A DNA stretch of 64,000 bases. Source: Candidatus Doudnabacteria bacterium. GTDB lineage: Bacteria > Patescibacteriota > Doudnabacteria > UBA920. Where the stretch lies: NCBI GenBank assembly GCA_963837465.1, contig CAWINB010000004.1, positions 330,853-394,852 of the forward strand, given 5' to 3'. Positions 1-64,000 of the stretch are shown here, piece by piece. Positions within the stretch are counted from its first letter, which is position 1; each line of letters opens with the position of its first letter. The notes below the pieces were generated by a model. The model was not told the origin of the DNA and ran no database searches. It saw only the letters and a program-made list of their open reading frames with translations. The position numbers were made by a program, and so were the translations under genes.

Positions 1-96
1 GCCGTAGCCAGGCAGTTTTATCGTTTCCGCGGCAATACAGAGTTATCTAAACAGCCAATCTTAGCCTTAAATTAATTTGTGGTAAAATAAAATTAT

Positions 97-507
97 ATGG
101 AAAACAACATAACAATCACCATTCAACGTTTTACTGAGTGGGCAAAACTAAAACTTAGTATTCACCTTAACCATGACCCTGGAGCTATTTATTTTAAAGA
201 GCGACAAATTTGGTGGGTGAGCTTAGGGCAGAACATTGGCAGCGAGCAAAACGGCAAGCACAAAAACTTTGAGCGTCCGGTGTTAGTCCTTAAAAAGTTT
301 AACGCTGAAATGTTTTTGGCCGTTCCTCTGTCTAGCCAGGTTAAGCCTGGCGACTACAGATTTGTCTTTGAGCGCAACCAAACAAAATTTACAGCTAACT
401 TATCTCAAATTAGAGTGTTAAGCAGTAAGCGTCTGCTCCGATTAGTGGACAAAATGGAAGAATCAGACTTTGAAAATCTGCAGCAAATATTCCGCAAGCT
501 GACTTAA
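97..507 (+). CDS. PemK/MazF-like type II toxin
   Basis: 136-aa ORF. The string IWWVSLGQNIGSEQNGK...RPVLVLKKFN...AVPLSS fits the PemK/MazF toxin pattern. No antitoxin ORF lies between the window start and 97. Confidence 0.6.
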   Translation: MENNITITIQRFTEWAKLKLSIHLNHDPGAIYFKERQIWWVSLGQNIGSEQNGKHKNFERPVLVLKKFNAEMFLAVPLSSQVKPGDYRFVFERNQTKFTANLSQIRVLSSKRLLRLVDKMEESDFENLQQIFRKLT

Positions 508-518
508 ACAAGTAAAAA

Positions 519-548
519 GCCACTGGCCTAATAACCGGTGGCTTTTAA
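519..548 (+). terminator. Rho-independent terminator after the toxin gene
   Basis: gccactgg / ccggtggc 8-bp stem (one G-U) followed by tttt. Two further perfect hairpins follow at 557-576 (ggcctccc tttc gggaggcc) and 580-597. Confidence 0.55.
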
Positions 549-677
549 AAAATAACGGCCTCCCTTTCGGGAGGCCTCGGAACTCCTTACGGAGTCAAAA
601 TGTATTTATACATTAGCAGGTGTATAAGTACCTTGTCAAGCAATTTTACAAAATTTTAAAAAGTGTTATAATCAAGG

Positions 678-854
678 CACAATTTAATTGCCTAAACCTA
701 TAGCAATATGGGCATGGCATAAAACCCTTGAGAGATACTGAACCCCGCGTTCAGCGTCCTCTCAAGGTCTTGCTCGGAAACGGGTATGTGGCCGCAAGGC
801 CTCGTTGACACGGGGCTTTGTGTAAGCAAAATTATTAAGAATTAAAAAAACCAA
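678..854 (+). ncRNA. Candidate structured 5' leader RNA upstream of the bPH_2 membrane protein gene
   Basis: Extended -10 tgttataat at 664-672. Nested hairpin 726-767 (ccttgaga/tctcaagg enclosing ctgaa/ttcag). GAAA-capped hairpin at 773-784 and GCAA-capped hairpin at 790-801. Confidence 0.2.
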
Positions 855-2057
855 ATGGACCAACAATCTAGTTTCCAAATGCAGTATCCCTTAAGCCCTA
901 AAAAGTTCTGGAAAAAAATTTTTCCGAACCTGTTTACTTATTTTTTTCTTGCGATTATACCAGGTTTAGCTATTGGGTTTATAGTATTTCTTGCCCTCGG
1001 CGGCGGTAATGGCAGTAGTAATGGTTCAATATTGCCTTACTTAGGCTATGCTTTTGTTTGTACTCTAATTTCCTATGCGGCAATTATCTCTTTAAATGCC
1101 TGGTACATAAAAACCTATATCAAAAGATATTACTATGATTGTAGCGACCAGTTTGTAACAATCAAAAAAGGAGTTTTTACTCCTACAGAAATTCATGTGC
1201 AATATCCCAAAATCCAGGATGTATATGTTGACCAAGATTTTTTAGACAGACTAATGGGATTATATGATGTCCATATTGCTAGCGCTACCGTAACTTCCGG
1301 CATTGAAGCTCATATTGACGGTGTTGAAAAAGATGTAGCCGAAGCCATTAAAAATTTTTTGCTGGCAAAAATTCAAGGTGTTAGTATGTCATCTGGTGTT
1401 CCAACTCCTGGGCAACCTGCAGGCATGGCTCCGGCAGCTCCAATGCCTCCACGGGCAGCCAGCTTTCAGTCGACTACAAAAGTTTCCAGCGACACTTTTC
1501 CCATTAGCGGTGCATGGACATTTAGCGCAATAATAGGTGCCTTCTTTTATAGTCTGCTGCTAACGTTGATTTTTGGCAGCTGGATTGGCAGGCTTGCCGT
1601 GGATGTATTTTCCTCTTCATCAGTAAATTCTACTGATGCAGGAGCTATCTTAGGCTATGCATTTTTACTTTTTTTACTTATTTTCTTTGGAAGAATAATT
1701 TGGGTCTTGATTTGGAAAAGCAGTTATTATTTTGAGTTTTTACCTGATTATATTTTACTCCGCACAGGCGTAATTAGCAGATCAGAAAACCACTTGCCTT
1801 ATAAATCAATCCAGAATGTTACCAATAAACAAGGTATTATTGAAAGAATGTTAGGCATTGCTACTGTTAGTGTAGAAAATGCAGCCTTTGTTACCAGTAA
1901 CGCTCCGCGATCATTCTCTCTTGGAGGCCGCTCTAGCAGCAGGTCAGCCGGTATCGCGCTTATTGGCCAGCCAAAAGAAAGAGCCGAACAACTGAATCAA
2001 CTCTTGAACCAAATTACAAGCGCACAGGGTAACACAAGCGTCTTGATGGGGGTTTAA
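855..2057 (+). CDS. Membrane protein with two bacterial PH (bPH_2, YdbT/YdbS-like) domains
   Basis: 400-aa ORF with TM segments. Two repeats of the bPH_2 pattern: FVTIKKGVFTPTEIHVQYPKIQDVYVDQDFLDRLMGLYDVHI and ILLRTGVISRSENHLPYKSIQNVTNKQGIIERMLGIATVSV. Confidence 0.6.
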   Translation: MDQQSSFQMQYPLSPKKFWKKIFPNLFTYFFLAIIPGLAIGFIVFLALGGGNGSSNGSILPYLGYAFVCTLISYAAIISLNAWYIKTYIKRYYYDCSDQFVTIKKGVFTPTEIHVQYPKIQDVYVDQDFLDRLMGLYDVHIASATVTSGIEAHIDGVEKDVAEAIKNFLLAKIQGVSMSSGVPTPGQPAGMAPAAPMPPRAASFQSTTKVSSDTFPISGAWTFSAIIGAFFYSLLLTLIFGSWIGRLAVDVFSSSSVNSTDAGAILGYAFLLFLLIFFGRIIWVLIWKSSYYFEFLPDYILLRTGVISRSENHLPYKSIQNVTNKQGIIERMLGIATVSVENAAFVTSNAPRSFSLGGRSSSRSAGIALIGQPKERAEQLNQLLNQITSAQGNTSVLMGV

Positions 2058-2795
2058 TTTTTTACCAATAAGGACAGGGTTAATACTAAATTGAGTCTAT
2101 GCTAAATCAAGAAGCCTTAGATTATATAAAACAAAACCGGAATGCTGGAATAAACGACCAAGTTATTAGGCAAAATTTGGTCAACGCGGGTTGGCCTGTG
2201 GCAGATATAGACAGTGCTTTTTCTAATAATGCGCACGTCGCCCAATTTCAGAGTCCAACACTGCCCCTTTCCTCTAATGCAAACAAAGTTCCGGTTTTTA
2301 AGATTTTAGTAGTCGGTTTTATTTTTCTTATTGTTTTAGCAGGAGTTGGTTGGCTATTGATAAGTCATACAAAAAAAATTACACCCACTTTGCTCAATCA
2401 AAATCTTGGGGATGTTAAACCAACAGACACCCAGCCACAAGATATTGATGTTTTGCCAATGTATGGCGGCTACCAAAAAACCGCGGCCGAGCAAAAAGCT
2501 GATACTGATTTTATAAATACGGCGAGCCAAGTGTCTGGGGGTCGCACAGCAGCTGCAGCCACTTTAGTTCAGACTGCTAACCAATCTTTAAATCAGGGAG
2601 ATTACGATACAGCAATAAAAAGTTTTAACCAGGCGTGGCTCTTGGATTGGAATAATTCCGATATCTATAAAGGGTATATTCAGGTAAGTGAAAAACAAAA
2701 CACACTCCTTGACTTACGTCAGTCTACTGAAAGAACCGTTGCTCAATACCCACAGCAAGCAACTATACAATGTTTTTTAGGGGTTATAGATACTA

Positions 2796-3928
2796 TTGAC
2801 TTTCGCCAATTAGATTGAATAGTCTTAAACATAGAGTACCGAGGCTCTCAGAAATCCCCGTAACAGTTCCCGGTCATTCCTGATTTTACGATAACTCCTG
2901 CCAACCGCGGCCTTTAACAGCGGCAAGCCTTTGGGCCGCAGGTTGCATAAATGTTTGTTCTTCATAGCGGACCACAGGTATTCGGCCGGGTTGAGTTCCG
3001 GCGCGTAAGCCGGAAACCGCTCCACCTTCAGCCAATGCTTTTGAGTTTTGAGGTATTCTATCGTCGCTTTAGCCTTATGCGCCGATAGTCCGTCCCAAAA
3101 CAACAACAGCTTCTTACCCTTTAAGTGGCGTTTCAGTTCTTTTAAATAGTCAATAACATCGGGAAATTTGACGCTATGGGGCAGGCTTTTTAAAAACAAC
3201 CGGGGATTATTGCCTTTAGGGGTACAAACAATTGTCCCGGAAAGGCTCATTGTCGCCCAAGAGCCCGTGGATTGTATTATCGGCGTCCTGCCCACCACAG
3301 ACCAGGTTCTTCTGACAGTAGGTTTTTCAGAAATTCCCGACTCATCGTGGAAGCCCAGTAAATACAGGTGTTTATCAGCCCATTTTTTTTAAGGCCGGAA
3401 AGCTTTGAACTTTCCAGGCTTTGATGGCTGACTCATCGCGTTCTTTGGCTCTGGTTTCAGGCTTTTGGCAGGAAAAGCCCAAAGAGATGAGAATTTTCCA
3501 GACATGGCCCGGGTGGTAGTTAACCTTACTGATGCTTTTAATTACCTTGCCGATCCTTTGAAGTGTCCATAAGTCGGTGGAATAACCCAGGGCTTTGGGG
3601 CCCTTTAAGATAGCGGCTTTGAGCTTTCTCCGGTCTTCATTATCCAGTTGAGGCTTGGGGCCGGGCCTGCCCTTGCTTTTTAAGCCCTCTAAACCGCCAT
3701 CTTTATAGAGCTCCACCCAGTTACTGACCGCCTCAAAGCTGACTTTTAGCTTTTTGGCTATAAAATACTGGCTTTTGCCCTGGCTATGGAGCCTGATGGC
3801 TTGTCTGCGGCGCGACTCCAGCGCCTGTGGATCCCGTTTGCGAGACCCTGAAGATATATGTTTGTTTTTCATATACCTTCATGGTAGCACAAAATTAATC
3901 CATATTCAAGCTAATTGGCGAAGGTCAA
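2796..3928 (-). mobile_element. IS630-family insertion sequence (about 1.13 kb)
   Basis: 26-bp terminal inverted repeats, ttgactttcgccaattagattgaata (2796-2821) and its complement at 3903-3928, with 24/26 matching. TA on both flanks (2794-2795, 3929-3930). Encodes an HTH plus DDE transposase. Confidence 0.85.
2825..3872 (-). CDS. IS630-family DDE transposase, read in two frames across an A8 tract
   Basis: N-terminal HTH ORF 3375..3872 ends ...PALKKMG*. The next frame continues WADKHLYLLGFHDESGISEKPTVRRTWSVVGRTP... into ORF 2825..3298. The frames meet in the T8/A8 run at 3383-3390. A +1 shift, or loss of one A, would fuse them. Confidence 0.8.
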
Positions 3929-4727
3929 TAGTTTTGCTTCTGATTACCAAAATACACAAACAGATTTATCAAGCATAGAAAAAGCAGAGTTTGAAAAAGG
4001 ATTGGCTTTAGATAATAATAATCCATTTTGCCAGTTGAACTACGCGGCTTCACTTTATGTTAATGGAGACTATCAGGATGCTTGGACCCATCTTGTAGCT
4101 AACTCACTTTTACCAAACAGTCGTTATGATAACCAGCTAACTTTAAATATATACAATAAAGTTCAAACCTTAAATTCTGCCGACGAATATAGTTTGATTG
4201 AAACTACTTATCAACGCCTTGGCCAGACGGATAATGCCTTTGCTATTCTTCAAAAGGGAGTTGCTTTGTATCCCAATAACGTTCCTTTAATGTGTGATCT
4301 TGGGGGCGTGTATATAAACAAGTGGTATGCCGCCGAGCAGGCCAATCCTAATGTTTCAAATGATTTATTGAAACAGGCAGAAATGTATTTGCAAAAGGGC
4401 ATACAGTTAAATCCGCAATCAGCCTCCTGTCACGGCAATTATGCACTCGCAATATATAATGATAATAGCCAAAGTTTAAGTCTTGTGTGGCCAGAAGTAG
4501 AAAAAGCGGAAAGTCTTGGATGGGTTTTTGACCAAAAATTCCTTACTAACTTACAAGCAGTATCTCCTGAGCCCAAGCAATAAGTTACAAGAAAAGTAGC
4601 CACATAAAAAAGGGCGTCGTGCGTTGGCCGATAGCCCTTTTTATATACTTTTTTGATAGAGTGGTTTTAGTATTTTTTACATGCTATAATATAAGTACAA
4701 TTTTTGTACAGGTTTTAGACCTTACAC

Positions 4728-5336
4728 TCAAATGAGTTTGAGGACATGCCACCAATTCTCAATGTAATCAGGCCTTTTGTTCTGGTACTTGAGGTAGTAG
4801 GCGTGTTCCCAAACGTCTAGGCCTATTAAGGGGATGTGGCCTTGCATTACCGGGGAGTTTTGGTTGGGTGTGGAATAGACCTGGAGCTTGCTGTCAATGT
4901 CGCGAACCAGCCAGGCCCAGCCGGAGCCAAAGCGGGTGGTAGCCGCTTCCGTAAATTTTTTCTTAAATTCATCAACAGAACCAAAAGCAGAGGTAATTTC
5001 TTCTACAAGTTTGGAATCCGGTTCTTTTTTGGGACCCATAATCTTCCAAAAAAAACTGTGGTTTAAATGGCCGCCGCCGTTGTTGCGCAGGGTGGTTTTA
5101 TCCTTTTCTTCCATTTCCAGGGACTCAAAATTTTCCAGCAGATTTTCCAGAGGCTGCTCGGCCAAATTTGGGTATTTTTCCAACACAGCGTTGAGCTTAT
5201 CTATATATGCCTGATGGTGTTTGGTGTAATGTATTTCCATTGTTTTGGCGTCAATATAAGGCTCCAAGGCATTATAGTCGTAGTTTAATTTGGGTAGTTC
5301 ATATTTTCCGCCGGAGGCGGACATATCAGTATTCAT
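4728..5336 (-). CDS. sod: Fe/Mn superoxide dismutase
   Basis: YELPKLNYDYNALEPYIDAKTMEIHYTKHHQAY... and DVWEHAYYLKYQNKRPDYI are canonical Fe/Mn-SOD motifs. Confidence 0.95.
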   Translation of the reverse strand: MNTDMSASGGKYELPKLNYDYNALEPYIDAKTMEIHYTKHHQAYIDKLNAVLEKYPNLAEQPLENLLENFESLEMEEKDKTTLRNNGGGHLNHSFFWKIMGPKKEPDSKLVEEITSAFGSVDEFKKKFTEAATTRFGSGWAWLVRDIDSKLQVYSTPNQNSPVMQGHIPLIGLDVWEHAYYLKYQNKRPDYIENWWHVLKLI

Positions 5337-5726
5337 ATAATTTCCTTTCTTTAAGTTTTCTGTCTAAATTATATCACATACTGGGTTAAATTTTTATTAA
5401 GTCTCAAAAAAACGGGCTTTTGACACCACGGGGCATTTATGGTAGCATAATGTTACTTGGAATTTATTGATCCTCCTTCGCTAAAGCTTCGGAGGACAAG
5501 CTTCTAATATAGCATAGTAATTTGTAGCCATTAATTTCCGTGCGAAAGATTTTGCCGTAGTTTATATGCAATTTTTGTCTTCTTTTAGAGCGTTTATTGG
5601 GACCGTGCTAAATTTTGGTTCATCGGCCGTTTCTCAAATCTTATTTACTGCTTAAAGTTTGGCTAAAACTTTGGGTTTTTGCATATACGGGTAAAAATCC
5701 TTATCGCGCGGATATAGGGAATTTTT

Positions 5727-7268
5727 ATGATGACGATTTTCGCCGCGATTATAGCGGCAGCAGCCGGGTTGGCCGTGGGGTATTTTGTCCGCAACTCCAT
5801 TGCCGGCAAAAAAGTTGCAGGCGCGGAAACCAGGGCGGAAAAAATCCTGGAAGATGCCAAGGCCCGGGAAAAAGAACTGTTACTGGACGCCAAAACCAGA
5901 AGCCTGGAAATAATTGACCAGGCCAAAAAGCAGGAAGCCGAGTTCCGCGGCCAGATTGTAAGGTTTGAAGACCGCATAGACCGCAAAGAAAAAGAACTGG
6001 ACCAGAAATCCAATCTTTTAGATAGGCAAAAAAGCGATTTGGAGCAAAAAGGCGAACAGATTAAGCAAATCCAGGAAGAAATCAAGGAAGCGCGCCAGAA
6101 GCAGCTGGATAATCTGCAAAAGATTGCCGGTATGACGCGCGAGGAAGCCGCCAAAGTTTTGCTGGATAACGCTGAAAAGACCATAAAGGAAGAAATGGTC
6201 GGCCTGCATAAAAAACTGCTGGAACAAACGCGCGAAGACGCGGAGCGCGACGGCCGCAACATTGTGGCCCAGGCTATTGAACGCGTGGCCAGCGAAGTTA
6301 CGGCGGAAGTTACCACCACCACGGTACAAATCCCCAGTGAAGAAATGAAGGGCCGCATTATAGGAAAAGAGGGCCGCAACATCCGCGCTTTTGAACAGAT
6401 GATGGGCGTGGAAATTTTAATTGATGATAGTCCCGATACGGTAGTCATCAGCGGCTTTAATTCCATACGCCGCCACATTGCCAAACTGACTTTGGAAAAG
6501 CTGCTGGCCGATGGACGCATCCATCCTGCCAGAATTGAAGAAGCTTACGAAAAAAGCAAGGCGGAAATTAACGAACAAATCAAGCAGGCCGGCGAACAGG
6601 CGGTTTACGAACTTGGCATTGCCAATTTTCCGCCAAAACTGGTTCATCTTATAGGCCGGCTGCTGTTTAGAACATCTTATGGCCAGAATATTTTGCGCCA
6701 CAGCGTGGAAATGGCCAAAATTGGCGCGCTTATGGCGGAGGAATTGGGCGCGGATGTTTTAATCACCAAACAGGGCGCGCTGCTGCATGACATCGGCAAA
6801 GCCCTGGACCAGGATCTGGAAGGCAGCCACGTGGAGCTGGGTAAAAAAGTGGCGGAAAAATTCGGCCTGGATCCAAGAGTGGTGGAGGCCATTGCCAGCC
6901 ATCACCACGATACCGATGTTTCCGGCAAAAGCGTGGCCGCGCAAAGCGTGGAAGCTATTATAGTTGATGCCTGCGACAATATTTCCGGCGCGCGGCCGGG
7001 AGCGAGAAAAGATTCTTTGGAAAATTACATAAAACGTTTAACGGATTTGGAAAATATCGCCAACTCTTACGAGGGCGTGGAAAAAACCTACGCCATCCAG
7101 GGCGGCCGCGAAATCCGCGTGTTTGTTACCCCATCTAAATTAGATGACCTTGCCTGCCAAAAATTGGCGCGCGATATTGCCAATCGTCTGGAGCAAGAGT
7201 TGAAGTTCCCGGGGGAAATTAAGGTGCATGTTATCCGCGAGACGCGCGTCATAGAATACGCGAGGTAG
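5727..7268 (+). CDS. rny: Ribonuclease Y
   Basis: N-terminal TM helix, long coiled coil, KH domain (GKEGRNIRAFEQMMGVEILIDD) and HD domain (LLHDIGKA...HH). 513 aa. Confidence 0.95.
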   Translation: MMTIFAAIIAAAAGLAVGYFVRNSIAGKKVAGAETRAEKILEDAKAREKELLLDAKTRSLEIIDQAKKQEAEFRGQIVRFEDRIDRKEKELDQKSNLLDRQKSDLEQKGEQIKQIQEEIKEARQKQLDNLQKIAGMTREEAAKVLLDNAEKTIKEEMVGLHKKLLEQTREDAERDGRNIVAQAIERVASEVTAEVTTTTVQIPSEEMKGRIIGKEGRNIRAFEQMMGVEILIDDSPDTVVISGFNSIRRHIAKLTLEKLLADGRIHPARIEEAYEKSKAEINEQIKQAGEQAVYELGIANFPPKLVHLIGRLLFRTSYGQNILRHSVEMAKIGALMAEELGADVLITKQGALLHDIGKALDQDLEGSHVELGKKVAEKFGLDPRVVEAIASHHHDTDVSGKSVAAQSVEAIIVDACDNISGARPGARKDSLENYIKRLTDLENIANSYEGVEKTYAIQGGREIRVFVTPSKLDDLACQKLARDIANRLEQELKFPGEIKVHVIRETRVIEYAR

Positions 7269-7446
7269 CATATAGACTCTCCATCCCGGAATTTTTTGCG
7301 CCGATGGTAATTCATAAGCCGCAAAAAATATCCGGGATCCAGAACAAAGCTTAATCCTGGACCCAGGATATTTTTCACCTGATGATAGGCGCTGAAGTGA
7401 AAAATTCGGGGGTGGAAACAGTTTGACTTTTTTATTAAAACGCAAG

Positions 7447-8247
7447 ATGCCCAAAATTCTTTTCATCGGTGACGTCGTCGGAAAACCCGGGAGAAAAATT
7501 CTTTCCCAGGTTTTGCCTGTGTGGAAAGAAAAATATAAGCCGGATGCCACCATTGTCAACGTGGAAAACCTGGCGCACGGCAAAGGGGTGACGCCGACAA
7601 CTTTGGCGGAAGTGGAAGCCCTGGACGCGGATTGTTTTACTTCCGGCAACCACATTTTTAAAAAAAAGGATTTATCCAACGAATGCTTTGATATATATCC
7701 AAAACTTATCCGTCCGGCTAATTTTGGAGACTCCCCGGCCGGCCACGGGTATTACCGCTTTGCCAAAGACGGTCGGCAATATTTGATAATCAACCTAAAC
7801 GGCCAGGTGTTTATGGAAAACCAGTTTGACGGCGAGATCGGGAACCCCTTTTTGGCCGTGGACAAGCTTATTTCCGAGCAGGGGCAAAAAGGTGATATAA
7901 TAATTGTGGATTTCCACGCGGAAGCCACCAGCGAAAAAGTATCCATGGGTATACATTTAAACGGCCGGGTCGCCTCCGTGTTTGGCACCCACACCCATAT
8001 TCCCACGGCCGATGCCAGAGTGCTGTCCGGCGGCACCGCTTACATAACCGATGTCGGAATGGCAGGAACCAGAGATTCGGTTTTGGGAGTCATTCCCGCA
8101 AACGCCCTTAAAAAATTTTTGGATTCCAGCGCGAAATTTGTAAATGAGATTCAGGAAGACGGAGTGCTGATGATAAACGGGGTGTTGATAGAGATTGGCG
8201 AGAATCAGAAAGCGATAAAAATAGAAAAGCTTTATCAGGAAATATGA
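7447..8247 (+). CDS. ymdB: YmdB-family metallophosphoesterase (TIGR00282-like)
   Basis: MPKILFIGDVVGKPGRKIL...NVENLAHGKG...GNHIF...DFHAEATSEK...GTHTHIPTADARVL. Lies directly after rny, as in Firmicutes. The first ATG at 7447 is preferred to the track start at 7423. Confidence 0.85.
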   Translation: MPKILFIGDVVGKPGRKILSQVLPVWKEKYKPDATIVNVENLAHGKGVTPTTLAEVEALDADCFTSGNHIFKKKDLSNECFDIYPKLIRPANFGDSPAGHGYYRFAKDGRQYLIINLNGQVFMENQFDGEIGNPFLAVDKLISEQGQKGDIIIVDFHAEATSEKVSMGIHLNGRVASVFGTHTHIPTADARVLSGGTAYITDVGMAGTRDSVLGVIPANALKKFLDSSAKFVNEIQEDGVLMINGVLIEIGENQKAIKIEKLYQEI

Positions 8248-8480
8248 GTTTAAAAGTTATGAATGAAGGACTGCTTCCTGTTTCAAAAATAGGCGCGCTA
8301 TGCATAGCTATTTTTGGATTACTTCTGATGTATGTAAGTAAATATTTTGAACGGATGCCCATTTTTTTAGCCGCCAGTTTAATTATTGGATTCTTATTGT
8401 TTTTCCAGATATTTTTATCCTCTTTATATAAAACTCTCAAAATCAAAAACAGGTATTTAATTTGGTTTGAGATAAAGTAA
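8244..8480 (+). CDS. Small hypothetical membrane protein
   Basis: 78-aa ORF with two hydrophobic helices. Its start overlaps the ymdB stop (ATGA). Confidence 0.3.
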   Translation: MSLKVMNEGLLPVSKIGALCIAIFGLLLMYVSKYFERMPIFLAASLIIGFLLFFQIFLSSLYKTLKIKNRYLIWFEIK

Positions 8481-8484
8481 CATT

Positions 8485-8853
8485 ATGGCTCCAAAATTCT
8501 TAAACGCATCTTTGTTCATCCTTTTTGGATCCCAAAACAAAGGCCATGCCGGCGCGGCTTCCGATTTTGATATCGGCATATTGGCGGATGAGCCTTTGAC
8601 CTTTGAACAAAAAAGCAAATTAAGCGAAGAAATTGCCAAGGAGTTTGGTTTTGCGGAAGATAAAATTGACCTTGTGGACTTAAATGAGGCTTCGCCTTTG
8701 CTGCAAATGGAGGCCGCTAAAAGCGGAAAGCTCCTTAAAGGAAAAGAATCGGATTTTTTTAAATTTAAACTTTTGGCGTGGAAACGTTACCAGCACACCG
8801 CGAAATTCAGAAGAATGAGAAAAGAGCACTTACAGCAAATATATGGGCAATGA
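8485..8853 (+). CDS. MNT-type nucleotidyltransferase (type VII TA antitoxin)
   Basis: GSQNKGHAGAASDFDIGIL nucleotidyltransferase motif (GS...D.D). Overlaps the downstream DUF86 gene. Confidence 0.75.
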   Translation: MAPKFLNASLFILFGSQNKGHAGAASDFDIGILADEPLTFEQKSKLSEEIAKEFGFAEDKIDLVDLNEASPLLQMEAAKSGKLLKGKESDFFKFKLLAWKRYQHTAKFRRMRKEHLQQIYGQ

Positions 8854-9265
8854 AATTGTGGAAAAAAAATCCGAACAAATCCATTCTCTTATTGAAGAGT
8901 TAAAAGAGTGGACAGCGGTGGATTTTGGGACTTTTGACGGGACCGTGACTTTAGTGCGGGCTTGTGAAAGGAATTTGGAATTGTTAGTTGAGCTGGCCAG
9001 CGATATAAATGCCAGTATCATTTTGGAAAAACAGGGCAAGACCCCCGATAGCTACAAAGATTCTTTCCAATGGCTTCAAAAATTGGGTATAATAGGTGAA
9101 GATCTTTGCAAAAAACTCATAGATTCGGTAAAATTACGCAACGGCTTGGTGCATGAATATGAATTTGAACTTAATAACAGAAAATTTTACGATTCCATAA
9201 AGAATGATTTTATTCCCGCTTACCAAGAGTATTTAAAGTCAGTAGTCAAAAGCACCGCAAAGTAA
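8843..9265 (+). CDS. HepT/DUF86 toxin
   Basis: R-x4-H-x-Y motif (RNGLVHEY). 140 aa, overlapping the MNT gene by 11 nt. Confidence 0.75.
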   Translation: MGNEIVEKKSEQIHSLIEELKEWTAVDFGTFDGTVTLVRACERNLELLVELASDINASIILEKQGKTPDSYKDSFQWLQKLGIIGEDLCKKLIDSVKLRNGLVHEYEFELNNRKFYDSIKNDFIPAYQEYLKSVVKSTAK

Positions 9266-9294
9266 TTTACACTAATTTTCTCTCAGAAAATTAT

Positions 9295-9825
9295 ATGCCC
9301 TCAAGATTTTTAAATCCAAGCGAGGTGGTGGCGCAGACCGGCCTGATGCAGGGGCAGGTTGTGGCGGACATGGGTTGCGGCAACGGTTTTTATGTATTGC
9401 CGGCCGCGCAGATGGTTGGGCCCACGGGCACGATTATTGCCGTGGATGTTATGGAACAAAAATTGGCTGCTACCATTTCCATAGCCAACCAGTTCGGTTA
9501 CAAAAACGTGCGCGTTTTGCAGGCGGATTTGGCCAAACCGCTTTTGGATATTCCGGAAAATTATTGCGACCTGGTCATTATCGGCAATATCTTTCACGAA
9601 ATCAGCCAGAAGGACCAGCTGATAAGAAATATTTACCGGATTTTAAAATCCCAGGGCCGCGTGGTGATAGTGGAATGGAAAAAAACCGCCACGCCTTTTG
9701 GGCCACCGCTGGACAAGCGCGTGGATCAGGAGAAAATGGAAATAATGCTTATGGAGGCGGGACTGCGCAAGGACAAAGATTTGCAGGCCGACGGGTATCA
9801 TTACGCGGTGTTGTTTGAAAAATAA
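9295..9825 (+). CDS. Class I SAM-dependent methyltransferase
   Basis: VADMGCGNGFY (motif I), IIAVDV, LKSQGRVVIVEW. Confidence 0.7.
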   Translation: MPSRFLNPSEVVAQTGLMQGQVVADMGCGNGFYVLPAAQMVGPTGTIIAVDVMEQKLAATISIANQFGYKNVRVLQADLAKPLLDIPENYCDLVIIGNIFHEISQKDQLIRNIYRILKSQGRVVIVEWKKTATPFGPPLDKRVDQEKMEIMLMEAGLRKDKDLQADGYHYAVLFEK

Positions 9826-9907
9826 TCTACAGAGTTGGCGCATTAACCGCGCTACAGAAGCCTACAGAACCTGGTGGCCCTGATTGTTTCTGTAGTTTTC
9901 TGTAGAT
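9825..9907. repeat. Composite palindromic intergenic element built from CTACAGA units
   Basis: atctacaga (9825-9833), ctacagaag, ctacagaac, then the inverted ttctgtag and tctgtagat (9899-9907). Followed by tataat at 9911-9916. Confidence 0.6.
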
Positions 9908-9934
9908 TAGTATAATGAGTAATTCTATAGTTTT

Positions 9935-10333
9935 ATGAATTTAAAATCATATTTTAACTCCCAATACCTTTTTCAGATTAATTCCGCCTTTATCAGCCCT
10001 GGCGAGAAGCTTTTTTTTCTGCTGGGCGTGATTTTGCTTTTGGTCGCCGTGGTCCTGAAAATATCAGCCAAGCTTGCGCCTACCCCCGTGGACTCCGGTT
10101 ACCGCAAAAAGTTTTACGTGCTGTTGCTGACCATCGGCCTGCTGGAAATTTTTTGGTACCTGCTGCGTTACGAGAACGTGGAGTTTTTTGGCAGCCGTTT
10201 TACGGCTTTCTTGTTCCTGTTCATCGGCCTGGTCTGGCTTCTGCGCGTTTTGCTGTCGATGTTAAAAAATTACCGACCGGCTAAAGTTGCCTGGGAAAAA
10301 GAACAGGTCAGGATGAAGTATTTGCCCAAATGA
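9935..10333 (+). CDS. Hypothetical membrane protein
   Basis: 132-aa ORF with three or four hydrophobic helices. Confidence 0.4.
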   Translation: MNLKSYFNSQYLFQINSAFISPGEKLFFLLGVILLLVAVVLKISAKLAPTPVDSGYRKKFYVLLLTIGLLEIFWYLLRYENVEFFGSRFTAFLFLFIGLVWLLRVLLSMLKNYRPAKVAWEKEQVRMKYLPK

Positions 10334-10360
10334 CAAAAATAAAAAGACAAATGTTTATCC

Positions 10361-10780
10361 ATGTTCAATCTTTTTAAACCAACAATCAGGAAACCAAAAT
10401 CTTTGGGTCAGCTGGGTGAACAGTTCGCCCAGGAAGAATATAAAAAGCTCGGTTATAAAATTATCGCGGCCAACGAGTACAATAAAAAAGGCAAACAACT
10501 TGGAGAGATAGATTTCATCGCCAAAAATAACGAATCCATAATATTTGTGGAGGTTAAGACCCGTAAAGATCGCCTGGGTAAATTTGGCACGGGCGCCGAA
10601 GCGGTTGATGTTTACAAACAGCGGAAACTGCTGGCAGCGGTAAAAATGTACTTTTTGCGCAATCCGGCAATGTCCGAACTTAAGCCCCGGATTGATGTTT
10701 GTCTTATGGAATTCGGCGAGCTTGACAAAAGCTTTAAACCTGCTAAAATAATAACGAATGCAGTAGAAGATTGGAACTGA
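10361..10780 (+). CDS. yraN: YraN-family (UPF0102) endonuclease-like protein
   Basis: GEQFAQEEYKKLGYKIIAANEY...GEIDFIAKNNESIIFVEVKTR fits the YraN pattern. Confidence 0.8.
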   Translation: MFNLFKPTIRKPKSLGQLGEQFAQEEYKKLGYKIIAANEYNKKGKQLGEIDFIAKNNESIIFVEVKTRKDRLGKFGTGAEAVDVYKQRKLLAAVKMYFLRNPAMSELKPRIDVCLMEFGELDKSFKPAKIITNAVEDWN

Positions 10781-10826
10781 CTGACGAGCGATGCTCGTCA
10801 TTTTAATTAGTAAGCCGCTGAAAAGA

Positions 10827-10893
10827 CGCTGATAGGTACGCTGAATAAACGCTGAACCGGCGTTTCAGCGACAAATCAGCGTACCTATCAGCG
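10827..10893. repeat. Composite palindromic intergenic element built from CGCTGA units
   Basis: Perfect 18-bp outer stem, cgctgataggtacgctga (10827-10844) / tcagcgtacctatcagcg (10876-10893), enclosing an inner cgctgaa/ttcagcg stem. Extra cgctga copies lie upstream. Confidence 0.65.
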
Positions 10894-10912
10894 ATAAATT
10901 AGCGCTTTAAAT

Positions 10913-12130
10913 ATGAATGAGCAACTAGAACAAGCTTTGGATCAGATTGCCGAAGAAAAAGGCATTAGCCGCGAGGATTTAATTTCTATGATAGAGGCGT
11001 CTTTGGCCGCGGCCTTCCGCAAGGATTACGGTGAAAAAGACCAGAATATCGTGGTGGAATTTAACCCCGAAACAATGGGCGCCAAGGTTTTTGACGTTAA
11101 AACCGTGGTGGAAACCCCAACCGAAGCCGAGGAAGACCCGCAAAAATTAATTGATTTGGAAGCGGCAAAACAAATCAAAAAATCCTATAAAGTGGGTGAC
11201 GAAATTAAAACCGAAATCACGCCAAAAACCGGCACCTCTTACGGCCGCATTGCGGCACAGACCGCCAAACAGGTAATCATTCAAAAGCTCCGCGAGGCTG
11301 AACGCAACGTCCAGTTTTCCGACTTTAAATCCAAAGAGCGCACTCTGCAAAACGGTATTGTGCAAAGAGTGGAAGGCGATACCGTGCTGGTGGATTTGGG
11401 CAAGGCCGCCGGAGTGCTGTTTCCCAGCGAGCAAATCCGCGGCGAGCGTTACGCCATTGGTCAGCGGGTAAAAGTTTTAATCCTCCATGTCGAACCGGCC
11501 ACCAAGGGCCCTAAAATTACCCTGTCCCGCTCGCATCCGGATATGGTCCGCAAGCTGTTTGAGCTGGAAGTGCCGGAAATTTATAACGGCAGCGTGGAAA
11601 TAAAAGCCATTGCCCGCGAGGCGGGATCCCGTTCCAAAGTGGCGGTAATTTCCACCCAGGACGGCATTGATCCCATAGGCAGTTGCGTAGGGCAAAAAGG
11701 CAGCCGCGTGCAAACCGTAATGGCCGAACTCGGCGGCGAGAAAATAGATATTATAGAATTTTCAGACGACACCGTAAAATTTATCGCCAACGCGCTTTCC
11801 CCGGCCAAAATTTTAAATGTTCAGCTGGATGAAGACAAAAAAGAAGCCAAAGTCGGCGTTTTGGAAGACCAGTTATCCCTTGCCATCGGCAAAGCCGGAC
11901 AAAACGTGCGGTTGGCCGCGCGGTTGACCGGATGGAAGATTGATATCAATGGGGAAAAATTGGCCGGAGATGCGGCATCAGAACCTGCTGCTGAAGGCGA
12001 AGAAGCAGAAACCGTTGCCCCCGAAACATCAGCCACGGAAGAAGCTCAAACCGACGCCGGCGGAGTAAGCGAAGGTACTTTGCAGGAAGCGGAGAACCCC
12101 GAAAAGCAGATGGAAGAAAAGGGAGAATAA
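10913..12130 (+). CDS. nusA: Transcription termination/antitermination factor NusA
   Basis: N-terminal NusA domain, S1 domain (GIVQRVEGDTVLVDLG), two KH domains (GSCVGQKGSRVQ, LAIGKAGQNVRLA) and an acidic tail. Confidence 0.95.
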   Translation: MNEQLEQALDQIAEEKGISREDLISMIEASLAAAFRKDYGEKDQNIVVEFNPETMGAKVFDVKTVVETPTEAEEDPQKLIDLEAAKQIKKSYKVGDEIKTEITPKTGTSYGRIAAQTAKQVIIQKLREAERNVQFSDFKSKERTLQNGIVQRVEGDTVLVDLGKAAGVLFPSEQIRGERYAIGQRVKVLILHVEPATKGPKITLSRSHPDMVRKLFELEVPEIYNGSVEIKAIAREAGSRSKVAVISTQDGIDPIGSCVGQKGSRVQTVMAELGGEKIDIIEFSDDTVKFIANALSPAKILNVQLDEDKKEAKVGVLEDQLSLAIGKAGQNVRLAARLTGWKIDINGEKLAGDAASEPAAEGEEAETVAPETSATEEAQTDAGGVSEGTLQEAENPEKQMEEKGE

Positions 12131-12229
12131 TAATTAATTTCAAATTACAAATATCAATTTGCCGAGTCACGCAACTTGGTATTAAATCATTAGGATTTTA
12201 TTTGGAATTTGATATTTGGAATTTTACTT

Positions 12230-12805
12230 ATGCCTTTAATACCAATGGTCATTGAGAAATCCCCGCAGGGGGAGCGCGGCTATGATATTTACAGTCGACT
12301 TTTAAAAGATCGAATAATTTTTTTAGGCGAACCTATAGACGACGCGGTCGCCAATATTTTAATCGCCCAATTGCTTTTTTTGGACGCGGATAATTCCAAG
12401 CAGGATATCAAGCTTTACATTAATTCTCCCGGCGGCTCGGTAACCTCGGCTATGGCGCTTTATGATACTATGAACCACGTTAAATCCGATGTTTCCACTA
12501 TTTGCATCGGCCAGGCCGCCTCGGCTGCCGCGGTACTGCTTGCGGCCGGAGCCAAAGGCAAAAGAATCGCCCTGCCTAACGCGCGCGTGCTTATCCACCA
12601 GGTTATGGGCGGAGCCGAAGGCCAGCAAAAAGATATTGTCATAGCGGCCAACGAGATTACGCGCATAAAAAACCAGCTTAACCATATTCTTTCCAAACAC
12701 ACTGGTCAGCCGGTAAAGAAAATAGAATCGGACACCGATCGTGATTTCTGGATGACTTCGGACGAGGCCAAGAAATACGGGATTATAGATAAAATTATCC
12801 AGTAG
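12230..12805 (+). CDS. clpP: ATP-dependent Clp protease proteolytic subunit
   Basis: [19 protein letters not shown]...[18 protein letters not shown]...[11 protein letters not shown]...IHQ. The ATG at 12230 is preferred to the track start at 12209. Confidence 0.95.
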
Positions 12806-12840
12806 TGCTGTTTTCAGGGCGGTTTCCAATATGTATCAAT

Positions 12841-12870
12841 AAAAATCCGGACCCAGGGTCCGGATTTTTA
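12841..12870. terminator. Bidirectional rho-independent terminator
   Basis: aaaaatccggaccc a gggtccggattttt: a perfect GC-rich stem flanked by an A-run and a T-run, between convergent clpP and the phosphoesterase gene. Confidence 0.75.
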
Positions 12871-12903
12871 TATATATTATTTCGCCTGCCGACGGCAAAA
12901 TTA

Positions 12904-14016
12904 TTAACCCAAGCTCTGAAAAGTTATTTTAATTATTTCAGATTCGGTAAAAATTCTCAAAGCCGGGCCCCAGGTGCCCACGCCGCTGGAAGTTAAAACC
13001 TGTAAGTCCCCTAAAGCCTTAAGGCCGTAATCGTAACCTTTAAAAATTTTGCGGGTAACATAGCGACCCGGCCAAATTTGTCCCAGGTGGGTGTGGCCCG
13101 AAAGCTGCAGGCTTACTCCGCTTTGTTCCGCGACGGACAAATGACTGGGTACGTGTTTTAAAAGTATGGAGGGCTTGTTGTTTGCCAAACCGGTTTTCAG
13201 TAGCCGAGTTTTAACAGTTTCATCAGTTTCCTGTTTATAGGCCAGGCCTAAAACCTGCAAACCCTCTATCTCCACTTTCTGGTCTTCCAAAATTTTGATG
13301 CCGGCATTTCTTATGGCTTGTTCGCAAATACCGTAACCGGCGAACATTTCGTGGTTGCCGGAACAAAAGTAAATTCCCAATGGAGCTTTGATTTTTTTAA
13401 ATTCATTTGCCAATCCCTGGAAGTCGCTGCGCGCGCCGTCATAAAAATCTCCGGGAATAAAAACAATCTCGGGATTTAAAGAGTTGGTAATTTTGATTAT
13501 TTTTTTGGCGAAACCGTTTTTTAAAATCTGCCCCAGATGCAAATCGGAAACCATAACCGCGGTTTTGCCTTTCCAAAAATCCGGCAAATTGGGCAGATTG
13601 ACCGTTAGGTGCTTAATTCTTATTACGCGCGCGTTAACGGCGCCGTAAACAACCAGGGTCAATGAGACGATAATGCTAAGGTGCCCCGCGGTAGTTAGTG
13701 CCAGCAGGCCTAAAGCGCAAAGGACCAGGGTTAAAGCGGAAGCCATTAAAAAGTAGAGCCCCCATACTATCCAAATTCCGGCCAAGACGTTGCCCCAGTT
13801 TAAGAGGAAACTTTGGTAATTATGGGTAAGCAGTGTAAACAATAAAAAAGCAAAAGATAACAGCAGCATTATTACGGCCAGCAAAATGTGGTAAGGGTAA
13901 AGGGCGGGGAAAAACAACAGCAGGAGCTCGTATCCCAGCCAATGGCAAGCGGCAATAAACAATTGCGCGATTCCAATTACGTAAATTAAATTTTTAGGCA
14001 TGTTTACAGTATACAT
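12904..14016 (-). CDS. Membrane-anchored calcineurin-like metallophosphoesterase
   Basis: Several N-terminal TM helices, then VSDLHLGQ, PGDFYDG, GNHE and GHTHLGQ motifs. Confidence 0.75.
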   Translation of the reverse strand: MYTVNMPKNLIYVIGIAQLFIAACHWLGYELLLLFFPALYPYHILLAVIMLLLSFAFLLFTLLTHNYQSFLLNWGNVLAGIWIVWGLYFLMASALTLVLCALGLLALTTAGHLSIIVSLTLVVYGAVNARVIRIKHLTVNLPNLPDFWKGKTAVMVSDLHLGQILKNGFAKKIIKITNSLNPEIVFIPGDFYDGARSDFQGLANEFKKIKAPLGIYFCSGNHEMFAGYGICEQAIRNAGIKILEDQKVEIEGLQVLGLAYKQETDETVKTRLLKTGLANNKPSILLKHVPSHLSVAEQSGVSLQLSGHTHLGQIWPGRYVTRKIFKGYDYGLKALGDLQVLTSSGVGTWGPALRIFTESEIIKITFQSLG

Positions 14017-14173
14017 TATAATTAAGTTGTTGTAATACGCATAGCCGAAACTTAAATTTTTACCGAGAAAATTAAATTGACGTCCGGGGAGGCGTTGTTA
14101 AAGTCGCCGTCCTATCCAAACGAGCATGGAAGCAGTTTTAAGTTTAATAAAACCGCAGTAGTTTCTAATCAAG

Positions 14174-15578
14174 ACATGGCCCCTATCCGCCAGCGGCCAT
14201 TTTTTGATGTTCCTTAAGTTTAATGTTTTTAAATACTGCTGACTTTGCTTCCTGCATAAGTTTTGCCCATCCGTTATGGCTGTGGCCGGTGCTGATGTCA
14301 TCCAGTTGTTTTTCCGTCCGTCCTGGGGCAAGGTAGCGTGTCCAATTATCCAGAGTCTTCAGTTTGGCATAGGGAGTTAAGTAAATATCATATTTTTTCT
14401 TTTCCTTGCCCTTATGGTCAACCGTGGTGGTGGCAAAGCCGCAGGGTCTGTGGAAGTTCAGGTAAGGGTTAAAAAACTTCTGGTAAAATTCGTTAATCTC
14501 CTGCGCGTAGGTTTTCGGGATATGAGTGTAGCCCATATACTTTCTGATGACACTGCCGTTCTTGCTTTCCACTAAGGCATTGTCATTGCAGTGCCTGCTT
14601 CGTGATTTTGTCTGTTTAATAACTAACCTTCTAAGAATATCAGCTACCGTGTAATTAATGTTCTCGCTACCGTTGTCAGAGTGGAAGTTAATTACTGTAA
14701 AGGGAAACATTTGCTGCAACTGTTCAAATATGGGTTTTAAATGCAGCTCGGAAATCGTTTCCACACAGAAGACCATTTCCCATTGGGTGACTTCATCCAC
14801 CAGGTTTAAGTGGTAAATACCTTTCTCATACTTGCCCAAAGCCAGCTTACGGTCGCCCTGATGCACGGTATCCACCCGCAGATAGCCCGGAATGCCCATA
14901 TTGTCGGGTCTTCTTCTAATACCAATCGGGGTGCTTACTGGATCGGTTATGGTAAAGGTGGTGGAGTGGCTGGTGTAAATTCTTTTAACTCGCAGATTGT
15001 AGATATGGGAAACGGAAATATCTTTTAGTCTTTTAAACCGTTCGTCACCGAATATTTCATATTCAGCCATTAGGATCTGTTTGGTGGCATGGGCATTCAT
15101 TCGTTGGTGCAGATTATCGGTTTCAGCCAGCAATAGTATTTCTGCCGGGCCATAAACAGTAACAAACCGGTTTTTCTTGCCCCAATTCGGGGACAAGGCC
15201 ACTAACCCACTTCCTCTCTTGTTGGTAATCAGTCGTTTTAGCTGTCTGCCCGACATGCCGGTCATCCGTTGGATATATTCCTTAATCTGCCCCTTGTCTT
15301 TTTTGCCTTTAAGCCGGACATAGCCAAACTTGTTTAAGACGTTGTTAATCCATTCATATTTCTCCTTTCTGGAAACTGAGGTAAAATTAATTGCTGTATT
15401 GACCTTTAGAAATTCCTTGATTTGAGCTATGCTCGTAACGCTTAAGTCTGTCATATCGATTGTCATCAAGTCAGTGTGGCAGGCTTATGCTCTTTGTACA
15501 GCTTCCGGGCAACCCTCCGGTTTCAGCAATTGGGGTACCGTCCTCCTTTAGAGGCTGTCTCAAAGATAGGGGCCATGT
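14174..15578 (-). mobile_element. Insertion sequence encoding an rve-type DDE transposase, just upstream of the rRNA promoter
   Basis: 14-bp terminal inverted repeat, acatggcccctatc (14174-14187) / gataggggccatgt (15565-15578), bracketing a 428-aa transposase ORF. I saw no clear target duplication. Confidence 0.5.
14183..15469 (-). CDS. DDE (integrase-core, rve) transposase
   Basis: GYLRVDTVHQGD...GIYHLNLVDEVTQ...HSDNGSENIN...NDNALVESKNG is the DDE integrase-core pattern. The family (IS481 or ISNCY-like) cannot be settled by eye. Confidence 0.75.
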   Translation of the reverse strand: MMTIDMTDLSVTSIAQIKEFLKVNTAINFTSVSRKEKYEWINNVLNKFGYVRLKGKKDKGQIKEYIQRMTGMSGRQLKRLITNKRGSGLVALSPNWGKKNRFVTVYGPAEILLLAETDNLHQRMNAHATKQILMAEYEIFGDERFKRLKDISVSHIYNLRVKRIYTSHSTTFTITDPVSTPIGIRRRPDNMGIPGYLRVDTVHQGDRKLALGKYEKGIYHLNLVDEVTQWEMVFCVETISELHLKPIFEQLQQMFPFTVINFHSDNGSENINYTVADILRRLVIKQTKSRSRHCNDNALVESKNGSVIRKYMGYTHIPKTYAQEINEFYQKFFNPYLNFHRPCGFATTTVDHKGKEKKKYDIYLTPYAKLKTLDNWTRYLAPGRTEKQLDDISTGHSHNGWAKLMQEAKSAVFKNIKLKEHQKMAAGG

Positions 15579-15599
15579 TCCATTGTATAAGACTGGCGC

Positions 15600-15628
15600 T
15601 TGACACCTTTTTCCAAAAGGTTTATAAT
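15600..15628 (+). promoter_or_regulatory. Consensus sigma70-type promoter, probable rRNA promoter
   Basis: TTGACA (15600-15605), a 17-nt spacer, TATAAT (15623-15628). It starts 22 nt outside the IS end and lies about 670 nt upstream of the 16S. Confidence 0.5.
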
Positions 15629-16293
15629 TGCTTGGCGGTTAGGAATTAAATCTTAACGTTTAAAACTTCAATAAACTTTTAGTTCAATTTTGCTCTTATG
15701 TAAGCGGGCATCGCTGATTATAGGAGATCCCTATTGGCACCTGGGAGACTGGACATTATCCACATTTAAGATGGATATGTTTTTTTTAGCCTCAATTTTA
15801 GACCCTTCAGGATCAAATTATAGAGGCTAATCCGCCGAAGCCTTGGCGAAGGCTGGATAACTAAGTTTGATCGCCGATAAATCGGCACGCTACGCCAATC
15901 ATCTTGGTCAAAGCAAAGTACCTCAAAATGAGATGCTCCGCTCCGCTCAGGATGCGTTCCTACGGAACTGTACCTTAACAGTTAAATAGTGATTAGAAAA
16001 CACTGAATACCGCCCGGTATTTAGTGTGTACAAAACCATCGCGTCTTGACCTATTTAAACCAGGTTGAGATGCAATGTTTGCGTCAATTCAATATGAGTT
16101 CAATGATATTCTGTGAATAACAGAAAAATGTTTTGTTAGGTTTACATTTTACAAAAATAAATCTAACGCCAACTTAACATCAATATTTATATTCGTGTTA
16201 AGAGGTTTGTCTTTTAGACAGATCAAACTTTCAATTTTATTTCCGTCCCGCCAAAGGCTGGGACAATTCAGGATTTATAATTGATTTCTAATA

Positions 16294-17860
<1,567 letters not shown>

Positions 17861-17872
<12 letters not shown>

Positions 17873-18137
17873 AAGGAACTTTTCTTGACTACACTGGTTT
17901 TCGAACTGTGTGTCAAGACATTCTGTTGGTCGTCGTCAATTATTTCGATTTTTGACGCAATCCTTTCTCAATAAGAAACGACGTAAACGTAAGTGGTTTT
18001 GTATAGCGGTAATTCTACCCATATTTAGCAATAAATATGGGCCTGAGCGCCTTTAATGCTCGGGGTCACTATTTAGCCGTTAAAAAACGGAAATTGCAAT
18101 TAAAAAGCCTGACTTCTACTACTGAAGTGAGGCTTTT
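17861..18137 (+). other. 16S tail + trailer + terminator segment, copy S-A
   Basis: gtcactatttagccgttaa (18065-18083) pairs 18/19 with the leader ttaacagttaaatagtgat (15975-15993). tggttttgta (17994-18003) pairs with the leader tacaaaacca (16029-16038). Terminator hairpin at 18107-18137. Confidence 0.75.
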
Positions 18138-19121
18138 ATGTTTTATAAGGAAAGTGTCGTAGAAACATCTACGAAAACCGACAGTAGGGTTTTGCCATCG
18201 TCCCCGGCTGTTTACAGCCCAAAGATGAGCGAGTTGGTTGATGGGTTTTTAAAGCACGGTCAGTTTGATTTAAGCTGGTCGGCTGGGACAGTCGCAAAAT
18301 ACGGTGAGTGTTTACGGATGACTATTCGGGACATCGGCGATTTGCCGGTAAATGAAATCCGTTTGGTTCACCTTACGGAATTAAAATCTAAAATAATAAT
18401 GCGCGGAGCCGGAGAGTCCAGAGTCGGCTCAATGGTTTTTGCGTTAAAAAGTTTTTTAAAATACTGCAAGGAAATTGTGGAGTTGGATGTGCTGGACTTT
18501 AACAAGATTACCCCGCCAAAACGCCATCGCCGGGAAGTGCTGTTTTTGACCAACGAAGAAATTCAGCGGTTTGTGGATGTTATAAAAATAAAAAATACCT
18601 GGGATGGGAAAAATAAAAAGAGTTGCGTCCGAATGGATGGTCTAAGGTTCAGGGCTTTGGTAGAAGTCTTGCTTGGCAGCGGTATGAGAATATCCGAGGC
18701 GTTATCGCTTAACCGGGGTAGTATAAATTTTGAAAAGAAAGAGGCAAAAATTATCGGTAAAGGTAGCAAGGAACGCACGGTATTTTTTAACGATCGTTCG
18801 TTGGAATGGGTTAGGTATTTATTGGAAGAAAGGAAGGACAGTCACGAACCTTTATTTCTTTCCCAAAAAGGCAACAGGTGGGATAAGGGAGAAGTTAATA
18901 AACTGTTTCAGCGTTATACTAAAAAAGCGGAAATCACCAAAAAATTAACGCCCCATATTCTGCGGCATACTATGGCCACAAACTTACTTTTTAACGGTTG
19001 CCCGATTTCCCACGTCAAAGAAATTTTAGGCCATGATAGGCTGGAAACCACGTGCCGCTACTATCTGGGTTTGGACAAGAGTAAGGCCAAGGAGGCTCAC
19101 GAAAAATTCTTGAATTATTAA
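18138..19121 (+). CDS. Tyrosine recombinase/integrase, class A (copy 1)
   Basis: GMRISEALSL (R), HILRHTMATN (H-x-x-R), LGHDRLETTCRYY (H and Y). 327 aa. Paralogs at 34943 and 47997. Confidence 0.9.
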   Translation: MFYKESVVETSTKTDSRVLPSSPAVYSPKMSELVDGFLKHGQFDLSWSAGTVAKYGECLRMTIRDIGDLPVNEIRLVHLTELKSKIIMRGAGESRVGSMVFALKSFLKYCKEIVELDVLDFNKITPPKRHRREVLFLTNEEIQRFVDVIKIKNTWDGKNKKSCVRMDGLRFRALVEVLLGSGMRISEALSLNRGSINFEKKEAKIIGKGSKERTVFFNDRSLEWVRYLLEERKDSHEPLFLSQKGNRWDKGEVNKLFQRYTKKAEITKKLTPHILRHTMATNLLFNGCPISHVKEILGHDRLETTCRYYLGLDKSKAKEAHEKFLNY

Positions 19122-19159
19122 AAAAATTTATTGAATAAATAGCTCAATTTCGCTATAAT

Positions 19160-19365
19160 TAGAATAATTGAATAGGTGCCTAACCCCATGGCTAAAACTA
19201 TGGGTATGGTAGAAGTAAAGAATCCTCAGCTACGTAAAGACGGTCTCTTAACCGCTCTCGTAGCTGAGGTGCGTGCGAAAGCATGCGGTGGTGTCGAAAG
19301 GCACTGCTGCGGTTGGGAGGCCCTTTTTGTATCCAACCGCAATTTAAAAACCTCAGCTACAACAA
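19160..19365 (+). ncRNA. Candidate structured leader RNA upstream of the type III mod gene
   Basis: tataat at 19154-19159. 11-bp perfect stem cctcagctacg (19224-19234) / cgtagctgagg (19259-19269). Two adjacent GAAA-capped hairpins (cgtgc gaaa gcatg, gtgtc gaaa ggcac). gcggttgg/ccaaccgc stem. A second cctcagctac at 19351-19360, 5 nt before the ATG. Confidence 0.35.
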
Positions 19366-21255
19366 ATGAATAACAAATCACTGATTTTTGAATTGCCCAA
19401 AATTGTGGAAGAGGGCAAAAAAGAAGTTGAAAAAATATTGGAACGGCTTTCCAGTCAAAGTCGGTTAGGTTTGCAGACTAATGAGCTGGTTCTACCGGCA
19501 AAAGATAGTGGCGGGCTTTTTCGCGGGCATATAGCAGAACAGAAAAACAATGAGTGGCTGAATCGCTTAATATATGGCGATAATTTGTTAGCTATGCAGG
19601 CTTTGCTTTCCGGCGATGAGCAGAGCGGTCTTGCCAGTATGCGTGGGAAAATAGATTTAATTTACATTGATCCACCGTTTGATAGCAAAGCTGACTACCG
19701 CACAAAGGTTACCTTGCCTGGCGTGGATTTGGAGCAAAAGCCAACAGTTATAGAACAATTTGCATACGCCGATACTTGGAAAGATGGCACCGTAAGCTAT
19801 TTGAAAATGCTTTATCCTCGTCTTGCTTTAATGCGCGAGTTGCTCTCCGAACAAGGCAGTATTTATGTGCATATTGATTGGCACGTCGGGCATTATGTAA
19901 AAATTTTACTTGATGATATTTTTGGAAAAAATAATTTTAGGAACGAAATAATTTGGTGGTATCTTTGGGGAGGAAGAGGTAAGACACAATGGAATAGCAA
20001 ACATGATAATATTTTATTTTATTCCAAGGATAATAATTGGATTTTTAACTTTAAGGATGTATTAGATGATCACAATTTAATGACAGAAGGGTCAAAAAAT
20101 AGGTTGAATTACAAAGGTGCGATGGTAACTACCAAAAGCGAATCCTCAGAAATACCCGAAGATAAAGTGCTGCCTTCTGATACTTGGTATATAGCAACCA
20201 TTAATGCAATGGCAAAAGAAAAATTAAATTATGGTACTCAAAAACCAGAATCTTTGGTAGAAAAAATAATCAAAGCATCTTCAAATGAAAATTCCATTGT
20301 AGCAGATTTTTTTGCGGGGAGCGGGACAACTGGAGCGGTGGCGGAAAAACTTGGACGGAGGTGGATTATGTCGGATATTGGCAAGCCAGCGGCTTTGATA
20401 ATGCGCAAACGGTTAATTGACCAAAACGCCAAACCGTTTTTGTATCAATCCATCGGCGACTACCAAAAAGAAGCGTTTACCTCCTCAAAGTTATACCGCC
20501 GGGTTGGCGACCTGGCCCAGGTGGTATTGCAACTTTACGGCGCAATCCCTTTTACAGAAGACCAAAGCCAAATGCGAAATTTGGGGTATATAAAAGACAG
20601 TAAAACTTTGGTAATGGTGGATTCGCCGAATAAAATGACCGGCCTTGCCACGCTTAAAAAAGCGCAGGAGCTTAAAGCCAGTTTTATGGGCGGATTTAAC
20701 AAAGTGGTGGTCTTGGGCTGGAATTTTACTTTTGATATTACCGAAGCTATTCATTCGCTTAACGATAAAAGCGTGGAAGTTTTAGTTATACCCCCGGATC
20801 TGTTAGATAAGTTAAAGAGCAAAGCTGATTACAAAGACTTGATTGACAGCGGTAAAATTCGTTTTTCCTCTTTGCAATATCTGACTTTAAAACCAATTAC
20901 GGTAAAAATATTGCCGGATGATAAAGAACAGTTGCATGTTGAATTAGATAATTATGTTTTACTTTCCCCAGACAACATACCTTTGGACGAAAAGGACAAG
21001 GAAAAATTAAAAGAAGTCATTGCTAAAGATCCATTGTCTTTGGTTGAATATTGGAGCATTGATCCCGATTATGACGGAGTTACTTTTCGCAGCCTATGGC
21101 AGGATTATCGGGAAAATGAAGACAATGACGCAGAGCCTTACCATGTTGTAAAATCGGTAGATTTGACTGTCCCCAAAAAGAAAGAAAAAAGAATTGTATG
21201 CGTAAAGGTCGTGGATGTTTTTGGTTTTGAAAGTATTGCGACCGAGGAAGTTTAA
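19366..21255 (+). CDS. mod: Type III restriction-modification methyltransferase (Mod)
   Basis: [11 protein letters not shown] (motif IV) precedes [20 protein letters not shown] (motif I). 629 aa, directly upstream of res. Confidence 0.85.
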
Positions 21256-21258
21256 CAT

Positions 21259-24171
21259 ATGCCATCACCAATCAGCATAGGCACAAGGGACATTCCCTTA
21301 AAACTTGCCAAGACAATTAGTGAGAAAGTAAATTTAGCTTGGGACAGTGGAGAGTTTTTAGACAAGACCACGGCCGTTACTCAAGATTTGCTAAAATTTT
21401 GGTTTACCGAACCACACATAGAAAACCGATATATTAATTTTCACTCCGGCCAGCGCCAGGCTATTTTAAACACCATTTATTTGCACGAAATTTTAAGCAC
21501 GAAGTCCGTTAAAGATATTTACGAGAACATAGAATTTGAACTGTTGCCGGAAATAGACATAGCCGAGCTAAAAAAGCCAAAATACGAAATTCCCAAATAC
21601 GCTATTAAGATGGCAACCGGGACGGGCAAAACATGGGTGATGCACGCCTTGTTAATTTGGCAATATCTAAACGCCAAATATGAAGCCCAAAAATCAGGAA
21701 AGTTTTCCAAGAACTTTTTATTAGTCGCCCCCGGCATAATCGTCTACGAACGGCTGCTGGATGCTTATTTGGGTAAGGAAAATGAAAATCGGGAACGCCA
21801 ATTTGAGCAATCTGATTTTTACCAGTTTAAGGATTTGCTCTTGCCTCCGGCCTTTAGGGAAGAATTTTTTGGCTTTATCCAGTCGGCCGTAGCCAAGAAG
21901 CAGGACATCGGCAGCAAGGTGACTGGTGACGGCCTGATCGCCATTGCCAACTGGCATTTATTTATGGGGGAAGAAGAATCGGAAGACAAACCCGTTTCGC
22001 CATTAGACAGTCCACAACAAATCCTCAAAGACATCATGCCAATTCGGCCGGGAGTATCCGGCGGCAATTCTTTGGATGCTTTAGATAGTGCCTATTGGGG
22101 CGGCAAGGAATTGGATTATTTGGCCAATTTGCCGGATTTAGTTTGTATAAATGACGAGGCACACCACATCCACGAAAATAAAACCTACGGGGAAGTCAGC
22201 GAGGTGGAATGGCAAAAGAGCTTGAATAAAATTGCCGCCTCCAAAGGCCATAAATTCATGCAGATAGATTTTAGCGCCACCCCTTACGACGTAACCGGCA
22301 GCGGGCAAAATCGTATCAAGCATTACTTTCCCCACATCATTGTGGATTTTAAGCTAAAGACGGCCATAGACGGCGGCTTTGTAAAGACCATAGCCATAGA
22401 CAAGCGCAAGGAACTTGTGGATTTGCCTTTAGACTTTAAATCGGTACGGGACGAAAACAATACCGCTATTGCGCTCTCGGACGGGCAAAAGCTGATGATC
22501 CGTGCCGGATTAAATCGATTAAAAATTCTTGAAACGGAATTTGTTAAATTCACTAAAGATGCCGATGGGGTTTCCAATAAATATCCCAAAATGTTGATCA
22601 TGTGCGAGGATACTAAAGTTACGCCATTGGTTGAGGCTTTTTTTCTGGACGAAGGCTTAAGCGAGGACGAGGTGCTTCGGGTAGATTCCAATAAAAAAGG
22701 CGAGATACCGGAAACGGAATGGAGAGAACTTAAACAAAAATTATTTAATATTGATAAGCATGATAAGCCTAAAGTTATTATTTCCGTGCTCATGTTGCGT
22801 GAGGGTTTTGACGTAAATAATATCTGCGTTATTGTCCCGTTGCGTTCGTCCGCCGCCCCGATTTTGCTGGAACAGACTATTGGCCGTGGTTTGCGGCTGA
22901 TGTGGCGGGAGCCGGAATATCGTGAAGCCAAAATGGACAATATCCGGCAATTGATAAAAGAAAAACGGGAACCGCAAAACTTGCTGGACTTGCTGTTTAT
23001 TGTTGAGCATCCGGCGTTTTTGCAATTCTATGAGGATTTAGACAAAGAAAGCATCGTAGAAGTTGGTGACATACCAGAGGGAGGGGTGTTGGGGGAAATT
23101 ATTAAGGTTGGCTTAAAACCCGACTGGCAAAAATATGATATGTATTGGCCGATCATCTTGCGTGATGCGGAAGATGAAATGTCCGGCAGCCGTCCGCCGG
23201 TTGAAAAAATGGAAAAATTTACCGTTTATGCGTTGGAAGATTTAAAGAAGTTTTTTCATAAAGGCGGCGAAAAATTCGTGTCCGAGGAGTTAACCGTTAA
23301 AACCCGTTTTGGGGAGTACATGGTAGATGCCAGCCTGTTTACTTCCCAAAGCTATAATGAGTATTTGCAGAAAATAATCCACGCAGTAGTCAATAGGACG
23401 GCGAAGACAAGTGCACGTGGGCATAAAGTTTACCCGACGTTACAAATAAACCAACTGCAATTAGTTGAAGCTTTGGATTTTTATATCCGCAATCTGTTGT
23501 TTGGTAACTCATATGACCCGTTTGTTGATAATAATTGGAAAGTGCTTTTACTGAAGAATGGCGTTGTTACCCAGCATATCGTCAAAGAGGTGGGCAAACT
23601 AATTTTTGAAATGCAGAATAACACTACCACGAGCGAGGCATTGGTAGAAAAGCGCCATTTTGCCGAAGTGGACAGTTTGAGGATGAGGGAAAATTATTCC
23701 TTGCCGATTGTAAAAACTATTTACGAAAGATTGCGCTACCCTTCTAACAAAGGCGGTTTTGAAAAAGACTTTTTAAGCTATGCGGATGGCGACGGGCAGG
23801 TGGAGGCGATAATTAAAATCGAAGAATACCAGCACACCTTTGCCGTTATCAACTATATGCGTTCCGATGGTTTTCTCGCCCAATACCACCCGGACTTTTT
23901 AGTGCAGGCGGTCAATAAAATCTATGTTATTGAAACAAAAGCCGACAAAGACATTGACGATAAAAATGTCCGGCAAAAGCAGCTGGCTACGCTGGATTGG
24001 ATTAAGCGGATCAACGGGTTAAAAACCGAAGACAGATTAAAAAAAGAATGGGAATATGTTTTGCTAGGTCAAAGCAATTTTTACGGTTTAAGCAAAAACG
24101 GGGCTTCCATAACTGAAATTTGCGAATTAGCCAAGGTTAGCGAGGCTGCGGTGACCGGCAGGCTACTTTAG
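21259..24171 (+). CDS. res: Type III restriction enzyme Res subunit (helicase-nuclease)
   Basis: Walker A MATGTGKT, DEAH box NDEAHHI, helicase C motifs (VLMLREGFDV, QTIGRGLR). 970 aa. Confidence 0.85.
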   Translation: MPSPISIGTRDIPLKLAKTISEKVNLAWDSGEFLDKTTAVTQDLLKFWFTEPHIENRYINFHSGQRQAILNTIYLHEILSTKSVKDIYENIEFELLPEIDIAELKKPKYEIPKYAIKMATGTGKTWVMHALLIWQYLNAKYEAQKSGKFSKNFLLVAPGIIVYERLLDAYLGKENENRERQFEQSDFYQFKDLLLPPAFREEFFGFIQSAVAKKQDIGSKVTGDGLIAIANWHLFMGEEESEDKPVSPLDSPQQILKDIMPIRPGVSGGNSLDALDSAYWGGKELDYLANLPDLVCINDEAHHIHENKTYGEVSEVEWQKSLNKIAASKGHKFMQIDFSATPYDVTGSGQNRIKHYFPHIIVDFKLKTAIDGGFVKTIAIDKRKELVDLPLDFKSVRDENNTAIALSDGQKLMIRAGLNRLKILETEFVKFTKDADGVSNKYPKMLIMCEDTKVTPLVEAFFLDEGLSEDEVLRVDSNKKGEIPETEWRELKQKLFNIDKHDKPKVIISVLMLREGFDVNNICVIVPLRSSAAPILLEQTIGRGLRLMWREPEYREAKMDNIRQLIKEKREPQNLLDLLFIVEHPAFLQFYEDLDKESIVEVGDIPEGGVLGEIIKVGLKPDWQKYDMYWPIILRDAEDEMSGSRPPVEKMEKFTVYALEDLKKFFHKGGEKFVSEELTVKTRFGEYMVDASLFTSQSYNEYLQKIIHAVVNRTAKTSARGHKVYPTLQINQLQLVEALDFYIRNLLFGNSYDPFVDNNWKVLLLKNGVVTQHIVKEVGKLIFEMQNNTTTSEALVEKRHFAEVDSLRMRENYSLPIVKTIYERLRYPSNKGGFEKDFLSYADGDGQVEAIIKIEEYQHTFAVINYMRSDGFLAQYHPDFLVQAVNKIYVIETKADKDIDDKNVRQKQLATLDWIKRINGLKTEDRLKKEWEYVLLGQSNFYGLSKNGASITEICELAKVSEAAVTGRLL

Positions 24172-24192
24172 CATTATGGATTGTAAAAATTT

Positions 24193-24369
24193 ATGTCACA
24201 TGAAGATTTAGACATTGACGAGTTCAAAAGAATTTTTGGAAAGTATTATGACAAGCCGCTTTCCGACCAAGATGCATATGAAGGCGCTTATGATTTGCTT
24301 AACGCTTTTAAATGGTTAGTAGATCAGGACGAAAGCAACAATCTAAAAATTCAGCCAAAAACTAGATGA
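24193..24369 (+). CDS. Small hypothetical protein, paralog 1 of a three-member family
   Basis: 58-aa ORF not in the track: MSHEDLDIDEFKRIFGKYYDKPLSDQDAYEGAYDLLNAFKWLV... It aligns with the next two small ORFs. Confidence 0.4.
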   Translation: MSHEDLDIDEFKRIFGKYYDKPLSDQDAYEGAYDLLNAFKWLVDQDESNNLKIQPKTR

Positions 24370-24533
24370 TTTCTCAAGAAGCGTTAGAAAAATATAAGGC
24401 TATTTACAAGGAAGAGTATGGTGCGGATATTTCAGACGCAGAAGCCTTGGATTTGGCCGTCAATCTTTTAACAATGATGAACGCAGTATATCGGCCGATA
24501 AAAAAAGAATGGGCTGAAGATGCTGACCTTTGA
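24366..24533 (+). CDS. Small hypothetical protein, paralog 2
   Basis: 55-aa ORF: MISQEALEKYKAIYKEEYGADISDAEALDLAVNLLTMMNAVYRPIKKEW... Its start overlaps the previous stop (ATGA). Confidence 0.45.
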   Translation: MISQEALEKYKAIYKEEYGADISDAEALDLAVNLLTMMNAVYRPIKKEWAEDADL

Positions 24534-24560
24534 ATTTAACAATCAAATTTAGATAAATTT

Positions 24561-24698
24561 ATGAAGGTATTTATTAGGTTAGTGTTAGGCTTAGTGGCAT
24601 TATTGTTTATAACTTTTATGTCGGCTGCTTTTGGGATAGGCGGGTTTTTGTTCACGCTCGGTTTGTTTGCGGTTATAGTTTATGCTTTTGCTAGGTAG
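24561..24698 (+). CDS. Small hydrophobic peptide
   Basis: 45-aa ORF: MKVFIRLVLGLVALLFITFMSAAFGIGGFLFTLGLFAVIVYAFAR, with two predicted helices. Confidence 0.3.
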   Translation: MKVFIRLVLGLVALLFITFMSAAFGIGGFLFTLGLFAVIVYAFAR

Positions 24699-24707
24699 CT
24701 ATTTTTT

Positions 24708-24893
24708 ATGATTTCAAAAGAGCATCTTGAAAAATATAAACAGATTTATAAAAACCGTTTTGGGAAAGAATTATCTAACCAAGAGGCTCTTGAGCAGGCC
24801 ACTAAGTTGCTTAGGTTAATAGAAATTATTTACCATCCCATGACCCAGGAAGAGCTGGATATGGTTAATAGGCGGAGACAGGAATTGGGTTAA
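24708..24893 (+). CDS. Small hypothetical protein, paralog 3
   Basis: 61 aa: MISKEHLEKYKQIYKNRFGKELSNQEALEQATKLLRLIEIIYHPM... It shares the LEKYK.IY....G...S..EAL pattern with paralog 2. Confidence 0.5.
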   Translation: MISKEHLEKYKQIYKNRFGKELSNQEALEQATKLLRLIEIIYHPMTQEELDMVNRRRQELG

Positions 24894-24980
24894 AAAGCTT
24901 TGACTAAAGTTTGCCATCACAAAGCTTGGAATTTTGCTATAATTAAGAGGCACAAAGCCTCTTTTAATTTAACCCCCTCT

Positions 24981-26114
24981 ATGAACTATATCGAAGATTG
25001 GAAATTATATCTTTGGAAAAAACTGTTGCTGAAATCTGATTATTTCAGCCAGCAAAACCTTAACCTATTTCAGGCTATCCGTAATTTTGTATTTGGCCAG
25101 GACTGGGGCGGAACTGTAGGCAACGATTTGATAGCACAAGCATTAATTGAAATGAGCAATTTTCAGCCGCCCGCTGTTGAGATTACCAACGTTAGGATGT
25201 TAAAAGATTACCGAGATTACCATTACAAGAGATTGTCTGAAGAAGAAGCAAAAAAGGCGCTCGCGGCTGCCACAAGCTCAAGCTATACAAATCCAAATTC
25301 CAAAACCGTCCACGTTGTTTTGCAGCCCAACCACGGATTGCCTAAAGAAGTAGACCAGAAGCTGGAGAAACTTGAGAAGGACAAAAATCTGGCTGACTTA
25401 GATTTGGCGGACTTAAAAACGATGGCCTATAATGCCAAGCTCCCTCAATACTTATGGAATTACGTTAGCTTTGATGCGAAATTCCACAAAGAGCCTTTAG
25501 AAAAAAAGCTAAACGATTACATCGACTCTTTTATCCAAGGGGATTTGGTAGCGCCAAGGGGTTTTAGACTTTACGGCCCAAGACAGCAGATGGAGAGAAT
25601 GTGGCAAACTATACAGGTATTAGCGACTGGTCAGGGCTCGAAAAACCTCAAAGTTACTTTGCGGGACATTGTGCCGCCGGGACGTAGCCCAGTAAATGAG
25701 CATAATCTCTATAAATTTTATGAAATGATACTGGCTTTGGAGCGCAGTGGCGACATCACAGTTACTGATATAGTCGGCTCCGAGGCAGTTATTTCCATAG
25801 CCCCAAGGCATTTAAAAAATCTCGACCCGGACTTAAGGATACCCCCTGCTTTTGCTAAATTTGAAGGCAAGTTTGTCGAACATGAACTTCATTGGTATTG
25901 CCCTATATGCGGCAACAAGATTAAAGTCTTTGAGGACAAAGACACGCTGGCGGAAACCCTTACTATCCGCACCAAACGCTGTAAAAACGGCCACGAAAAC
26001 AAAATAATGATTATCGATGATAAGCTGTATTTGGAAAATACGCCCATTGCCGTTTCAGAAGCAATGGCACACTTTAAGCGCAGGAATAAAGTCCAAAAAC
26101 CAGATGGCGTTTGA
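24981..26114 (+). CDS. Hypothetical protein with a C-terminal zinc ribbon
   Basis: The first ATG at 24981 is preferred. C-terminal CPICGNK...CKNGH Cys/His pairs. Confidence 0.45.
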   Translation: MNYIEDWKLYLWKKLLLKSDYFSQQNLNLFQAIRNFVFGQDWGGTVGNDLIAQALIEMSNFQPPAVEITNVRMLKDYRDYHYKRLSEEEAKKALAAATSSSYTNPNSKTVHVVLQPNHGLPKEVDQKLEKLEKDKNLADLDLADLKTMAYNAKLPQYLWNYVSFDAKFHKEPLEKKLNDYIDSFIQGDLVAPRGFRLYGPRQQMERMWQTIQVLATGQGSKNLKVTLRDIVPPGRSPVNEHNLYKFYEMILALERSGDITVTDIVGSEAVISIAPRHLKNLDPDLRIPPAFAKFEGKFVEHELHWYCPICGNKIKVFEDKDTLAETLTIRTKRCKNGHENKIMIIDDKLYLENTPIAVSEAMAHFKRRNKVQKPDGV

Positions 26115-26376
26115 CAGTAAGTTATTTTGGGTGTAAAATGTAAGCAGTTAATCTTTTACAATTTAATTGTTTCGCCTTATCGGTCTTGCCAGGCGGCGAG
26201 AGGTAAGGAAGGAATGATTATCCAAAACTTTTTAGACGGTTATACCCAAAGCTATTTGGCTCTGCCAGGAGGCGGAGGAGTAAGCGAGTAAGTATAACGC
26301 CATTAAGCCAAGATAATAGAAAAATCGGACCGTTGATTCGGCCTGGTCTTCTTGTTATTTTGGCTTTTTTCGTTTG

Positions 26377-26405
26377 ACCAGCGCTTTTAACGGCGCTGGT
26401 TTTTG
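26377..26405 (+). terminator. Rho-independent terminator
   Basis: accagcgc ttttaacg gcgctggt followed by tttt. Confidence 0.6.
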
Positions 26406-26425
26406 CGTTTTACGCAAGAAAATGG

Positions 26426-26502
26426 GGCAATTAGGTTGCTGCCTTGGGATCTGGTTTGCTCATAGAGGGGTTATCCTGAAACCGGGCAGCACCCTAATTG
26501 CC
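26426..26502. repeat. Long hairpin upstream of the 393-aa ORF
   Basis: ggcaattaggttgctgcc (26426-26443) pairs 17/18 with ggcagcaccctaattgcc (26485-26502). The loop is 41 nt. Confidence 0.6.
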
Positions 26503-26524
26503 TCTAAATAATCAAAATCCCTCT

Positions 26525-27703
26525 ATGATGATTGACAGTATACGTCTAAGAATTTCTATATTTAGTAGCGTGAAAAATAACTTCTTTTTTAGAGAAAAAA
26601 GAGGGAGCCTTGATTATGATAATAGTAATAGACAGAGGGTTAAACAATTTATACGAACCAATTTTAAGTGGAGCGAACAACAACGGTCTCAGGGTAAATA
26701 TATCCCAAAATATTGGACAGAAACCAACAGCTTTGAGGGCGGTAAACAGTATCTTATTTTTGAATTTTCAGTTCCAAAGTTCTTGCAGGGACATAATTTA
26801 GTCGAAATTGCAGAAACCATGCTGCCTGTCTTGGTGGATCGTCTCGAGGACTTCTGTAAAATAATTCAACTATCAGTTGCGGAGGTAGATATTTTGGGTG
26901 CGCAAGTCACGATGGTCGCATATTGTCATAATGTTCCGATAGCCCATCTGGCTCCTTCGCAAGAAGTTATGAAATTGTTATCTGGATATACCTATCGTTT
27001 TCGTTCTAAATTTCGGCCCGAGCAAAATGAATTGGGACAGATTACTCATTTACAACTCGGTAATAATACTTCCCATGTTACTGCTTATGATAAGTTGCCG
27101 GAGATTATAGTGCATGCCCGAACTACTGAGGAATTGGAAATTGCCAAAATAATTAAAAATAAACAGTTGCCAAATCCTTACGGAAAAATTATTCAAGACA
27201 CCATTAGGTTTGAGCTCACTTTACATAATACTGTGTCGGTAAGGCAAGCAATGAAAAAATTTTATGGTGACAAGCCTTTTTACACACTCAAGGATGTGTT
27301 CAAAGCCGATATTGCGGCGGCATTATTAAAGTTGGAAATGGAGGAAATTTATAATCACCCCCTTAAAAATATAGCTGCAAATTCTAATTATGACTTCCGA
27401 AAACTAAATGATGAGGTCGGTAAATTTATTCGAGACCGCCATCAGGACGGCAAACTGATTGGCTTGCTGGAACAGGCCACCCTTGTTCTACACGCCGGGG
27501 GCTGGGCGGCGGTCAGAACTTATTTAGCGAAAGGTTGTTGCCGCCGGACTTTGCAATACCGGATAGCTGAACTACGCGAAATAGAAAAAATTGGAATTAA
27601 TTTGGGAACGCCAAATGAAAAAATTATGGAATATATTTTAAACCAATTTGGCATTGGAAAAACTAATTTACTTCCTAAAGGCCAACAATTATTGTTTAGC
27701 TAA
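26525..27703 (+). CDS. Hypothetical protein (weak suspicion of a replication initiator)
   Basis: 392 aa. The N-terminus MMIDSIRLRI recalls the MIDW... start of gene II/X-type replication proteins. I could confirm no catalytic motif. Confidence 0.4.
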   Translation: MMIDSIRLRISIFSSVKNNFFFREKRGSLDYDNSNRQRVKQFIRTNFKWSEQQRSQGKYIPKYWTETNSFEGGKQYLIFEFSVPKFLQGHNLVEIAETMLPVLVDRLEDFCKIIQLSVAEVDILGAQVTMVAYCHNVPIAHLAPSQEVMKLLSGYTYRFRSKFRPEQNELGQITHLQLGNNTSHVTAYDKLPEIIVHARTTEELEIAKIIKNKQLPNPYGKIIQDTIRFELTLHNTVSVRQAMKKFYGDKPFYTLKDVFKADIAAALLKLEMEEIYNHPLKNIAANSNYDFRKLNDEVGKFIRDRHQDGKLIGLLEQATLVLHAGGWAAVRTYLAKGCCRRTLQYRIAELREIEKIGINLGTPNEKIMEYILNQFGIGKTNLLPKGQQLLFS

Positions 27704-27916
27704 TTTATATGCAACTGCCATGTTTATCTATAGCCAACAAAAACCATACAGTCTATGCGTCTTTTGTCTCCCTAAGTATTACGTCAATACACGTGCAATC
27801 TTTTGCACATTTTCACAGAGAATAATTGTGCAAGTTATAAAGCGCAGCTTAGGCAATATATGTGCAATCGCAAAAAGCCAAAATGTTACAAATCAATGAC
27901 TGAATAAAGTTGTCTC

Positions 27917-28885
27917 ATGAGCCAGTTTAACCAAAACCCAGATCCTAATTTTATACAGCAGCCATCTGCTCCGGTTTTAGGTTTGCCGGTCGTAAATACC
28001 CCACAGCTTTTGACCTTTGAACAGTTGATCCCGTTGTTTGGCGATTACGTCACTTACGATTTGAATCATAGTCCTAAGACATCCAAAAAGTATGTCGAGG
28101 GGTTAAGGCATATTTTGAAAGACCTACCCTTTATAGTTTACCCCCAAGACTTAACGTTGCCGCATATTACGGAACTGAAGAAAAAAGTGCAGTTGCGTGG
28201 CGCAAAAGAGTCCCGAGTTAATAGTCTACTATTCTCATTGCGAAAATTTTTAACCTATTGTAACGAAGTCTATAAACTGGTTACAATAAATCCAAAGGAA
28301 ATTAAAGTTATGCGATTACCAAAAAGGGAAGTGGTGTTTTTGGCTCCTGCCGAAATTGAGCAATTTTTAAGCGCAATGGATACAACAACTTTGCCGGGAT
28401 TACGAATACGGACGCTTGTAGAGGTGCTACTTTCCACTGCTATGCGAATTTCCGAAGCCCTGTCGGTCAGCCGTGGGGACATTGACTGGGAGGGCAAGGA
28501 AATTGTCATTATAGGGAAAGGCAATAAGCAGCGGACGGTATTTTTAAGCGATAGGGCAATCGGTTGGCTTCAAACCTATTTACTCCGGCGTAAGGATAAT
28601 GACCCTGCTTTGTTCGTAACCTTTGGCGAACCCAAACGCTTGTCGCCTTATGACTTGTCTAAGCAGTTTAAGCACTATGCTGAAAAAGCAGGATTAAAGA
28701 AAAAAGTAACACCCCATATTTTACGCCATACGGCCGCGACAACCATGTCCCATAACGGCGCGGACATTCGTAACATTCAGCTAATTTTAGGCCATAGCGA
28801 CATTAAAACAACCGCCAAATATTACTTAGGCGTGGACAAAGAGGCTTTAAAGGAAGCCCATAAAAAGTTTCTAAAATACGATTAG
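27917..28885 (+). CDS. Tyrosine recombinase/integrase, class B (copy 1)
   Basis: AMRISEALSV, HILRHTAATTM, LGHSDIKTTAKYY. Its closest paralogs are at 39633 and the fragment at 48956-49412. Confidence 0.9.
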   Translation: MSQFNQNPDPNFIQQPSAPVLGLPVVNTPQLLTFEQLIPLFGDYVTYDLNHSPKTSKKYVEGLRHILKDLPFIVYPQDLTLPHITELKKKVQLRGAKESRVNSLLFSLRKFLTYCNEVYKLVTINPKEIKVMRLPKREVVFLAPAEIEQFLSAMDTTTLPGLRIRTLVEVLLSTAMRISEALSVSRGDIDWEGKEIVIIGKGNKQRTVFLSDRAIGWLQTYLLRRKDNDPALFVTFGEPKRLSPYDLSKQFKHYAEKAGLKKKVTPHILRHTAATTMSHNGADIRNIQLILGHSDIKTTAKYYLGVDKEALKEAHKKFLKYD

Positions 28886-28962
28886 GCAGGCAAACTACCT
28901 ATGGATTGAGTGGTTTCTAAGATAGTTTACCCCTTATTTTATAGGGTTTTTATGATTTTGGC

Positions 28963-28991
28963 TTGACAGAAGCCATAAAATCAGGTATAAT
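28963..28991 (+). promoter_or_regulatory. Consensus promoter upstream of the DGR target gene
   Basis: TTGACA (28963-28968), a 17-nt spacer, TATAAT (28986-28991). Confidence 0.55.
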
Positions 28992-29128
28992 TAAAAGTTA
29001 ATTTTGAGACTGGAAATTGAGCTATCAAAGTTTATTTAATGGCTGAATTGCCTGTCCCAACTGTTGGGATTTGGTGTGCCGTGGCTTTCACGGATGCAGT
29101 TAATGTTCCTATAAATCAATAAGGAGGG

Positions 29129-29806
29129 ATGACGCCAATGGAAACCCCGTTGACCGTATCCACTAACAATCCCCGAGAAGGCAAACAGGGCCGGAAGTTG
29201 TATTACCGGCTCAAAACCTCAATTAAGAAATCCGGATTATTAATTGTAGCGCTTCAACCCGCGCTTGAGTTCCCCGGCACAGCGATGGAAGACGACATCG
29301 CGGCTATCTTGGTAAAGTATTCCAAGATGGCTCGTGGCATCGTTACTCCCGTCCGCGCCGAGGACACCGGCCTCATGCCCCAGGGCTATTCGGTATACCT
29401 CACGCCGCAGGGCGTTCGCAAGGATCGTCTGGAAGGCGACGTCGAGCTGGCTAATGTCGACTACATCTGCCCGTTGCGGGATGATGATGGCGACTATATC
29501 GGCGGCGAGGTAATGCTCCAGCGGTCGGTCGAACTCAAGGCCATCGGTAGCCTCGGCTACGCTTTCGCGCTTCTCAAGGCGCAGGAGCAAGGGAAGGAAA
29601 TCTTTCCTGTCGAGTCGCGCGGCAAGCATTATTTCATTATGCCGCTCACCGAGCTGCTCGGTGACGACCGTGGCCGCCGCGTGGCTTGCTTCGGCTGGCA
29701 CGGCAAGTCGCTGCGTTGGGTGCTCTTCTTCCGTTGGGTCGGCGGCGTCTTCGCTCGCCGCGGTCGGTTTGTTGTTCCCCGCGAGAAGAAGCCCTCGGTC
29801 GCTTAG
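29129..29806 (+). CDS. DGR variable (target) protein
   Basis: 225-aa ORF whose last ~50 codons are the variable repeat. The C-terminus ...ACFGWHGKSLRWVLFFRWVGGVFARRGRFVVPR parallels the TR-encoded ...AYFNWNDKSQRWVLNFNWVDNNFNRNDRFVVPR. Confidence 0.85.
   Translation: MTPMETPLTVSTNNPREGKQGRKLYYRLKTSIKKSGLLIVALQPALEFPGTAMEDDIAAILVKYSKMARGIVTPVRAEDTGLMPQGYSVYLTPQGVRKDRLEGDVELANVDYICPLRDDDGDYIGGEVMLQRSVELKAIGSLGYAFALLKAQEQGKEIFPVESRGKHYFIMPLTELLGDDRGRRVACFGWHGKSLRWVLFFRWVGGVFARRGRFVVPREKKPSVA
29654..29782 (+). repeat. DGR variable repeat (VR)
   Basis: 129 nt aligning without gaps to 30148-30276. By my hand alignment there are 26 differences, all at template adenines. Confidence 0.9.
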
Positions 29807-29853
29807 TCCCTCGGCTCTGCCGCTGGGTTCTGGACTCTTGGCGCTTCGCATTG

Positions 29854-29894
29854 CCCCGCATTTTGACTTCGGTCAGGATGCGGGGTGTTTTTTT
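29854..29894 (+). terminator. Terminator after the DGR target gene
   Basis: ccccgcat...atgcgggg stem with an inner tgac ttcg gtca, followed by a T7 run. Confidence 0.7.
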
Positions 29895-30147
29895 GTCCAA
29901 AATTTTGAAAGTTTGGTATAATTTAAGTAGATGGGATTTATGCCTGCGGTTAAGGCTTCAGGTGACCACATCTCGCATTGTTAAAAAACCAGAGTATCGG
30001 CGGCTACGGTTTCCGGTAGAGTGTTTTTTAACAAATCTTAAAAAGAAGATACTCGGTGCAAAGTATTGGCGGGCTTTAAGGCCCCAAATAAAATACAACC
30101 CCAAGAGTATTCAAGGGGTGGTGGCTTGGAATATACTTTGCATAATC

Positions 30148-30276
30148 CTGCTCGATGACAACCGTAACCGCAACGTGGCTTACTTCAACTGGAACGACAA
30201 GTCGCAGCGTTGGGTGCTCAACTTCAATTGGGTCGACAACAACTTCAATCGCAACGATCGGTTTGTTGTTCCCCGC
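30148..30276 (+). repeat. DGR template repeat (TR)
   Basis: Rich in AAC/AAT codons. Identical to the VR except at adenines. The last 19 nt (tcggtttgttgttccccgc) are A-free and identical in both copies. Confidence 0.9.
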
Positions 30277-30644
30277 TATTGTCTTCTTACTCCTCCCACA
30301 ACGGGAGGAGTTTCTTTTAATAACTGCCGCTGCCAGCCGCCAAACATTTTACCCGCGTCAACCAGAGGTGTTGAAATATCACTAAATTGTTTATTGTCTA
30401 AGGCTTTTAACTCCCAAGCCAATTGTAGGAAGTATTTAAGGGTATCAAGTTTAATGCTTGCCTTTTGAATTAAGATTGACTTGCTATCCCTTGAGGTAAA
30501 GCCCGCTGTCAGCGTTAGTTCAATAACATCGGTGAACAGGACATTGATTTTTTCAGCCAAGGAGTATTTTACCAGCTTGGGCAGGTGTGGCAGGTAGTTG
30601 TGCCAGAGTTTGTAAGCATCGGTAATTTTTTGTAATACCGGCAA
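30276..30644 (-). CDS. avd: Avd-like four-helix-bundle accessory protein
   Basis: 122 aa. The pattern KITDAYKLWHNYLPHLPKLVKYSLAEKI...LDTLKYFLQLAWELKALDNKQF fits the four-helix-bundle (23S-IVS protein/Avd) family. On the opposite strand to the TR and RT. Confidence 0.7.
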   Translation of the reverse strand: MPVLQKITDAYKLWHNYLPHLPKLVKYSLAEKINVLFTDVIELTLTAGFTSRDSKSILIQKASIKLDTLKYFLQLAWELKALDNKQFSDISTPLVDAGKMFGGWQRQLLKETPPVVGGVRRQ

Positions 30645-30662
30645 GTTGATAAAATTTCCGTT

Positions 30663-30673
30663 GGGGGGGGGGG
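30663..30673. repeat. G11 homopolymer between the avd and RT starts
   Basis: ttgggggggggggttg, counted as 11 G. Confidence 0.9.
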
Positions 30674-30703
30674 TTGTTAAAAGTCATTTTTATAAGTTTA
30701 ATT

Positions 30704-31717
30704 ATGAAAACGCAATTAAAAATAAGTTACGAGGAAATCATTTCACTCGAAAATTTGTTTGCCGCCTGGCAGGAGTTTTTGCCGGGCAAGAGAAAAAAGA
30801 AAGACGTGCAGGAATTTGGCCTTAGGCTTGCTGATAACATTTTACAGCTTCAGGAGGAACTTGCCAATTTTAGCTATATCCACGGCCCATACAAGGCCTT
30901 TAACATTTCTGACCCCAAGCCGAGGAATATCCATAAGGCAAGCGTTCGGGACAGAGTTTTACATCACGCCATTTACCGCAAACTATATCCGTTTTTCGAC
31001 AAAACTTTTATCGGCAGTTCGTATTCCTGCCGTTTGGACAAAGGAGTTCACAAGGCTTTGAATAAGTTTAGGGCATTGGCGTTTAAAGCAAGTAAAAATC
31101 ATACGCAAACAGCTTGGGTGCTCAAGTGTGATATTAAAAAGTTTTTCGCCAGCATTGACCATGCAAAACTGCTGAAAATTTTATCAGCTTACGTTCCCGA
31201 TAAAAATATTCTTTGGGTTTTAGAGCGAATTATTTATAGCTTTGATTATAAGGTAGCAGGCCGCGGCCTCCCGCTTGGCAACCTGACCTCCCAATTATTT
31301 TGCAACGTATATATGAACGAATTTGACCAATTCATAAAACACAAACTCAAGGCCAAATATTATATCCGTTATGCTGATGATTTTGTTTTTTTATCGGGTA
31401 GCAAGGACGAGCTAATATCCTTAGTTCCTAAAGTAGCCGAGTTTTTAGGAGAGGACTTAAAACTGTCTTTGCATCCGGATAAAGTTTTTATAAAGACCTT
31501 GGCCTCGGGCGTGGACTTCCTGGGCTGGGTGCATTTCCCTCATTACCGGGTTCTAAGAAAAAATACCGGCAGAAGAATGTTCAAACGAATTTACGGCCAT
31601 CCAACAAATGAAACATTCCAGTCATATTTAGGGTTAATGAGCCACGGAAATACTTACGGGCTTAAACAAAAATTGTTGAATTGGTATGGGTTACTTAAAA
31701 CAGCACAGCAGGAATAG
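30704..31717 (+). CDS. DGR-type reverse transcriptase
   Basis: RT motifs including LPLGNLTSQLFCNVYMNEFD (the DGR-typical GxxxSQ) and YADDFVF. 337 aa from the ATG at 30704. Confidence 0.9.
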   Translation: MKTQLKISYEEIISLENLFAAWQEFLPGKRKKKDVQEFGLRLADNILQLQEELANFSYIHGPYKAFNISDPKPRNIHKASVRDRVLHHAIYRKLYPFFDKTFIGSSYSCRLDKGVHKALNKFRALAFKASKNHTQTAWVLKCDIKKFFASIDHAKLLKILSAYVPDKNILWVLERIIYSFDYKVAGRGLPLGNLTSQLFCNVYMNEFDQFIKHKLKAKYYIRYADDFVFLSGSKDELISLVPKVAEFLGEDLKLSLHPDKVFIKTLASGVDFLGWVHFPHYRVLRKNTGRRMFKRIYGHPTNETFQSYLGLMSHGNTYGLKQKLLNWYGLLKTAQQE

Positions 31718-31786
31718 AAAAGGCCACGTTGCTGGAACGTGGCCCCCGTCTTAATGTGACGACGGATTGAGTGGCTGCTTGCGGGA

Positions 31787-32242
31787 TTACCGACTGACGT
31801 AGGCGAACTGGCCTTCCTGCACCGGCTTGCGTTCGGTAGCGCCGACCAGCGAAGCGACAGTCATGCGCATACCCACCGGCAGATTTTGGAGGAGTGTGGC
31901 ATGGCCGCCTTTGAAGCGGATTGCATCGCGGTAGTTGTTGACCCGCTCGCTGAGCTGATCGAACGTCGCTTCCTGCGGTTTTCCATTGCCTTTGTTGAGA
32001 TTCAACTTGGCTCCGGGTGGAACGCAGATGGCGCAGACAACGGGCGGGTTATTGCTGGTGACAGCTTGTTTGATTTTAGCCACCACACCCGTTTCATTAC
32101 GAACCGACTGCCACGCCTGAAAGGCGTTTAAGTCAGCTACGGAGGCCAGACCGATTGTGCCTGTGCCGAAGCGGTGAGTAACGAGTTCCTCACCCTCTTG
32201 AGCCAGACGGTTATTGACTCCCATCAAGGAGTAGTCGCACAT
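31787..32242 (-). CDS. Hypothetical protein in a G+C-rich patch
   Basis: I prefer the start at MCDYSLMG, which has agaggg 9 nt upstream. Composition is visibly more G+C-rich than the surroundings. Confidence 0.45.
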   Translation of the reverse strand: MCDYSLMGVNNRLAQEGEELVTHRFGTGTIGLASVADLNAFQAWQSVRNETGVVAKIKQAVTSNNPPVVCAICVPPGAKLNLNKGNGKPQEATFDQLSERVNNYRDAIRFKGGHATLLQNLPVGMRMTVASLVGATERKPVQEGQFAYVSR

Positions 32243-32549
32243 AGGGTTAAACCCTCTTTCCAATTGGATTTTCAAGGTCATGACAGCACCATGAATTATC
32301 CAAATCATAAACGAACAGAGAGAGAGAGAGTCAATAGAGGATTTTTTATGCAAGGTCGCTAAAAAAATTGATTTTTGCTAAAATATAGTAAACACTACGG
32401 GTCGATTTATAAAAAATTTATGCCGGACTATAATCACCTGCTTGTAACAACCCAAGCTAAAAGCAAAAGGCCAAAATGGTGGTGGATAGTAATTGTTATT
32501 TTTGCAGTTTTGATAGTAATTGTGCTATTAAAAAAATAATTTTATAACT

Positions 32550-33200
32550 ATGGAAACTGAAACCCGTTCTACCCCCCCCCATACCTCTTCCGAGAACCCA
32601 GACACTTGGGTCAAAGACACCACCCAAGCTATGAGGAAGCCTGGCGGCAGGGACTTGGCCGACTACAAGGAATTTTTAGGATTTACCGAAAATGAGCTTG
32701 CAGGCAAGACAATTTTAGATTTGGGTTCGGGTTCAAAAGAAAAATTATCACGCCAGCTAAAGGAAGCCGGCGTTGTTGCTAATGTAGTTAGTCTGAACCC
32801 GGATTATACCATTCCTAAGTATAGGCGCATTATAAACAACGAGGAAGACTGGCAGAAAAAATCCGTAGCCGCCTTAGCCCAAAGCCTGCCTTTTAAGGAT
32901 GGCAGCTTTGACAGTGTTTTATCTTTGGAAGCCATAACGATGTATGAGGATGCTTTTGAAAAACCGGACAGTGCCAAAAAATGGGCGGCAGAAATAGCAA
33001 GGGTCTTAAAACCCGGCGGCGAAGCAAGGCTGGGAGAAATTTTGGGTTTCAAAGGTGAACTAAAGCAACAGGCTTGGCAGGAGCTGGTTAGGCTTTTTGC
33101 GGATTTAGGCGTAGAGGCAAGAATTGAGCAATTTAAAATCAGGGAAACAAACCCGATGCCGAGATTTAGGTTGGTTCTGAAAAAATCTTTAATCCAATAA
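32550..33200 (+). CDS. Class I SAM-dependent methyltransferase with a C9 tract in codons 8-10
   Basis: ILDLGSGSKE (motif I), FDSVLS, LKPGGEARL. The C9 run is at 32572-32580. Confidence 0.65.
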   Translation: METETRSTPPHTSSENPDTWVKDTTQAMRKPGGRDLADYKEFLGFTENELAGKTILDLGSGSKEKLSRQLKEAGVVANVVSLNPDYTIPKYRRIINNEEDWQKKSVAALAQSLPFKDGSFDSVLSLEAITMYEDAFEKPDSAKKWAAEIARVLKPGGEARLGEILGFKGELKQQAWQELVRLFADLGVEARIEQFKIRETNPMPRFRLVLKKSLIQ

Positions 33201-33222
33201 TTAACCATTAACCTTTTTATTT

Positions 33223-33657
33223 ATGACAGAAATCAAAAGAAATTTTGAGGATGAACCCACTCGCCAAGAGCGTGATCCTCAACATTTAGAAGTAAAGCGT
33301 TTGTTTGAATCCTTAGCAGCCCAACACGGCACTGGGATTATGCTTAAGTATATTGAAAGTGTTACCGATGTTGCTCCCAAAGTGGCGTCCGAATGGTTTG
33401 AAGGTCATCGTCATCCCAGCTCAGGTATTCGCAAGGCTATCCTTAACTGCTTGCGGAATTTTAAGCATGAAGATTTACCCAAGCAACCGGAACATATAAA
33501 AGCTCCGCTGGCTACCAGTCAGCCAAAAGAAAATAAACAAATTCCAACAAGACAGCCAAGGCCGCAGGAGCAGAAAAAACAGGAAACCATTGCAAAAAAT
33601 GAAGCTGAGCTTAAAGCCATAATGGATAGGGCAAGGGAAAAGGGGCAAATAACTTAG
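33223..33657 (+). CDS. Hypothetical protein
   Basis: 144-aa ORF with a charged, low-complexity C-terminus. Confidence 0.35.
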   Translation: MTEIKRNFEDEPTRQERDPQHLEVKRLFESLAAQHGTGIMLKYIESVTDVAPKVASEWFEGHRHPSSGIRKAILNCLRNFKHEDLPKQPEHIKAPLATSQPKENKQIPTRQPRPQEQKKQETIAKNEAELKAIMDRAREKGQIT

Positions 33658-33725
33658 TTTTTTATAGATTTATTGGTCTTTATATAGGACTTGACAATGT
33701 GGTGTTTACCATATACAATTGAAGT

Positions 33726-34040
33726 ATGGATTTCATATTAAACAATTTTGAGGGTTTTGAGTGGGATGAGGGGAACGAACAAAAGAGCTTTTTGAAACAT
33801 GGCATTACGCCATTGGAAGCGGAAGAAGCATTTTTTAACCCCAATTTTATATCAGCTGATCCTGTCCATAGCCAGAGCGAAAAGCGTTACCGCTTATTGG
33901 GCAGAACTAACAGTAGTAAAGTTTTAATAATAGCTTTTACAATAAGAAGTAACAAAGCGAGAGTTATCTCTTCGCGATTAGCCAATAAAAAAGAAAGGAC
34001 ATTATATGACCAAGCAGTTAAAGCCAATTCCCAAATTTAA
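33726..34040 (+). CDS. brnT: BrnT-family (DUF497) toxin
   Basis: FEWDEGNEQKSFLKHGITPLEAEEAF is the BrnT signature. Confidence 0.8.
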   Translation: MDFILNNFEGFEWDEGNEQKSFLKHGITPLEAEEAFFNPNFISADPVHSQSEKRYRLLGRTNSSKVLIIAFTIRSNKARVISSRLANKKERTLYDQAVKANSQI

Positions 34041-34272
34041 GACTGAAGCCGAAGAAGCCAAGTTTTGGAATAGCCACGACTCTACCCAGTATATTGACTG
34101 GTTAAAAGCCCCGCGTGGCGTTTTTCCTAACCTAAAACCATCTTCTCAATCTGTTTCACTTCGCATTCCAGCCAACATATTAGCTCGCATTAAAGTGCAA
34201 GCCAATCAGTTAGACGTGCCTTATCAATCTTTGATGAAGCAGTATATTGCTAACGGTGTAATGAAGAATTAA
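34006..34272 (+). CDS. brnA: BrnA-family antitoxin
   Basis: Overlaps brnT. EEAKFWNSHDSTQYIDW plus a C-terminal ribbon-helix-helix-like segment. Confidence 0.75.
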   Translation: MTKQLKPIPKFKTEAEEAKFWNSHDSTQYIDWLKAPRGVFPNLKPSSQSVSLRIPANILARIKVQANQLDVPYQSLMKQYIANGVMKN

Positions 34273-34277
34273 ATGCA

Positions 34278-34487
34278 ATGGGCAGTATAAGACATATTGA
34301 CGCAGGTCATCCGGATGAGTGGTATAAGGACAGGTTTATGGTCACATTTACCGAGGAAGGTATAATGGATCTGAGGTACCAAGATTGGGTTGGCGGCAGG
34401 ATGGAAGTGTATGTTGTGGGAGAGCAGTATGCAATAGATGAAATTCGGTTTTTTTACCCCAAACACATTAGAATGGATAAACTTTAG
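34278..34487 (+). CDS. Hypothetical protein
   Basis: 69-aa ORF with no recognisable motif. Confidence 0.25.
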   Translation: MGSIRHIDAGHPDEWYKDRFMVTFTEEGIMDLRYQDWVGGRMEVYVVGEQYAIDEIRFFYPKHIRMDKL

Positions 34488-34587
34488 GGAGCAATATGAT
34501 GGCAAGTGGTTAGATAAAACTGCATTTGAAGACGTAGTGGAAACGGTAAAGAAAAGGTTTTACACCAAACCAGAAAGCAGAATTTAA

Positions 34588-34662
34588 CAATTAAATTGAT
34601 CTTTTAAATTTTTAATACAGTAGTAGTTTGTCAGGCAATTTCCGTTTACAACGGCTCAGAAA
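34588..34662 (+). repeat. Right-end repeat R1, copy a
   Basis: Matches 51785-51858 except for a 1-nt indel. Ends ...gcaatttccgtttacaacggctcagaaa immediately before CACCTCC. Confidence 0.85.
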
Positions 34663-34679
34663 CACCTCCTTTCTAAGGA
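34663..34679 (+). repeat. att core copy 2 (cacctcctttctaagga)
   Basis: 17/17 identical to the 16S 3' tail at 17861-17877. Confidence 0.85.
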
Positions 34680-34942
34680 ATAAATATGCAGCCTTAAACT
34701 TTTCGAAGTTTATGTTGTTGCACATTCCAGTGGTCGTCATCTTCTATTTCGATAGAAGGTGCACATACTCTAACGATTGAACGTAAACGAACGGTTTTGT
34801 AAAAGGTAATTCTACCCTTATTTTCGCAAGATTATAAGGAGTCTCAACGCCTTAAATGTTGGGAGTCACTATTTAGCCGTTAAGGGAACTTAACGAAATT
34901 GCAAATAAAAGCCTCGTCATCAGCAATGATAACGAGGTTTTT
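34663..34942 (+). other. 16S tail + trailer + terminator segment, copy S-B
   Basis: Shares ggtcgtc, acgtaaacg, ggttttgta, ggtaattctaccc, gtcactatttagccgtta and gaaattgcaa with S-A. UUCG hairpins at 34696-34711 and 34741-34758. Terminator at 34912-34942. Confidence 0.75.
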
Positions 34943-35929
34943 ATGTATGAGGTTAATTCGGTAGAAAGAGTCGCAAAAGGTGGAATTGCGGCGACAGTCA
35001 GCCCCGCCGCTCCTATCGGCACAAAGATTAGCACTTTGGTGCCGCAATTCTTGGCTTATGGCCAGTATGACCTGTCCTTTGCCGCAGGCACCATAGAGAA
35101 ATACCGCGATAGCCTAAACGTCTTTATGCGGGACGTTGGGGATTTGCCCGTAGAGGAATTAAACTTTGGGCATTTTACTTTGCTGAAACAAAAAATTATG
35201 GAAAGGGGGTCGGGGGTCTCACGCATAGCGGGCGTGGTCTTTGCGATGAAAAGTATGTTAAAGTTTGCTACCGACGTATTGGAGATGCAGATTTTGGATT
35301 ATAAGAAAATCAGAGCGCCGAAGCGGCGCAGGCGGGACGTAGTTTATTTAACCAATGCCGAAATCCAGCAGTTCGTTGACAGCATAAAGTTTGAAAAATG
35401 CTGGACGGGCAATACCCGTAAAAAGGGCATCAGCGTCCACCGCCTGAGGTTTCGGACTTTGGTTGAAGTCTTGCTTGGCACGGGGATGCGTATAAGCGAA
35501 GCATTGTCGCTTACAAGGGATGTTATAAACTTTGAAAAAGGCGAGGCTAAGATAATCGGCAAAGGAAGCAAGGAGCGCACAGTGTTTTTTAACGAACGGG
35601 CTTTGTATTGGATTAAGTTTTATTTGGAACAGAGAAACGACGACAATCCCGTTATATTTTTAAACCGAAAAGGCAAGCCGCTGGACAGGGGCGATGCCGA
35701 TACTTTGTTTAAGCGTTACGCAGAAAGGTCAGGTATAACTAAAAAATTAACGCCGCACATTTTGCGGCACACGATGGCGACGAATCTGCTTTTTAACGGA
35801 TGCCCGATTGGCCATATTAAGGAAATCCTCGGACACGACCGATTAGAGACAACTTGTCGTTATTATTTGGGCTTAGACAAAGATAAAGCTAAAGAAGCCC
35901 ACGGCCAATTTTTAAATTACGAACAATAA
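34943..35929 (+). CDS. Tyrosine recombinase/integrase, class A (copy 2)
   Basis: GMRISEALSL, HILRHTMATNLLFNGCPI, LGHDRLETTCRYY. Confidence 0.9.
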   Translation: MYEVNSVERVAKGGIAATVSPAAPIGTKISTLVPQFLAYGQYDLSFAAGTIEKYRDSLNVFMRDVGDLPVEELNFGHFTLLKQKIMERGSGVSRIAGVVFAMKSMLKFATDVLEMQILDYKKIRAPKRRRRDVVYLTNAEIQQFVDSIKFEKCWTGNTRKKGISVHRLRFRTLVEVLLGTGMRISEALSLTRDVINFEKGEAKIIGKGSKERTVFFNERALYWIKFYLEQRNDDNPVIFLNRKGKPLDRGDADTLFKRYAERSGITKKLTPHILRHTMATNLLFNGCPIGHIKEILGHDRLETTCRYYLGLDKDKAKEAHGQFLNYEQ

Positions 35930-35934
35930 GGCCT

Positions 35935-36690
35935 CTAAACAAGCTGGTGATAAATCGTCGCTGTAATTGTTCCAGCATCAAGCATAACAATAATCTGCTC
36001 GCAAGCATTTTTGAAATCGCCGAAGAAGTCTTCTGCAACTAAAATTAAGTTACCTTTTTGGTCAGAAGATAGATTTTGTTTATTATAGATGCGCTCGGAG
36101 AGAATGATTGTCTGATGTGGCAGAGTATAGTGATTAACACCACACCTGAGTTCTTTATAAAGCCTGTCCTTGTAAGGCTGGTATGATGGCGGAAAGAGTT
36201 TGTCTATGGCATTTTTAAATCTGTTGCCGCTTTCCCTGTCCACAAAAAAAGAATTGCTGGTATCAAGGAATGTTCCCAATAATTCTACCCCAGCCATCAT
36301 CAAACTCCAAGAATAAAACGGGTGCTTCTGAACAATATCTTGGGTTTGGCTTATTAAGTCCTGCAATATTTGTTTTTGAGACATTGCATTCGCAGGCGCT
36401 GGTATGGAGCCTATGGAAAAGCTCTGCGTGCCAGCTGTAGAATGGGCGAGCGCAAAACCTACGGTGGTTCCAGAAGAAGATAGACCAGCCGCTACTGTTG
36501 TTCCGCTAAAACCGCCTATTGGCTGATTTAAAGCAGGTGCTGGTTTATTGGATGTTTGAGTTTCGGGTTCTGTTAAAAATTTGTTTTTTAGTTTGAAATA
36601 AAGAACTATAAGCAGAGCCGCTACCAAAATTGCAAAAACTGTCCATCCAAAAATTAGCACTATAAATTTTATCAGACCCCAGATAATCAT
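35935..36690 (-). CDS. Hypothetical membrane-anchored protein
   Basis: 251 aa with an N-terminal TM helix, a Gly/Ser/Thr-rich linker and a globular C-terminal domain. Confidence 0.45.
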   Translation of the reverse strand: MIIWGLIKFIVLIFGWTVFAILVAALLIVLYFKLKNKFLTEPETQTSNKPAPALNQPIGGFSGTTVAAGLSSSGTTVGFALAHSTAGTQSFSIGSIPAPANAMSQKQILQDLISQTQDIVQKHPFYSWSLMMAGVELLGTFLDTSNSFFVDRESGNRFKNAIDKLFPPSYQPYKDRLYKELRCGVNHYTLPHQTIILSERIYNKQNLSSDQKGNLILVAEDFFGDFKNACEQIIVMLDAGTITATIYHQLV

Positions 36691-36791
36691 ATAATTTAAT
36701 TTGTTTCTTTAATTATACTCGCTTTGCCTATTATTGCCATTGGTTGCGGATAACCCGATAGACATTTTATTTTGAATCCTTTAGAGTCGAG

Positions 36792-37004
36792 TTGAAATTA
36801 AACAACTTGGCTATGAAATTTAAAAATCGGGCAGAAAAAATGGAATGGCTAAAAGCCACAGGGCAGAAGATACAGCAAATGGCGCACGACCGCCGAATCG
36901 CCATTGTGCGGGGCGAGTTTGGCCGAGCCTATGACTTGCTACGTGGTATAAACTTCGCCCGCCGAGAATTTAAGAAAATTAGCGAATCGCTAAGGCCTCA
37001 CTAA
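36792..37004 (+). CDS. Small hypothetical protein
   Basis: 70-aa basic ORF. The start is uncertain. Confidence 0.3.
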   Translation: MKLNNLAMKFKNRAEKMEWLKATGQKIQQMAHDRRIAIVRGEFGRAYDLLRGINFARREFKKISESLRPH

Positions 37005-37187
37005 TAATTATATTTTACCGTCCGTGAGATTAAGCGGGCTGTTCGTAATAGATATAAAAAATTGAGAGAAAAAAAATTGGAAAATTAGTGTCACACCTTT
37101 GATGACCGCAATCGAGTTGTGAGATAAAATTGTAGATACATAAAGAGTATCTATTTTTTTATGTAAATTTAGAAAATTATTTAGGCC

Positions 37188-38048
37188 GTGGAAACGGCCA
37201 GAAAGGTAAGTATGAAAGATTTTAAGATAGTCCCCGATGAATTACAAGACCGCCTTATCAGCGGCGAAATAAATATCAAAAATTGGATGGTGGCAATATG
37301 GATATATGTAAACACCAACCGATTTAATGGTTATTGCGTAACCAGCTATCAGGAAATCGCCAGCATCTTCAAAGGGTTGATAGAAGAAAGTAATGCCAGA
37401 ACCATTTTCCGCAAATTGCGCCACCTGAAAATAATAACATTTAAAAATCATAAGGGAGTGGCGGGCAAGTTTAAAGTTTGGCCGAATAAAATAATAATGT
37501 ATAACAAAAAAATTCAGTTGGTAGTTGGCGAGCAGGGAGAAGTTAAGCGTATAGGTAACGGCGACAAAAAAGATGACGACCTTGACCCACCTTCCGAGCT
37601 AGACCATTCACAGCTTACAGCCGAAATTCACAACCTAAATGATGGCAAAGCCCCTGAACTATTGCCAGAAAGCGACCCTATAAATAGTAGAATTCACAAC
37701 CACCAAGAGAGAGAGTCAGAGTCAGATGAAGATTCATATAACGATACGAACGATGCTTTGCCTGAAGGCAAAGCTCTCTCAATCTACATTGCTATGAAAT
37801 TAGGAGAACCCAATGTCGCCACTATAGAGGCATTAGAAAAACAGTATAGCCCTGAACAAATGCTAGAAGCTTTGGAGTCTACTTTAAGACGGGCAAAAAG
37901 AAAGGGCGGCGATGATGATAGCTATGTGGAAAATCCCGCCGCTTATTTTACCACCACATTAAAGCAGATGAAGAAATTAGAGGAGATGGATAAAACACGT
38001 GATGATTCTTGGATGCTTAATTTTCCTAAAGCCGACAGCAACCAATAA
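37188..38048 (+). CDS. Hypothetical protein, possibly with a winged-helix DNA-binding N-terminus
   Basis: 286 aa. The N-terminal ~110 aa look like a winged helix (YQEIASIF...ARTIFRKLRHLKIITF), followed by an acidic linker and a helical C-terminus. Confidence 0.4.
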   Translation: METARKVSMKDFKIVPDELQDRLISGEINIKNWMVAIWIYVNTNRFNGYCVTSYQEIASIFKGLIEESNARTIFRKLRHLKIITFKNHKGVAGKFKVWPNKIIMYNKKIQLVVGEQGEVKRIGNGDKKDDDLDPPSELDHSQLTAEIHNLNDGKAPELLPESDPINSRIHNHQERESESDEDSYNDTNDALPEGKALSIYIAMKLGEPNVATIEALEKQYSPEQMLEALESTLRRAKRKGGDDDSYVENPAAYFTTTLKQMKKLEEMDKTRDDSWMLNFPKADSNQ

Positions 38049-38258
38049 AGTTTAATTTAATTATTCATTTAGAAAGGAGTAATATGTAACATCCAACATT
38101 TATTAGGGGTTCCCGCCGCTGAAACCCGCACAAATAAAAAAGCCCACCCGTGGAAGGACTAGGCTTTTCAGTGGCAACACATTAACAACTAATTTTCGTT
38201 AACGGCTCTGCCTATTTATATTATAGGCGAGCTGGCGAAAAAAGCAAGAAAGGCCAAA

Positions 38259-38477
38259 ATGCCAAAAACAGCAATAAGTAAAGTATCACCCAACCATAAG
38301 GAACTTCTAAAAAATTATAACCAGCAAAAAGTGGAACTTCATCAAGCGTTGAAACTTTTAATCGTTTGCAGTGATTCCTTAGATTCTGCAATAGATGGGA
38401 TAATAGATGCAACGATGGATGTTCTGGCCAAAGCTGAAGAGGAATGTCGTATGGAGTTCCAAACAGTAAATAAGTAA
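38259..38477 (+). CDS. Small hypothetical protein
   Basis: 72-aa helical ORF. Confidence 0.3.
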   Translation: MPKTAISKVSPNHKELLKNYNQQKVELHQALKLLIVCSDSLDSAIDGIIDATMDVLAKAEEECRMEFQTVNK

Positions 38478-38582
38478 GATTGGTAGTTTTATTCAGAAAT
38501 TTAATAAATAATTTTCGTTTCGCCTCCCGCCCGCATTTCTAATCGGGCGAGAGGCGGCGAAAAAGACTAAGGAAATTATAAA

Positions 38583-39614
38583 ATGCAAAATACAGCAGTA
38601 GCAACTATGAACCCGCCTATGCTGGCGGTTGCAGAAGACTTGTCGCCGATAGAAATTGTCTATTTGGCCACAAGCGAGATTCGGCCTGATAAAAATCAGC
38701 CCCGTAAATCTCTAGACAGTAAGAAAATTAAGGAAATGGCGGAAAGCATTAAGGCCGTTCGGGGGATTATAAATCCCATCGAAGTCGACCAAGACTATAT
38801 TATTGTTACGGGACAGCTCCGCTGGGAAGCCGCTAAGGTGGCGGGGTTAGAAAAAGTGCCGTGCAAAATAATAGAAATCAGCGATGAGGAGCGCTTCCGC
38901 AGGCAAGTAGTGGAAAACTTGCACCACAACGTGATGAGCGATATGGATATTGCTAAAGCATTTGCTAAGATGCTTAACATTCTACCTGGTAGCAGGTTGC
39001 AGGGAAAAGACGCTGGCCTTAGCCGCTTGGCTGAAGATATTGGTAAAAGCGTGGACTACATCAGCCAGCATTTAGACCGATTGGAAGACTCTGGGCGCAT
39101 TCAGGAAGCTTTGAGTTCGGGAAAAATTTCTTTTACCCACGCAAGAGAGACAAAGAAAGTTCCCGCTGGCTTCAGGGAAGCCGTAGAGAAAAAAATGCTG
39201 GCGGGCGAGTTTCCCCATAGCGGTTCCATAGCGGAATTGGCTAAAGGCTTAAAGAGGAATCCAGATAAAGCCGACCAAATTTTGGCATTTAATTTTACGG
39301 AGTTAAAGTCGCCTGAGGAAGTTAAACAGGCAGTATCCAAAATTGCATCTCCTGCGGCGGATGCTTCGGGGGCAGTAGAGGAATTCAATAGAATTATAAA
39401 TGGGCTTATGCACTGGCTTGAAAACACCCCGTCGTCCTATGCCGCTGAACACCCCGAATTGAAAATCAACCAAACGCTAACCAAGCTCGGCAAGGAGATT
39501 AAGAAATGGCTGAAAAATCTGAAAGAATTTCAGGCTCGAGCGGAAGTTAAGGGGCAGACGATGTTGGATATGGATATCCCCGAAATAACAGTAGATGATA
39601 TCCCCGAATTCTAA
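38583..39614 (+). CDS. ParB/Srx-like nuclease-domain protein
   Basis: IRPDKNQPRKSLDSKKIKEMAESIKAVRGIINPIEV...VTGQLRWEAAKVAGLEKVPCKI is the ParB N-terminal domain pattern. Confidence 0.75.
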   Translation: MQNTAVATMNPPMLAVAEDLSPIEIVYLATSEIRPDKNQPRKSLDSKKIKEMAESIKAVRGIINPIEVDQDYIIVTGQLRWEAAKVAGLEKVPCKIIEISDEERFRRQVVENLHHNVMSDMDIAKAFAKMLNILPGSRLQGKDAGLSRLAEDIGKSVDYISQHLDRLEDSGRIQEALSSGKISFTHARETKKVPAGFREAVEKKMLAGEFPHSGSIAELAKGLKRNPDKADQILAFNFTELKSPEEVKQAVSKIASPAADASGAVEEFNRIINGLMHWLENTPSSYAAEHPELKINQTLTKLGKEIKKWLKNLKEFQARAEVKGQTMLDMDIPEITVDDIPEF

Positions 39615-39632
39615 AATTAAAGACATAACCAT

Positions 39633-40682
39633 ATGAACAATATGACAACCTTCACTAAACAGTGGACTTCCAATAGGCCTAGAATTTTCGGGGTCTTTGG
39701 GAAAACCCAGCAGGATGACACATTTGAAATTTTAATTCCAAAATTTCTTGACTACGCCCAATTTGATTTGAAACTGGCCAAAGAGACCATCGGAAAATAC
39801 AAAGAATCTTTGGGTTGGGTGACAAGGTATCTGCCCGACGTGGAACGCCCCGCCCAAATGACGCTGGAAGATGTTACCCGAATTAAAAAGCAGGTGGCAA
39901 TGCGTGGCAATAGCGAGGCTCGGACTAACTCCATTATCTTCGCCTTGCGGAAGTTTTTGGACTATTGCGGCAAGCGGATGCAGATTGAAACCATTGACCC
40001 AAAGACCATAGAGCCGCTGAAAATCCCCAAGCGGGAAGTTATCTACCTTAACAAGGACGAGATAAAAAATCTGCGTGATGTATTTGACTTAGCCAACAAG
40101 CGGGAGTTCCGAATGCGGGTGCTGGTGGAATTTCTGCTCGGCACGGGAATGAGAATCTCTGAAGCGCTATCGGTCAATCGTGAGCAGATTAATTATGACA
40201 GCAAGGAAATAAAAATTGTCGGCAAGGGCAACAAGGAGCGCACAGTTTTTGTTTCCGATGATGCCTTAGGCTGGATAAAAAGGTATCTGGATACCCGCAC
40301 GGATGACAATCCTGCTGTCTTTATAACCTTTGGCGAGCAAGAAAGGTTAAGGCGGGGCGACTTGGCAGAATTATTAAGAGGTTATGGAATAAAAGCGGGG
40401 CTACAGAAGAAAGTTACGCCGCATATCTTGAGACACTCATCGGCAACCACGATGATGCGGAAAGGCTGTCCTCTGCCTTACATCCAGCAGTTGCTCGGCC
40501 ACGCCGACATTAAAACGACCGCCAAATATTATCTTGGCGTTGATAAACAATCCGTCAAAGATGCTCACGAAAAATATCTTAAGTTCGACCACCACCGTTT
40601 GGGAATGGCGGCACCTGTGCGTAAAGGTATTGACTTGGATAGCTACCTTGAGTATTTCTCGGCCTATCTTCCGAAAGAGTAG
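39633..40682 (+). CDS. Tyrosine recombinase/integrase, class B (copy 2)
   Basis: GMRISEALSV, HILRHSSATTM, LGHADIKTTAKYY. Has a ~30-aa C-terminal extension. Confidence 0.9.
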   Translation: MNNMTTFTKQWTSNRPRIFGVFGKTQQDDTFEILIPKFLDYAQFDLKLAKETIGKYKESLGWVTRYLPDVERPAQMTLEDVTRIKKQVAMRGNSEARTNSIIFALRKFLDYCGKRMQIETIDPKTIEPLKIPKREVIYLNKDEIKNLRDVFDLANKREFRMRVLVEFLLGTGMRISEALSVNREQINYDSKEIKIVGKGNKERTVFVSDDALGWIKRYLDTRTDDNPAVFITFGEQERLRRGDLAELLRGYGIKAGLQKKVTPHILRHSSATTMMRKGCPLPYIQQLLGHADIKTTAKYYLGVDKQSVKDAHEKYLKFDHHRLGMAAPVRKGIDLDSYLEYFSAYLPKE

Positions 40683-40823
40683 AACAACAGCACCCGCCTG
40701 ATATTTATCAGGCGGGTGTTTGTTTTTAATTTTGAACCCGTCAAAAATAATGTTATAATTTAGGTAGTTTATGCACGCTGAAATATGAGCGTCATAGTAT
40801 ATAAAACAGTATAGGGAGCGGAT

Positions 40824-41861
40824 ATGGATACAAATTACCCCAATAAAATAAACAAAATTTTAAAGCCTAAGGCCGATAAGCGGTTGCCTTTGGTTATTGA
40901 CCTTTTTGCTGGCTGTGGAGGCTTGGCTTTGGGTTTTGAAGCGCAGGGTTTTGAAACTTTAGGCTATGAAATGGATAAAGACTGTTGCGAAACCTATAAT
41001 AAAAATTTAACTGGTAAATGTATACAGCAGTTTTTGGATGTTAATAGTGATTTTCCCAAAGCGGAAATTGTGATTGGCGGTCCACCTTGCCAGCCATTCA
41101 GCGTTAGGGGAAAACAAAAAGGTTTGGCCGACGAGCGGAACGGTTTTCCAGCTTTTATTGCCGCCGTTGAAAAAGCCAAGCCCCGCTTTTGGATGTTTGA
41201 AAATGTGAGAGGGTTATTTTACAAAAATAAAGAATATTTAAACGAAGTAATAGAAACGCTAAAAAATCTTGGTTATTTTGTTGAGTCTCATTTAGTTAAT
41301 GCTTCCAATTATGAAGTTCCCCAAAACAGGGAGAGGGTTATAGTAATAGGCTATAAAAATGGAAGTTTTAAATTTCCCCAAAAGCTCGGCACTAAAGTGA
41401 CGGCTGGGGAAGCTTTGGGCGAAATGGCCTTATCTGCTCCTAAGGGTTCAAGGTATTTGACCCCAAGTATGGACACTTATGTTGCTAAATATGAAGCGGC
41501 TTCTAAATGTGTTGTCCCAAGAGATTTGCATATGCACCTACCAGCAAGGACTTTGACGTGCAGGAATTTGTCGGGTTCTACAAGCGATATGCACAGAATT
41601 AAATTACCAAACGGCAAGCGTAGACAATTACTCGTTAGAGAGGCCGCTCGCTTGCAGAGCTTTCCTGATAAGTTTGAGTTTTGCGGGAGCGAGAGCAGTG
41701 CTTTTAAACAAATAGGCAATGCTGTGCCGCCTATGCTTTCCTACCACATTGCTGGTGCTGTAAAAGAATATTTGGAATCCGTAAATAAAACCCCGACCAA
41801 ACATATCAGAAATAATTCATTTGCTTACCAATATCAGCAAGCTATAAAATTCAATGTATAA
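40824..41861 (+). CDS. DNA (cytosine-5) methyltransferase
   Basis: DLFAGCGGLALGF (motif I), GGPPCQPFS (IV), ENV (VI), PQNRERVIVIG (VIII), GNAVPP (X). Confidence 0.9.
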   Translation: MDTNYPNKINKILKPKADKRLPLVIDLFAGCGGLALGFEAQGFETLGYEMDKDCCETYNKNLTGKCIQQFLDVNSDFPKAEIVIGGPPCQPFSVRGKQKGLADERNGFPAFIAAVEKAKPRFWMFENVRGLFYKNKEYLNEVIETLKNLGYFVESHLVNASNYEVPQNRERVIVIGYKNGSFKFPQKLGTKVTAGEALGEMALSAPKGSRYLTPSMDTYVAKYEAASKCVVPRDLHMHLPARTLTCRNLSGSTSDMHRIKLPNGKRRQLLVREAARLQSFPDKFEFCGSESSAFKQIGNAVPPMLSYHIAGAVKEYLESVNKTPTKHIRNNSFAYQYQQAIKFNV

Positions 41862-42873
41862 AATCTTAGATAAGTTCGCTCCCTCGGCGGAATTTAAAAC
41901 GAAGTCAAAGCAAAATAAAATTTTAGTTGACCAAGCCGCTTACGCCTTGATGAAGTTTGGTGTGCCTTTTGACGGCCTGTCTTTTAGGAGAATAGAGCGG
42001 ATGGCATTGTCCTTTATGGCGGTTTGCCAAGTTAGCGCAAAAAGCCACTGGCCAAAAACTAAGGATTTTACGGACAAGGTTGCTATGAAAACTAGGGACA
42101 TTATCAATTACGTTAATAAAAATTTTCAGGAAAATATATCGTCTGGTTCCTATGACGACATCCGCAGAAAAGATTTAAAATTGCTGGTGCTTGGAGATAT
42201 TGTCATTAGGACTAACCCCGAAGCGGCAAGGAACGACTCTACCAGAGGCTATGCGCTGAATCCAGCTTACAAAACAATAGTTAAGGAAATTGGCAAACCT
42301 AACTGGGATACCACAGTCAAAAAGTTTTTAAAAGGTAAAAAGACGGTTGCGGAATTACTTTCTTCCAAACGCAATGTGGCGACTATTCCCGTCGTGCTTC
42401 CCTCGGGAGCCGAGCTTCAATTTTCGCTTGGAGAACATAACGTATTACAAAAAGCCATTATAGAAGAATTTTTGCCTCGCTATGGCTATGGCTCCGAAGT
42501 TTTGTATGTTGGCGATACAGCCGACAAGTTCTTATATTTGAACAAAGAGAAGCTGGAAGCTTTAAAGTTCTTTGAGCTATCCCACGGCGAATTGCCCGAT
42601 GTTGTCGCTTATTCAAAAAGCAAAAATTGGTTATACCTTATAGAAGCCGTTCACAGTTCGGGACCGATATCGTCCATTAGGCTTGCGGAGCTAAAAAAGC
42701 TCACACAAAAATGCACCGCCGACATTGTATACATAACAGCATTTTTGGACAGGGAAACTTTTAGGAAATTTATAAAAGACATTGCCTGGGAAACCGAAGT
42801 TTGGATTGCTACCAACCCTGACCATTTGGTGCATTTTAACGGCGACAAATTTTTAGGACCCTACAAACAGTAG
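41854..42873 (+). CDS. Type II restriction endonuclease (BsuBI/PstI-like C-terminus)
   Basis: Overlaps the methyltransferase stop by 8 nt. The C-terminal LPDVVAYSKSKNWLYLIEAVHSSGPIS...IAWETEVWIATNPDHLVHFNGDKFLGPY resembles the BsuBI/PstI family as I remember it. Confidence 0.55.
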   Translation: MYKILDKFAPSAEFKTKSKQNKILVDQAAYALMKFGVPFDGLSFRRIERMALSFMAVCQVSAKSHWPKTKDFTDKVAMKTRDIINYVNKNFQENISSGSYDDIRRKDLKLLVLGDIVIRTNPEAARNDSTRGYALNPAYKTIVKEIGKPNWDTTVKKFLKGKKTVAELLSSKRNVATIPVVLPSGAELQFSLGEHNVLQKAIIEEFLPRYGYGSEVLYVGDTADKFLYLNKEKLEALKFFELSHGELPDVVAYSKSKNWLYLIEAVHSSGPISSIRLAELKKLTQKCTADIVYITAFLDRETFRKFIKDIAWETEVWIATNPDHLVHFNGDKFLGPYKQ

Positions 42874-43047
42874 GGTTAGCAGGAGAGCCTATGAAAATCG
42901 CTTAAAAGGCGATTTTTTGCTATTATTTAGATATAAAATTGTTGGATAACAGTCGGGGAAAAAACTATATATAGTTAAACAAGATTTTAAAATTTTATAT
43001 AGTTTCAGCTAACCTTAAACCAAAAAAATACTGAAGTAGATTGGCTT

Positions 43048-43614
43048 ATGATAAATAGAAAAATGATTTTTGAAGAAGTAAAAAATTGCTCCAAAAAATT
43101 AGGTTTGGGTAAGGCGAAAGTTAGTTTGTTAATTGTAAACAAGTCAGCGAAAAACAGGTTGGGCAATTTGGAATTAGAAGGAGACATCTATGCGAATCTT
43201 TTGCCCCTAAAAAGTGGTTATAAAATTAGATTTAATATAACGACCATAAATGATAATAAGTTAAACCGTAAGCAGTTGCGTGGATTGGTTTTTCACGAGT
43301 TAACCCACATATTGCGTCACGAATACACAAAATTTATCAGAGGCAAAGACAAAATTTCCTACGCCGAATTTGTAAAAGCCAATAAAAATTATAGTTATTG
43401 GCACGGCAGTTCCATAATTTCTGATATTAACGAATTAGAGGAGCTTTTGATTGATATTTTTGTAACTAGGCTGTGTATATTAGAAGGGTTTTCTTGGGGT
43501 TTGCCAATAGAGGATGAAAGTGGCGAAGCTGTGAATGATAGGAATTATTTGTCCAAAAGAGCCGAAGACTTTTATAGTTCCCTAAAAGAAAAAATCAGTA
43601 ATTTAAATGTTTAG
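43048..43614 (+). CDS. Putative zinc metallopeptidase (HExxH)
   Basis: The single HELTH motif in VFHELTHILRHEY gives a SprT/WLM-like flavour. 188 aa. Confidence 0.4.
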   Translation: MINRKMIFEEVKNCSKKLGLGKAKVSLLIVNKSAKNRLGNLELEGDIYANLLPLKSGYKIRFNITTINDNKLNRKQLRGLVFHELTHILRHEYTKFIRGKDKISYAEFVKANKNYSYWHGSSIISDINELEELLIDIFVTRLCILEGFSWGLPIEDESGEAVNDRNYLSKRAEDFYSSLKEKISNLNV

Positions 43615-43623
43615 AAAATCTTT

Positions 43624-43806
43624 GTGTATATGGCACTCAAAGAAAAGCAGGCTTACTATAAATGCAAAAAGTGCGGCGATGAGATTTATTGGAATACCCA
43701 CAAAAGGTATACCAAGTGCAGTTGCGGAGCTTTGGCGGTAGACGGGTGCGAAGAATATGTAAGGGTAATAGGCAACGCTAAGGACTGGGGGGAGATAAAA
43801 AAATAA
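43624..43806 (+). CDS. Small zinc-ribbon protein
   Basis: CKKCGDE...CSCG...DGC cysteine pairs. 60 aa. Confidence 0.4.
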   Translation: MYMALKEKQAYYKCKKCGDEIYWNTHKRYTKCSCGALAVDGCEEYVRVIGNAKDWGEIKK

Positions 43807-43817
43807 TTCTAGAAATT

Positions 43818-44237
43818 ATGTCAAACCAAGACAGGTTAAAAATGTCCGATGTATACAGAGATTTTGTTCCAATTTTTGGCAAGAAAGTTCCGTTTGCAGA
43901 AGCTTACCCGCAAATTGAGAATATTAAAGTTGAGGTTGAACAACGAGGACAAGGAGTAAGAGAGTGGAATAAAAATTGGGTCTTGAACGGTATAAATGAC
44001 TTTAGACAATATATAGATTGCAGTAATCCTTTATGCGCCAAAGGCGGTTTTGCGTTGGGTGAAATGGTGCGAGATATGGTGCGCAACAAAGACGAATCCT
44101 TTGAGCAGAGTAAAATTTGTATTGGCAACGAGGGGTCGCCAAAAGGTAAAAGAATTTACCGAAAGTGTATGAATTATTTTACTGTTAAGGTAGCTATTCA
44201 ATACAAAAAGGAAGTAGACAAAGAAAATAAAGAATAA
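43818..44237 (+). CDS. Hypothetical protein
   Basis: 139 aa, in the same operon-like string. Confidence 0.35.
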   Translation: MSNQDRLKMSDVYRDFVPIFGKKVPFAEAYPQIENIKVEVEQRGQGVREWNKNWVLNGINDFRQYIDCSNPLCAKGGFALGEMVRDMVRNKDESFEQSKICIGNEGSPKGKRIYRKCMNYFTVKVAIQYKKEVDKENKE

Positions 44238-44241
44238 ATTT

Positions 44242-44856
44242 ATGCCTGAAAGACCAGCCCCCGAAGAGTTTAATAGGCCAATAGAAAGTCGGCAAGACCA
44301 AACTACGCCGATAGAGTTTCCGCACGCCGAAGCTGGCTTGGAGGCTTACCTTAAAGAGTATCCAAACGAAGCGTCCAGAGCGGAAAAGTTACGAGCCGTG
44401 TTCCAAGAGTTTTTACAGCGGGAAATAAAAAACATAAAAATATTCAAATCAGAACAGCTTGGTGCCGAATTGCCGTATACTTCTATTAAGATTGGGGAAT
44501 TAGCAAGAAGCATTTACAAAAAATACGCTGAGGCAGACAGTTTACCTGTTGAAGCCCCCGATGTCGCACCAGTGGCTCAAGAATTTGTATTTAATTCAGC
44601 CTTGTCCACGGATGAGGGTAATGAGTTTAACTTTGTAGAGGAGGCTATGCACGAAGCCGTTAAACATTTGCCCGCCGCTCTTAAAGCACTTAGAGAGGGC
44701 AAAGCTCCCGAAGAACGGGAAGTTTTTACTCTTGGTATGCCAACTAATGTATTAGGCAGGGTGTCGCCCGAACTGGCGGACAGAATAAACAAAGAACCTT
44801 TTGAGGAATTGGGCAAAGTCTTTGCTGAATTGGTAAAAGCAGAGAATGCGAGCTAA
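44242..44856 (+). CDS. Hypothetical protein
   Basis: 204 aa, acidic. Overlaps the next ORF. Confidence 0.35.
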   Translation: MPERPAPEEFNRPIESRQDQTTPIEFPHAEAGLEAYLKEYPNEASRAEKLRAVFQEFLQREIKNIKIFKSEQLGAELPYTSIKIGELARSIYKKYAEADSLPVEAPDVAPVAQEFVFNSALSTDEGNEFNFVEEAMHEAVKHLPAALKALREGKAPEEREVFTLGMPTNVLGRVSPELADRINKEPFEELGKVFAELVKAENAS

Positions 44857-45817
44857 AGCAATAAAATTTCAAGGCGTATCTTTGAGTAGCAATATAGCAA
44901 TTAGAACGGCAGAAAATTTAGTTGAAAAAGGCTTGGTTACTCAAGACTTTGCCGTAGCCGAAAAAGACCATTTGCCGTATTTGCAAATTGAAGCCGAGGT
45001 TCCCGTTTCCCTTAGCCCGTCTAAAATAAAAGCCCTGCAAGTGCCAGTTGGTTTTTTTGCCGATGCTTTAAAAGAAAGAAAGTTGCCAGAAGTCAAAAGG
45101 ATAGAAGCTGGTAAGCCGCAGTTTGGAAAAGATGTAAATGAGGTGTTAGCCCAAAGGGGTATACACGAGCAAATGGCTGATGACCAAAAGAAGACTAAGC
45201 GTGGGGTCATACTTGATATACTCAAAAAGGTTGGCAACACTTTTAAGCCAAAACCTGAAACAAAAATTACCACCCTTTATGGTTTAAATGATTTAACCAC
45301 CAAGTCGCCGTCTATGGTTAAAGCGGCAAAAGTCCGCAAGCAGGAATTTGGCGGCACGCTTGGCCAAAACCTTTTGGAAAGGGCTAAGCCCAACGAAAGA
45401 GTGTTTACTGCCGAAATGATGCACCTTAGTCCTCGGTTTAGAAAAACTCAGCTAAGAAGAATGCGGGTGCTTGCTATAACTTTAGAAGATTTGGAACAGG
45501 GTAAAAATTTATTAGAGGTAGCACCAGAGCATATACCAACCCCCGAAGAAGTAAATTTGGTTTTTAGGGAACTAATAGGCAAGGAATACAGGGAAGTGCG
45601 TAAACGAGAAGACGAGCAAGGTCTTTACTTGTTAGAGGTGGAAGTTGCTGGAGAAGCGGAAGGTGAAATTACCGAATACGCTTATATGCGAAAAGGCCGT
45701 TATGCGGAAGGTCAAATTTCGGCAACCGAAATTCACGTTACTTATTACAAGGACGGCAAACCCGTAAGCGGAACATCGGCGGCAAGGTATGTTGATGGGG
45801 AATGGAGAATTCTTTAG
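44846..45817 (+). CDS. Hypothetical protein
   Basis: 323 aa with no motif I recognise. Confidence 0.35.
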   Translation: MRAKAIKFQGVSLSSNIAIRTAENLVEKGLVTQDFAVAEKDHLPYLQIEAEVPVSLSPSKIKALQVPVGFFADALKERKLPEVKRIEAGKPQFGKDVNEVLAQRGIHEQMADDQKKTKRGVILDILKKVGNTFKPKPETKITTLYGLNDLTTKSPSMVKAAKVRKQEFGGTLGQNLLERAKPNERVFTAEMMHLSPRFRKTQLRRMRVLAITLEDLEQGKNLLEVAPEHIPTPEEVNLVFRELIGKEYREVRKREDEQGLYLLEVEVAGEAEGEITEYAYMRKGRYAEGQISATEIHVTYYKDGKPVSGTSAARYVDGEWRIL

Positions 45818-45833
45818 TAATAGCATAAAAATG

Positions 45834-46049
45834 CCAATTTAGTTTTCCTACAAAAAGCTATTAAAACTCAATCGGCTAATTTAGGCTCTTAAACAATAGT
45901 GGGTAGCACAGAGGGTAAACTTTGGGAGGGGATAACTGTGTTGCTACAACTTTTTGTAATCGCTAACATCTGTGTAAGACTTTAAAAATTAAATATCTTT
46001 GCTGACCGAAGCGTAGTGCAGGAATTATTTTTTTACACCTCGGATTAAA
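45834..46049 (+). repeat. Right-end repeat R2, copy a
   Basis: About 216 nt, homologous to 47498-47720. Shared blocks are ctattaaaac, aaacaatagtggg, ggtaaactttgg, ggataact, cgctaacatc, tttaaaaattaaatatc and ttacacctcggattaaa. Confidence 0.8.
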
Positions 46050-46056
46050 CACCTCC
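46050..46056 (+). repeat. att core copy 3 (cacctcc followed by atacggctaca)
   Basis: Heptamer preceded by ...cggattaaa and followed by the short left-end type. Confidence 0.6.
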
Positions 46057-46124
46057 ATACGGCTACAACTTCCTCACTTAGCAAAAATCGCCCAAAAGGC
46101 GGTTTTTTTTGTTATAATTTAACT

Positions 46125-47486
46125 ATGCACGAACCAACTGAACCTAATAATCAACCCTGTCCAGGTTGTGGCTATCCAGCTCAAGCTGGCCACGCTCCTA
46201 ATTGCCCTACTGTCAGCAAAGGCGAAAAGGAAAAAAACCTTGAAGGAGTAGAAGCAAGGAAGTATACGGCCGAGGATATACAAAATTTTCAGGGTGAATT
46301 ATCACAATTTGAAAAAATGCGTAAGGCTGATAATGCCAACTACGTCTTTGATTTTACCGAGTATTACCAATTTTTAACCCAGCACAAAAAATCTCAAGAA
46401 CGACCTTTTACACAAAGAGATGTTTCGACACCTGGCTATCAAGATTTGGAAGTTGGCATATTCAAAGGCTGGAAACAAAATTTGTTAGCCAAAAAAGACA
46501 AACTCATCCAGTCACGACCAAAATTAGCACCGATTATCGGAATGCTAGAGAGCGAGCCTACGCCAAAAACCTTAGATGAACTTCGGGATTTGTTTAGAAA
46601 ACATCCCGACTTAAATGAATTTGGCGCAGTCCAATACCAAGACGGCGTGGGAGAACAGGGAGAAAAGAAAAGCGGATTTTTGCATATCAATATGTCCCGC
46701 TATAACGGCTATGAATACGAACTACCCAAGACGGATACCAGAGTTTACTTAAACCCGCCACCCGAAGCTATACCGCAAATATCTATGGAGCTTTGTAATA
46801 TAGCACAGGCTAAAAGATTTCCGTTATATTTTAAAACCATAGATTATTCTTTTCAAAAACCCAATCCCGACAACACCAACAGGCTGGATAAGTTTATTGT
46901 TTATACAGACAAGGCGCACGTGACCGCTCTCTCCCAAGAATTAAAAACTTTGCAAAGCAAACATCCCGAATGGTTTAACGGCAGAGAATTGCCAACTATG
47001 GTTGCCAAAATGGGCGAGGGCGTGGGAGTAGCGGAAGACCCTAACGAACAACAAATGCAAAAGTTTGGCGAGCGTGGCAAGTCATTTAACGGTATGAGGG
47101 CTTTATTTTTAAAGGATGTTTGGACGGGTGTGACAAAAGACATTATCTTAGCGCAACGGACTTGGCGGCCAAGAGGCGGTAGGACTATGGAAGAAATTTT
47201 TAATGATAATCTAAAAGCTGGGCTAACTCGTAGGCAGTTACAGCCTAATGTGATAGCCGATGTTATCGGCAAGGCTTGGGCGGCACAATTAGATAGTTCA
47301 AGAATGGGAAGTCTTCCCGACAGCAGAATAGCAGATGAAGTTGATAATGCCGTGGCAAGAACTATGGCTGATGTAATTCCTAACATTACCCCTGATTCCT
47401 TGCAACCAGCCGTGCAAAACCAAATCAACAAAAAAGCAAAGGATTATTTTATTAACCCTAATAATTTAGCTTTTAATCAAATTTAA
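46125..47486 (+). CDS. Hypothetical protein with an N-terminal Cys-rich knuckle
   Basis: 453 aa. The N-terminus contains CPGCGYPAQAGHAPNCP. The -10 box lies about 9 nt before the ATG, so the 5' UTR is very short or absent. Confidence 0.45.
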   Translation: MHEPTEPNNQPCPGCGYPAQAGHAPNCPTVSKGEKEKNLEGVEARKYTAEDIQNFQGELSQFEKMRKADNANYVFDFTEYYQFLTQHKKSQERPFTQRDVSTPGYQDLEVGIFKGWKQNLLAKKDKLIQSRPKLAPIIGMLESEPTPKTLDELRDLFRKHPDLNEFGAVQYQDGVGEQGEKKSGFLHINMSRYNGYEYELPKTDTRVYLNPPPEAIPQISMELCNIAQAKRFPLYFKTIDYSFQKPNPDNTNRLDKFIVYTDKAHVTALSQELKTLQSKHPEWFNGRELPTMVAKMGEGVGVAEDPNEQQMQKFGERGKSFNGMRALFLKDVWTGVTKDIILAQRTWRPRGGRTMEEIFNDNLKAGLTRRQLQPNVIADVIGKAWAAQLDSSRMGSLPDSRIADEVDNAVARTMADVIPNITPDSLQPAVQNQINKKAKDYFINPNNLAFNQI

Positions 47487-47497
47487 GGGATTATGGC

Positions 47498-47720
47498 CAG
47501 TTTAGTTTTTGTATAAGAATCTATTAAAACTAAATCGGCTTTAAACAATAGTGGGCGGTAGTGGGGGTAAACTTTGGAGGGGATAACTTTGTTGCTAAAA
47601 AATTTTACTGCCGCTAACATCCGAGTAGCAATTTAAAAATTAAATATCATCGCTGTAAGCGAGCTTGAAAATAAATAGTGGGAGCGAGTGGGGGTGAACA
47701 ACTTTACACCTCGGATTAAA
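47498..47720 (+). repeat. Right-end repeat R2, copy b
   Basis: See 45834-46049. Contains ataaatagtggg (leader-like) and ends ...ttacacctcggattaaa. Confidence 0.8.
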
Positions 47721-47737
47721 CACCTCCTTTCTAAGGA
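47721..47737 (+). repeat. att core copy 4 (cacctcctttctaagga)
   Basis: 17/17 identical to the 16S 3' tail. Confidence 0.85.
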
Positions 47738-47996
47738 ACAATATGCACCCTTTTCCCTTTTCGAAGGGGAATGTTGGTTCACATTCCGTAGGTCGTCGTT
47801 AATTTTTTCGAAAATTAGCGCACTTCTTGAAACTTCAAAGAACGACGTAAACTGGTGGTTTTGTAACGGTAATTCTACCGTATTTAGCAATAAATACGGC
47901 CTAAGCGCCATTAATGCTTGGGATCACTATTTAGCCGTTAAAGGTTAAACACGAAATTGCAAAGAAAGTCTCGGCCGTTATGGTGCGAGGCTTTTT
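47721..47996 (+). other. 16S tail + trailer + terminator segment, copy S-C
   Basis: UUCG hairpins at 47754-47769 and 47800-47817. ggttttgta, ggtaattctacc and atcactatttagccgttaa are conserved. Terminator at 47967-47996. Confidence 0.75.
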
Positions 47997-48968
47997 ATGT
48001 TCTATGCAAAAACGTCACTTGAATCAACCGCTAAAGTAGGAACTTTAGCGCCAATCTCCAATGATTTGACAATGAGCCAGCTCATTCCAATGTTTTTAAA
48101 GTACGGTCAGTTTGAATTAATGTTCTCACAGAACACGCTCACCAAATACGACGAGTGTTTAAAATGGGTTGTTAGGGACATCGGCGATTTGAAGGTCACG
48201 GAGTTAAGCCTGTTCCATTTTACCGAGTTAAAACAGATAATAACTAACCGTGGTTGCGGCACCAGCCGCGTTGCTTCCATGGTGTTCTCCATGAAGAGTT
48301 TCCTTAAGTATTGCAAGGACTATCTAGAGCTGCCGGTCATGGATTACAAAAAGATAAGGTCGCCGCGGTTTAAGCGCCGTGAAGTGATTTATTTAACTAA
48401 CGAAGAGATTGAGCAGTTTGTCAGCGCCATTAAAATAGAGAATGGCCCTCGTGCCATAAATTCGGTACGTATGGATGGCCTAAGGTTTCGGGTACTGGTG
48501 GAAGTCTTGCTCGGCACCGGCATGCGCATTTCTGAAGCCTTGTCGCTTAACAGGGATATGGTTGATTTTGAAAAGGCCGAAGCCAAGATTATAGGCAAAG
48601 GCAGCAAAGAACGTACAGTATTTTTCAGCGAGCGGTCGCTTGATTGGGTCAAGCGTTATCTATCCCTGCGTACAGACAATGAACCCGCTTTGTTTCTCAC
48701 CCAGCAGAATACGCGCCTGTCCAAGATAGATGTGCCCGGCTTCTTTAAACGGTACAGCAAGAAGGCCGGTATAACGAAGAAACTGACACCGCACGTGCTC
48801 AGGCATACCTGTGCTACGAACCTCTTGTTTAACGGCTGTCCCATAAACAATGTTCAAGTAATTTTAGGGCATGACCGGCTGGAAACCACCTGTCGCTATT
48901 ATCTCGGTGTTGACAAAACAAAAGCCAAAGAGGCACATGGCAACTTTTTAAATTATCAATTGTCGTAA
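47997..48968 (+). CDS. Tyrosine recombinase/integrase, class A (copy 3)
   Basis: GMRISEALSL, HVLRHTCATNLLFNGCPI, LGHDRLETTCRYY. Confidence 0.9.
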   Translation: MFYAKTSLESTAKVGTLAPISNDLTMSQLIPMFLKYGQFELMFSQNTLTKYDECLKWVVRDIGDLKVTELSLFHFTELKQIITNRGCGTSRVASMVFSMKSFLKYCKDYLELPVMDYKKIRSPRFKRREVIYLTNEEIEQFVSAIKIENGPRAINSVRMDGLRFRVLVEVLLGTGMRISEALSLNRDMVDFEKAEAKIIGKGSKERTVFFSERSLDWVKRYLSLRTDNEPALFLTQQNTRLSKIDVPGFFKRYSKKAGITKKLTPHVLRHTCATNLLFNGCPINNVQVILGHDRLETTCRYYLGVDKTKAKEAHGNFLNYQLS

Positions 48969-49412
48969 TTTAGATACTTTGCGTGCGCGGCTTTCAGCGC
49001 GCGTTTATCGGTGCCCAGATAATACTGGGCCGTGGTGCGAATGTCCGAGTGCCCCAAGAGTTCCTGGATATAGCGGATGTCGCAACCGTTTTCCAGCATG
49101 ATCGTCGCGGCCGTGTGCCGCAGCGTATGCGGCGTGACTTTTTTCTTGATCCCGGACTTGGCCGCATACCTGCGGAATTCCTTGCCCAGGTCATAGCGGG
49201 CAAGCCGCTTGGCTTTGCCGAACGTCACGAAAAGGGCCAGGTTGTCATCGGTTCGGCTTTGCAGATACTTATTTATCCATTCCAAAGCGCGATCGCTTAT
49301 GAAAATTACCCGTTCCTTGTTGCCTTTGCCGATTATGGTAGCTTCTTTGGTTTGCAAGTTTATGCTGTCGCGGTTAAGGCTTAAAATTTCCGAAATACGG
49401 CCGCCGGTGTCG
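48956..49412 (-). pseudogene. Class B tyrosine recombinase, C-terminal half only
   Basis: The minus-strand reading ...DTGGRISEILSLNRDSINLQTKEATIIGKGNKERVIFISDRALEW...HTLRHTAATIM...LGHSDIRTTAQYY runs only from the catalytic Arg region onward. The upstream part is replaced by IS256-like sequence. Confidence 0.75.
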
Positions 49413-50210
49413 GAAACTTATGGTGTTGAGATTTCGCAGTCAGCGATTTCCGGCATCACGGATAAAGTTTTTCCACAAATGAAGGAATGGCAATCCAAAC
49501 CGCTGTCGTCATTATATCCGTTGCTTTATTTGGACGGTCTGTGGTTTAAAGTTAGGGATAGCGGCAAAATTGTAACCAAGTGTGCCTATATTGCTTTGGG
49601 TATTTGGATTTGCGAGAGCGAGGGCGCAAAATTTTGGTTACAGGTTTTGAGCGAGATAAAAAATCGGGGCGTGGAGTCTGTGCTTATTGCTTGCGTGGAC
49701 GGCTTGAAAAGTTTTCCCGAAGCTATTAAAACTGTGTTCCCGGAAGCCGAGGTGCAAGCCTGCATAGTTCACCAAATTCGTCACACCATAAAGTTCGTGT
49801 CCCACAAAGACCGAAAAACTTTATGCGAAGATTTAAAGAGCGTTTATGCTGCACCATCTGAGGTGGTTGGGTTACAGGCTTTGGAGGAGGTTAAGCAAAA
49901 GTGGCCCCAATACAGTTTCTGCTTAAACAAGTGGGAACAGAGATGGACTGACCTTGCGCCATTCTTTGGCTATCCCGAGCAGATTCGGCGGATAATGTAT
50001 ACCACTAACGCCATAGAAAACCTAAACCGCCAGTTTCGCAAAGTCACCAAGACCACGCAGGTCTTTCCGCACGATGACTCTCTGCTTAAATTGCTCTGGC
50101 TGGCGCAGGACGAGTTGGCAAGGAACTGGGTTATGCCCATGCATAACTGGGGTCAAATTATCACCCAGTTTGCTATCCTGTTTCCAGATAAAATAAATAC
50201 AGAAAATTAA
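49413..50210 (+). pseudogene. IS256-family (Mutator-type) transposase fragment
   Basis: YGVEISQSAISGITDKV...LYLDGLWFKVRD...ACVDGLKSFPEAI...CIVHQIRH...TTNAIENLNRQFRKVTK. The N-terminal part is missing and a segment after YIALGI appears to be deleted. The N-terminus of track ORF 49209 is antisense integrase sequence. Confidence 0.7.
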
Positions 50211-50382
50211 TTATTAACTGAACTTTCCCAAATTTGCCCGGCGGTAGAATAGCTCAAAAACCTTAAAGAATTTGGGCAAAATGGGCTATTTACAGCCTAT
50301 GTGGGTATCTCACTTGCAACAGTTTCGATTATATGTTAATATGGTTCTGAAAGATACGGTTAATCGTATCTAATGGAAACAT

Positions 50383-51003
50383 ATGCAGTTTTACGAACTT
50401 AAGGAACAATTAAAGGATTTTATGGTTTTTTCCTTAGCCGATATTCGGAAGGTAGAGCCGAAGTTTTACAGGCCACGCTTGAGTGAGTGGCAGGATAAGG
50501 GTTTGCTGAAGAACTTGCGCCGGGGCTTTTATATGTTCGCCGATACAAAGCTAAATGAAGAAACGTTTTTTTTAATCGCCAATAAGCTCTATGCGCCGTC
50601 CTACGTTTCCTTTGAAATGGCCTTGTCTTATTACAACTTAATTCCTGAAGGCGTATATTCCATAACTTCTGCTACGAGCAAGAAGACAGAAAAGTTTAAG
50701 ACGCCGGTTGGGGAATTTTCCTACCGCAGCTTAAAGCCGCAGCTGTTGTTTGGTTACAATTTGCAGGGCAACGGCAAGCAGCAATACAAGTTGGCGGAAA
50801 TTGAAAAGGCAGTTTTAGATTATCTTTACTTAAATCCAAAGTCTACCAGCAAGGCGGATTTGCAGGAGTGGAGATTTAATGCCCGGGAATTTTTAGCCCG
50901 AGCGGATATGGACAAGTTTAATAGGTATGTTAAAGTTTTTAATAGCCCAAGTTTGGAAAGACGGGCAAAGCAATTTATAAAGTTTATTAAGCAAGCACAA
51001 TAA
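50383..51003 (+). CDS. abiEi: AbiEi-like antitoxin/transcriptional regulator
   Basis: 206 aa immediately upstream of, and abutting, the AbiEii gene. The N-terminus is winged-helix-like. Confidence 0.6.
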   Translation: MQFYELKEQLKDFMVFSLADIRKVEPKFYRPRLSEWQDKGLLKNLRRGFYMFADTKLNEETFFLIANKLYAPSYVSFEMALSYYNLIPEGVYSITSATSKKTEKFKTPVGEFSYRSLKPQLLFGYNLQGNGKQQYKLAEIEKAVLDYLYLNPKSTSKADLQEWRFNAREFLARADMDKFNRYVKVFNSPSLERRAKQFIKFIKQAQ

Positions 51004-51779
51004 TGCTGACTTTAGAACAAATTGAACAGCAGTATCCGGAAAACTTACGAGGCTTTAAGCGTTCGCTGCTTCGGGAGTATTTGCAGTATAAGATTTTAGA
51101 AATTATTTTTGCCTCTGAGTATGCCACCAAGTTAGTTTTTATCGGCGGCACGGCTTTAAGGATAGTTCACGACAACAGTCGTTTTTCGGAAGATGTGGAC
51201 TTTGATAATTTCGGATTAACGGCAGCCGAGTTTGAGGAGACATCGCAAAAGGTTAAGGCAGGACTTACAGCGGAAGGGTTTAATGTTGAAATAGGCTTTA
51301 GGGGTAAGGAATCCTACCGCTGTGATGTAAAGTTTCCCGGCTTACTCTTTGGGAGCGGACTTTCGCAGCACGAAGGCGAAAAGATACTGGTGCAAATAGA
51401 TAGTTTATCCCAAGGCTTTAGCTATAAGCCTGAACGTAAGATATTAAACAAGTTTGATGTTTTTACGGAAATTTTTACCCCTTCGCCCGAGTTATTACTA
51501 TCTCAAAAGATTAACGCTATTTTTACACGGAAGCGGGCAAAGGGCAGGGACTTTTATGATGTTGTGTTTTTACTATCCTTTACAAAGCCAAACTATCAGT
51601 TTTTGACGCAAAAGTGGGGAATTGAGAATGGTGAGGGATTAAGAGCAAAGCTAATGGAAATGGCTTCCAAGCTCGATTTTAAGGATTTGGCACGGGATGT
51701 AGAGCCGTTTCTATTCAATCCGAGTGACAGTAAGAAGGTTGAGTTATTCGCGGATTTTATTAAGCAAGCTAAGTTGTAA
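51003..51779 (+). CDS. abiEii: AbiEii/DUF1814 nucleotidyltransferase toxin
   Basis: LREYLQYKILEIIF...LVFIGGTALRIVHDNSRFSEDVDFD is the AbiEii pattern. Confidence 0.75.
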   Translation: MLTLEQIEQQYPENLRGFKRSLLREYLQYKILEIIFASEYATKLVFIGGTALRIVHDNSRFSEDVDFDNFGLTAAEFEETSQKVKAGLTAEGFNVEIGFRGKESYRCDVKFPGLLFGSGLSQHEGEKILVQIDSLSQGFSYKPERKILNKFDVFTEIFTPSPELLLSQKINAIFTRKRAKGRDFYDVVFLLSFTKPNYQFLTQKWGIENGEGLRAKLMEMASKLDFKDLARDVEPFLFNPSDSKKVELFADFIKQAKL

Positions 51780-51784
51780 GTTAG

Positions 51785-51858
51785 CAATTAATTGATCTTT
51801 TAAATTTTTAATACAGTAGTAGTTTGTCAGGCAATTTCCGTTTACAACGGCTCAGAAA
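51785..51858 (+). repeat. Right-end repeat R1, copy b
   Basis: Nearly identical to 34588-34662. Confidence 0.85.
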
Positions 51859-51865
51859 CACCTCC
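51859..51865 (+). repeat. att core copy 5 (cacctcc followed by ctccggctaca)
   Basis: Heptamer preceded by ...ggctcagaaa. Followed by a short left end with the terminator cccgctc gtaatt gagaggg ttttt. Confidence 0.6.
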
Positions 51866-52033
51866 CTCCGGCTACAGAAAATGCAAATACAGAAACTGTC
51901 CAAGAATGAAATCGCCCGCTCGTAATTGAGAGGGTTTTTGATTATAAGAGACCGATGGGTTGTGGTTCATGTTACCTCTGGACAGTTTTCGGCCGTAGGT
52001 TATAATTAAGGCAAGATATTAACTAATTATTAT

Positions 52034-52891
52034 ATGGGGACTTATGCAGGAGGCAGGCCAGGTGGAGAAGTTGACCCGGGGCTTATTGCCGGTCAAATTT
52101 TGGACAAATCAAAAAAAGGCGAAAGCAAACAGAAACAGCCTTTAGCCGAGGCTCTTGCTGATAAGGCATTATCGCGAGACCAGATGTTTCAAAAGCTGTA
52201 TAGTATGGTGCCAGCAATGGAACGCTATGCCGAATCACGGCTCGGCAGCCATAAAGCCAATGCGGCCGACATTGTGAGCAAGGCCATGGCCTACGTGATT
52301 CAGAGTGCAAGCGTTACCTTTTGGGTGCTTATTTCCGGAAATTTTTTTACGAAAAAACTTAATCAAAATCGCAATGTTCAAGAAATACGCGTGTTTTGAA
52401 ATTTTCATTTCAACACACACATATCCCTTGAAGCAACTTAACTAGTTAAACCACGATTTTTTGTCTTAATTGTGTTTTAAAAATACAATCTCACGCACCC
52501 AAAAGGTAACGCTCTCATTCAGAGTATAGATAACGGGGTTTTTCGGTTTAATGCGCCGTTGAGCAGTTGGTTTAAAATCTCGGTAAATGGGCGCATCCAG
52601 GATCGTTTTCGGTCGGCAACTAACGACCCCTTGGATCGAGCGGAAAGCATGGATGCGCCTATGGAGTCGGCAAAAGGGGATGAAAGCTATCGCCAGTATG
52701 CTGATTCTACTCCAAATATCGAGGAAAAGTTGGTGGCACAATCCAACGAACAGGCGCTTAAAAGAGGTATCGCCGTGCTCCTAAAACAGAACCAAAAACT
52801 TGGCGACGTTATGAGTTTGGTTGCCGACGGTTTAACCAACCAAGAAATCGCTGAGCGGCTAGGCGTTAATAGCAACCAAGTCAAAGTATAA
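52034..52891 (+). pseudogene. Sigma-70-family/LuxR-HTH-like regulator gene, split by a MITE and truncated by IS3
   Basis: Removing 52307-52525 fuses 52034..52306 to 52526..52891 in frame. The region-4-like ...LVADGLTNQEIAERLGVNSNQVKV stops abruptly at the IS3 end. Confidence 0.6.
52307..52516. mobile_element. MITE (210 bp) with 22-bp terminal inverted repeats and a 9-bp target duplication
   Basis: gcaagcgttaccttttgggtgc (52307-52328) vs gcacccaaaaggtaacgctctc (52495-52516), 20/22 complementary. Flanked by attcagagt at 52298-52306 and 52517-52525. The AT-rich interior has no ORF. Confidence 0.8.
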
Positions 52892-52965
52892 TGGACTGGG
52901 AATCCTGTACAGGTATATTAGATAGAAAATCGGGGGTATAATACTGTCAGGAAGGAATAACAAAA

Positions 52966-53256
52966 ATGAAAAAGGTGTTTACCCCGCAGCAGAAAGCTGC
53001 GGTAGCCCTGGAGGCCATTAAGGGCGAATTAACAATTGCACAGATTGCCAGTCAATACGAAGTTCATCCCACTCAGATCGCAGTCTGGAAGAAACAGGCC
53101 ATAGAGATTTTAAAGGCCGGCTTTACCGATAAGCGTAAAAAGGAAAATTTTGACCAGCAGAGGATAACTGATGACCTCTACAAGACCATCGGCCAGCGCG
53201 ACATGGAGCTGGCCTGGCTTAAAAAAAAGTTGCAGCCATTTGGACTTTCAGACTAA
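52966..53256 (+). CDS. IS3-family transposase OrfA (HTH)
   Basis: MKKVFTPQQKAAVALEAIKGELTIAQIASQYEVHPTQIAVWKKQ... plus a leucine-zipper-like end. Confidence 0.8.
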   Translation: MKKVFTPQQKAAVALEAIKGELTIAQIASQYEVHPTQIAVWKKQAIEILKAGFTDKRKKENFDQQRITDDLYKTIGQRDMELAWLKKKLQPFGLSD

Positions 53257-53701
53257 ACAGAATTTAATTATTCCCGGTCTCCAAGGCCTTTCCATTGCCA
53301 GGCAAGCAAAGCTCCTTAATATTTCCCGCTCCGGTTTTTACTACAAGCCCGCGTCCCTAAGCCCTGAAGAAATTCGCATCATGGGCTGTATAGATAAAAT
53401 CTTTACCGATTGCCCATTCTACGGCTCCCGCAGGATCAAGCACGAGCTGGAAAGTCAGCCGTACAAAATTTTCATCTGTCGAGAGCATGTGCAACATCTT
53501 ATGCGCCAGATGGGACTGGAAGCTATATATCCAAAAAAAATTACTACCATACCTAACCTGCAGCACCTTAAATACCCCTACTTGTTAAAAAATTTGCCTA
53601 TTGTGAGGCCTAACCAGGTCTGGGGCACGGATATTACCTACATTAAGCTACTCGGCGGCTTCTGTTATTTAGTCGCCTTACTGGACTGGTTTTCCCGATA
53701 C
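53228..53701 (+). pseudogene. IS3-family transposase OrfB, truncated after the first catalytic Asp region
   Basis: Track ORF 53171..54139 is a chimera. Transposase similarity ends near 53701, and residues from GEYRDTKNQ onward are unrelated. Confidence 0.7.
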
Positions 53702-54227
53702 GGGGAATATAGGGATACAAAAAATCAACCGTACATAGAACTGCAAAAATCCGGGTGGAAAGGTGAATTAGGTCAAGAGCTAAAAAATAGATTTAGCTCT
53801 GCCTCTGAACAATCGCATGCAAACTTGTTTAAAATGATGTTTTGGAGAGGCTCAAGAACAGAAAAAGAAAATGGTCAATTTAAGATAGTAGATCGTTTTG
53901 AATTTTTTGACAATCCAAACCCGCCAGATTGGATGATAACTAACCTCCACTGGCTGATAGACACCTCTTTTACCATACTGATTTTGTTGTCAGAAACTTT
54001 TCAGGAACCTCAAAAAAACAGTGATTTTAAAAAAGCAGTACAGACTAAATATTCAAAGTATAAAAAATACATACTTGAGAACCAGGACAAAATATTGATT
54101 AGACATAAGCTCACATATATTCCAGAAGAAGAAGTTTAATTTTTTGGTCAAACTCCACTGTCGATATTTTATAATTGATTTGTTATGACCGTTGGTTGTT
54201 TTTTAAAATTTTTGTTATAGTTTTATC

Positions 54228-54483
54228 GGAGTAGTGAGAGTTGGTGTTTTTAGCCCTTTTGGCTAAAACACTGCCGTGTAATAAGTCCGCCATCCGCCTT
54301 GTGCGGTGGATTTGCCCGAGTAGGGTGAAAGGTGCGGTTAAAAGCGGCAGTGGCTTACGGGTCCACCAAGAGTTCAGCCGAGCAATAACTGGAGCAAAAC
54401 CGAGGGCTGGAAAGCGAAATAGGATTTTCCTCTCGCTTGCTACTCCCGCAAAGAACTTCCAATTTTGGGAGTTTTTTGTTTTT
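54228..54483 (+). ncRNA. Candidate ~255-nt structured RNA ending in an intrinsic terminator
   Basis: Extended -10 tgttatagt at 54213-54221. Stems gtgttttagcc/ggctaaaacac, ctgccg...cggcag and cagcc...ggctg. Terminator aacttcc aatttt gggagtt plus a T-run at 54454-54483. The overlapping 83-aa ORF looks non-genic. Confidence 0.3.
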
Positions 54484-54543
54484 AAACAATAGGGAATATG
54501 GAGGTATTGTTATAAACACCTCATTTTGTGGTATAGTATAGGT

Positions 54544-55152
54544 ATGAAAATGTTGCTTGAATTTGACTACAAAAAAGCCACCCAAGCGATAAACTACCTC
54601 ACAAAAAAAGAGGGCGGACAGATTGATAAACTGAAACTCATTAAGCTTGTCTACCTCGCAGATAGGTATCACTTGCGGCGATATGGTCGGCCGATGGTCA
54701 ACGATGCCTATTTTGCCATGCCTCTCGGCCCAGTTGGTTCATCCGTAAAAGACATTGCGGAGTTTTCTGGTTTTCTTGATGGGTCAGAACTAACCTATGC
54801 TGTAACATATTTGGGACGCGGGGGCGTTGAAAATACAGTGGTGTCCATAGCAGATGTTGATACGGGAGTTTTTTCAAAGAGCGAAATCGAAGCTCTTGAT
54901 TTTGCCTATAATGAGTTTGGCGGACAATCAGCCCCGTCTTTAGTAAATATTACACATCGCTATCCGGAATGGGATAAATTTAAGAGTGCGCTCCAATCAA
55001 AAGAAACAACCCGTGAGCCGATGTCTTATACTGATTTTTTTAAAAACCCCATCAATGGGACAGAAGATAAATTTGTCCTCTCAAGTGACATACTTGCGGC
55101 TTCCAAAGAACTTTTTGATGAAGACTACAAGATTGCCGAATACTGGAGATAA
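54544..55152 (+). CDS. Panacea-domain (DUF4065, SocA/PanA-like) protein
   Basis: IDKLKLIKLVYLADRYHLRRYGRPMVNDAYFAMPLGPVGSSV...THRYPEW fits the DUF4065 pattern. Confidence 0.7.
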   Translation: MKMLLEFDYKKATQAINYLTKKEGGQIDKLKLIKLVYLADRYHLRRYGRPMVNDAYFAMPLGPVGSSVKDIAEFSGFLDGSELTYAVTYLGRGGVENTVVSIADVDTGVFSKSEIEALDFAYNEFGGQSAPSLVNITHRYPEWDKFKSALQSKETTREPMSYTDFFKNPINGTEDKFVLSSDILAASKELFDEDYKIAEYWR

Positions 55153-55174
55153 ACGGGATAACCGATATACGGAT

Positions 55175-55627
55175 ATGAAAATCCCAGCGCACATTCGCAT
55201 TTTAGCGACAATACAACCTGGCTCGATTTATTATTTTGAAGAAGAGCAACTCTCTTCACCAGAGCCGCACTACTTCATAGTTTTGAATAAAGACCCGCTC
55301 ACAGAGGAATTTCTTATTCTTGTTTGCGCTTCTTCCCAAGTTGAGAAGCGTCGGCAGATAGCAATAAAGCTGGGCTTTCCAAAAGAAACTTTGGTATTTG
55401 TATCACCATCCGAATGCTCGCTTTTCACAAAGGATACCGTTATAGATTGCAACAGGGTTTTTGAAAAAACTTCGCAGTCTCTCATTGAAAAACTTGAGCA
55501 AGAGAATCTCAAAGTATGCGCAGAAGTAATTGCCACAGAGATTATCGCCAAACTGATACAGGGAGTGTTGGCAAGCTCGCAAGTATCCGAAAAGATACAG
55601 CAATTACTCTTAAATCATACCAACTAA
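55175..55627 (+). CDS. Hypothetical protein, candidate toxin partner of the Panacea protein
   Basis: 150 aa from the ATG at 55175, 22 nt after the Panacea gene. No motif recognised. Confidence 0.4.
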   Translation: MKIPAHIRILATIQPGSIYYFEEEQLSSPEPHYFIVLNKDPLTEEFLILVCASSQVEKRRQIAIKLGFPKETLVFVSPSECSLFTKDTVIDCNRVFEKTSQSLIEKLEQENLKVCAEVIATEIIAKLIQGVLASSQVSEKIQQLLLNHTN

Positions 55628-56072
55628 GCCCCGGGCTTAAAAATCCTATGCATAGTCAGCCAGCGTAAACTTTAGCAAACCTTGTTCGAACCTCTCTGCA
55701 GGTGGCGAGCCACATGGGACGAACAACCTCGAAAGAGGGGGTTCGTCCTTTGTTTATCGATGGATTCTTTTGTTCGAACCTTGCAGATGCCTTTGGTTCT
55801 TGCTTGATGCCATTTTTTATTATTTCCAGCTCTTCAGGCAAGCAAACATTGAGGATTTTGTTGATTAGGGTTGTGTTCGAACCTAATTCCGAAAGTATCT
55901 CTCGTTTCTTTTTAATATCGCCGTGCTTCAACAAATATTTGGCTTGGAACACAAAATCACCGTACGGCAGTGGCGACACCAAATTGTAGTAGAACCTAAA
56001 TTAACAAAATAAATCTCTCTTGCCTGAAGAGAGATTATTGGTGTTAGTTTTGGTTTTGGTAGATTTTTTGGT

Positions 56073-56348
56073 TTAGCCATTGGCTTGGACAATTTTTTGC
56101 AGATCGAGAGGTTCGTCTTTTTTTGCGTTTTTCATTGGCGCGGTATCGTATACATATTTAAGCAACGAATCCAAGGTAAACGAACCAAACTGTTTTATTA
56201 TGGTATCAACGATGTCTTTTTTTACCGGTGCTATATTCAACTCTACTGGCTTGCCGGTATATTGGAAAAGAAAATAGACTTCATCGGGATGGGATACTTT
56301 ATTTTGTTGTTTGACCTCAATAAATTTATGGGCTTCAAGTGGGCACAG
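56073..56348 (-). pseudogene. C-terminal fragment of a second Panacea-domain protein
   Basis: The startless minus-strand reading ...APVKKDIVDTIIKQFGSFTLDSLLKYVYDTAPMKNAKKDEPLDL parallels EIEALDFAYNEFGGQSAPSLVNITHRYPEW of the intact copy. Confidence 0.35.
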
Positions 56349-56587
56349 TCATAGTTGAAAGTCAGGGATGAAAAGCAATTCCGAAGCACCAAGTTTTTGC
56401 CAGCCGGGGCCGACATAAAAACTTCACAGTTCATTTATGGTAATACCCTGGCTATTATTTCCCTCAATAAGCGCAAGCCCGTAGCCATAATCATGGAAGA
56501 CCCGGATAGTGGATGTTACCAATCTGCCGCGAGGAACCTTTATTGAATCGTGTTATAATAAAGGAAATTAACCCATTAGAAATAAAT

Positions 56588-57043
56588 ATGAAAATCCATA
56601 CCCAGACTGATAAAGAGAGGCAGCAGCAGTTAAAGCTGTTTTATGATTTCATAAGATCGCACAAGCTGGCGGTTATGGCTACGGTAACCGGAAGCGCTTT
56701 GCCTGAAGCTGCGGTGGTAGGCATTGGGGTGGAGGAAAACTTGCAATTGCTTTGCAGCACTTTCAGCACCTCCAGGAAATATGAAAATATTAAACTGAAT
56801 CCGAAAGTCGCGTTGGTCATTGGCTGGGAACACGGTAAAACGGTGCAGTACGAGGGGACGGCCGAGGAGTTAAGTATTGAGCAGGCCGAAGAAAATCCGC
56901 TGCGGGACGGATTGGAAAAAATACCGGCCATTGCCAAGTATGTACAAAGGGAATACGGCGTGTTCTATAAAATTAAGCCAGAGTGGGTTAGAATGAGCGA
57001 TTTATCGGTAGACCCATGGGAACGGTTTGAAATTAAGTTTTAA
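56588..57043 (+). CDS. Pyridoxamine 5'-phosphate oxidase-family (FMN-binding split barrel) protein
   Basis: LAVMATVTGSALPEAAVVG...KVALVIGWEHGKTVQYEGTAEEL pattern. The ATG at 56588 is preferred. Confidence 0.6.
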   Translation: MKIHTQTDKERQQQLKLFYDFIRSHKLAVMATVTGSALPEAAVVGIGVEENLQLLCSTFSTSRKYENIKLNPKVALVIGWEHGKTVQYEGTAEELSIEQAEENPLRDGLEKIPAIAKYVQREYGVFYKIKPEWVRMSDLSVDPWERFEIKF

Positions 57044-57080
57044 CTAAAAATAATTAAGAACCTGTTTTAAAACAAAACAT

Positions 57081-57638
57081 ATGAACGAAACACAAAATGT
57101 TGTGCAAATCCCCGAGCCGGCCTTGTCGCGGTTTTTATTCGCCGACAGCCGCTTTGCCTGGTTCTGGCTTATCGTCAGGTTGTATGTCGGCTGGCAGTGG
57201 CTTTCGGCAGCTTGGGAAAAATTCAACAGCCCCATGTGGGTGGGTAGTCAGGCTGGTGTTGCCATTAAAGGCTTTCTTATGGGTGCCGTGCAAAAAGCTG
57301 CCGGAGCTCATCCTGACGTTTCCGGATGGTATGCTGCTTTTTTGCAGAACTTTGCCATTCCCCACGCCGCGGCTTTTTCTTATGTGGTAACTTATGGCGA
57401 ATTGTTGGTAGGAATTGCCTTGATTTTGGGCGTGCTTACGGGTATAGCGGCTTTCTTTGGCACGTTTATGAACTTGAATTATTTGTTTGCCGGAACCGTC
57501 AGCATCAATCCTTTATTGGCCGTATTAGGATTGTTCTTGATTTTGGCTTGGCGCACAGCAGGCTGGTACGGGCTGGACCGCTGGTTGTTGCCAACCTTGG
57601 GCACGCCTTGGCAAGCAGGCAAAATATTTAAAGGTTAA
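57081..57638 (+). CDS. DoxX-family membrane protein
   Basis: Four TM helices. RLYVGWQWLSAAWEKF and YGELLVGIALILGVLTGIAAFFG are typical of DoxX/DoxD. Confidence 0.65.
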   Translation: MNETQNVVQIPEPALSRFLFADSRFAWFWLIVRLYVGWQWLSAAWEKFNSPMWVGSQAGVAIKGFLMGAVQKAAGAHPDVSGWYAAFLQNFAIPHAAAFSYVVTYGELLVGIALILGVLTGIAAFFGTFMNLNYLFAGTVSINPLLAVLGLFLILAWRTAGWYGLDRWLLPTLGTPWQAGKIFKG

Positions 57639-57678
57639 TAGGTTCTAGAAAAAATTAATCTTTACTATAATATGCAAT

Positions 57679-58470
57679 ATGCAACCATCCTTACAACAGC
57701 TTATAAACCTTAAAGACAAAACTGCCGTTGTTACCGGCGGCGCTATGGGCATTGGCTTTGGTATCGCGTATCGGCTTGCAGAAGCCGGAGCCAATGTAGT
57801 TGTCGCGGATATGAATGAGAAAGTTGGCAAGGCTTCAGCAAAGCAATTGGCTGATAAAGGCTGGAAAGCCGGCTTTGTCAAGGTTGATGTCTCTGATGAT
57901 TTGCAGGTAGGGGCGGCAGTGGAATTTGCCCGCAAAACCTACGGCGGCATTGATATTTTAGTCAATGACGCCGGCATTTATCCCATAGCTCCGATCATGC
58001 AAATGGCTGTGAAGGATTTTGAGAAAGTCCTTGCCGTAAATTTAAAGAGTGTTTTTCTTTTTACCAAAGCCGTGGCGCAAGTTATGATAGAGGACGGCAA
58101 GGGCGGTAAAATTATAAACATCACTTCCGTGGACGCTCTCCATCCTTCTTCGGTGGGTTTGGCTGTTTATGACGCTTCAAAGCATGGGCTGTGGGGTTTT
58201 ACCAAAAATACCGCCTTAGAACTGGCGCCGCATAACATTCAGGTTAATGCCATAGCCCCGGGCGGTATCGCTACACCCGGCACAGGAGCGGGCCAAGCGC
58301 AAACTCCGCAAATAGAGGCAGTCACCAAAGAATTTTTGAAAAAAATTCCCATGAAGCGCATGGGTGATCCCGACGACATCGGCAAAGTCGCCCTGTTCCT
58401 TGCTTCCGACCTTTCCAGCTACATGACCGGGTCACAGGTAGTGGTTGACGGAGGAGTTTTGCTGGCCTGA
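57679..58470 (+). CDS. Short-chain dehydrogenase/reductase (FabG-like)
   Basis: TGGAMGIGFG (cofactor site), NDAG, YDASKHG (catalytic Y-x3-K). Confidence 0.85.
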   Translation: MQPSLQQLINLKDKTAVVTGGAMGIGFGIAYRLAEAGANVVVADMNEKVGKASAKQLADKGWKAGFVKVDVSDDLQVGAAVEFARKTYGGIDILVNDAGIYPIAPIMQMAVKDFEKVLAVNLKSVFLFTKAVAQVMIEDGKGGKIINITSVDALHPSSVGLAVYDASKHGLWGFTKNTALELAPHNIQVNAIAPGGIATPGTGAGQAQTPQIEAVTKEFLKKIPMKRMGDPDDIGKVALFLASDLSSYMTGSQVVVDGGVLLA

Positions 58471-58489
58471 TAAATTATTATATAATCGC

Positions 58490-59072
58490 ATGACCGGCTA
58501 CAAAGATGTTTTGGGTATTGTTACTTTATTAATCGCAGTAGTCAGCTACAGTTTTTATTTTAAAGATGTCTTTTTGGGCCATACCAGGCCGCAGCCTTTT
58601 TCTTGGTTTGTTTGGTCAGTCCTTTCTGCCGTAGCCTTTGCCGGCCAAATTGCCTCAACTGCCGGGCCGGGCGCTTGGATTACGGGATTTACTGCCAGTG
58701 GTGTGCCTTATCATTTCCGTAATAGCTTCCTTTAAAGGAGCAACGCAATTTAAAATTTTAGACTGGATTTCGCTGTTTGCGGCTTTAGCGGCGCTCCTGC
58801 TTTGGTATTGTACAAGGCAGCCGGTTTTGGCAGAGATGTTGGTAAGCGCGGCTTATGCGCTAGGTTTTATCCCAACCATTGTAAAAAGCTACAACAAGCC
58901 CCAAGAAGAAACGGCTACCACCTTTGGGCTAAATTCCATTAAGTTTGGCATTTCCATTTTTTCCTTAACCGTTTTTTCCGTTGCCACCTGGCTGTATCCG
59001 CTGACACTTTTTGTCTTAAATGGTTTATTTGCCATTATGCTGTTAGCGCGCCGTCAGCAAACGGCTGGTTGA
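58490..59072 (+). pseudogene. Multi-pass membrane protein with an apparent +1 frameshift near 58700
   Basis: ORFs 58445..58735 and 58638..59072 are both hydrophobic. Together they read as one protein if one base is skipped around actgccagtggtgtgcc. Confidence 0.45.
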
Positions 59073-59168
59073 ATTAAAAGCAGGTTCTAGCTTAAAATCT
59101 GCCCGGCTATACGGAATATTGTGCCAAAGCGCATTGGTCCCTCATGTCGGCGATTTTCTAAATTAGTC

Positions 59169-59612
59169 ATGAATCCCATAATTTTCCTTATCCTCAATCT
59201 GGCTTTAGCCTTTTATAACGTCGGTACCATCTGGGCCATGGAAGTGGATATTTTCCGCTCCTGGAAACTTGCGGGCGCTGATTTTCCCAAAGTCCAGGAA
59301 GTTCACTGGCGAAAACTTCCTTATTGGGTTTTTGCTCCGGTAGTTTCGGCCCTTTTAGGCGGCATCGTGCTGGTTTGGCATCACCCGGCCAACTCGCCAG
59401 CTTGGGGATACTTCGGAGCTTTGCTGTGCCAAGCCGCCTCTTTAATTTTAACCGCCATCTTTTGGGGGCAGTGGCAGGCAAAGCTGTCCAAAGATCCGCT
59501 CGGTCCTAACTGTTTGTACTTGCAGAAAATTTTAGCCACCCACTGGATCAGAACCTTGCTTGTCAATGCCTATGCTTTTATCTTGCTGGCATGGATGGTA
59601 AAAATCATATAA
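59169..59612 (+). CDS. Hypothetical four-helix membrane protein
   Basis: 147 aa from the ATG at 59169. Confidence 0.45.
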   Translation: MNPIIFLILNLALAFYNVGTIWAMEVDIFRSWKLAGADFPKVQEVHWRKLPYWVFAPVVSALLGGIVLVWHHPANSPAWGYFGALLCQAASLILTAIFWGQWQAKLSKDPLGPNCLYLQKILATHWIRTLLVNAYAFILLAWMVKII

Positions 59613-59668
59613 CCCGCGAAGGCTATTTAATGAAACAATAAAATCTAAATTACTAATCCAGAAAAGAA

Positions 59669-59788
59669 ATTGCAGGCTTTAGGGACAAAGCGATCCACGA
59701 CTATGCCGGCCTTCATGCCGGGATAGTTTGGGAAACCATCCAAACGGATTTAAAACCACTACAAACAGCCTTGTTAAAAGTATCATAA
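59669..59788 (+). pseudogene. HepT/DUF86 C-terminal remnant
   Basis: IAGFRDKAIHDYAGLHAGIVWETIQTDLKPL retains R-x4-H-x-Y but has no N-terminal half and no start. Confidence 0.55.
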
Positions 59789-59935
59789 GAGCTAAAAGTT
59801 GATATTTTTGACAGGCTGTTTTGTTTTCTCAAAAATGCTATAATGTAATTACTAATTGTTATCTCAACTGGAGATAAAAGCCTCTTTTCAAACTAAATAG
59901 TGACTCCTGCAACACAGTTCCTACGTCGGGGTGAA

Positions 59936-59947
59936 CACCTCCTTTCT
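59936..59947 (+). repeat. att core copy 6 (cacctcctttct), distal boundary of the array
   Basis: 12/12 identical to the 16S tail. Preceded by gtcggggtgaa (compare 16S gtcgtggat). Followed by unique sequence and the LCP gene. Confidence 0.7.
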
Positions 59948-60017
59948 TTCGCACATTTTTATATTTGTTCAGACCCTAAGTTTATTGGGAAACTAAGGGT
60001 TATTCAAAAGGTCTATT

Positions 60018-61226
60018 ATGAAAGTCTATGAAGTCTCCGATTCCCAGCAGCCAAATGCCGCTCCAAAAATAAATTACACCAGCGAGCCTACTCCAAAAGC
60101 AACCGGCAAACGGCAGGTTTCCCTTGTCGGCCCCAAAATAATTATCGGGACTATTGTTTTTGTGTTTTTATTGCTGGTCGGCAGCGCCTATGCTTTTCTT
60201 TCGCATTCCCTGTCGCGTACCAGCAAGAGTTTTAAAAATGGCCAGGCCATCAGTTTGGCTTCTTTCGCGGCGGCGGCAAATACCAAGCTTATGGGGGAAG
60301 ACCAGGATCGCACCAATGTTATGATTTACGGGCTAACCGCGGACGGGCTTCGCACCGACACAATAATTTTGGCCTCGTACTACTGGAATGAACGCAAGTT
60401 GGTCATGCTTAACATCCCCAGGGATTTGTACGCCAACTACGACAACCATGATACAAAGATTGTTTCCCTGTACGCCATTGCCAAAGACGCGGATCCGGGG
60501 GACGAGAGCTATCCCCCCCAGTACGTCAGCGACTTTATTTCCAAGGAATACGGCATCCCCGTAGATTACTGGGTCGTTGCCAATATGAATGCCTTTAAAC
60601 AGCTGGTAGATTCCGTTGGCGGCGTAACCATAAATGTGCCAGACTCTTTTACCGATTATGAGTACCCAACTGACGATTACAGCGGCTACATCCGTCCCGC
60701 TCCCCATTTTAGCGCCGGCGTTCAGACCATGGACGGCGCCACGGCGCTTATTTACGCCCGCAGCCGCCATGCCGCCGGGCCGGAAGGCACGGACTTTGCC
60801 AGGAGCAGGCGCCAGCAGGTTATTATAGAGGCGATTTTAAGCAAACTTAAGCAGCAGGGAGCGTTAACCGATGCGACCAAGCTTGATTCCTATCTGCAAA
60901 TTTTTGGCAGCAATGTTTTTACCGATATGACGCCGGCCGAACTGATTAAATCCGGCCAGCTGGCCGGCCAGCTGAATTTATCGCAGGACGTTATTACTGC
61001 CAACTGGAGCAATGATATTGGTTTTTTGTGTGATTCCACGGACGCGGGAGGTTCTTACGTGCTTCGTTACGGCGTTTTGGGCAACTGCACAGGAGCGGCC
61101 GGCGACAACGACAGCTCCCCATACAGGCAACAGGCCGTTAATTATGTACAGAACCTTTTACAGAGCGCGGAACCTCCGGTTTCAACCAGCACGGCCACCA
61201 GCGCCACAACTACCTCGCCTGACTGA
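60018..61226 (+). CDS. LytR-CpsA-Psr (LCP) family protein
   Basis: N-terminal TM anchor. RTNVMIYGLTADGLRTDTIILASYY...LNIPRDLY and ALIYARSRH motifs. Confidence 0.85.
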   Translation: MKVYEVSDSQQPNAAPKINYTSEPTPKATGKRQVSLVGPKIIIGTIVFVFLLLVGSAYAFLSHSLSRTSKSFKNGQAISLASFAAAANTKLMGEDQDRTNVMIYGLTADGLRTDTIILASYYWNERKLVMLNIPRDLYANYDNHDTKIVSLYAIAKDADPGDESYPPQYVSDFISKEYGIPVDYWVVANMNAFKQLVDSVGGVTINVPDSFTDYEYPTDDYSGYIRPAPHFSAGVQTMDGATALIYARSRHAAGPEGTDFARSRRQQVIIEAILSKLKQQGALTDATKLDSYLQIFGSNVFTDMTPAELIKSGQLAGQLNLSQDVITANWSNDIGFLCDSTDAGGSYVLRYGVLGNCTGAAGDNDSSPYRQQAVNYVQNLLQSAEPPVSTSTATSATTTSPD

Positions 61227-61445
61227 CTTTTAAGACATAGCTTAATAATCAAATATGTCGCAAACCCCGTAAAATCAATATCTCCATTAATTTAAGTCTT
61301 AAAGGCCAGTAAGCCTTGGCCAATCCATCATCTTCCATGTCCACGCGGGACTGCCCCGGGCCATAGGCTTCCGGCGGCGCGAGTATTGGATTTGTCCCTT
61401 AATAACCCGGTTTTAAACCAGGCTCCGTTGTGATATTATAGAGTC

Positions 61446-62165
61446 ATGTTGAAAATACAGCAGCTTACCAAAAAATTTGGAAACAAAATTGCCTTAAATA
61501 ACGCGGATTTGGAAATAAAATCCGGGGAAGTTTTTTGTCTTATTGGACCCAACGGCGCCGGTAAATCCACACTGGTTAAAATTGTGGCCGGGTTGCTGCA
61601 ACCCAGTTCCGGACAGGTTAGCGTGGAAGGGTTTGACTCGGTTAAAGATCCGGAAAAAACCAAAGCCCGGCTTGGCTATATTCCGGACGAACCCACGGTC
61701 TGGAGCGCTGTTACCGGAGGTGAATTTTTGCGGATTGTGGGCGCGCTATACGGTATAAGCGCCCAAAGGCTTGGGGAAAAAATTCCCGCGCTCCTTTCCG
61801 TGTTCGGCTTAGAAAATATAGAGCAGGATTACTTTGAAGATTACTCACGTGGCAACAAGCAAAAATTTTCTATTTTGGCGGCACTGCTGCACAGCCCAAA
61901 TTTTTTACTGGTAGATGAGCCCATAGTCGGCCTGGATCCCACGAGCGCCGAAATCGCCAAAGTCCAATTTTCGGAATTCGCGAAAAACGGCGGCGGTGTT
62001 TTGATGGTCACCCATACCTTGAGTGTAGCCCAGGCTATTGCCGACCGCATAGGTTTTTTGGAAGACGGCCGGCTGAAAGCCGTAGGCAGTATGGCGGAAC
62101 TGCGTTTAAAAGCCGGCTTGCCGGAAACCTCCTCCTTAGAAGAAGTTTATAAAAAGCTGGTTTAA
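61446..62165 (+). CDS. ABC transporter ATP-binding protein
   Basis: Walker A GPNGAGKST, signature YSRGNKQK, Walker B LLLVDEP. Confidence 0.9.
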   Translation: MLKIQQLTKKFGNKIALNNADLEIKSGEVFCLIGPNGAGKSTLVKIVAGLLQPSSGQVSVEGFDSVKDPEKTKARLGYIPDEPTVWSAVTGGEFLRIVGALYGISAQRLGEKIPALLSVFGLENIEQDYFEDYSRGNKQKFSILAALLHSPNFLLVDEPIVGLDPTSAEIAKVQFSEFAKNGGGVLMVTHTLSVAQAIADRIGFLEDGRLKAVGSMAELRLKAGLPETSSLEEVYKKLV

Positions 62166-62198
62166 TTTTCGGTCAGAACTTACGCAATCAGTCCAAGG

Positions 62199-62349
62199 CC
62201 AGGGGTAGCCGGAAAATTTTTTTGCCTTCGTCTTGCCCAGAAGCTAGCTTAAAAATAGTTTGCAGCCCAAAAGATTTATAAGACAGGTTCTAGTTAAATC
62301 CTTGCAGGGCAAGACGTGAGGCAAAACAAATTTATCCGCCAACCCCTGG
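62199..62349. repeat. Long imperfect inverted repeat between the ABC ATPase and permease genes
   Basis: ccaggggtagccggaaaatttttttgccttcgtcttgccc (62199-62238) vs gggcaagacgtgaggcaaaacaaatttatccgccaacccctgg (62307-62349). The ends are perfectly complementary (ccagggg, gtcttgccc). Confidence 0.6.
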
Positions 62350-62430
62350 CTCACGGTCGGGCGCGGAAGCCATGCGCCAACCTTAATTTCAATAACTAAG
62401 CTCGTCCAAAACGGGCAAATCGGCAGGCAA

Positions 62431-64000
62431 ATGCTAAAATTTTTGTGGCAGATAAATTTAAGGCGCTTGCGCCGCTATTTCCGGAAAAATTTTCTGGCCA
62501 AAGCCGTTACCACGGCTATGTTCGCGCTCGTCTTTTGCGGCGTGGCAGGGGGTATTTACGAGTTTTTTTACCGCGGGTTTTTATACTTAAAAACTTTTCC
62601 TTATTTTAGGTCGGCGCTGATGCTGTATTCGTTTGAGATCTTTTTTTTGCTGACTTGTTTTTTAATCTGGCTGGGCTCGGTCATCTCTTTGTTGTTCGGC
62701 TTGTTTAAAAACGGGCGCTCCAATTTTATTATGGCCACGCCAAAATTCGGGACGCTGCGGATTTATACTCTCTGTTCAAGTTTGCTGTCATCAGTCTGGA
62801 TTTTATTGTTTGTTCTGGCTCCGGCGCTGTGGGCCGGGGAGGTGGTTTTTCATAGCGGTTTTTGGGCTTTTATTTTGGAGATGCTGGCCTGCCTGCTGAT
62901 AATTATTTTCTCGGTTTTACTGGCTTACGTCATGATTTTAGGCACGGCTTATATTTGGAGGTTTTTGCTTAAATCCGGCCCTGGGTTTTTGGGATTGGCG
63001 CTGTGCCTGGCCATTTTGACTTTTATGATATTCGGTGTAGTGGCAGCTAAAATTTCCCATAACGATATTGTCGCGATTTTGAGCACGGAAGATTTAAAAT
63101 TAAGCCAGGCTCCGCTTGGTCCTGTGCTGCAAAGTTTTAAATTATTGCCCACCAGCATGGCGGCCCAGATTGTGACTTTCGGCCAGTTGGGAGAGCTGGG
63201 AAAAACTTCCAGTTGTTTTGCCGTCCTGGCGCTTTTGATAATTATTGAGTTGCTGCTGACCTGGCTTTTGGGAAAAGCTTTTTTGCCGCTGTGGCAAAGC
63301 CTGGCGGAGAGCGGCGGGGCGGCCCGCGGGCGGCCCGGGAATAAAATCCCAAAATCAAACTTGCTGAATTCCCCGTTTGGCGCTGTGCTGTATAAAGAAA
63401 AAATACAACTGTTCCGTAATCCCAAAAACGCTTTTTGGCTGATGTTTTTGCTGCTGCTGTGGCTGAGCTATATTGGTTTTACCCTGACTTTTCAGCTGCG
63501 CTTGCGCAAAGACAGTGACCAGATAAGCCAGCTGCCCAATATTATTTTGGCTGTCCAACTGCTGGTTTTGGTTTATTTTGTCAGCGCGCTGTGTTTGCGT
63601 TTCGTGTTTCCTTCGTTTTCTTCCGAGCGTAATACCGCCTGGATTTTTGCCTGTTCGCCTCTGCGTTTGGGTCGGCTGTTGTGGGCCAAGTTTTGGTTTT
63701 TTGCCCTGACGTTTGGAGGATTCGCATTGTTGGCGGAAGCTGTCAATGTTTTATTGCTCAAGCTGCCAGGCGGCCAGGCCGGACTATTTTTAACATTGGG
63801 ACTGACAACAGTTTTTACGCTCTGCGCTTTGGGTCTGTATTTTGGGGTCAAATTTGCCAATTTTGAAACTGACGATCCCCAGGCTTTGGGCACCTCCGTT
63901 CCCGGCCTGATCTTTATGCTTTGCGCCGTAATCTATGGAGCCTTGTCCGCCTACGTTTATTATGTTTTTTTATCCGCCGCTTTGCCGGCGCTGCCCGTGA
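62431..64000 (+). CDS. Polytopic membrane protein, probable ABC permease partner (partial, runs off the window)
   Basis: Open frame from the ATG at 62431 to the window end, not in the track because it has no stop. Many hydrophobic helices, directly downstream of the ATPase. Confidence 0.55.
   Translation, partial: MLKFLWQINLRRLRRYFRKNFLAKAVTTAMFALVFCGVAGGIYEFFYRGFLYLKTFPYFRSALMLYSFEIFFLLTCFLIWLGSVISLLFGLFKNGRSNFIMATPKFGTLRIYTLCSSLLSSVWILLFVLAPALWAGEVVFHSGFWAFILEMLACLLIIIFSVLLAYVMILGTAYIWRFLLKSGPGFLGLALCLAILTFMIFGVVAAKISHNDIVAILSTEDLKLSQAPLGPVLQSFKLLPTSMAAQIVTFGQLGELGKTSSCFAVLALLIIIELLLTWLLGKAFLPLWQSLAESGGAARGRPGNKIPKSNLLNSPFGAVLYKEKIQLFRNPKNAFWLMFLLLLWLSYIGFTLTFQLRLRKDSDQISQLPNIILAVQLLVLVYFVSALCLRFVFPSFSSERNTAWIFACSPLRLGRLLWAKFWFFALTFGGFALLAEAVNVLLLKLPGGQAGLFLTLGLTTVFTLCALGLYFGVKFANFETDDPQALGTSVPGLIFMLCAVIYGALSAYVYYVFLSAALPALPV

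Follow-up and report, generated by a model that had tools for sequence, protein, structure and literature searches.

Tandem arrays of integrative islands are known from tRNA and tmRNA genes, as in the ssrA islands of Dehalococcoides and the tycheposons of Prochlorococcus. These islands share with the array described here an integrase gene by the attachment site, the 3′ end of a stable-RNA gene as target, and a carried copy of the displaced 3′ part by which the gene is restored. Both also have a short direct repeat at each junction, stacking at one site, and accessory or defence cargo. In contrast, the present array targets the small-subunit rRNA gene, its restored part reaches ~270 nt past the mature RNA and includes a strand of the pre-rRNA processing stem, and its integrases are short and Xer-like rather than of P4/lambda type.

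Other systems match in part. Streptococcal CIMEs are integrase-less, cis-mobilisable elements in accretion at protein or tRNA genes, and their mobilisation has been shown experimentally. As in CIME accretion, integrase-bearing and integrase-less units of the array share att-type sites, which would permit composite excision, whereas the left ends of its integrase-less units differ in type, consisting of core plus terminator. Integrons also gather one-directional accessory genes behind a strong promoter by means of a tyrosine recombinase, but the array integrases are not IntI, several lie inside the array, the units are multigenic and no attC-type site is present. Xer/IMEX systems at dif resemble the array in recombinase fold and size and in tandem stacking at one short chromosomal site; in contrast, the array enzymes fall below XerC/XerD cutoffs and are element-encoded, and the site is the 16S end instead of dif. 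Elements specific for rRNA genes, such as group I/II introns and homing endonucleases in CPR rRNA genes or the R1/R2 retrotransposons of eukaryotic rDNA, equally exploit the extreme conservation of rRNA as a target. However, their insertion sites lie inside the rRNA, where the element is either removed by splicing or disables the copy; such elements spread by homing or retrotransposition and have no islands of cargo genes. A non-tRNA stable-RNA attachment site was recently reported for phage phiEf11, with attB in ffs (4.5S RNA) (PMC12540744); phiEf11 is described as a single prophage at another RNA, with neither an array nor a surrogate processing sequence.

Here, we analyse a window of 64,000 nt in which a region probably represents site-specific integrative islands arrayed in tandem at the 3′ end of the single, unlinked 16S gene of an ultra-small bacterium of the Patescibacteria (CPR). 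On the best reading, this 42-kb stack would be analogous to tRNA/tmRNA islands, with a new target. No element family targeting the 16S 3′ end was found in open-access papers and preprints, in agreement with the first-pass annotation, which knew of no bacterial integrative-element family using this target. A large island catalogue lists tRNA/tmRNA, coding-sequence and intergenic targets, the small-subunit rRNA gene being absent (PMC12424338). The use of an rRNA gene as an island target thus appears to be undescribed so far.

Anatomy of the array

The array starts at the 3′ end of a 16S gene with the following features:

15600..15628, + strand: sigma-70 promoter of consensus sequence, TTGACA-17-TATAAT (12/12)
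15975..16046, + strand: 16S 5′ leader boxes, complementary to conserved element-arm blocks; box TTAACAGTTAAATAGTGAT at 15975-15993 and box GTACAAAACCATCGCGTC at 16029-16046
16287..17870, + strand: 16S rRNA gene (bacterial SSU, Rfam)
16447-16545, + strand: hairpin insertion in the 16S gene, 99 nt
17861..17867, + strand: attL core CACCTCC (anti-Shine-Dalgarno) at the 16S 3′ end, where unit 1 sequence starts

The promoter, ~660 nt 5′ of the gene, is likely that of the 16S. Neither 23S nor tRNA genes were found within the 64,000-nt window, and the 16S gene is unlinked in that the window lacks a 23S. In Patescibacteria, rRNA genes are often unlinked (10.1101/705046), which provides a permissive context for integration at the 16S end. 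Five units follow before the chromosome resumes:

17861..34662, + strand: unit 1 (16.8 kb), with arm A, integrase A1, cargo and right end RE1 (34594-34662)
17868..18137, + strand: arm A, putative surrogate 16S 3′ tail plus trailer, holding TTTCTAAGGAA, 4-5 hairpins and leader-complementary blocks
18138..19121, + strand: integrase A1 (unit 1), Xer-like tyrosine recombinase of 327 aa, PF00589
19177-19305: LOOT RNA of unit 1, followed by type III Mod/Res restriction-modification and a Phage_CRI-like replication protein
27917-28885: group-B recombinase of unit 1
29654-29782 (VR), 30148-30276 (TR), 30674-31717 (RT): diversity-generating retroelement of unit 1; BrnT/BrnA lies between it and RE1
34663..46049, + strand: unit 2 (11.4 kb), with core, arm B, integrase A2, then a ParB-like protein, a group-B recombinase (39633-40682), a Dcm methylase with PstI-like endonuclease, and right end RE2 (about 45889-46049)
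34670-34942, + strand: arm B (unit 2)
34943-35929, + strand: integrase A2 (unit 2), PF00589
46050..47720, + strand: unit 3 (1.7 kb), without integrase, with core, intrinsic terminator (46083-46107), HopA1-like ORF and RE2-type right end (47541-47720)
47721..51858, + strand: unit 4 (4.1 kb), with core, arm C, integrase A3, IS256-family transposase, AbiEi/AbiEii and an RE1 copy (51790-51858)
47728-47996, + strand: arm C (unit 4)
47997-48968, + strand: integrase A3 (unit 4), PF00589
51859..59935, + strand: unit 5 (8.1 kb), without integrase, with core and an ~80-nt module carrying a terminator-like hairpin, then an IS3 element, Panacea antitoxin, PNPOx, DoxX and SDR
59936..59947, + strand: distal junction CACCTCCTTTCT, with an RE2-like end on its left (72% over 25 nt); on its 3′ side, a 75-nt spacer with a terminator-like hairpin, then a LytR-family gene (60018-61226)

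Counting both strands, the window has 11 copies of the heptamer CACCTCC, compared to 3.8 ± 2.1 in shuffles. Motif counting reproduces the same-orientation copies first seen by eye at the junctions (17861, 34663, 46050, 47721, 51859 and 59936); the statement that these are the only ones does not hold, as the + strand carries two more, at 56767 and 63891, whose flanks lack similarity to the other copies. The extended 12-mer CACCTCCTTTCT is present exactly four times (17861, 34663, 47721 and 59936), always on the + strand, with a chance expectation of ~0.3 and 0 of 100 shuffles reaching four, while the junctions at 46050 and 51859 hold the bare heptamer. At 17861, 34663 and 47721, the left-side identity stands and covers 18 nt (CACCTCCTTTCTAAGGAA), one more than originally given.

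To the left of the cores, the proposed right-end classes are borne out: the RE1 copies (34594-34669 and 51790-51865) are 100% identical over 76 nt, and the RE2 pair (45889-46056 and 47541-47727) is 77-81% identical, with the last 25 nt the same. The RE1 duplicate could, as another origin, have arisen by homologous recombination or gene conversion. Two of the junctions are matched by short-read contigs (run ERR10755945) independent of the window: L001 corresponds to 17729-29121 and spans the 16S-to-unit-1 junction, and L082, identical (100%) to 34640-38405, begins within RE1, 23 nt before the core copy at 34663. In the final 130 nt of the 16S gene, the window differs from L001 at 10 positions, 5 of them indels, which suggests consensus errors there.

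The predicted cargo is largely of defence and addiction genes, as the first-pass annotation had it, comprising type III restriction-modification, the type II Dcm methylase with its PstI-like endonuclease, AbiEi/AbiEii, BrnT/BrnA and the Panacea-domain antitoxin, plus the diversity-generating retroelement. The left ends of units 3 and 5 resemble short trailer-plus-terminator modules and have only 7 nt in common with the 16S end; were they to adjoin the 16S gene, these units would alter its 3′ tail.

Integrases and their relatives in public loci

All three integrases are PF00589 tyrosine recombinases (E about 1e-40) with 59-63% pairwise identity. Their start positions (18138, 34943 and 47997) lie 277, 280 and 276 nt beyond the heptamer, within the range of 276-280 nt noted before, and homologous arms of ~275 nt each separate the genes from the core. 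Their fold and size are Xer-like, with scores below the XerC/XerD model cutoffs. As they are without a lambda-type arm-binding domain, arm-type binding sites do not readily explain the conservation of the arms.

In public genomes and metagenomes, all 11 homologs that share at least 59% identity and come with 230 nt or more of 5′ flank carry CACCTCCTTTCT 196-279 nt before the gene, and 8 more at 49-52% identity carry it too; the 12-mer was found upstream of none of the public homologs examined with less than 43% identity. Altogether, the integrase clade is tied to CACCTCCTTTCT in 21 public loci. In 9 of them, a 16S end stands to the left, as blastn or Rfam verified for L006, L009 and L010; in the other 12, including the long contigs L004, L008 and L086, it is an unrelated, non-rRNA element end. 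Multi-unit arrays recur in long contigs (L004, L006+L008, L086). Named hosts are metagenome-assembled genomes of Saccharibacteria, Doudnabacteria, Colwellbacteria and Moraniibacteria; all hosts are Patescibacteria except for one 6-kb contig that is binned as archaeal and carries a bacterial 16S. The 16S genes of L006 and L015 also hold a group I and a group II intron.

Integrase and arm are far better conserved than the host 16S. Integrase A3 is 96% identical (aa) to the L006 integrase and arm C 94.6% (nt) to the L006 arm, with 89-95% nucleotide identity for arm plus integrase, whereas the 16S of the window and of the L006 genome are 81-89% identical. The difference between 96% for the integrase and ~83% for the host 16S suggests horizontal transfer, the elements having presumably passed between cells. 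Moreover, each window integrase is closer to one in another genome than to its array neighbours.

Predicted pairing of the arms with the 16S leader

The arms are structured, with compensatory changes in 18 of 53 pairs in an RNAalifold analysis of 8 arms; in arm A, the terminal hairpin encloses the GAGG ribosome-binding site of the integrase. Cofolding yields the same leader-arm helices whether the window leader is combined with arm A, B or C or the L006 leader with the arm of L006 or of L008, and also for L010. The best leader-arm complementarity lies 3-5 sd above shuffles in L010, L009, L015, L105 and L112. The main helix of the window alone is only ~1.3 sd above shuffles and is supported by the homologous helices in relatives. 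In the sister group, the complementarity is accompanied by compensatory changes: a 26-bp helix in four Moraniibacteria-type loci is 91% paired, compared to 40-44% when the partner strand is slid, and 10 of its pairs are changed on both sides; since this alignment was built from the best complementary segments, the percentage paired is inflated, the compensatory changes are not.

From these patterns, we read the arms as surrogate 3′ trailers that would restore the pre-rRNA processing stem after integration, their RNA presumably acting in rRNA processing. The earlier description of a trailer-like segment was thus right but understated, as the segment is predicted to pair with the 16S leader and not just to resemble a trailer.

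Integration model and alternative explanations

The first-pass annotation explained the junctions as attL, hybrid and attR sites left by repeated insertion at a single attB, the 3′ end of the 16S gene. The 21 public loci, the arrays elsewhere, the variable cargo and the conservation of integrase and arm support this reading. In our model, attB would be the end of the 16S gene, with strand exchange in or at the 7-bp CACCTCC, where we place the crossover because it is the only sequence common to all junctions. Each element would be mobilised by its own Xer-like tyrosine recombinase. On its integrase side, an integrase-bearing element would bring the 16S tail copy CACCTCCTTTCTAAGGAA together with ~260 nt of structured sequence predicted to pair with conserved boxes of the host 16S leader. 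Since the arm can pair with the host leader, integration would swap the resident 3′ trailer for an equivalent and restore the mature 3′ end along with the leader-trailer processing stem, just as islands at tRNA genes bring with them the 3′ part of their target tRNA. Newcomers would insert next to the 16S gene and displace older elements away from it, which may have given the order element 1 (RE1), element 2 (RE2), unit 3 (RE2), element 4 (RE1), unit 5, chromosome. From comparison between loci, the islands appear mobile. Public data yielded no circular attP contig or excision product and no empty attB. The closest available relatives of the flanking genes are only 64-75% identical and not syntenic.

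A native trailer would also pair with the host leader and have boxes conserved among hosts, and an integrase follows the 16S gene in every relative examined, with no empty site seen. A domesticated Xer-like gene may hence have resided behind the native trailer since the ancestor of these lineages, with copies and cargo arising by segmental duplication and homologous recombination, as the RE1 duplicate might suggest, instead of through integrating circular elements. We consider this unlikely in view of the identity gap between elements and hosts, the three diverged paralogs in one array that each have a closer relative in another genome, the cargo differing from locus to locus, and the same heptamer cut with unrelated left flanks at 5 window sites and 12 public loci. 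Very unlikely is an integron-like system, in which one 16S-linked recombinase stockpiles cassettes at an attI-like site and the strong rRNA promoter expresses them. About 39 of the 41 array genes are indeed co-oriented with the 16S, units 3 and 5 are cassette-like and bounded by recurring end classes, and the name of the best NCBIfam model contains "integron integrase". However, integron-integrase models score far under cutoff (TIGR02249, 84.5 versus 265; PRK15417, 57 versus 435), and several integrases sit each in its own unit by its own core, instead of a single one divergent from the array. Further, units are multigenic and up to 17 kb long, terminators follow the cores, and the right ends form unrelated classes rather than attC-type hairpins.

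The source is a metagenome assembly with probable consensus errors in the 16S 3′ part, and the 18-mer and the 76-nt RE1 are repeats prone to mis-joins, so that strains with single elements could have been falsely chained through shared repeats of 18-76 nt. This carries slightly less weight still: simple chaining would not create internal junctions that join a right end to the next core instead of 16S to core, L082 independently runs from RE1 through the core into unit 2, the same internal junction type occurs in unrelated long contigs (L004, L008, L086, L101), and the 868-kb source contig is typical of long-read assembly. Hardly credible, finally, is that each core and trailer was left over from a 16S paralog whose body was deleted. 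The arms do resemble genuine 16S trailers, but no 16S sequence lies left of the internal cores, where identity ends exactly at CACCTCC and protein-coding genes and distinct end classes stand immediately upstream; moreover, one rRNA copy is usual in Patescibacteria.

Within the preferred reading of repeated integration at the 16S end, the integrase-less units would be trans-mobilisable remnants or captured trailer-plus-flank DNA. Rather than an element, unit 5 may be native flank or a segment that is old or was captured. Its ~80-nt module is 89% identical to L008:16794-16956. L008 has an RE1-like end fused without intervening sequence to such a unit-5-type module, and ApbE, DedA and GT2 genes come next. 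Between the equivalent sequences, the window contains 17.2 kb (units 2-4) relative to L008. Cargo differs between the loci, with none in common.

A core-bounded array behind the 16S rRNA gene

The observation made in the first-pass annotation, an array of segments bounded by the CACCTCC heptamer at the 3′ end of the 16S rRNA gene, is confirmed. A bacterial 16S rRNA gene is annotated by Rfam, and no 23S rRNA, tRNA or tmRNA gene occurs anywhere in the 64-kb window. The heptamer is present 11 times on both strands, versus 3.8 ± 2.1 times in shuffled windows. By direct motif count, the six + strand copies named in that annotation are real; its list was incomplete by two more + strand copies, at 56767 and 63891, which show no further similarity to the others. 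The 12-mer CACCTCCTTTCT, a longer core repeat starting with CACCTCC, occurs in exactly four copies, all on the + strand (17861, 34663, 47721, and 59936), with 0.28 copies expected in the window if one mismatch is permitted, and the bare heptamer marks two further junctions (46050 and 51859). A direct repeat of the 3′ end of the target gene, either CACCTCCTTTCT or CACCTCC, is thereby present at both element boundaries.

Units and flanks of the array (window positions)
16287-17870 (+): bacterial 16S rRNA gene
Upstream flank of the array: SodA, RNase Y, YmdB, NusA, and ClpP
17861-34662: unit 1, with integrase, LOOT RNA, type III Mod/Res, rolling-circle Rep-like protein, group-B recombinase, diversity-generating retroelement, methyltransferase, and BrnT/BrnA
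27917-28885: group-B recombinase of unit 1, beside the Rep-like gene
34663-46049: unit 2, with integrase, ParB-like protein, group-B recombinase, Dcm methylase, and PstI-like endonuclease
39633-40682: group-B recombinase of unit 2, beside the ParB-like gene
46050-47720: unit 3, a single HopA1-like ORF, without integrase
47721-51858: unit 4, with integrase, IS256-family transposase, and AbiEi/AbiEii
51859-59935: unit 5, with IS3 element, Panacea-domain antitoxin, PNPOx, DoxX, and SDR, without integrase
Downstream flank of the array: LytR-family gene and ABC ATPase

Three of the copies (17861, 34663, and 47721) share an identical stretch of 18 nt including the core, and each is followed by a homologous segment of ~275 nt, hereafter arms A, B, and C; the shared 18-nt stretch also matches the 16S tail of relatives. 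On the opposite side of the cores, sequence comparison yields the right-end classes as previously described: RE1 at 34594-34669 and 51790-51865 (100% identical over 76 nt), and RE2 at 45889-46056, which is similar to 47541-47727. Behind the arms, the three ORFs are tyrosine recombinases (PF00589, E about 1e-40; integrases A1, A2, and A3) with 59-63% mutual identity and start codons 277, 280, and 276 nt past the heptamer. The same layout, a tyrosine recombinase at the element end beside the attachment site, recurs in 21 public loci. Two group-B recombinases bring the recombinase genes within the array to five. They are 41% identical paralogs of the integrases and carry no 16S-type core upstream; they may be part of a nested plasmid-like module, or serve as partner or resolvase. 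The two-recombinase layout is seen again in the public contigs L001-L003.

An assembly artefact as the origin of the array is rejected, as two junctions are independently reproduced by short-read contigs of run ERR10755945. L001 corresponds to window 17729-29121 and spans the junction from 16S to unit 1, while L082 matches window 34640-38405 at 100%, starting in the right end of unit 1 and crossing the core into unit 2. The source contig of the window itself measures 868 kb. L001 and the window differ at 11 positions, 10 of them in the last 130 nt of the 16S gene (17729-17860; five are single-base indels) versus only one over the adjoining 11.26 kb of the element. Some of the 16S differences hit universally conserved stretches, for instance GTACTCACCG in place of the expected GTACACACCG, and those at 17729-17860 of the rRNA gene are likely due to consensus errors or to a consensus drawn from a mixed population.

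Units 3 and 5 have only CACCTCC in common with the other junctions at their left ends, and for this reason the putative crossover is placed in the heptamer. An intrinsic terminator lies within 30-80 nt past the core of unit 3 (46083-46107), and terminator-like hairpins were identified by eye in unit 5 and in the spacer past 59943. A unit-5-type module in the public locus L008 adjoins chromosomal-looking genes. Possible origins of integrase-less units are displaced native-type trailers, flanks captured by imprecise or secondary-site excision, or units mobilized in trans. The left flank of the 12-mer at 59936 is 72% like RE2; as a 12-mer with such a flank is too improbable by chance, 59936 is kept as the outer boundary, and the status of unit 5 as an element is uncertain.

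Arms as candidate surrogate trailers

Arms A, B, and C share conserved blocks in fixed order. For eight arms from five genomes, RNAalifold predicts 4-5 hairpins, and in 18 of the 53 pairs both partners have changed. The window integrases lack a lambda-type arm-binding domain, which makes arm conservation harder to ascribe to recombinase binding sites. Two boxes in the 16S leader are complementary to two of the conserved arm blocks and lie downstream of a perfect consensus promoter:

15600-15628: perfect consensus promoter
15975-15993: leader box complementary to arm GTCACTATTTAGCCGTTAA
16029-16046: leader box complementary to arm GACG...GGTTTTGTA

The same boxes are present in the leaders of the public loci L006 and L010, and the two substitutions in the window leader leave pairing intact, as the C-to-U change faces a G and the G-to-A change faces a U. 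Every leader-arm combination tested by cofolding forms the same nested helices: arms A, B, and C with the window leader, both the L006 and the L008 arm with the L006 leader, and L010. The best local complementarity lies 3-5 sd over shuffles in five public loci (L010, L009, L015, L105, and L112), compared to only ~1.3 sd for the window alone. Moraniibacteria-type loci, a sister group, have a different leader-trailer helix of 26 bp, with ten pairs changed on both sides; in an alignment whose columns were picked from the best complementary segments, it is 91% paired, versus 40-44% in a slid-partner control. Local complementarity scoring and cofolding were used instead of whole-leader versus whole-arm RNAduplex, which was uninformative because it allows long interior loops (arms 1.5-2.4 sd below shuffles).

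From these patterns we infer that the arms are surrogate 16S trailers, an addition to the earlier interpretation. Integration at CACCTCC would swap out all sequence 3′ of the anti-Shine-Dalgarno sequence, and the element would provide the remaining 16S tail together with a functional 3′ strand of the processing stem. At the level of sequence, the element-borne 16S tail restores the target gene, and the leader-complementary trailer is kept in all three arms. The arm ends in a covarying hairpin, the 3′ half of which contains GAGG 5-6 nt before the integrase ATG, followed by a T run. Speculatively, this hairpin may end the pre-rRNA and limit integrase translation.

Arms A, B, and C each contain the motif GAAATTGC at a matching position (18090, 34895, and 47953; +), and both RE1 copies contain it in inverted orientation ~28 nt from the core (34635-34642 and 51831-51838; −); it could be a protein-binding site common to both element ends. 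As an arm-binding motif, GAAATTGC was rejected, since its 9 copies in the window are within chance expectation (5.8 ± 2.3).

Related loci, mobility, and known systems

A scan of species-representative genomes with the three integrases recovered close relatives in metagenome-assembled genomes of Patescibacteria only (Saccharibacteria, Doudnabacteria, Colwellbacteria, and Moraniibacteria). The sole exception is a 6-kb contig in an archaeal bin, yet with a bacterial 16S gene on board. Additional integrase loci came from a metagenome scan. CACCTCCTTTCT lies 196-279 nt before the start codon in 11/11 homologs that are at least 59% identical and have at least 230 nt of upstream sequence; it is also found upstream of eight homologs at 49-52% identity and upstream of none below 43%. 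A clade of 45-47% identical recombinases in soil and other metagenome contigs (L087-L098), arranged as adjacent pairs ~1.5 kb apart, was excluded from the family because CACCTCCTTTCT is absent nearby; these recombinases presumably use a different target.

The sequence to the left of the 12-mer is the 16S 3′ end in nine public loci, with full 16S genes confirmed in L006, L009, and L010. In twelve others, including the long contigs L004, L008, L086, and L101, it is unrelated non-rRNA sequence; therefore, multi-unit arrays behind 16S are common in this group. L006 and L008 share one contig, on which the combined array spans ~29 kb. In L006, L009, and L010, no 23S gene is found within 10 kb downstream of 16S, and unlinked rRNA genes are reported to be common in Patescibacteria (10.1101/705046).

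This independent comparative evidence supports the interpretation of the first-pass annotation that the array arose by integration at the 16S 3′ end. Integrase A3 and the L006 integrase share 96% protein identity, and arm C and the L006 arm 94.6% DNA identity, versus only 81-89% identity between the two 16S genes. As protein-coding DNA is thus better conserved than 16S, the comparison indicates recent transfer. The cargo is nearly all different from locus to locus. In L008, CACCTCC connects an RE1-homologous right end to a module that matches the start of unit 5 at 89% over 163 nt; next to this module come ApbE, a DedA/VTT protein, and a glycosyltransferase. In the window, 17.2 kb (units 2-4) lie between the equivalents of these directly joined sequences. 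Array content accordingly differs between the window and L006/L008, with no empty attB seen and relatives of the flanking genes not syntenic.

Exact-protein look-up of the window LytR, ClpP (two candidate starts), and integrase A3 gave no match. The closest LytR homologs (73-75% identical; L183, L184, and L186) are not beside 16S and lack the 12-mer, and the closest homologs of the L008 ApbE (64-66% identical; L187 and L188) are not beside 16S either. Among 18 full-length metagenome contigs, no terminal overlaps as expected of circular forms occur, and L100 and L101 are collinear rather than circular permutations of one another. Comparisons of contigs and homologs revealed no excision product, circular form, or empty site. 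A search for relatives above 40% identity in IMG/VR came up empty, and the elements are therefore not recognized phages. Mobility of the islands, the position of the crossover, and the function of the arm RNA are putative and are argued here from sequence comparison.

Two other identities were considered for the recombinases and the array. The window integrases are short and Xer-like and score below every curated family cutoff. A XerC/XerD chromosome dimer resolvase is rejected by scores under the equivalog cutoffs (XerC 158 versus 335, XerD 145 versus 330, and XerA_Arch 177 versus 220). An integron is expected to have a single platform integrase and mostly single-gene, promoterless attC cassettes. 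In contrast, the window lacks an IntI-type integrase, the models staying far under cutoff (TIGR02249 84.5 bits versus 265; PRK15417 57 versus 435), it has five recombinase genes inside the array, and its units are multigene, span 1.7-16.8 kb, and end in unrelated right-end sequence classes. Integron identity is rejected on these grounds.

Stable-RNA genes are classic landing sites of integrative elements, with tRNA and tmRNA as the recognized targets. Islands in these genes and their tandem arrays follow the same logic as the window array, which by analogy would be a variant with an rRNA target. Unlike in tRNA or tmRNA islands, the target is the 16S rRNA gene and the restored part is the entire processing spacer. 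New here are the rRNA gene target, the whole-spacer restoration, and the confinement to CPR bacteria. Full-text searches of open-access papers and preprints returned no description of elements integrating at the 16S 3′ end, consistent with the earlier statement that no described family uses this target. Target classes in a catalogue covering 1.75 million islands are limited to tRNA/tmRNA, coding, and intergenic ones (PMC12424338), and ffs is put forward in a 2025 paper as a new attachment site in an RNA gene (PMC12540744).

A wider reading, which we hold tentatively and consider less likely than not as a whole, is that an island family took over the 3′ external spacer of the single-copy 16S gene across several CPR classes, with addiction through rRNA processing, ribosome-coupled expression, and a broad host range. 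If true, the 16S leader of the host would rely on an element-borne, horizontally exchanged trailer and evolve in concert with it, and at least one element would effectively be un-losable. Transcripts that start at the rRNA promoter and run on past the hairpin masking the ribosome-binding site of the integrase would tie expression of integrase and cargo to ribosome synthesis. The universal anti-Shine-Dalgarno heptamer as crossover site would open an unusually wide potential host range, limited mainly by whether a host has unlinked 16S and 23S.

On the main reading, the rRNA genes, the most conserved of all genes, would form a new attachment-site class, so far apparent in CPR/Patescibacteria alone, a group in which 16S and 23S are frequently unlinked. 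If an element carries a host rRNA processing signal that works, host and element would be entangled in an unusual way. Such arrays, here ~5% of the 868-kb contig, would offer a concrete route for gene flow and defense-system turnover in tiny genomes. CPR assemblies are known to break at the 16S gene, and 16S-linked arrays may account for part of this breakage. Island finders should extend to regions downstream of unlinked 16S genes, and a recombinase family recognizing a near-universal 16S sequence could serve as a genetic tool in uncultivated lineages.

Cargo, leader RNAs, and further mobile sequences

About 39 of the 41 array genes are co-directional with 16S. The diversity-generating retroelement of unit 1 comprises the following parts:

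29129-31717: retroelement region
29129-29806: ORF with the variable repeat at its 3′ end
29654-29782: variable repeat
30148-30276: template repeat
30674-31717: RT

Template and variable repeat differ at 26 positions, all 26 of which are A in the template, as expected of such a retroelement. Homologs of this region are present in L008. In the same locus, an orphan arm fragment (L008:13343-13552) is flanked by a truncated RT gene and a Fic gene; it has neither core nor integrase and matches arm C at 80% identity, starting at about position 63. The first integrase of L008 is frameshifted and contains 19 in-frame stops. The fragment and the broken integrase both point to decay and rearrangement within arrays.

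The 16S genes themselves carry insertions, namely a 99-nt near-palindrome at window 16447-16545 and a group I intron at L006:8071-8566, and group II intron domains lie near the 16S 3′ end at L015:4156-5157. The 16S genes of the window, L006, and L015 genomes thus simultaneously accommodate mobile or inserted sequences of several kinds. Outside the array, the window contains further addiction and mobile genes:

97-507: PemK/MazF-like toxin
2792-3932: IS630-like element with DDE_3 and HTH ORFs (−)
8485-9265: MNT/HepT nucleotidyltransferase-RNase pair
14183-15469: rve-family transposase, directly upstream of the 16S promoter

The IS630-like element is bounded by 30-bp terminal inverted repeats (93% complementary) and splits a TPR-repeat gene into 2099-2818 and 3915-4583.

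LOOT RNA (RF03000), an sRNA in Rfam, occurs twice in the window (689-802 and 19177-19305) and in four related islands (L005:2549-2669, L006:16987-17107 on the − strand, L007:5465-5584, and L009:13404-13518). In five of the six cases, an unrelated downstream ORF (type III mod, a bPH_2 protein, and others) has its ATG 30-60 nt past the end of the RNA, and a promoter-like site (19131-19159) is located just 5′ of the copy at 19177. This placement before ORF starts, together with the upstream promoter-like site, suggests that LOOT RNA is a cis-acting 5′ leader rather than a free-standing sRNA.

Follow-up and report, generated by a model that had tools for sequence, protein, structure and literature searches.

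A probable array of integrative elements at the 3' end of a 16S rRNA gene, each predicted to resupply half of the precursor's processing stem

In a 64,000-nt stretch of DNA from a member of the Patescibacteria (CPR; the whole stretch is hereafter called the window), positions 17861 to about 59947 probably constitute an array of site-specific integrative elements that were inserted successively into the 3' end of a 16S rRNA gene, each resupplying the trailer half of a processing stem. The array contains repeats of the 16S 3' end, and its trailers covary and are complementary to the 16S leader. In related genomes the same integrase clade is linked to 16S genes, an insert is bordered by a displaced native trailer, and near-identical modules are found in different hosts. 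The role of the trailer in 16S processing is proposed by analogy with known rRNA leader-spacer stems.

The window has a single 16S gene (16287..17870; this gene and the promoter-like site, leader strands, cores, trailers and integrases 1 to 3 below are on the + strand) and a single 16S leader, and no 23S, tRNA or tmRNA gene was found in its 64,000 nt. The gene is left intact, as seen from its end-to-end match to the Rfam model SSU_rRNA_bacteria (1274.6 bits, model positions 1–1533) and from its core, which does not differ from that at the end of the 16S genes in related loci. Upstream of the leader lies a promoter-like site (15600..15628; TTGACA, a 17-nt spacer and TATAAT, matching the consensus at 12/12 positions), whose position suggests the rRNA promoter. 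The leader itself holds three strands that can pair with the trailers described below. The strand of helix A (TTAACAGTTAAATAGTGAT, 15975..15993) pairs over 18–21 bp with each trailer's distal block, that of helix B (GTACAAAACCAT, 16028..16039) over 9–12 bp with (GT)GGTTTTGTA of each trailer, and that of helix C (ATGTTTGCGTCAATTC, 16075..16090) over 9–14 bp with (GA)ACGACGTAAAC of each trailer. The helix A strand opens with a boxA-like CTTAACAG, a likeness judged against the boxA sequence of Escherichia coli rrn operons, TGCTCTTTAACAA; homologous leaders have (TG)CTCTTTAACAGCTGAATAGTGA.

Exact copies of the 17-mer CACCTCCTTTCTAAGGA, in which the 16S rRNA 3' end and its anti-Shine-Dalgarno bases are contained, lie at 17861, 34663 and 47721 (three matches vs 0.13 expected by chance). 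These are the attachment cores of copies 1 (17861..17877), 2 (34663..34679) and 3 (47721..47737); copy 1 spans the last 16S bases, with the anti-Shine-Dalgarno CCTCC, and the first trailer bases. Each 17-mer opens a segment of 276–280 nt, and a Phage_integrase ORF begins with its ATG where this segment stops. Three shorter cores complete the direct repeat of the 16S 3' segment at unit ends, and no trailer follows any of them: a bare CACCTCC at 46050..46056 opens an integrase-less unit (46057-47720) encoding a HopA1-like ORF, another at 51859..51865 opens the integrase-less unit 51866-59935, and beyond the last core of the array (CACCTCCTTTCT, 59936..59947) the sequence is unrelated and contains a LytR-family gene. 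Right-end sequences recur as well. Specifically, the right end of unit 1 (34594..34662) directly precedes core copy 2, and the 76 nt at 34594-34669 are 100% identical to 51790-51865, whereas the right end at 45889-46056, preceding the joint at 46050, resembles 47541-47727. Wherever a core joins a 16S gene, as the copy at 17861 does, it is preceded by T, and at other joints mostly by A. Joints of the type seen at 46056 and 51865 (CACCTCC-NNN-CGGCTACA) were found in no other locus. The cargo of the array comprises two restriction-modification systems, a reverse transcriptase, toxin-antitoxin genes, a rolling-circle replication protein, ParB and insertion sequences.

The integrases behind the three trailers are simple Xer-like tyrosine recombinases: integrase 1 (18138..19121, 327 aa; Pfam Phage_integrase E = 1e-39), integrase 2 (34943..35929, 328 aa; E = 1e-39), which is 59% identical to integrase 1, and integrase 3 (47997..48968, 323 aa; E = 2e-40), which shares 97% amino-acid identity with an integrase located behind the 16S gene of another locus, L005. 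The catalytic R..K..HxxR..H..Y columns are invariant in the integrase alignment (R184, K208/K211, H273, R276, H299, Y308/Y309). The best NCBIfam models are XerA, XerC and XerD, all scoring under their cut-offs (176.7 bits vs 220, 158.2 vs 335 and 145.3 vs 330, respectively), and the integron-integrase model TIGR02249 reaches 84.5 bits vs a cut-off of 265. The first-pass annotation of this DNA had assigned a replacement 16S tail and trailer to every integrase-bearing unit; this is so for the three units above, but the window has five integrase genes in all. The trailer is absent at the other two genes, of a second integrase type (27917-28885 and 39633-40682), and nothing related to the core was found in their surroundings.

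Association with the core extends to the relatives of these integrases. The 12-mer CACCTCCTTTCT lies at most 360 nt upstream of 13 of the 15 relatives with at least 60% identity, 24/39 of those at 50–59% and 18/55 of those at 45–49%, and of none of the 66 below 45%. About 55 related integrases in public contigs have a 16S tail upstream. The exact integrase protein had no match in the contig index; in IMG/VR relatives reached at most 39% identity, and among sequenced plasmids and phages they occurred only at 30% identity or less. A search for a free circular form with the pattern ACACCTCCTTTCTARGGA gave two viral matches, neither of which is a trailer: in L241 the match is a ribosome-binding site belonging to an opposite-strand gene, and in L240 it is at a contig end with no trailer blocks after it. 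For this host, neither a circle nor an empty site came to light.

The three segments starting at 17861, 34663 and 47721 are only 62–68% identical in pairwise comparisons, yet all of their trailers keep four hairpins and a putative terminator, in agreement with the first-pass description of moderately similar segments that preserve their RNA features. Trailer 1 (17871..18137) comprises, in order, hairpin 1 (17883-17918), hairpin 2 (17934-17957), block C' (about 17975-17990, for leader helix C), block B' (17993-18004, for helix B), hairpin 3 (18018-18041; CCCATATTTA/TAAATATGGG), hairpin 4 (18042-18064), block A' (18065-18083, for helix A) and the terminator hairpin (18103-18137). The same hairpins and blocks are found in trailer 2 (34673..34942; terminator 34907-34942) and trailer 3 (47731..47996; terminator 47963-47996). 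The trailers fold far better than their dinucleotide shuffles (z = -5.4, -5.2 and -3.8 for trailers 1, 2 and 3, respectively). As had been noted, the first TTCG loop begins at offset 39 in all three copies and the second near +83 to +86 (offsets 83, 85 and 86). The stems quoted earlier are present in the sequence, but for hairpin 1 the length of 4–6 bp is wrong: the actual stem has 12–15 pairs and is enclosed by a further AGGAA/UUCU helix. Hairpin 3 has the stem CCGTATTTA/TAAATACGG at 47878-47899 in copy 3 and a looser CTTAT/ATAAG stem at 34817-34838 in the second copy. The putative terminators, which a simple consensus scan did not flag, fold as hairpins of 8–14 pairs followed by TTTT(T) in the three trailers and their homologs. 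The fourth hairpin, the terminator hairpin and a third leader-pairing block, ACGTAAAC, are observations beyond the first-pass annotation.

The covariation claimed from the three copies holds when homologs are added. With a hand-written structure and a covariance model, hairpins 1 and 2 are paired in 82–86% of alignment cells across 18–38 homologs, compared to 36–48% with slid partners. In a MAFFT alignment, 81.6% of cells are paired (64.5% in shuffled and 40–47% in slid controls) and the covariation score is 0.487 vs 0.198, a value reached by 0/500 shuffles; all covariation counts given here derive from related sequences, and the shuffle counts are not probabilities. The 38 copies aligned to the model have 85.5% of cells paired vs 59.5% in shuffles, a figure that comes from a model-fitted alignment. 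Hairpin 4 and the terminator are paired in 93% of cells (26–62% when slid), and each of the 11 long trailers can form hairpins 3 and 4, though from differing stem sequences. RNAalifold applied to the plain MAFFT alignment of hairpin 1 recovered 4 inner pairs only and was replaced.

Three blocks are invariant among the window trailers, and it is precisely these that find their nested partners in the three leader blocks. The 18-mer TCACTATTTAGCCGTTAA, identical in 3/3 copies, has its complement with 2 mismatches at 15975-15992, and a search for it returned four sites in the window vs 0.05 expected; GGTTTTGTA faces TACAAAACC at 16029. Both pairings had been proposed in the first-pass annotation. 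The third block, ACGTAAAC, pairs with the leader at 16075-16090 as helix C, which is nested inside helices B and A and has equivalents in L004 and L020. Helices A, B and C form with each of the three trailers (45–52 intermolecular pairs); with trailer 2, for example, they measure 21, 9 and 13 bp, respectively. Leader-trailer helices were sought by windowed and gapless helix searches, whole-length duplex folding having proved uninformative. A cognate helix of 15–27 bp (mean 21; non-cognate median 15) was found at every one of the 15 loci with a 16S gene, and its sequence varies between lineages on both strands. Within the group I leader-trailer alignment, 83% of cells are paired compared to 27–44% in slid controls, and six pairs have changed on both sides vs 2.2 in shuffles (0/500 shuffles reached six). 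A leader mimic at the right ends of units, which could pair with the next trailer, was suggested by positions 14680-14698 of L006 and 59886-59908 of the window. It was rejected as a general feature: across 31 joints, the longest helix in the last 90 nt averaged 10.0 bp vs 10.3 and 10.3 bp in two upstream 90-nt stretches, and the duplex energies in a 22-nt scan were no better than those of mismatched controls.

The leader complementarity bears on an alternative in which the conserved 270 nt serve the element alone, at the DNA and mRNA level, acting as an arm of the attachment site and as an integrase 5' leader that damps synthesis, with the likeness to a 16S trailer being a relic. The integrase ATG abuts the T-run of the terminator and its ribosome-binding site GAGG sits inside the terminator stem, an arrangement seen in about 60 trailers that would suit such a role. 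The full structure is also kept in copies that do not adjoin a 16S gene, as well as in trailer 1, and a tail-trailer-integrase module in Acidobacteria was never seen next to a 16S gene, with no rRNA gene within 10 kb at seven loci. Because the copies away from 16S are equally well kept, the trailer structure may also, or instead, serve the element. A mere integrase leader, however, would have no need of three blocks matched to sequence at a distance of 1.9 kb. Here the invariant blocks are the very ones with complements, in nested order, in the host leader, changes in the leader go along with changes in the trailer from lineage to lineage, and displaced native trailers that lack an integrase share the architecture. 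We therefore regard an exclusively element-serving feature as unlikely.

Where the elements join the chromosome bears on the site of strand exchange, which most likely falls within CACCTCC(TTTCTAAGGA); this stretch contains the last mature 16S bases, anti-Shine-Dalgarno included, and we infer the exact crossover point to lie in it. If exchange took place instead at the distal block TCACTATTTAGCCGTTAA, the 16S gene would keep its native trailer and the element would have a trailer-like left arm. The identity of that 18-mer among the three window copies would fit such a crossover, and the perfect repeat of the locus L006 spans the whole trailer, so L006 alone cannot place the point of exchange. 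At every joint away from 16S, in all lineages, similarity to the rRNA locus nevertheless starts sharply at CACCTCC. Joints 46056 and 51865 share only CACCTCC and lead into neither a trailer nor an integrase, and with joint 59947 included the common sequence is only CACCTCC(TTTCT). The copies in L008 and L089 are identical beside the core and diverge further on, and the distal block is wholly different between lineages while the core is not. Furthermore, window positions 47721-49411 align with positions 9727-11415 of L005 at 88.8% identity from the first base of CACCTCC onward. Exchange at the distal block thus appears very unlikely.

The L005 module sits behind the 16S gene of a different host, the two 16S genes being about 84% identical, and the recurrence of the unit from 47721 there corroborates the earlier suggestion that the trailer is carried by a mobile unit. 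In L006 (Saccharibacteria), a 4.9-kb insert lies between the copies of a 187-nt perfect repeat, and the distal copy, whose terminator is not that of the proximal one, lacks an integrase and leads into ordinary genes, as is fitting for a displaced native trailer. The distal repeats of the inserts in L089 and L008 are likewise displaced trailers with their own terminators and without an integrase, and in these two loci the two copies differ by compensatory hairpin changes. Unlike L006, the window has no displaced native trailer at the far end of its array (59936). Further arrays are present in L006, L008, L069, L089, L110, L140 and L015/L003, and in at least 14 loci, all from Patescibacteria, a near-complete or full 16S gene is directly upstream of a related integrase. 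A scenario without any mobile element, in which segmental duplication or homologous recombination of the region downstream of the host 16S gene occurred together with a resident recombinase gene, could account for the tandem, co-oriented copies and for the long perfect repeat in L006. It fits poorly with copies that are 62–68% identical to each other when one of them is 89% identical to the module of another host, with cargo typical of islands, and with an integrase clade tied to 16S ends across several Patescibacteria classes. We consider such an origin very unlikely.

Under the explanation that we favor, successive integration, the Xer-like tyrosine recombinases that three of the units encode would direct insertion into the end of the 16S gene. 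Integration would sever 16S from everything downstream of the crossover, and each element would therefore carry a substitute right after the core. This substitute would start with the initial bases of the trailer and include four hairpins that fold on their own, three leader-pairing blocks and an intrinsic-type terminator. The blocks ACGTAAAC, GGTTTTGTA and TCACTATTTAGCCGTTAA are predicted to pair in nested fashion with leader blocks 200–310 nt upstream of 16S, and together with the leader would form a long leader-trailer stem. In bacteria, it is normally in such a stem that RNase III processes the precursor of 16S. Because the substitute sits directly after the core, the element adjoining 16S would supply the 3' half of the processing stem, and older elements with their trailers would be pushed downstream. 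The precursor would then be transcribed through the trailer and the stem cut by RNase III, and the elements may still excise and integrate today. Integrase expression is probably dependent on read-through and damped, because the ATG abuts the terminator T-run and the ribosome-binding site lies in the terminator stem. The proposal that the elements bring a processing-stem strand is backed by outside sequences at every step that sequence can address.

A broader reading can be offered tentatively. A widespread family with Xer-like integrases may land on the near-universal anti-Shine-Dalgarno end of 16S while carrying a portable rRNA-processing module, made up of strands that match a boxA-containing leader and of a terminator. 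Hosts like the present one would retain no native trailer; their sole 16S precursor could then mature only with the help of mobile DNA, and production of the integrase would be coupled to read-through from the rRNA promoter. These elements might persist only where 16S and 23S genes are unlinked, and may even help to unlink them.

To our knowledge, rRNA genes are usually regarded as off limits to integrating elements. In E. coli, rrn operons have a leader-spacer processing stem with an RNase III site and a boxA antitermination element. Likewise, in the window long-range complementarity brackets 16S, a boxA-like CTTTAACA opens the outer leader strand and the strands covary, but the 3' strand is on mobile DNA and ends in a terminator instead of running into tRNA or 23S genes, and 16S is not linked to 23S within the window. 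Integrons similarly involve an Xer-related recombinase and co-oriented units, some of them integrase-less, that gather at one site by a strong promoter; however, every main unit in the window encodes an integrase itself, always in one orientation, and no folded attC-like sites were seen in the window elements. Integrative mobile elements exploiting Xer (IMEX), such as the CTX phage at dif, resemble these elements in Xer-type recombination at a short, highly conserved chromosomal site and in forming tandem arrays, but they use the host XerCD at dif and have no recombinase of their own, whereas the window elements encode one and their site is inside an RNA gene.

Close parallels are the islands and prophages at tRNA and tmRNA 3' ends (Islander/TIGER; PMC4383910, PMC7192596). 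There, too, the element brings along a duplicate of the 3' segment of its target, so that a tyrosine integrase gene lies beside a regenerated gene while the fragment that was displaced is found at the opposite end, and repeated integration leads to tandem arrays. The window elements differ in that their target is a 16S rRNA gene, in that only about 10–12 nt of mature RNA are replaced and the roughly 260 nt resupplied are precursor sequence that must match a leader 1.9 kb upstream, and in their short Xer-like recombinase. Targets in the large island surveys are tRNA, tmRNA and protein-coding genes, not rRNA genes, and the text of the TIGER survey names no rRNA gene as a target (PMC4383910, PMC7192596). 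Gene-regenerating integration is well known for tRNA genes; in the full text of the open-access literature, we found no rRNA case and no published description of integration into a 16S gene. Mobile DNA specialized on rRNA genes does exist in the form of the eukaryotic R1/R2 retrotransposons and Pokey (PMC10946416) and of rRNA introns in Patescibacteria, but these interrupt the gene or are spliced out, whereas here the gene would stay intact and its flanking precursor would be swapped.

If the favored explanation is true, the 16S end, among the most conserved of bacterial sequences, would be a new class of universal landing site. The elements would also represent a second solution to the same problem, in which the long-range processing stem of a precursor is restored and not the mature RNA, and a natural experiment that tells trailer parts bound to match the leader from those for which folding is enough. 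As a source of defence, the islands would bring restriction-modification, toxin-antitoxin and reverse transcriptase genes into Patescibacteria with small genomes. A compact integrase of 323–328 aa with a 17-nt site present in most bacteria might be useful as a genome-engineering tool. There would be an effect on assembly as well, with many metagenome-assembled contigs breaking exactly at the 16S tail; many public contigs do begin within it.

The only 16S rRNA gene in the window is full length (16287–17870) and is preceded by a perfect TTGACA-17-TATAAT sequence (15600–15628); no 23S or tRNA genes were found in the window. The exact 17-mer CACCTCCTTTCTAAGGA, whose first 10–12 bases are the 16S 3′ end with the anti-Shine–Dalgarno CCTCC, occurs three times (17861, 34663, and 47721; 0.13 copies expected by chance), and this repeated 16S end (the core, CACCTCC) forms further joints at 46050, 51859, and 59936. 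After each copy of the 17-mer, 276–280 nt reach up to the ATG of a Phage_integrase ORF (18138–19121, 34943–35929, and 47997–48968; integrases 1–3). These segments (trailers 1–3) are 62–68 per cent identical, in line with the moderate similarity noted in the first-pass annotation, which had assigned such a segment to every integrase-bearing unit. Three units do carry one, but the integrase genes at 27917–28885 and 39633–40682 (the second type) have no such segment, and no 16S tail was found upstream of either. Separately, the 16S gene of the window has an AT-rich insertion of ~100 nt near its 5′ end (about 16455–16545), and that of a related Doudnabacteria locus (L005; L-numbers denote public genome and metagenome loci fetched for comparison) has a group I intron (8071–8566).

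All three trailers fold into one common hairpin set (z = −5.4, −5.2, and −3.8 for trailers 1, 2, and 3 against dinucleotide shuffles). As previously described, the first TTCG loop starts at offset 39 in every trailer, the second at 83, 85, or 86, and every stem and invariant block quoted at that time was found in the sequence. The TTCG stem of hairpin 1 is real, but the hairpin extends beyond the earlier description, with 12–15 pairs enclosed by a further AGGAA/UUCU helix; that account lacked hairpin 4 and a further hairpin, the putative terminator. At the terminator (18103–18140, 34907–34945, and 47963–47999), the integrase start codon follows the T-run by 0–1 nt, or by a few nucleotides in other lineages, and the GAGG ribosome-binding site of the integrase lies inside the 3′ arm of the hairpin, both in the window and in about 60 homologs. 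This arrangement suggests, speculatively, that integrase synthesis would require read-through and stay low.

To assess covariation, about 60 distinct homologous trailers were gathered from public genomes and metagenomes. In a plain MAFFT alignment of 18 sequences, 81.6 per cent of the cells of hairpins 1 and 2 are paired (64.5 per cent in shuffles and 40–47 per cent with slid partners), 94 cells are changed on both sides (30.5 in shuffles), and the covariation score is 0.487 versus 0.198. None of 500 shuffles matched this score, although shuffle counts are not probabilities, because the trailers are related by descent. In a covariance-model alignment of 38 copies, 85.5 per cent of cells are paired versus 59.5 per cent in shuffles and 36–48 per cent with slid partners, and 25 of 29 pairs show at least one both-side change; this test is weaker than the former, because a model-fitted alignment favours its own structure. 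Hairpin 4 and the terminator are paired in 93 per cent of cells (85.6 per cent shuffled; 26–62 per cent with slid partners). Hairpin 3, which is not reliably alignable and was judged by folding each long-type trailer, forms in 11 of 11 of them with varied stems (CCCATATTTA, CTCCATATAATC, CTCGCAAACCCTTGAT, and CTCCGTGCATG). Between them, the controls with slid partners and the large number of pair types seen at each position leave little room to doubt that the trailer structure is conserved.

Parts of the trailer also pair with the leader, the sequence upstream of the 16S gene, as had been proposed for the invariant blocks. Co-folding of leader 15965–16100 with each trailer of the window yields three identical, nested intermolecular helices: helix A (leader 15975–15993 with trailer GTCACTATTTAGCCGTTAA, 18–21 bp), helix B (leader 16028–16039 with trailer (GT)GGTTTTGTA, 9–12 bp), and helix C (leader 16075–16090 with trailer (GA)ACGACGTAAAC, 9–14 bp). 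The leader-matching parts are identical across the three trailers because they must match a single host leader, whereas the self-contained hairpins can diverge as long as changes are compensated. At the start of the outer leader strand is the boxA-like CTTAACAG; its counterpart in relatives is TGCTCTTTAACAG, which matches Escherichia coli boxA.

The same pairing recurs elsewhere. In 15 of 15 fetched 16S loci, the best leader–trailer helix joins the distal block (the trailer strand of helix A) to a leader block 60–370 nt upstream of the 16S gene, and its sequence varies between lineages on both strands (e.g. CATTTCAGTCACTATGTAGTTG in L006, AGGACTAATCGCAAAAGATTGT in L105, and CTTATTCCCAATAAATTGTTTG in L084). 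Cognate helices have a mean of 21 pairs, compared to a median of 15 for non-cognate ones. A gap-free alignment of seven related loci has 83 per cent of cells paired versus 27–44 per cent with slid partners, and its six both-side-changed pairs (2.2 in shuffles) were reached by none of 500 shuffles. A leader-like motif also lies just before the core in some right ends (CTTTTCAAACTAAATAGTGACTCC at window 59886–59908; TTCTTTCAACAAATAGTGA at L006 14680–14698), but no general complementarity of right ends to trailers was seen across 31 joints.

Four lines of evidence indicate that the trailer is carried by a mobile unit: the linkage of integrases to 16S tails, the sequence rule at the joints, an apparent insertion in Saccharibacteria, and a module shared with another host. 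Specifically, the 360 nt upstream of the integrase contain CACCTCCTTTCT in 13 of 15 relatives at ≥60 per cent identity, 24 of 39 at 50–59 per cent, 18 of 55 at 45–49 per cent, and none of 66 below 45 per cent. A near-complete or full 16S gene is directly upstream of integrase relatives in at least 14 loci, labelled Doudnabacteria, Saccharibacteria, Moraniibacteriota, Parcubacteria, or Patescibacteria, or belonging to unlabelled metagenome contigs. Many public metagenome contigs (L001, L002, L008, L024, L092, L095, L098–L100, and L110) start 1–230 nt into the 16S tail and continue into the trailer and integrase; assembly breaks at the 16S gene would conceal the linkage in routine genome surveys.

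At the joints, the base preceding the core is T next to every 16S gene and mostly A elsewhere, and likeness to the rRNA locus always begins at CACCTCC. The saccharibacterial locus L006 has a 4.9-kb insert flanked by a 187-nt perfect repeat that begins at CACCTCC and ends with the distal block. Of its two copies, the proximal one runs on into a terminator and the integrase, and the distal one into a different terminator followed by M23 peptidase, ZIP transporter, and PilM genes. Judged from its sequence, L006 shows a single clean insertion. L089 and L008 resemble it, and in each the two copies differ through compensated substitutions in hairpins 1 and 2. Additionally, window 47721–49411 is 88.8 per cent identical to L005, starting at the first core base, with integrases 97 per cent identical and host 16S genes only about 84 per cent.

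Most likely, the element recombines via CACCTCC(TTTCTAAGGA) with the 16S gene at its 3′ end, which would keep the 16S sequence and replace its downstream flank. The element's trailer would then adjoin the 16S gene and pair with the leader again in helices A to C. The precursor could thereby still be folded, trimmed, and terminated, and later elements would enter the regenerated site, shifting older units downstream. The abrupt onset of similarity and the bare joints lead us to infer that the crossover takes place in the core; the main formal alternative, which puts it in the distal block, where the L006 repeat ends, fits the data worse. The observations of the first-pass annotation are confirmed, and its proposal that the elements supply the trailer half of a processing stem, rebuilding a processable 16S precursor, is supported at the sequence level by helices A to C, the covariation, and the modules across hosts.

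The array consists of unit 1 (17861–34662; a DNA methylase with ResIII helicase, a rolling-circle replication protein with a second-type integrase, reverse transcriptase, and BrnT), unit 2 (34663–46049; ParB with a second-type integrase, and a C5 methylase with PstI-like endonuclease), an integrase-less unit with a HopA1-like ORF (46057–47720), unit 3 (47721–51858; Mutator-type transposase and AbiEii), and another integrase-less unit (51866–59935; rve transposase, SocA antitoxin, and metabolic genes). At its end (59936–60017), the last core (59936) with CACCTCCTTTCT gives way to unrelated sequence, with a LytR-family gene beyond. A displaced native trailer, present in L006, L089, and L008, was not found there; it has been lost, or else the host has come to rely on element trailers. 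Arrays of at least two units also occur in L006, L008, L069, L089, L110, L140, and L015/L003.

Two 76-nt right-end modules that include the core (34594–34669 and 51790–51865) and close two different units are 100 per cent identical and have different upstream sequences, which suggests recent recombination or gene conversion. The 1.7-kb unit with its single HopA1-like ORF (45889–47727) lies between right ends of ~170 nt that are roughly 80 per cent alike and both terminate in AACACCTCC; it has the appearance of a unit mobilizable in trans by the integrases of other elements. At joints 46050–46069 and 51859–51878, CACCTCC is followed by ATACGGCTACAAC or CTCCGGCTACAGA and a short terminator-like hairpin, a pattern absent from all 239 other loci.

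The integrases are short Xer-like tyrosine recombinases (323–328 aa) with intact catalytic residues that score under the model cut-offs for XerA, XerC, XerD, and integron integrases; their closest relative of solved structure is XerA (E = 1e-20). No close relatives were found in sequenced plasmids, phages, or IMG/VR. The second-type integrases, also Xer-like, are about 41–42 per cent identical to integrase 1, and L001, L002, L024, L084, and L086–L088 have relatives of them 5–8 kb downstream of the first integrase. The proposed integration follows the scheme of tRNA and tmRNA islands (PMC4383910), and three things set these elements apart: the target is an rRNA gene, most of what they restore is precursor sequence constrained to fit a distant leader, and their enzyme is Xer-like. 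We found no published integration into a 16S gene in open-access text, so that a prior description is possible, and rRNA genes do not appear among the targets named in the text of the TIGER survey.

In Acidobacteria, the module order is integrase, about 100 nt, core, trailer, and integrase. Loci of this type (L012, L013, L014, L035, L037, L108, L134, L140, L152, and others) have the tail and trailer between co-oriented integrase genes about 1.3–1.5 kb apart, and L016 and L017 have the same integrase pair without the 16S tail. No 16S gene was found next to the acidobacterial module, nor any rRNA or tRNA genes within 10 kb at the seven loci scanned; the sequence evidence for the 16S gene as a target therefore applies to Patescibacteria only.

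The LOOT RNA motif (Rfam RF03000) occurs at window 689–802 and 19177–19305 (73.7 and 60.8 bits), the latter copy beginning 56 nt past the integrase 1 stop codon; L005 contains a third copy (16987–17107, minus strand), which is not beside an integrase. The reverse-transcriptase region of unit 1 (30174–31693) is 74.5 per cent identical to L004 1–1522, the start of that locus, upstream of that organism's 16S gene.

Follow-up and report, generated by a model that had tools for sequence, protein, structure and literature searches.

We propose that the hairpin immediately preceding the start codon of each of three integrase genes in the window (the whole stretch of DNA analysed, 64 kb in length) is probably the Rho-independent terminator of a monocistronic 16S rRNA precursor. 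The hairpin would belong to a module of mobile elements that insert at the 16S end in the ultra-small CPR bacteria (Patescibacteria), and it would double as an attenuator of the integrase gene. In about 280 nt, the module joins the final 18 nt of the 16S gene (CACCTCCTTTCTAAGGAA) to a trailer complementary to the 16S leader, and it ends with the hairpin. One of its three copies is on the 16S gene itself; the other two lie within a 42-kb array of mobile elements that share one orientation. The proposal rests on what we observed of the module's anatomy and conservation, of pairing between leader and trailer and of att repeats, and on the presence of such an element in a divergent host. Actual termination at the hairpin, integrase expression by read-through, and a translational brake are predicted from these sequence features.

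The first module completes the 16S transcription unit, which has the following parts.
15600..15628, + strand: rRNA promoter, a perfect TTGACA-17-TATAAT (12/12 matches)
15635..16286, + strand: 16S leader, with trailer-complementary boxes at 15677-15691, 15975-15993 (boxA-like CCTTAACAG), 16028-16039 and 16075-16085
16287..17878, + strand: 16S rRNA gene (Rfam RF00177, 1274.6 bits, match 16287-17870)
17861..17878, + strand: att core copy 1, the 16S 3' tail CACCTCCTTTCTAAGGAA including the anti-Shine-Dalgarno (anti-SD) sequence, located by exact-copy search and junction alignment
17879..18102, + strand: trailer 1, supplied by element 1; it forms the 3' side of the pre-16S processing stem

The 16S gene is intact, matching the full RF00177 model from 1 to 1533, and the window has no second rRNA gene; neither a 23S gene nor a tRNA was found near it when the 64 kb were scanned. 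The conserved blocks of the trailer are those complementary to the leader, with helices of 18-21, 9-12, 9-13 and 8-15 bp, and the element-borne trailer pairs in this way with the leader of the host 16S gene. The last of these helices stops 1-5 nt 5' of the hairpin, and its leader partner lies about 50 nt past the promoter (from 15677 onward). The same pairing was observed at two related loci (L005 and L009), and at a third, L008, entirely different sequences still form it, in helices of 25 and 15 bp.

The trailer is followed in each of the three copies by a hairpin that runs up to, or into, the integrase start codon.
18103..18137, + strand: terminator hairpin 1, A-tract, 11-bp stem with one mismatch, U4; -18.5 kcal/mol, z -5.2
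34905..34944, + strand: terminator hairpin 2, core stem 34912-34937 extended by A-U pairs; -20.1 kcal/mol, z -6.8
47963..47996, + strand: terminator hairpin 3; -16.8 kcal/mol, z -3.7

The three hairpin-ATG copies that a sequence-only reading had described are real, with coordinates correct to within one base, and none of 200 shuffled sequences folded as well as the native hairpin in any of them. Hairpin 1 has the 5' arm AGCCTGACTTC (18106-18116), the loop TACTACT and the 3' arm GAAGTGAGGCT (18124-18134); the A-U extension of hairpin 2 takes in the A and the U of the start codon. Stems of the window copies are 11-15 bp and their loops 4-7 nt long. The minimum-free-energy structure has a frequency of 0.70 in copy 1 and 0.67 in copy 2, where the hairpin dominates the ensemble, and of 0.16 in copy 3. 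The terminator scan picks up hairpin 2 on the minus strand as well. The described order of stem, T-run and ATG, with GAGG 5-6 nt before the ATG, was also confirmed: GAGG lies at 18129-18132 in copy 1 (ATG at 18138, 5 nt downstream), at 34934-34937 in copy 2 (then TTTTT and ATG at 34943) and at 47987-47990 in copy 3 (then CTTTTT and ATG at 47997). It is the only GGAG, GAGG or AGGA tetramer within 22 nt of each of these ATGs. Among the 53 ORFs of the window, only these three have a hairpin with A-tract, stem and U-run touching the ATG.

With its stem, its U-tract and its position at the end of a transcription unit, the hairpin is by sequence a Rho-independent terminator. The earlier identification as a trailer terminator thus holds as a prediction, since every sequence feature of an intrinsic terminator is present at the end of the pre-16S trailer. 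In the window copies, U4-U5 and then AUGUU(U/C) follow the stem directly, and distant homologues have U5-U7. Because the U-run before the AUG is just 4-5 nt long in the window, these terminators may be leaky or weak, which suggests partial efficiency.

We compared the three copies with integrase homologues in other CPR genomes and metagenomes, 19 of which are linked to a 16S tail and together carry 17 distinct hairpins. A hairpin adjoins the integrase ATG in all 19. The 17 hairpins have stems of 11-24 bp with unrelated sequences and energies of -9.4 to -34 kcal/mol, and each has both an A-tract and a U-run. The hairpins were compared in a stem-anchored pair table; in a MAFFT alignment of nine regions the 5' arms did not line up, and RNAalifold therefore returned no structure. 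Integrases away from a 16S tail, namely those of class B in the window (27917, 39633) and about 20 metagenome loci, mostly lack the hairpin. Upstream of eight homologues there is a 16S tail alone, without a 16S gene. Many of these integrases lie 250-300 nt from a contig end, as expected if assemblies break at the 16S gene. The hairpin-ATG geometry is therefore kept in 16S-tail-linked homologues with unrelated stems, as the sequence-only reading would have it, but not everywhere: in a distant clade (L010, L108, L110), other ORFs lie between the terminator and the integrase. This indicates that conservation applies to a terminator behind the trailer and not to its contact with the integrase. An orphan trailer at L007 retains its hairpin with no integrase behind it.

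The relative L187 shows the arrangement in its clearest form. Here, a 4.9-kb element sits between host genes, flanked by 190-nt repeats of 16S tail and trailer that are 99.5% identical. The proximal repeat copy is followed by the element's own hairpin (-21.3 kcal/mol) and the integrase ATG, whereas the distal copy, which is the displaced host sequence, is followed by a different hairpin, CACCC-ATTA-GGGTG and then T7, with no ORF behind it. This host terminator is modest (-10.9 kcal/mol, z -1.65). Since the host trailer ends in its own, different terminator without an ORF, a terminator appears native to the stand-alone 16S unit and not made for the integrase. The claim that the terminator serves the integrase must accordingly be narrowed, insulation being secondary.

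The hairpin might instead be an RNA-stability or processing element, either a cap that shields the 3' end of pre-16S from exonucleases or one at the 5' end of the integrase mRNA once RNase III has cleaved the leader-trailer stem. It stands exactly at the end of the leader-trailer helix, and strong stems are common at processed RNA ends. However, the U-run and A-tract found in 17 of 17 hairpins are the signature of intrinsic termination and would be unneeded for a cap. We regard this as an improbable main function, although the two roles are not mutually exclusive.

Behind the three hairpins lie the integrase genes.
18138..19121, + strand: integrase A1, Xer-like tyrosine recombinase, 327 aa; PF00589 at 9.6e-40
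34943..35929, + strand: integrase A2, 328 aa; PF00589 match, catalytic columns invariant
47997..48968, + strand: integrase A3, 323 aa; PF00589 match; 88% DNA identity to L005

All three match PF00589 at 1e-39 to 1e-40 with invariant catalytic columns (R, K, H-x-x-R, H/Y), and their ATG lies 260-280 nt past the att core in all copies. XerA, XerC and XerD come out as the best matches by family and by structure, and the scores fall far short of the NCBIfam equivalog cut-offs (176.7 versus 220 bits for XerA, 158.2 versus 335 for XerC, 145.3 versus 330 for XerD). Judged by these profile scores, the integrase is Xer-like and not an orthologue of XerA, XerC or XerD. Searches of IMG/VR with the integrase profile gave nothing above 40% identity, and the best identity in phage and plasmid collections was below 31%. 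The ATG is the true start, because the N-terminal motif M-[FLY]-x-E/K-x-S/T-V/L-E is kept across about 40 homologues and substitutions between A3 and its L005 counterpart are mostly synonymous (synonymous to non-synonymous 3:1 in the first 34 codons, 92:10 beyond). An alternative start near codon 30 was rejected as its Met is not conserved (ATT in copy 2, Ile in many homologues), and so was a leaderless start, as positions -12 to -7 read GAGGCT and form no -10 box.

The inverted repeat lies no more than about 280 bp from the core and adjoins the integrase gene, so that one could imagine it acting at the DNA level, as a site of recombinase binding or a cruciform within the attachment site. Yet the stem sequences are unrelated between copies while their pairing is kept, which argues for selection on structure and not on a protein-binding sequence. 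Furthermore, the att repeat at L187 stops just short of the hairpin, and the integrase has a two-domain architecture without an arm-binding domain. We therefore consider such a role extremely unlikely.

The terminator reading bears directly on how the integrase could be transcribed. In none of the three copies did the promoter scan place a sigma-70-like promoter between 16S tail and ATG, so that the integrase would be readable only from transcripts that pass the hairpin. The search for an independent integrase promoter, which would have undermined the sequence-only reading, thus came out in its favour. Its suggestion that the terminator insulates the integrase from the strong rRNA promoter is in line with the terminator features and with this lack of an own promoter, but for one copy only in the literal sense: copy 1 alone lies directly behind the rRNA promoter, and the array places copy 2 another 17 kb and copy 3 another 30 kb away. 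One could still suppose that the hairpin hides an integrase promoter, with a -35 box (TTGCAA) in the last trailer block, a -10 box in the loop and a start in the 3' arm giving a short, stem-less leader. The spacing fits in copy 1 (TTGCAA-17-TACTAC), copy 3 (TTGCAA-16-TATGGT) and the homologue L001 (TTTACA-16-AATACT). No candidate passes the promoter scan, however; a credible -10 box is absent from copy 2, L003, L004 and all distant homologues, and TTGCAA is already accounted for by its pairing with the leader sequence CAATTTTG. A hidden promoter of this kind is thus very unlikely, slightly more so than the stability element.

The remaining question concerns translation, which the sequence-only reading had thought to be kept off by the stem. 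In its strongest form, the hairpin would chiefly be a translational operator that buries the integrase SD (GAGG) in its 3' arm and allows integrase synthesis upon stem opening. In the window copies and their closest relatives, GAGG, AAGG, AGGG or GGGG indeed stands 3-5 nt before the ATG, with predicted anti-SD duplexes of -4.9 to -12.5 kcal/mol. The 5' arm (GCCUC) resembles the anti-SD sequence, and the 3' arm CGAGGCU is retained where the 5' arm drifts into G-U pairs. However, a G-rich 3' arm is usual in terminator stems, and together with C-to-U drift on the 5' arm it is expected of any terminator stem. In distant homologues, the purine block is separated from the ATG by 8-12 nt or has shrunk to GAGC or GGGC, and the hairpins of the orphan L007 trailer and of the L187 host have no integrase to control. 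Other genes of the window do not show an SD signal above random either: the median anti-SD complementarity of their ATG ORFs is -2.3 versus -2.9 kcal/mol for random sequence, values of -5 or below occur in 18% versus 23%, and an SD tetramer was found in 6 of 50 ORFs versus a background of 6.3%. This suggests that SD-led initiation is not the norm here. Many window genes have TATAAT 6-8 nt before their ATG. Leader-trailer cofolds revealed no competing helix that would free the GAGG, and no sign of a ligand, trigger or leader peptide was seen. With neither a functional SD nor an alternative fold or trigger in evidence, the case for an SD-sequestering operator is weak, and we consider this reading unlikely, if less so than the other alternatives. 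A brake on translation is nevertheless plausible without any SD, because 30S subunits would load less readily with a stable hairpin 0-5 nt away from the AUG. The part of the earlier claim that stands is therefore the stem at the AUG as a plausible brake, and not the burial of an SD.

The other two modules and the remaining junctions lie within the 42-kb array.
34663..34680, + strand: att core copy 2, where element 1 meets element 2
34681..34904, + strand: trailer 2, leader-complementary
46050..46056, + strand: variant junction CACCTCC/ATACGGCTACA, opening an integrase-less unit that ends at core 3; right-end repeats D5/D9
47721..47738, + strand: att core copy 3, exact tail copy, junction alignment
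47739..47962, + strand: trailer 3, 95% identical to the trailer adjoining the 16S gene in L005
51859..51865, + strand: variant junction CACCTCC/CTCCGGCTACA; the right end of element 1 recurs before it as an exact copy of 76 nt
59936..59947, + strand: distal core CACCTCCTTTCT, the probable array end; host genes resume at 60018

The 18-nt 16S tail has three exact copies in the window (0.1 expected), each followed by trailer, hairpin and integrase, and partial cores occur in addition. The only bases common to all junction types are CACCTCC, the anti-SD sequence. Array cargo comprises restriction-modification systems, toxin-antitoxin genes and a reverse transcriptase, and the array amounts to about 5% of an 868-kb contig on which two of these integrases and the flanking LCP-family gene are found. 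Element 3 and the element next to the L005 16S gene share 88-95% identity, even though the two 16S genes share only 85-87%; the array position differs at L005. At the distal end of the array (59936), the 16S tail is present and the displaced trailer is absent; the insertion model consequently needs a later deletion. Homologues of the LCP-family gene at 60018 (LytR_cpsA_psr) on three long contigs had no 16S gene, tail or trailer within 10 kb, and synteny was not kept. The ORF at 14183-15469, upstream of the promoter, was discarded as a near-side anchor for the empty site because it is an rve transposase with thousands of copies. The pattern AACACCTCCTTTCTAAGGA, used for the circular form, matched only the complement of an SD sequence in an unrelated phage. 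Neither an unoccupied site nor a circular junction was recovered in the homologue, IMG/VR and junction-pattern searches.

These observations are consistent with the following scheme. Site-specific recombination would place the element in the final ~18 nt of the 16S gene and push the host trailer and terminator to the element's far end. Being thus displaced, they would have to be replaced by working counterparts from the element to keep the 16S gene functional, and the module at the integrase-proximal end would restore the tail, the trailer and the terminator. Successive insertions may then have built the 42-kb array. The integrase is the first gene behind the module, with its AUG in the U-rich zone of predicted termination and a second codon, usually Phe, Leu or Tyr, that continues the U-tract. 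The terminator would also act as an attenuator, keeping the integrase low behind the rRNA promoter with mRNA arising by read-through only, and the stable stem beside the AUG probably hampers ribosome loading. The hairpin would then be first of all a 16S terminator, copied in function by the element, from which the insulation of the integrase follows.

The closest parallels are the islands and prophages at tRNA and tmRNA 3' ends, which share a tyrosine integrase beside the 3' end of the target, a restored target, flanking direct repeats, tandem arrays at one site, and defence and addiction cargo. They differ in that the target here is the 16S 3' tail including the anti-SD, the integrase is short and Xer-like, and restoration goes past the mature RNA, taking in a leader-pairing trailer and a terminator. 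No rRNA gene is named as a target in a large integration-site survey, which uses the word rRNA only for the protein-coding rimO (PMC7192596). Our literature search, whose coverage was not exhaustive, found no published integrase targeting the 16S end, and the LOOT motif is not discussed in the main text of its likely source paper. Like XerC/D, archaeal XerA and Xer-dependent elements, the integrases are two-domain proteins with intact catalytic residues; unlike them, they are multi-copy and element-borne, one enzyme per element, and lie beside 16S and not dif. rRNA operons end in intrinsic terminators, for example E. coli rrnB T1/T2. The hairpins share with these a GC-containing stem and a U-tract ending a highly transcribed stable-RNA unit, but they follow 16S alone, are supplied by a mobile element and overlap the start of a protein gene. 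Attenuator and RBS-sequestering leader hairpins likewise place a stable stem holding the only SD-like sequence directly before the start codon; here, the stem is the terminator of an upstream RNA gene, and SD use is undetectable among the window genes. Eukaryotic rDNA elements such as the R1/R2 retrotransposons and Pokey are also specialised on one conserved rRNA-gene site. An rDNA copy is inactivated when such an element enters it, and the element depends on there being many copies, whereas the elements described here repair the gene they enter. Single-copy rRNA genes are known from CPR bacteria, consistent with the one 16S gene in the window, and an element that inserts there cannot afford to damage it.

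Homing to the 16S end would extend the tRNA/tmRNA rule to a far more constrained target, one that requires a leader-matched flank and a terminator; the site forms a 42-kb hotspot of defence genes. Displaced or element-borne 16S tails at array junctions could give apparent variants of the 16S end. As a more tentative generalisation, which we think possible but rather doubtful, Xer-like integrases across the CPR may cross over at CACCTCC, with working flank modules made of the 16S tail, a leader-matched half of the RNase III processing stem and a terminator, integrase made from leakage only, and integrase-less units mobilised in trans. If so, the units at 46050 and 51859, which share a right end and the 7-nt core, would be mobilised in trans, and the 16S end would be a cassette-like capture site for defence genes. 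If integrase output were set by terminator leak from the rRNA promoter, element mobility would track rRNA synthesis and hence the growth state of the host, linking the activity of these elements to growth rate.

The three sites at which the sequence-only reading had described a hairpin, a T-run, an ATG and a buried GAGG proved on re-reading to have the sequences it reported. Each site comprises an A-tract, an imperfect stem of 11-13 bp, a loop of 4-7 nt and a run of 4-5 T with the ATG directly after it, and the end of the GAGG lies 5, 5 and 6 nt from the A of the ATG in copies 1, 2 and 3, respectively. Their RNA fold energies are -18.5, -20.1 and -16.8 kcal/mol, and none of 200 dinucleotide shuffles folded equally well. 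The ORFs starting at the hairpins, of ~325 aa each, encode tyrosine recombinases (PF00589, about 1e-40), the class A integrases A1, A2 and A3, which share 59-63% identity pairwise and about 41% with the two class B integrases at 27917 and 39633. A terminator-shaped hairpin touches the ATG at 3 of the 53 window ORFs, which are these same three. We take this ATG to be the true integrase start, because an N-terminal motif beginning at that Met is common to about 40 database homologues and because the substitutions between A3 and its copy at locus L005 in a relative are mostly synonymous from codon 1 onward.

Upstream of the first hairpin lies the only 16S rRNA gene of the window, and the conserved blocks of its trailer are those complementary to its leader.

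Features of the 16S transcription unit
15600-15628, promoter, perfect TTGACA-17-TATAAT
15677-15692, leader, ~50 nt past the promoter, partner of trailer block GAAATTGCAA just 5' of the hairpin, 8-15 bp
15975-15993, leader, partner of trailer block GTCACTATTTAGCCGTTAA, 18-21 bp
16028-16039, leader, partner of trailer block GGTTTTGTA, 9-12 bp
16075-16089, leader, partner of trailer block GACGTAAAC, 9-13 bp
16287-17870, + strand, 16S rRNA gene (Rfam)

Rfam gave no 23S rRNA in the window, and ARAGORN detected no tRNA in the entire 64 kb. Three exact copies of the 18-nt 3' end of the 16S gene, CACCTCCTTTCTAAGGAA, are present in the window (17861, 34663 and 47721; 0.1 expected), and behind each come about 225 conserved nt, the hairpin and an integrase. 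Given the complementarity, the pre-16S RNA closes over its full length, up to the hairpin, into a long leader-trailer stem of the kind typical of rRNA precursors, and the expected end of the transcript coincides exactly with the hairpin. Pairing was also found in three relatives with the leader retained; in one (L008), the helices of 25 and 15 bp have sequences completely different from those of the window, which is leader-trailer covariation. Within the trailer-pairing box of the leader (window 15972-15993; L005 1305-1328) is a boxA-like sequence, CCTTAACAG in the window and GCTCTTTAACA in L005, judged against the E. coli rrn boxA consensus; transcription of the trailer would mask this antitermination box. 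At 1584 nt, the window 16S gene exceeds the 1533-position model and therefore contains extra sequence, and a group I intron lies in the L005 16S gene (2071-2566).

Homologues of the integrase occur only in CPR/Patescibacteria (Doudnabacteria, Colwellbacteria, Moraniibacteria and MAGs labelled Saccharibacteria). The integrase stands behind a real 16S gene at L001, L002, L004, L005, L008, L009, L081 and L082, and behind an 18-19-nt tail alone, preceded by unrelated DNA, at L003, L007, L083, L084, L086 and L097-L099, as in window copies 2 and 3. Many homologue contigs start 250-300 nt 5' of the integrase, at the point where assembly is interrupted by the 16S gene. L187 shows the layout most plainly. 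There, host genes (NusA, ClpP and others) lead up to the 16S gene (8322-9789), behind which come the integrase (10001-10966) and then a few small ORFs with a LOOT RNA; a second tail copy follows at 14696, and past it there are host genes again. Its repeat (9777-9966 and 14693-14882; 190 nt, 99.5% identical) takes in the tail plus the trailer as far as the A-tract, and the copies diverge immediately past its end: the proximal one continues with the hairpin GAACCTTTTTTCT...AGAAGAAAGGTTTTT (-21.3 kcal/mol) and the integrase ATG, the distal one with CACCC-ATTA-GGGTG and seven T, without an ORF. Thus, the host 16S trailer has a terminator of its own, which the element displaces while supplying another. 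Element 3 of the window and the element beside the L005 16S gene are 95% identical in the trailer, 88% in the integrase and 87% over 440 nt beyond, whereas the two 16S genes are only 85-87% identical, and the element is first in its array in L005 and third in the window; we read this as evidence for mobility. In an alignment of 13 junctions, the sequence shared with the 16S gene starts exactly at CACCTCC, and the variant junctions at 46050 and 51859 share just these 7 nt with the tail. We infer that strand exchange may occur within this anti-SD heptamer.

The sequence-only reading had proposed homologous elements as a check on the hairpin-ATG geometry. All 19 of the 16S-tail-linked integrases have an A-tract/stem/U-run hairpin, which ends 0-12 nt 5' of the ATG. 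Among the 17 distinct hairpins that were compared, to which that of L187 is an addition, stems have 11-24 bp, energies are -9.4 to -34 kcal/mol and the sequences are unrelated. No such hairpin precedes the two class B integrases or about 20 metagenome homologues that do not lie beside a 16S tail. The exception is a group of five loci (L088, L089, L092, L095 and L096) with a different hairpin lacking a U-run. These sister integrases (~2870-2910; 46-47% identical) start 2 nt past a conserved hairpin, AACGGTCAC...GTGACCGTT, with no 16S, tRNA or Rfam match upstream, and may use another target site with a similar layout. In a distant clade (L010, L108 and L110), the trailer terminates in a terminator-like hairpin with other ORFs between it and the integrase, and an orphan 5'-truncated trailer (L007) keeps the hairpin and TTTTTATG but meets a stop codon after five codons. 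What stays constant is therefore a trailer that ends in a terminator, and only one large sub-family has the hairpin touching the start of the integrase.

The GAGG does lie inside the stem near the ATG, but its proposed role as a buried Shine-Dalgarno sequence fared less well. Neither tetramer counts nor duplex energies detected Shine-Dalgarno use by the other window genes: GGAG, GAGG or AGGA occurs at -16 to -7 in 6 of 50 genes (background 6.3%), and the predicted duplex with the 16S tail is no better for genes (median -2.3 kcal/mol) than for random 22-mers (-2.9 kcal/mol). TATAAT-like hexamers 6-8 nt before the ATG of many window genes (e.g. 46125, 57679 and 61446) suggest that mRNAs with no leader or a very short one are widespread in this organism. 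The distance from the ATG to the purine-rich 3' arm is 3-5 nt for the window copies and their closest relatives and 8-12 nt for L082-L098, and the purine block is reduced to GAGC in L084 and GGGC in L098. Terminator stems generally have a C-rich 5' arm and a G-rich 3' arm, and the 3' arm seems the more conserved because G-U pairing accommodates C-to-U changes in the 5' arm. With no Shine-Dalgarno use detected, variable spacing and this usual arm composition, the GAGG most likely arises as a side effect of the stem. Braking of translation is nevertheless plausible on other grounds, because a stem of -17 kcal/mol would lie within the ribosome footprint on the mRNA; in copy 2 and L187, an A-U extension pairs bases of the AUG itself.

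An independent integrase promoter would have spoken against insulation by the terminator, and the promoter scan found no sigma-70-like site in the tail-to-ATG interval of any copy. The sequence at -12 to -7 rules out a leaderless start, and the signs of a promoter within the hairpin vary from copy to copy, so that read-through remains. The integrase of the first element would be transcribed by leak from the rRNA promoter and those of internal elements from co-oriented upstream cargo. The A-tract makes the hairpin a predicted minus-strand terminator too, which would protect the 16S gene against antisense transcripts that start within the element.

The array extends from 17861 to about 59947, with almost all genes co-oriented with the 16S gene.

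Array cargo, including
two restriction-modification systems
BrnT and AbiEii toxins
reverse transcriptase
filamentous-phage-type Rep protein and ParB
transposases

The class B integrases (within 26498-28885 and 38583-40682), directly behind a filamentous-phage-type replication protein (Phage_CRI) and a ParB homologue, look like parts of separate plasmid- or phage-like elements nested in elements 1 and 2. A run of 11 G precedes the reverse transcriptase ORF (RVT_1, 30663-31717), and in L007 the homologous region ends exactly where the truncated 16S trailer begins. Of three transposase genes (14183-15469 (-), 49209-50210 and 53171-54139), the rve-type one just 5' of the rRNA promoter (14183-15469) has thousands of close metagenome copies; a Mutator-family gene and an HTH_21 plus rve gene are the two inside the array. 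The junctions at 46050-46069 and 51859-51878 read CACCTCC-NNN-CGGCTACA, and each opens a unit without trailer or integrase; the first (46057-47720) has a HopA1-like ORF and terminates in a copy of the usual right end. Such units may be satellites mobilised in trans. The right ends of elements 1 and 3 (34594-34669 and 51790-51865) consist of a 76-nt repeat with 100% identity that stops exactly at CACCTCC, which points to recent recombination or a shared end module. No displaced trailer follows the core CACCTCCTTTCT at the distal end of the array (59885-59947); TTCGCAC... comes next, with host genes from 60018. About 40 nt 5' of this core is AAACTAAATAGTGAC, resembling the 16S leader box at 15983-15993, and L187 has CAAATAGTGAA directly before its right-end core, so element right ends may mimic the 16S leader.

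LOOT RNA (RF03000) recurs inside the elements, at 689-802 and 19177-19305 (+) in the window and in relatives (L004 2549-2669, L008 7404-7518, L081 2680-2801, L186 1266-1395 and L187 13494-13611). In element 1 and L186 it lies between the integrase, directly 5', and a DNA methylase gene; a TTGAAT-17-TATAAT promoter (19131-19159) is 5' of the element 1 copy. Two copies of the 10-mer CCTCAGCTAC, one within the motif (19224-19233) and one 6 nt 5' of the methylase ATG (19351-19360), are each complementary to 19260-19269, and this hints that the methylase could be controlled by alternative pairing.

The integrases are Xer-like, with scores well below orthologue cut-offs, and their best solved relative is archaeal XerA. 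No relative above 31% identity turned up in phage and plasmid collections, and none above 40% in IMG/VR. Residues 68-280 of chain 14 in a Porphyromonas gingivalis ribosome entry (PDB 9i5v), a 401-residue chain labelled RaiA, match this recombinase family (E 2.9e-19); the protein is given as 400 aa with 34 residues modelled (PMC12123416), and the chain may represent a fusion of recombinase and RaiA, or its label may be at fault.

Like islands and prophages at tRNA or tmRNA genes, these elements insert into a gene and restore its 3' end. Unlike them, they target the 16S tail, and the restored part reaches through the trailer and terminator. The literature searched, including a large integration-site survey, contained no rRNA gene as an integration target, although a description elsewhere is possible. 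The original observation is thus confirmed and its interpretation, insulation together with a translational brake, supported in part. By its sequence, the hairpin is an intrinsic terminator, an ordinary kind of object; its setting is unusual and seems undescribed.

Follow-up and report, generated by a model that had tools for sequence, protein, structure and literature searches.

The window, that is, the whole stretch of 64,000 nucleotides that was analysed, carries a type III restriction-modification gene pair (mod-res) preceded by a structured RNA element of the Rfam family LOOT. The mod ATG is at 19366, and the gene pair lies on the same strand as the leader, 35 nt past the end of the element. 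The pair is flanked by two tyrosine recombinase genes, with a Phage_CRI-like replication gene alongside; the integrase on the upstream side ends 55 nt before the LOOT core and 45 nt before the putative transcription start. The features referred to below, with P1 to P5 denoting the LOOT hairpins, are the following:

689–826, + strand: second LOOT copy, composed of the Rfam hit at 689–802 (73.7 bits) and an X'/U-tract reaching to about 826
18138–19121: tyrosine recombinase (integrase), the gene upstream of the leader
19131–19159, + strand: sigma-70-type promoter (TTGAAT, 17-nt spacer, TATAAT; consensus scan, 10/12 matches)
19166–19176, + strand: probable transcription start and 5' tail (aattgaatagg), counterpart of the ACAAYT motif of the family
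19177–19211, + strand: P1/P2 hairpin with the internal loop CCUAAC / UAUGG (positions 1–35 of the Rfam LOOT model)
19224–19234, + strand: S (cctcagctacg), 5' strand of the P3 basal stem, in perfect 11-bp pairing with 19259–19269
19235–19255, + strand: X, top of P3, a small hairpin in the Rfam fold or else the partner of X' (RNAduplex, -28.3 kcal/mol)
19259–19269, + strand: S' (cgtagctgagg), 3' strand of the P3 basal stem, with S or S2 as partner according to duplex energies
19271–19286, + strand: P4 hairpin with a GAAA tetraloop (Rfam alignment and family covariation)
19287–19308, + strand: P5 hairpin with a GAAA tetraloop and its core at 19290–19305, the Rfam model ending at 19305 (Rfam alignment, folding)
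19309–19329, + strand: X' plus U-tract (gcggttgggaggccctttttg), which may form a terminator-like helix with X or pair with X2 (duplex, covariation, RNAalifold)
19333–19340, + strand: X2 (ccaaccgc), partial second copy of X and alternative partner of X' (X':X2 duplex, -18.1 kcal/mol)
19351–19360, + strand: S2, a repeat identical to the initial 10 nt of S and separated from the mod ATG by 5 nt
19366–21255, + strand: type III mod methyltransferase gene, 629 aa (Pfam N6_N4_Mtase, 1.5e-42)
21259–24171, + strand: res (Pfam ResIII, 5.9e-14)
27917–28885: second tyrosine recombinase (integrase)

A search against covariance models, which the first-pass annotation of this DNA had proposed, assigned positions 19177–19305 to a catalogued family that the annotation had not recognised, LOOT (RF03000, Rfam 15). 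The match covered the full model (1–121 of 121) and scored 60.8 bits where the gathering score is 46.4; its E-value was 7e-11 when 801 nt were searched and 5.8e-9 for the whole 64 kb. All helices were present in the model alignment, where the non-canonical pairs were two in distal P3 and two in P4. The structured RNA leader suggested earlier for the + strand is supported. In folding, the 216-nt stretch reached -79.8 kcal/mol compared to -54.7 ± 4.3 kcal/mol for dinucleotide shuffles (z = -5.85), none of 200 being as stable. The stems, the promoter box and the copies of the 10-mer described in that annotation were all recovered at the same positions, and the TATAAT box (19154–19159) has a -35 partner, TTGAAT, upstream. 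The conserved 5' hairpin P1/P2 (19177–19211) had been overlooked; its sequence, gccuaacccc...ggguaugg at 19178–19209, follows the LOOT pattern CCUAA ... G(C/U)AUGG, and the conserved P1/P2 pattern has two sites in the whole window where 0.05 are expected. It is also true that mod lacks an obvious SD, though SD-like sequence precedes just 9/43 genes of the window (the 16S 3' end is canonical), and the absence of an SD before mod is ordinary in this genome.

The second LOOT copy is located upstream of a bPH_2-domain gene (855–2057) and carries no S2. It has a promoter of its own (TTTACA, 16-nt spacer, TGtTATAAT, then 17 nt to the RNA), and its X:X' duplex has an energy of -21.5 kcal/mol. No tRNA or tmRNA was found in a search of the window. 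According to the accessible portions of the sources, LOOT originates from the Weinberg/Breaker 2017 survey (PMC5737381), is labelled a 'metagenomic-based RNA' in the Rfam 14 paper (PMC7779021), and has an alignment noted for '28 cross-covariations' (bioRxiv 10.1101/2020.02.04.933952). The Rfam entry is typed 'Gene; sRNA' and gives no function, and no discussion of LOOT function was found in the literature searched.

The family was sampled by scanning three collections with one pattern, composed of P1/P2 plus the P4 loop. The species-representative genomes gave 74 loci, about 65 of them true LOOTs, which belong mostly to MAGs of Patescibacteria/CPR (Parcubacteria, Microgenomates, Saccharibacteria, Doudnabacteria and others), and the metagenomes gave at least 120 further loci. 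In viral contigs the pattern had 36 loci, nearly all of them coincidences within coding sequences; LOOT is not noticeably phage-borne. Once the loci had been parsed and duplicates discarded, 147 distinct LOOTs remained, a sample that is biased to one sequence subtype and includes related loci, so that the counts given below are not counts of independent events.

Across the 147 sequences the P1/P2 columns are invariant, with two variable loop positions that covary (A/C in 114, C/U in 26, C/C in 6 and A/U in 1). The P3 basal stem is hypervariable in sequence and keeps its pairing throughout the family, while P4 combines a nearly invariant loop with a stem in which 95% of the cells were paired and 8/8 pairs covaried on a MAFFT alignment. 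The 11-nt GAAA tetraloop receptor (CCUAAG...UAUGG) is a motif of group I and group II introns and of RNase P. The CCUAAC...UAUGG loop of P1/P2 resembles it at 10/11 positions; the likeness extends to the placement of this loop beside a hairpin and to the presence of a nearly invariant GAAA loop, that of P4, in the same RNA, whereas the closing G-U of the receptor is replaced in LOOT by C/U (window) or A/C (most members), and docking of the two parts is a putative contact. Outside this receptor-like loop and the tetraloop, few unpaired nucleotides are conserved, which argues against a small-molecule pocket and, taken together with the unrelated genes found downstream, against a metabolite tied to one pathway.

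The surroundings of the 147 elements indicate in which transcripts LOOT resides. A -10-like box was found upstream in 110 of them (74.8%), compared to 44.1% in shuffles, and an ACAAYT motif, probably corresponding to the 5' end of the transcript, occurs 9–16 nt before LOOT in 108/147, about 6–7 nt past the -10 box. On the downstream side, a complete ORF on the same strand begins within 120 nt at 119 of 131 loci (91%), at a median of 29 nt past the U-tract, compared to 51/124 in the divergent-ORF control. The spacer between LOOT and ATG shows no enrichment of -10 boxes (38.5% vs 39.9% in shuffles), which suggests that transcription of the downstream genes relies on the LOOT promoter. Since a promoter lies upstream and a same-strand ORF close by, LOOT looks like a promoter-proximal 5' leader rather than a free-standing sRNA. 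The proteins encoded downstream are of unrelated accessory types: DNA methylases, nucleases, zinc-ribbon, DUF4352 and bPH_2 proteins, small membrane or secreted proteins, and others.

Analysis of the segment that follows P5, where the Rfam model stops, revealed a second long-range helix. In the window, gcggttgg (19309–19316) and the adjoining gggaggccctttttg are complementary to the top of the long hairpin (19235–19255), the 3' end of X' being CCCUUUUUG; pair-by-pair inspection showed a 14-bp core that includes three G-U pairs. The same gcggttgg also pairs with ccaaccgc (19333–19340), the stem described in the first-pass annotation, which thus exists, but the stronger and family-wide pairing with the P3 top had been missed. 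Complementarity between the post-P5 segment and the P3 top was present in every LOOT, including an A/G-rich stretch against the U-rich tail, and the cognate duplexes (median -24.9 kcal/mol) were more stable than non-cognate combinations (-15.6) or combinations with shuffled X (-14.0), the cognate partner ranking in the top 2%. The helix has a mean length of about 18 bp, and 20% of its pairs are G-U, which places the pairing at the RNA level and on this strand. On a structure-blind MAFFT alignment, 87% of the core cells were paired and 9/10 pairs had double changes; at one pair, for example, GC occurs 40, CG 38, AU 26 and UG 20 times. RNAalifold selected the X:X' helix unaided. The cross-covariations reported for the family alignment may be explained by this self-complementary X/X' arrangement. 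The small hairpin at the P3 top, on the other hand, had 59% of its cells paired on the MAFFT alignment, no better than a shifted register, for which the alignment itself is probably to blame.

Both S:S' and X:X' covary among the 147 LOOTs. The linkers joining X to S and S' are 0–3 nt long; in the window there is no gap between X and S and one of 3 nt between X and S'. A rigid X:X' helix of about 20 bp should therefore not fit inside the closed S:S' stem, and its formation would free S'. On this geometric argument the two helices must be largely mutually exclusive, nearest-neighbour folding being blind to a partial pseudoknot. The P3 fold and the X:X' fold are close in predicted energy, with a median difference of +1.1 kcal/mol over the 147 LOOTs, 40% favouring X:X' and 48% lying within 3 kcal/mol; in the window copy they score -65.4 and -65.9 kcal/mol. 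This balance is not universal, as the 689–802 copy of the window favours P3 by about 11 kcal/mol. In every member the G+C-rich helix is followed by a CUUUUUG tail. Between the arms of this terminator-shaped helix lie some 55 nt that contain S', P4 and P5, an atypical spacing, and a consensus terminator scan of the window did not flag X:X'/U-tract. Pairing of X' with X2 is also detectable family-wide (cognate median -11.5 vs -9.1 kcal/mol non-cognate, p = 7e-6), X2 being frequent among LOOTs and not universal.

The repeated 10-mer before the mod start was examined in the same way. In the window, CCTCAGCTAC is exact at 19224 (+), 19351 (+) and 19260–19269 (-), with no other mismatch-free site in 64 kb; at least four hits with one mismatch arose in 6/100 shuffles, which for the window alone is merely suggestive, and the significance of the repeat comes from the family comparison. 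There, the P3 5' strand recurs exactly, over 10 nt or more, past the U-tract in 12/147 cognate cases, compared to 1/5803 non-cognate ones. When G-U pairs were allowed, S':S2 duplexes of -14 kcal/mol or stronger were found in 14/147, compared to 0.23% of non-cognate combinations, so that in these 14 a leader segment is complementary to the stretch just 5' of the start, with covariation. The other 13 loci of this type score 55–91 bits, all above the Rfam LOOT threshold. Among the 14 cases there are 12 distinct S sequences, of which two (loci L083 and L205) differ by 1 nt over a shared 11-mer core, and the cases are spread across different LOOT subtypes. S2 ends 0–5 nt before the ATG, except at two loci with a failed ORF call, and is preceded by the same A-run as S. 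At two loci (L050 and L144) S' is matched better by S2 than by S, which carries a G-U pair.

The distribution of S2 is uneven with regard to the downstream gene: six of the seven LOOTs located directly before Mod-type methylase genes are of the S2 type (the window copy, L043, L050, L076, L137 and L177), and no two of these share the same S. The suggestion that S' could pair with either copy is in agreement with the energies obtained in the window, where S:S' (-19.3 kcal/mol) and S':S2 (-18.9 kcal/mol) are nearly equal and forcing S':S2 costs 1.6 kcal/mol over the minimum-free-energy fold. The proposed toggle of the mod start codon has partial support from the comparison: the S/S'/S2 trio recurs, in 14/147 LOOTs and in 6/7 of those before methylases, but about 90% of LOOTs, the 689–802 copy of the window included, have no S2, and the toggle is therefore a feature of a subclass and not a defining one. 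LOOTs without S2 showed no other cognate pairing potential of the RNA with the start region (p = 0.12). By comparison of the sequences, S2 is a real and recurrent subclass feature, found mainly before methylase genes.

Genomic comparison indicated that the leader was recruited to this mod-res pair, since LOOT was absent upstream of the closest Mod homologues (70–75% identity; five looked up), among which are one of CPR origin and several belonging to other bacteria. One homologue lineage has a divergent HTH_3 gene instead of LOOT. With the closest homologous mod leaders lacking the element, the comparison was drawn from more distant LOOT-mod pairs. At locus L081, three units composed of promoter, P1/P2, an A-rich leader and ATG occur without P3–P5. 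Comparison of L074 with L097 and of L101 with L177 gave no boundary of a portable unit.

Positions 19131–19365 comprise a promoter and a LOOT RNA, in what is probably a patescibacterial (CPR) genome, and on these grounds we consider it reasonably probable that this RNA acts as a two-state 5' leader of mod. In the ON state, P3 would be intact (S 19224–19234 with S' 19259–19269) and its top folded on itself, X' (19309–19329) would be idle or paired with X2 (19333–19340), polymerase would read through, and the start region of mod, which has neither structure nor an SD, would be free. In the OFF state, X' would capture X (19235–19255) in a helix of about 20 bp ending in UUUUUG, with the shape of an intrinsic terminator; it is probably this pairing with the P3 top that drives the switch. 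A second layer would operate in read-through transcripts, in which the freed S' could pair with S2 (19351–19360) and cover the mRNA up to 5 nt before the AUG. As the genome is SD-poor (9/43), a helix adjoining the AUG should be an effective block. A single decision, whether P3 is kept or broken, would thereby affect transcription and translation alike. The balance might be tipped by a protein, by temperature, by the kinetics of transcription or by a ligand; no candidate ligand or factor emerged from the analysis. The parts are probably held in place by a contact in which the GAAA loop of P4 docks into the receptor-like loop inside P1/P2.

Other readings of the locus were weighed against this one. 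The Rfam type 'Gene; sRNA', the strong promoter of its own, the terminator-shaped 3' end in every member and the occurrence of two copies in 64 kb would all suit a free-standing sRNA that ends constitutively at X:X'/U-tract and acts in trans, or in an antisense-like manner, through S':S2, the downstream gene being transcribed separately. We regard this as unlikely though by no means negligible: the elements are not placed as independent units, with same-strand ORFs close behind the U-tract at 91% of loci (119/131) and a spacer promoter signal no higher than in shuffles; within the terminated RNA, S' would be locked in P3 or in the multiloop; S2 is confined to the adjacent mRNA; and the downstream genes are mutually unrelated, so that no common sRNA target is evident. 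A leader could also be constitutive, a 5' cassette in which a promoter and a protective compact structure stabilise or boost the expression of accessory genes and S2 is a by-product of copying or recombination. The diversity of the accessory genes downstream (methylases, nucleases, small membrane or secreted proteins) is compatible with such a cassette, as are the recruitment of the leader indicated by the LOOT-free Mod homologues, the L081 units without P3–P5 and the lack of S2 in about 90% of members, and a deletion between the direct repeats S and S2 could yield short promoter and P1/P2 leaders of the L081 type. A passive stabiliser, however, gives no reason for two exclusive, covarying and energy-balanced helices, nor is a by-product expected to recur across LOOT subclasses always abutting the ATG, to fit S' better than S does in two loci, or to be concentrated at methylase genes (6/7); this explanation is rather improbable.

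The two direct copies and one inverted copy of the 10-mer might alternatively serve at the DNA level, as sites for the adjacent tyrosine recombinase (18138–19121) or for recognition or methylation by Mod. The short distance of 55 nt between that integrase and the LOOT core and the presence of a second integrase at 27917–28885 speak for the former, and the latter would agree with the variation of the 10-mer among methylase loci, as is expected of a specificity site. But S is equally variable before non-methylase genes, the G-U pairs that are numerous in S:S' and X:X' (20% in the latter) would be mismatches in DNA and on the other strand, and no larger direct or inverted repeats that could delimit an integrated element, or a segment able to invert or excise, were found around the leader, which leaves this reading very improbable. 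A protein-coding reading of the same stretch has hardly any chance of being correct. An open frame of 65 aa is present at 19176–19373, its stop overlapping the mod start as in translational coupling, and in another assembly a gene caller annotated a 61-aa product over it. It has no Pfam match, no frame is open across the element in 94/147 LOOTs and the frame of the window in just 30/147, and P1–P2 module lengths are evenly distributed modulo 3. The first-pass annotation had found this ORF less convincing and had named its conservation as a protein, in the absence of stem covariation, as the outcome that would speak against a structured leader; the reverse was observed, as the ORF is unconserved and conservation tracks base pairs, not codons. 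A gene for a 65-aa small protein is effectively refuted by the frame counts, the lengths and the base-pair conservation.

The proposed two-state leader shares several traits with known systems. Like riboswitch and attenuator platforms, among which are terminator/antiterminator pairs, SD-sequestering helices with an anti-sequestor and dual control of transcription and translation, it has exclusive, energy-balanced helices with a U-tract after one of them, and a sequestor, anti-sequestor and target trio at the start codon. It differs from them in having few conserved junction nucleotides and functionally unrelated controlled genes, in the location of the 5' terminator arm inside the 'sensor' hairpin, about 55 nt upstream, and in the sequestered segment, which is not an SD but an arbitrary 10–12-mer varying by locus. 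With the control systems of restriction-modification (C proteins, antisense RNAs, phasevarions) it has in common a dedicated element before mod-res; unlike these, the leader is based on RNA structure and contains no simple-sequence repeats, and no regulator gene is evident. Compared to the catalogued RF03000, the window copy has the same P1/P2, long P3, GAAA-capped P4 and GNRA-capped P5. The Rfam model, of the sRNA type, stops at P5, whereas the element described here includes a promoter and a 3' extension (X', U-tract, X2) that pairs with P3, is followed by a gene at 91% of loci and has, in a subclass to which the window copy belongs, the start-codon-proximal S2. The core element is known; no description was found of its role as a leader, of the 3' helix that competes with P3 or of the repeat at the start codon, although parts of these may stand in the supplement of the discovery survey.

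Taken more broadly, a possible and still tentative reading is that LOOT constitutes a portable, self-contained RNA switch of Patescibacteria, consisting of a promoter, a compact sensor and a terminator made from the sensor's own hairpin, that controls many unrelated accessory and defence genes. The variable P3 would be a programmable 'address', a copy of which before the start codon adds translational control, preferentially for restriction-modification methylases. The association of the S2 variant with mod suggests that the expression of methylases and nucleases on mobile elements may be under RNA-based control. On the practical side, gene callers place a spurious protein of 61–65 aa over the LOOT RNA. 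A family that has been in Rfam since release 14 without a function would gain a testable mechanism, and its hosts, for which no assignment was found in the available portions of the literature texts, are mostly MAGs of Patescibacteria (CPR). Literature searches found no papers on regulatory RNAs of CPR/Patescibacteria, bacteria with small genomes in which gene regulation is poorly known. If the switch is real, LOOT would be a widespread class of regulatory RNA in a major bacterial lineage and would count among the main regulatory devices of CPR bacteria.

A second copy of the LOOT structured RNA (Rfam RF03000) was located, together with its promoter, at 645-855 of the window (73.7 bits). This copy has its own promoter (TTTACA, 16 nt, TGtTATAAT) and precedes a gene for a 400-aa bPH_2-domain protein. 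S2, the repeat of the 5' strand of the P3 basal stem that stands directly before the ATG in a subclass of LOOTs, was absent from 645-855, and the predicted folding strongly preferred the long P3 hairpin.

In genome collections, LOOT matches (loci L037-L110) occurred for the most part in Patescibacteria MAGs. At least ten true matches were found in MAGs that carry a Gammaproteobacteria, Bdellovibrionales, Acidobacteriota (Ca. Sulfotelmatobacter) or archaeal (Pacearchaeota, Bathyarchaeia) label; these cases may reflect binning or labelling errors. A tandem array in a Candidatus Uhrbacteria MAG (L081; MGDU01000003.1, 888-3986) comprised three truncated units and, behind them, one complete LOOT (65.4 bits). 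Each truncated unit stands before a gene and consists of a promoter, the conserved P1/P2 hairpin, an A-rich leader and an ATG, without P3-P5. Such units could have arisen by deletion between repeats that resemble S, or they could represent an ancestral leader of simpler form. At the mod-leader locus of the window in another assembly (L231, 823-1008), an automatic gene caller placed a 61-aa protein, which is probably spurious, across the RNA. Analysis of non-CPR homologues of the window Mod (L234-L236; 72% identity) revealed that, in place of LOOT, mod-res is preceded by an SD and a divergent HTH_3-family gene, possibly a controller protein.

The region 14183-28885 showed signs of mobile DNA surrounding a lone 16S rRNA gene:

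14183-15469, rve integrase (minus strand)
16287-17870, 16S rRNA gene
18138-19121, tyrosine recombinase
26498-27703, Phage_CRI-like replication protein
27917-28885, tyrosine recombinase

The two recombinases share a 45-nt stretch with 78% identity. No 23S rRNA was called in the whole 64-kb window, and a search for att-like repeats flanking 14183-28885 found none.

Judged by its sequence, 29129-31717 is a diversity-generating retroelement. ORF 29129-29806 carries, at its 3' end, a 129-nt repeat (29654-29782) that matches 30148-30276. All 26 mismatches fall on A residues of the 30148-30276 copy, 17 of them A to G, 5 A to C and 4 A to T, and an RVT_1 reverse transcriptase ORF (30674-31717) lies 3' of the repeat pair.

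SD-like sequences were present in only 9 of the 43 window genes, though the 16S 3' end is canonical. Several genes (starts at 46125, 57679 and 61446) begin 6-8 nt after a TATAAT-like box, a spacing that suggests leaderless mRNAs.
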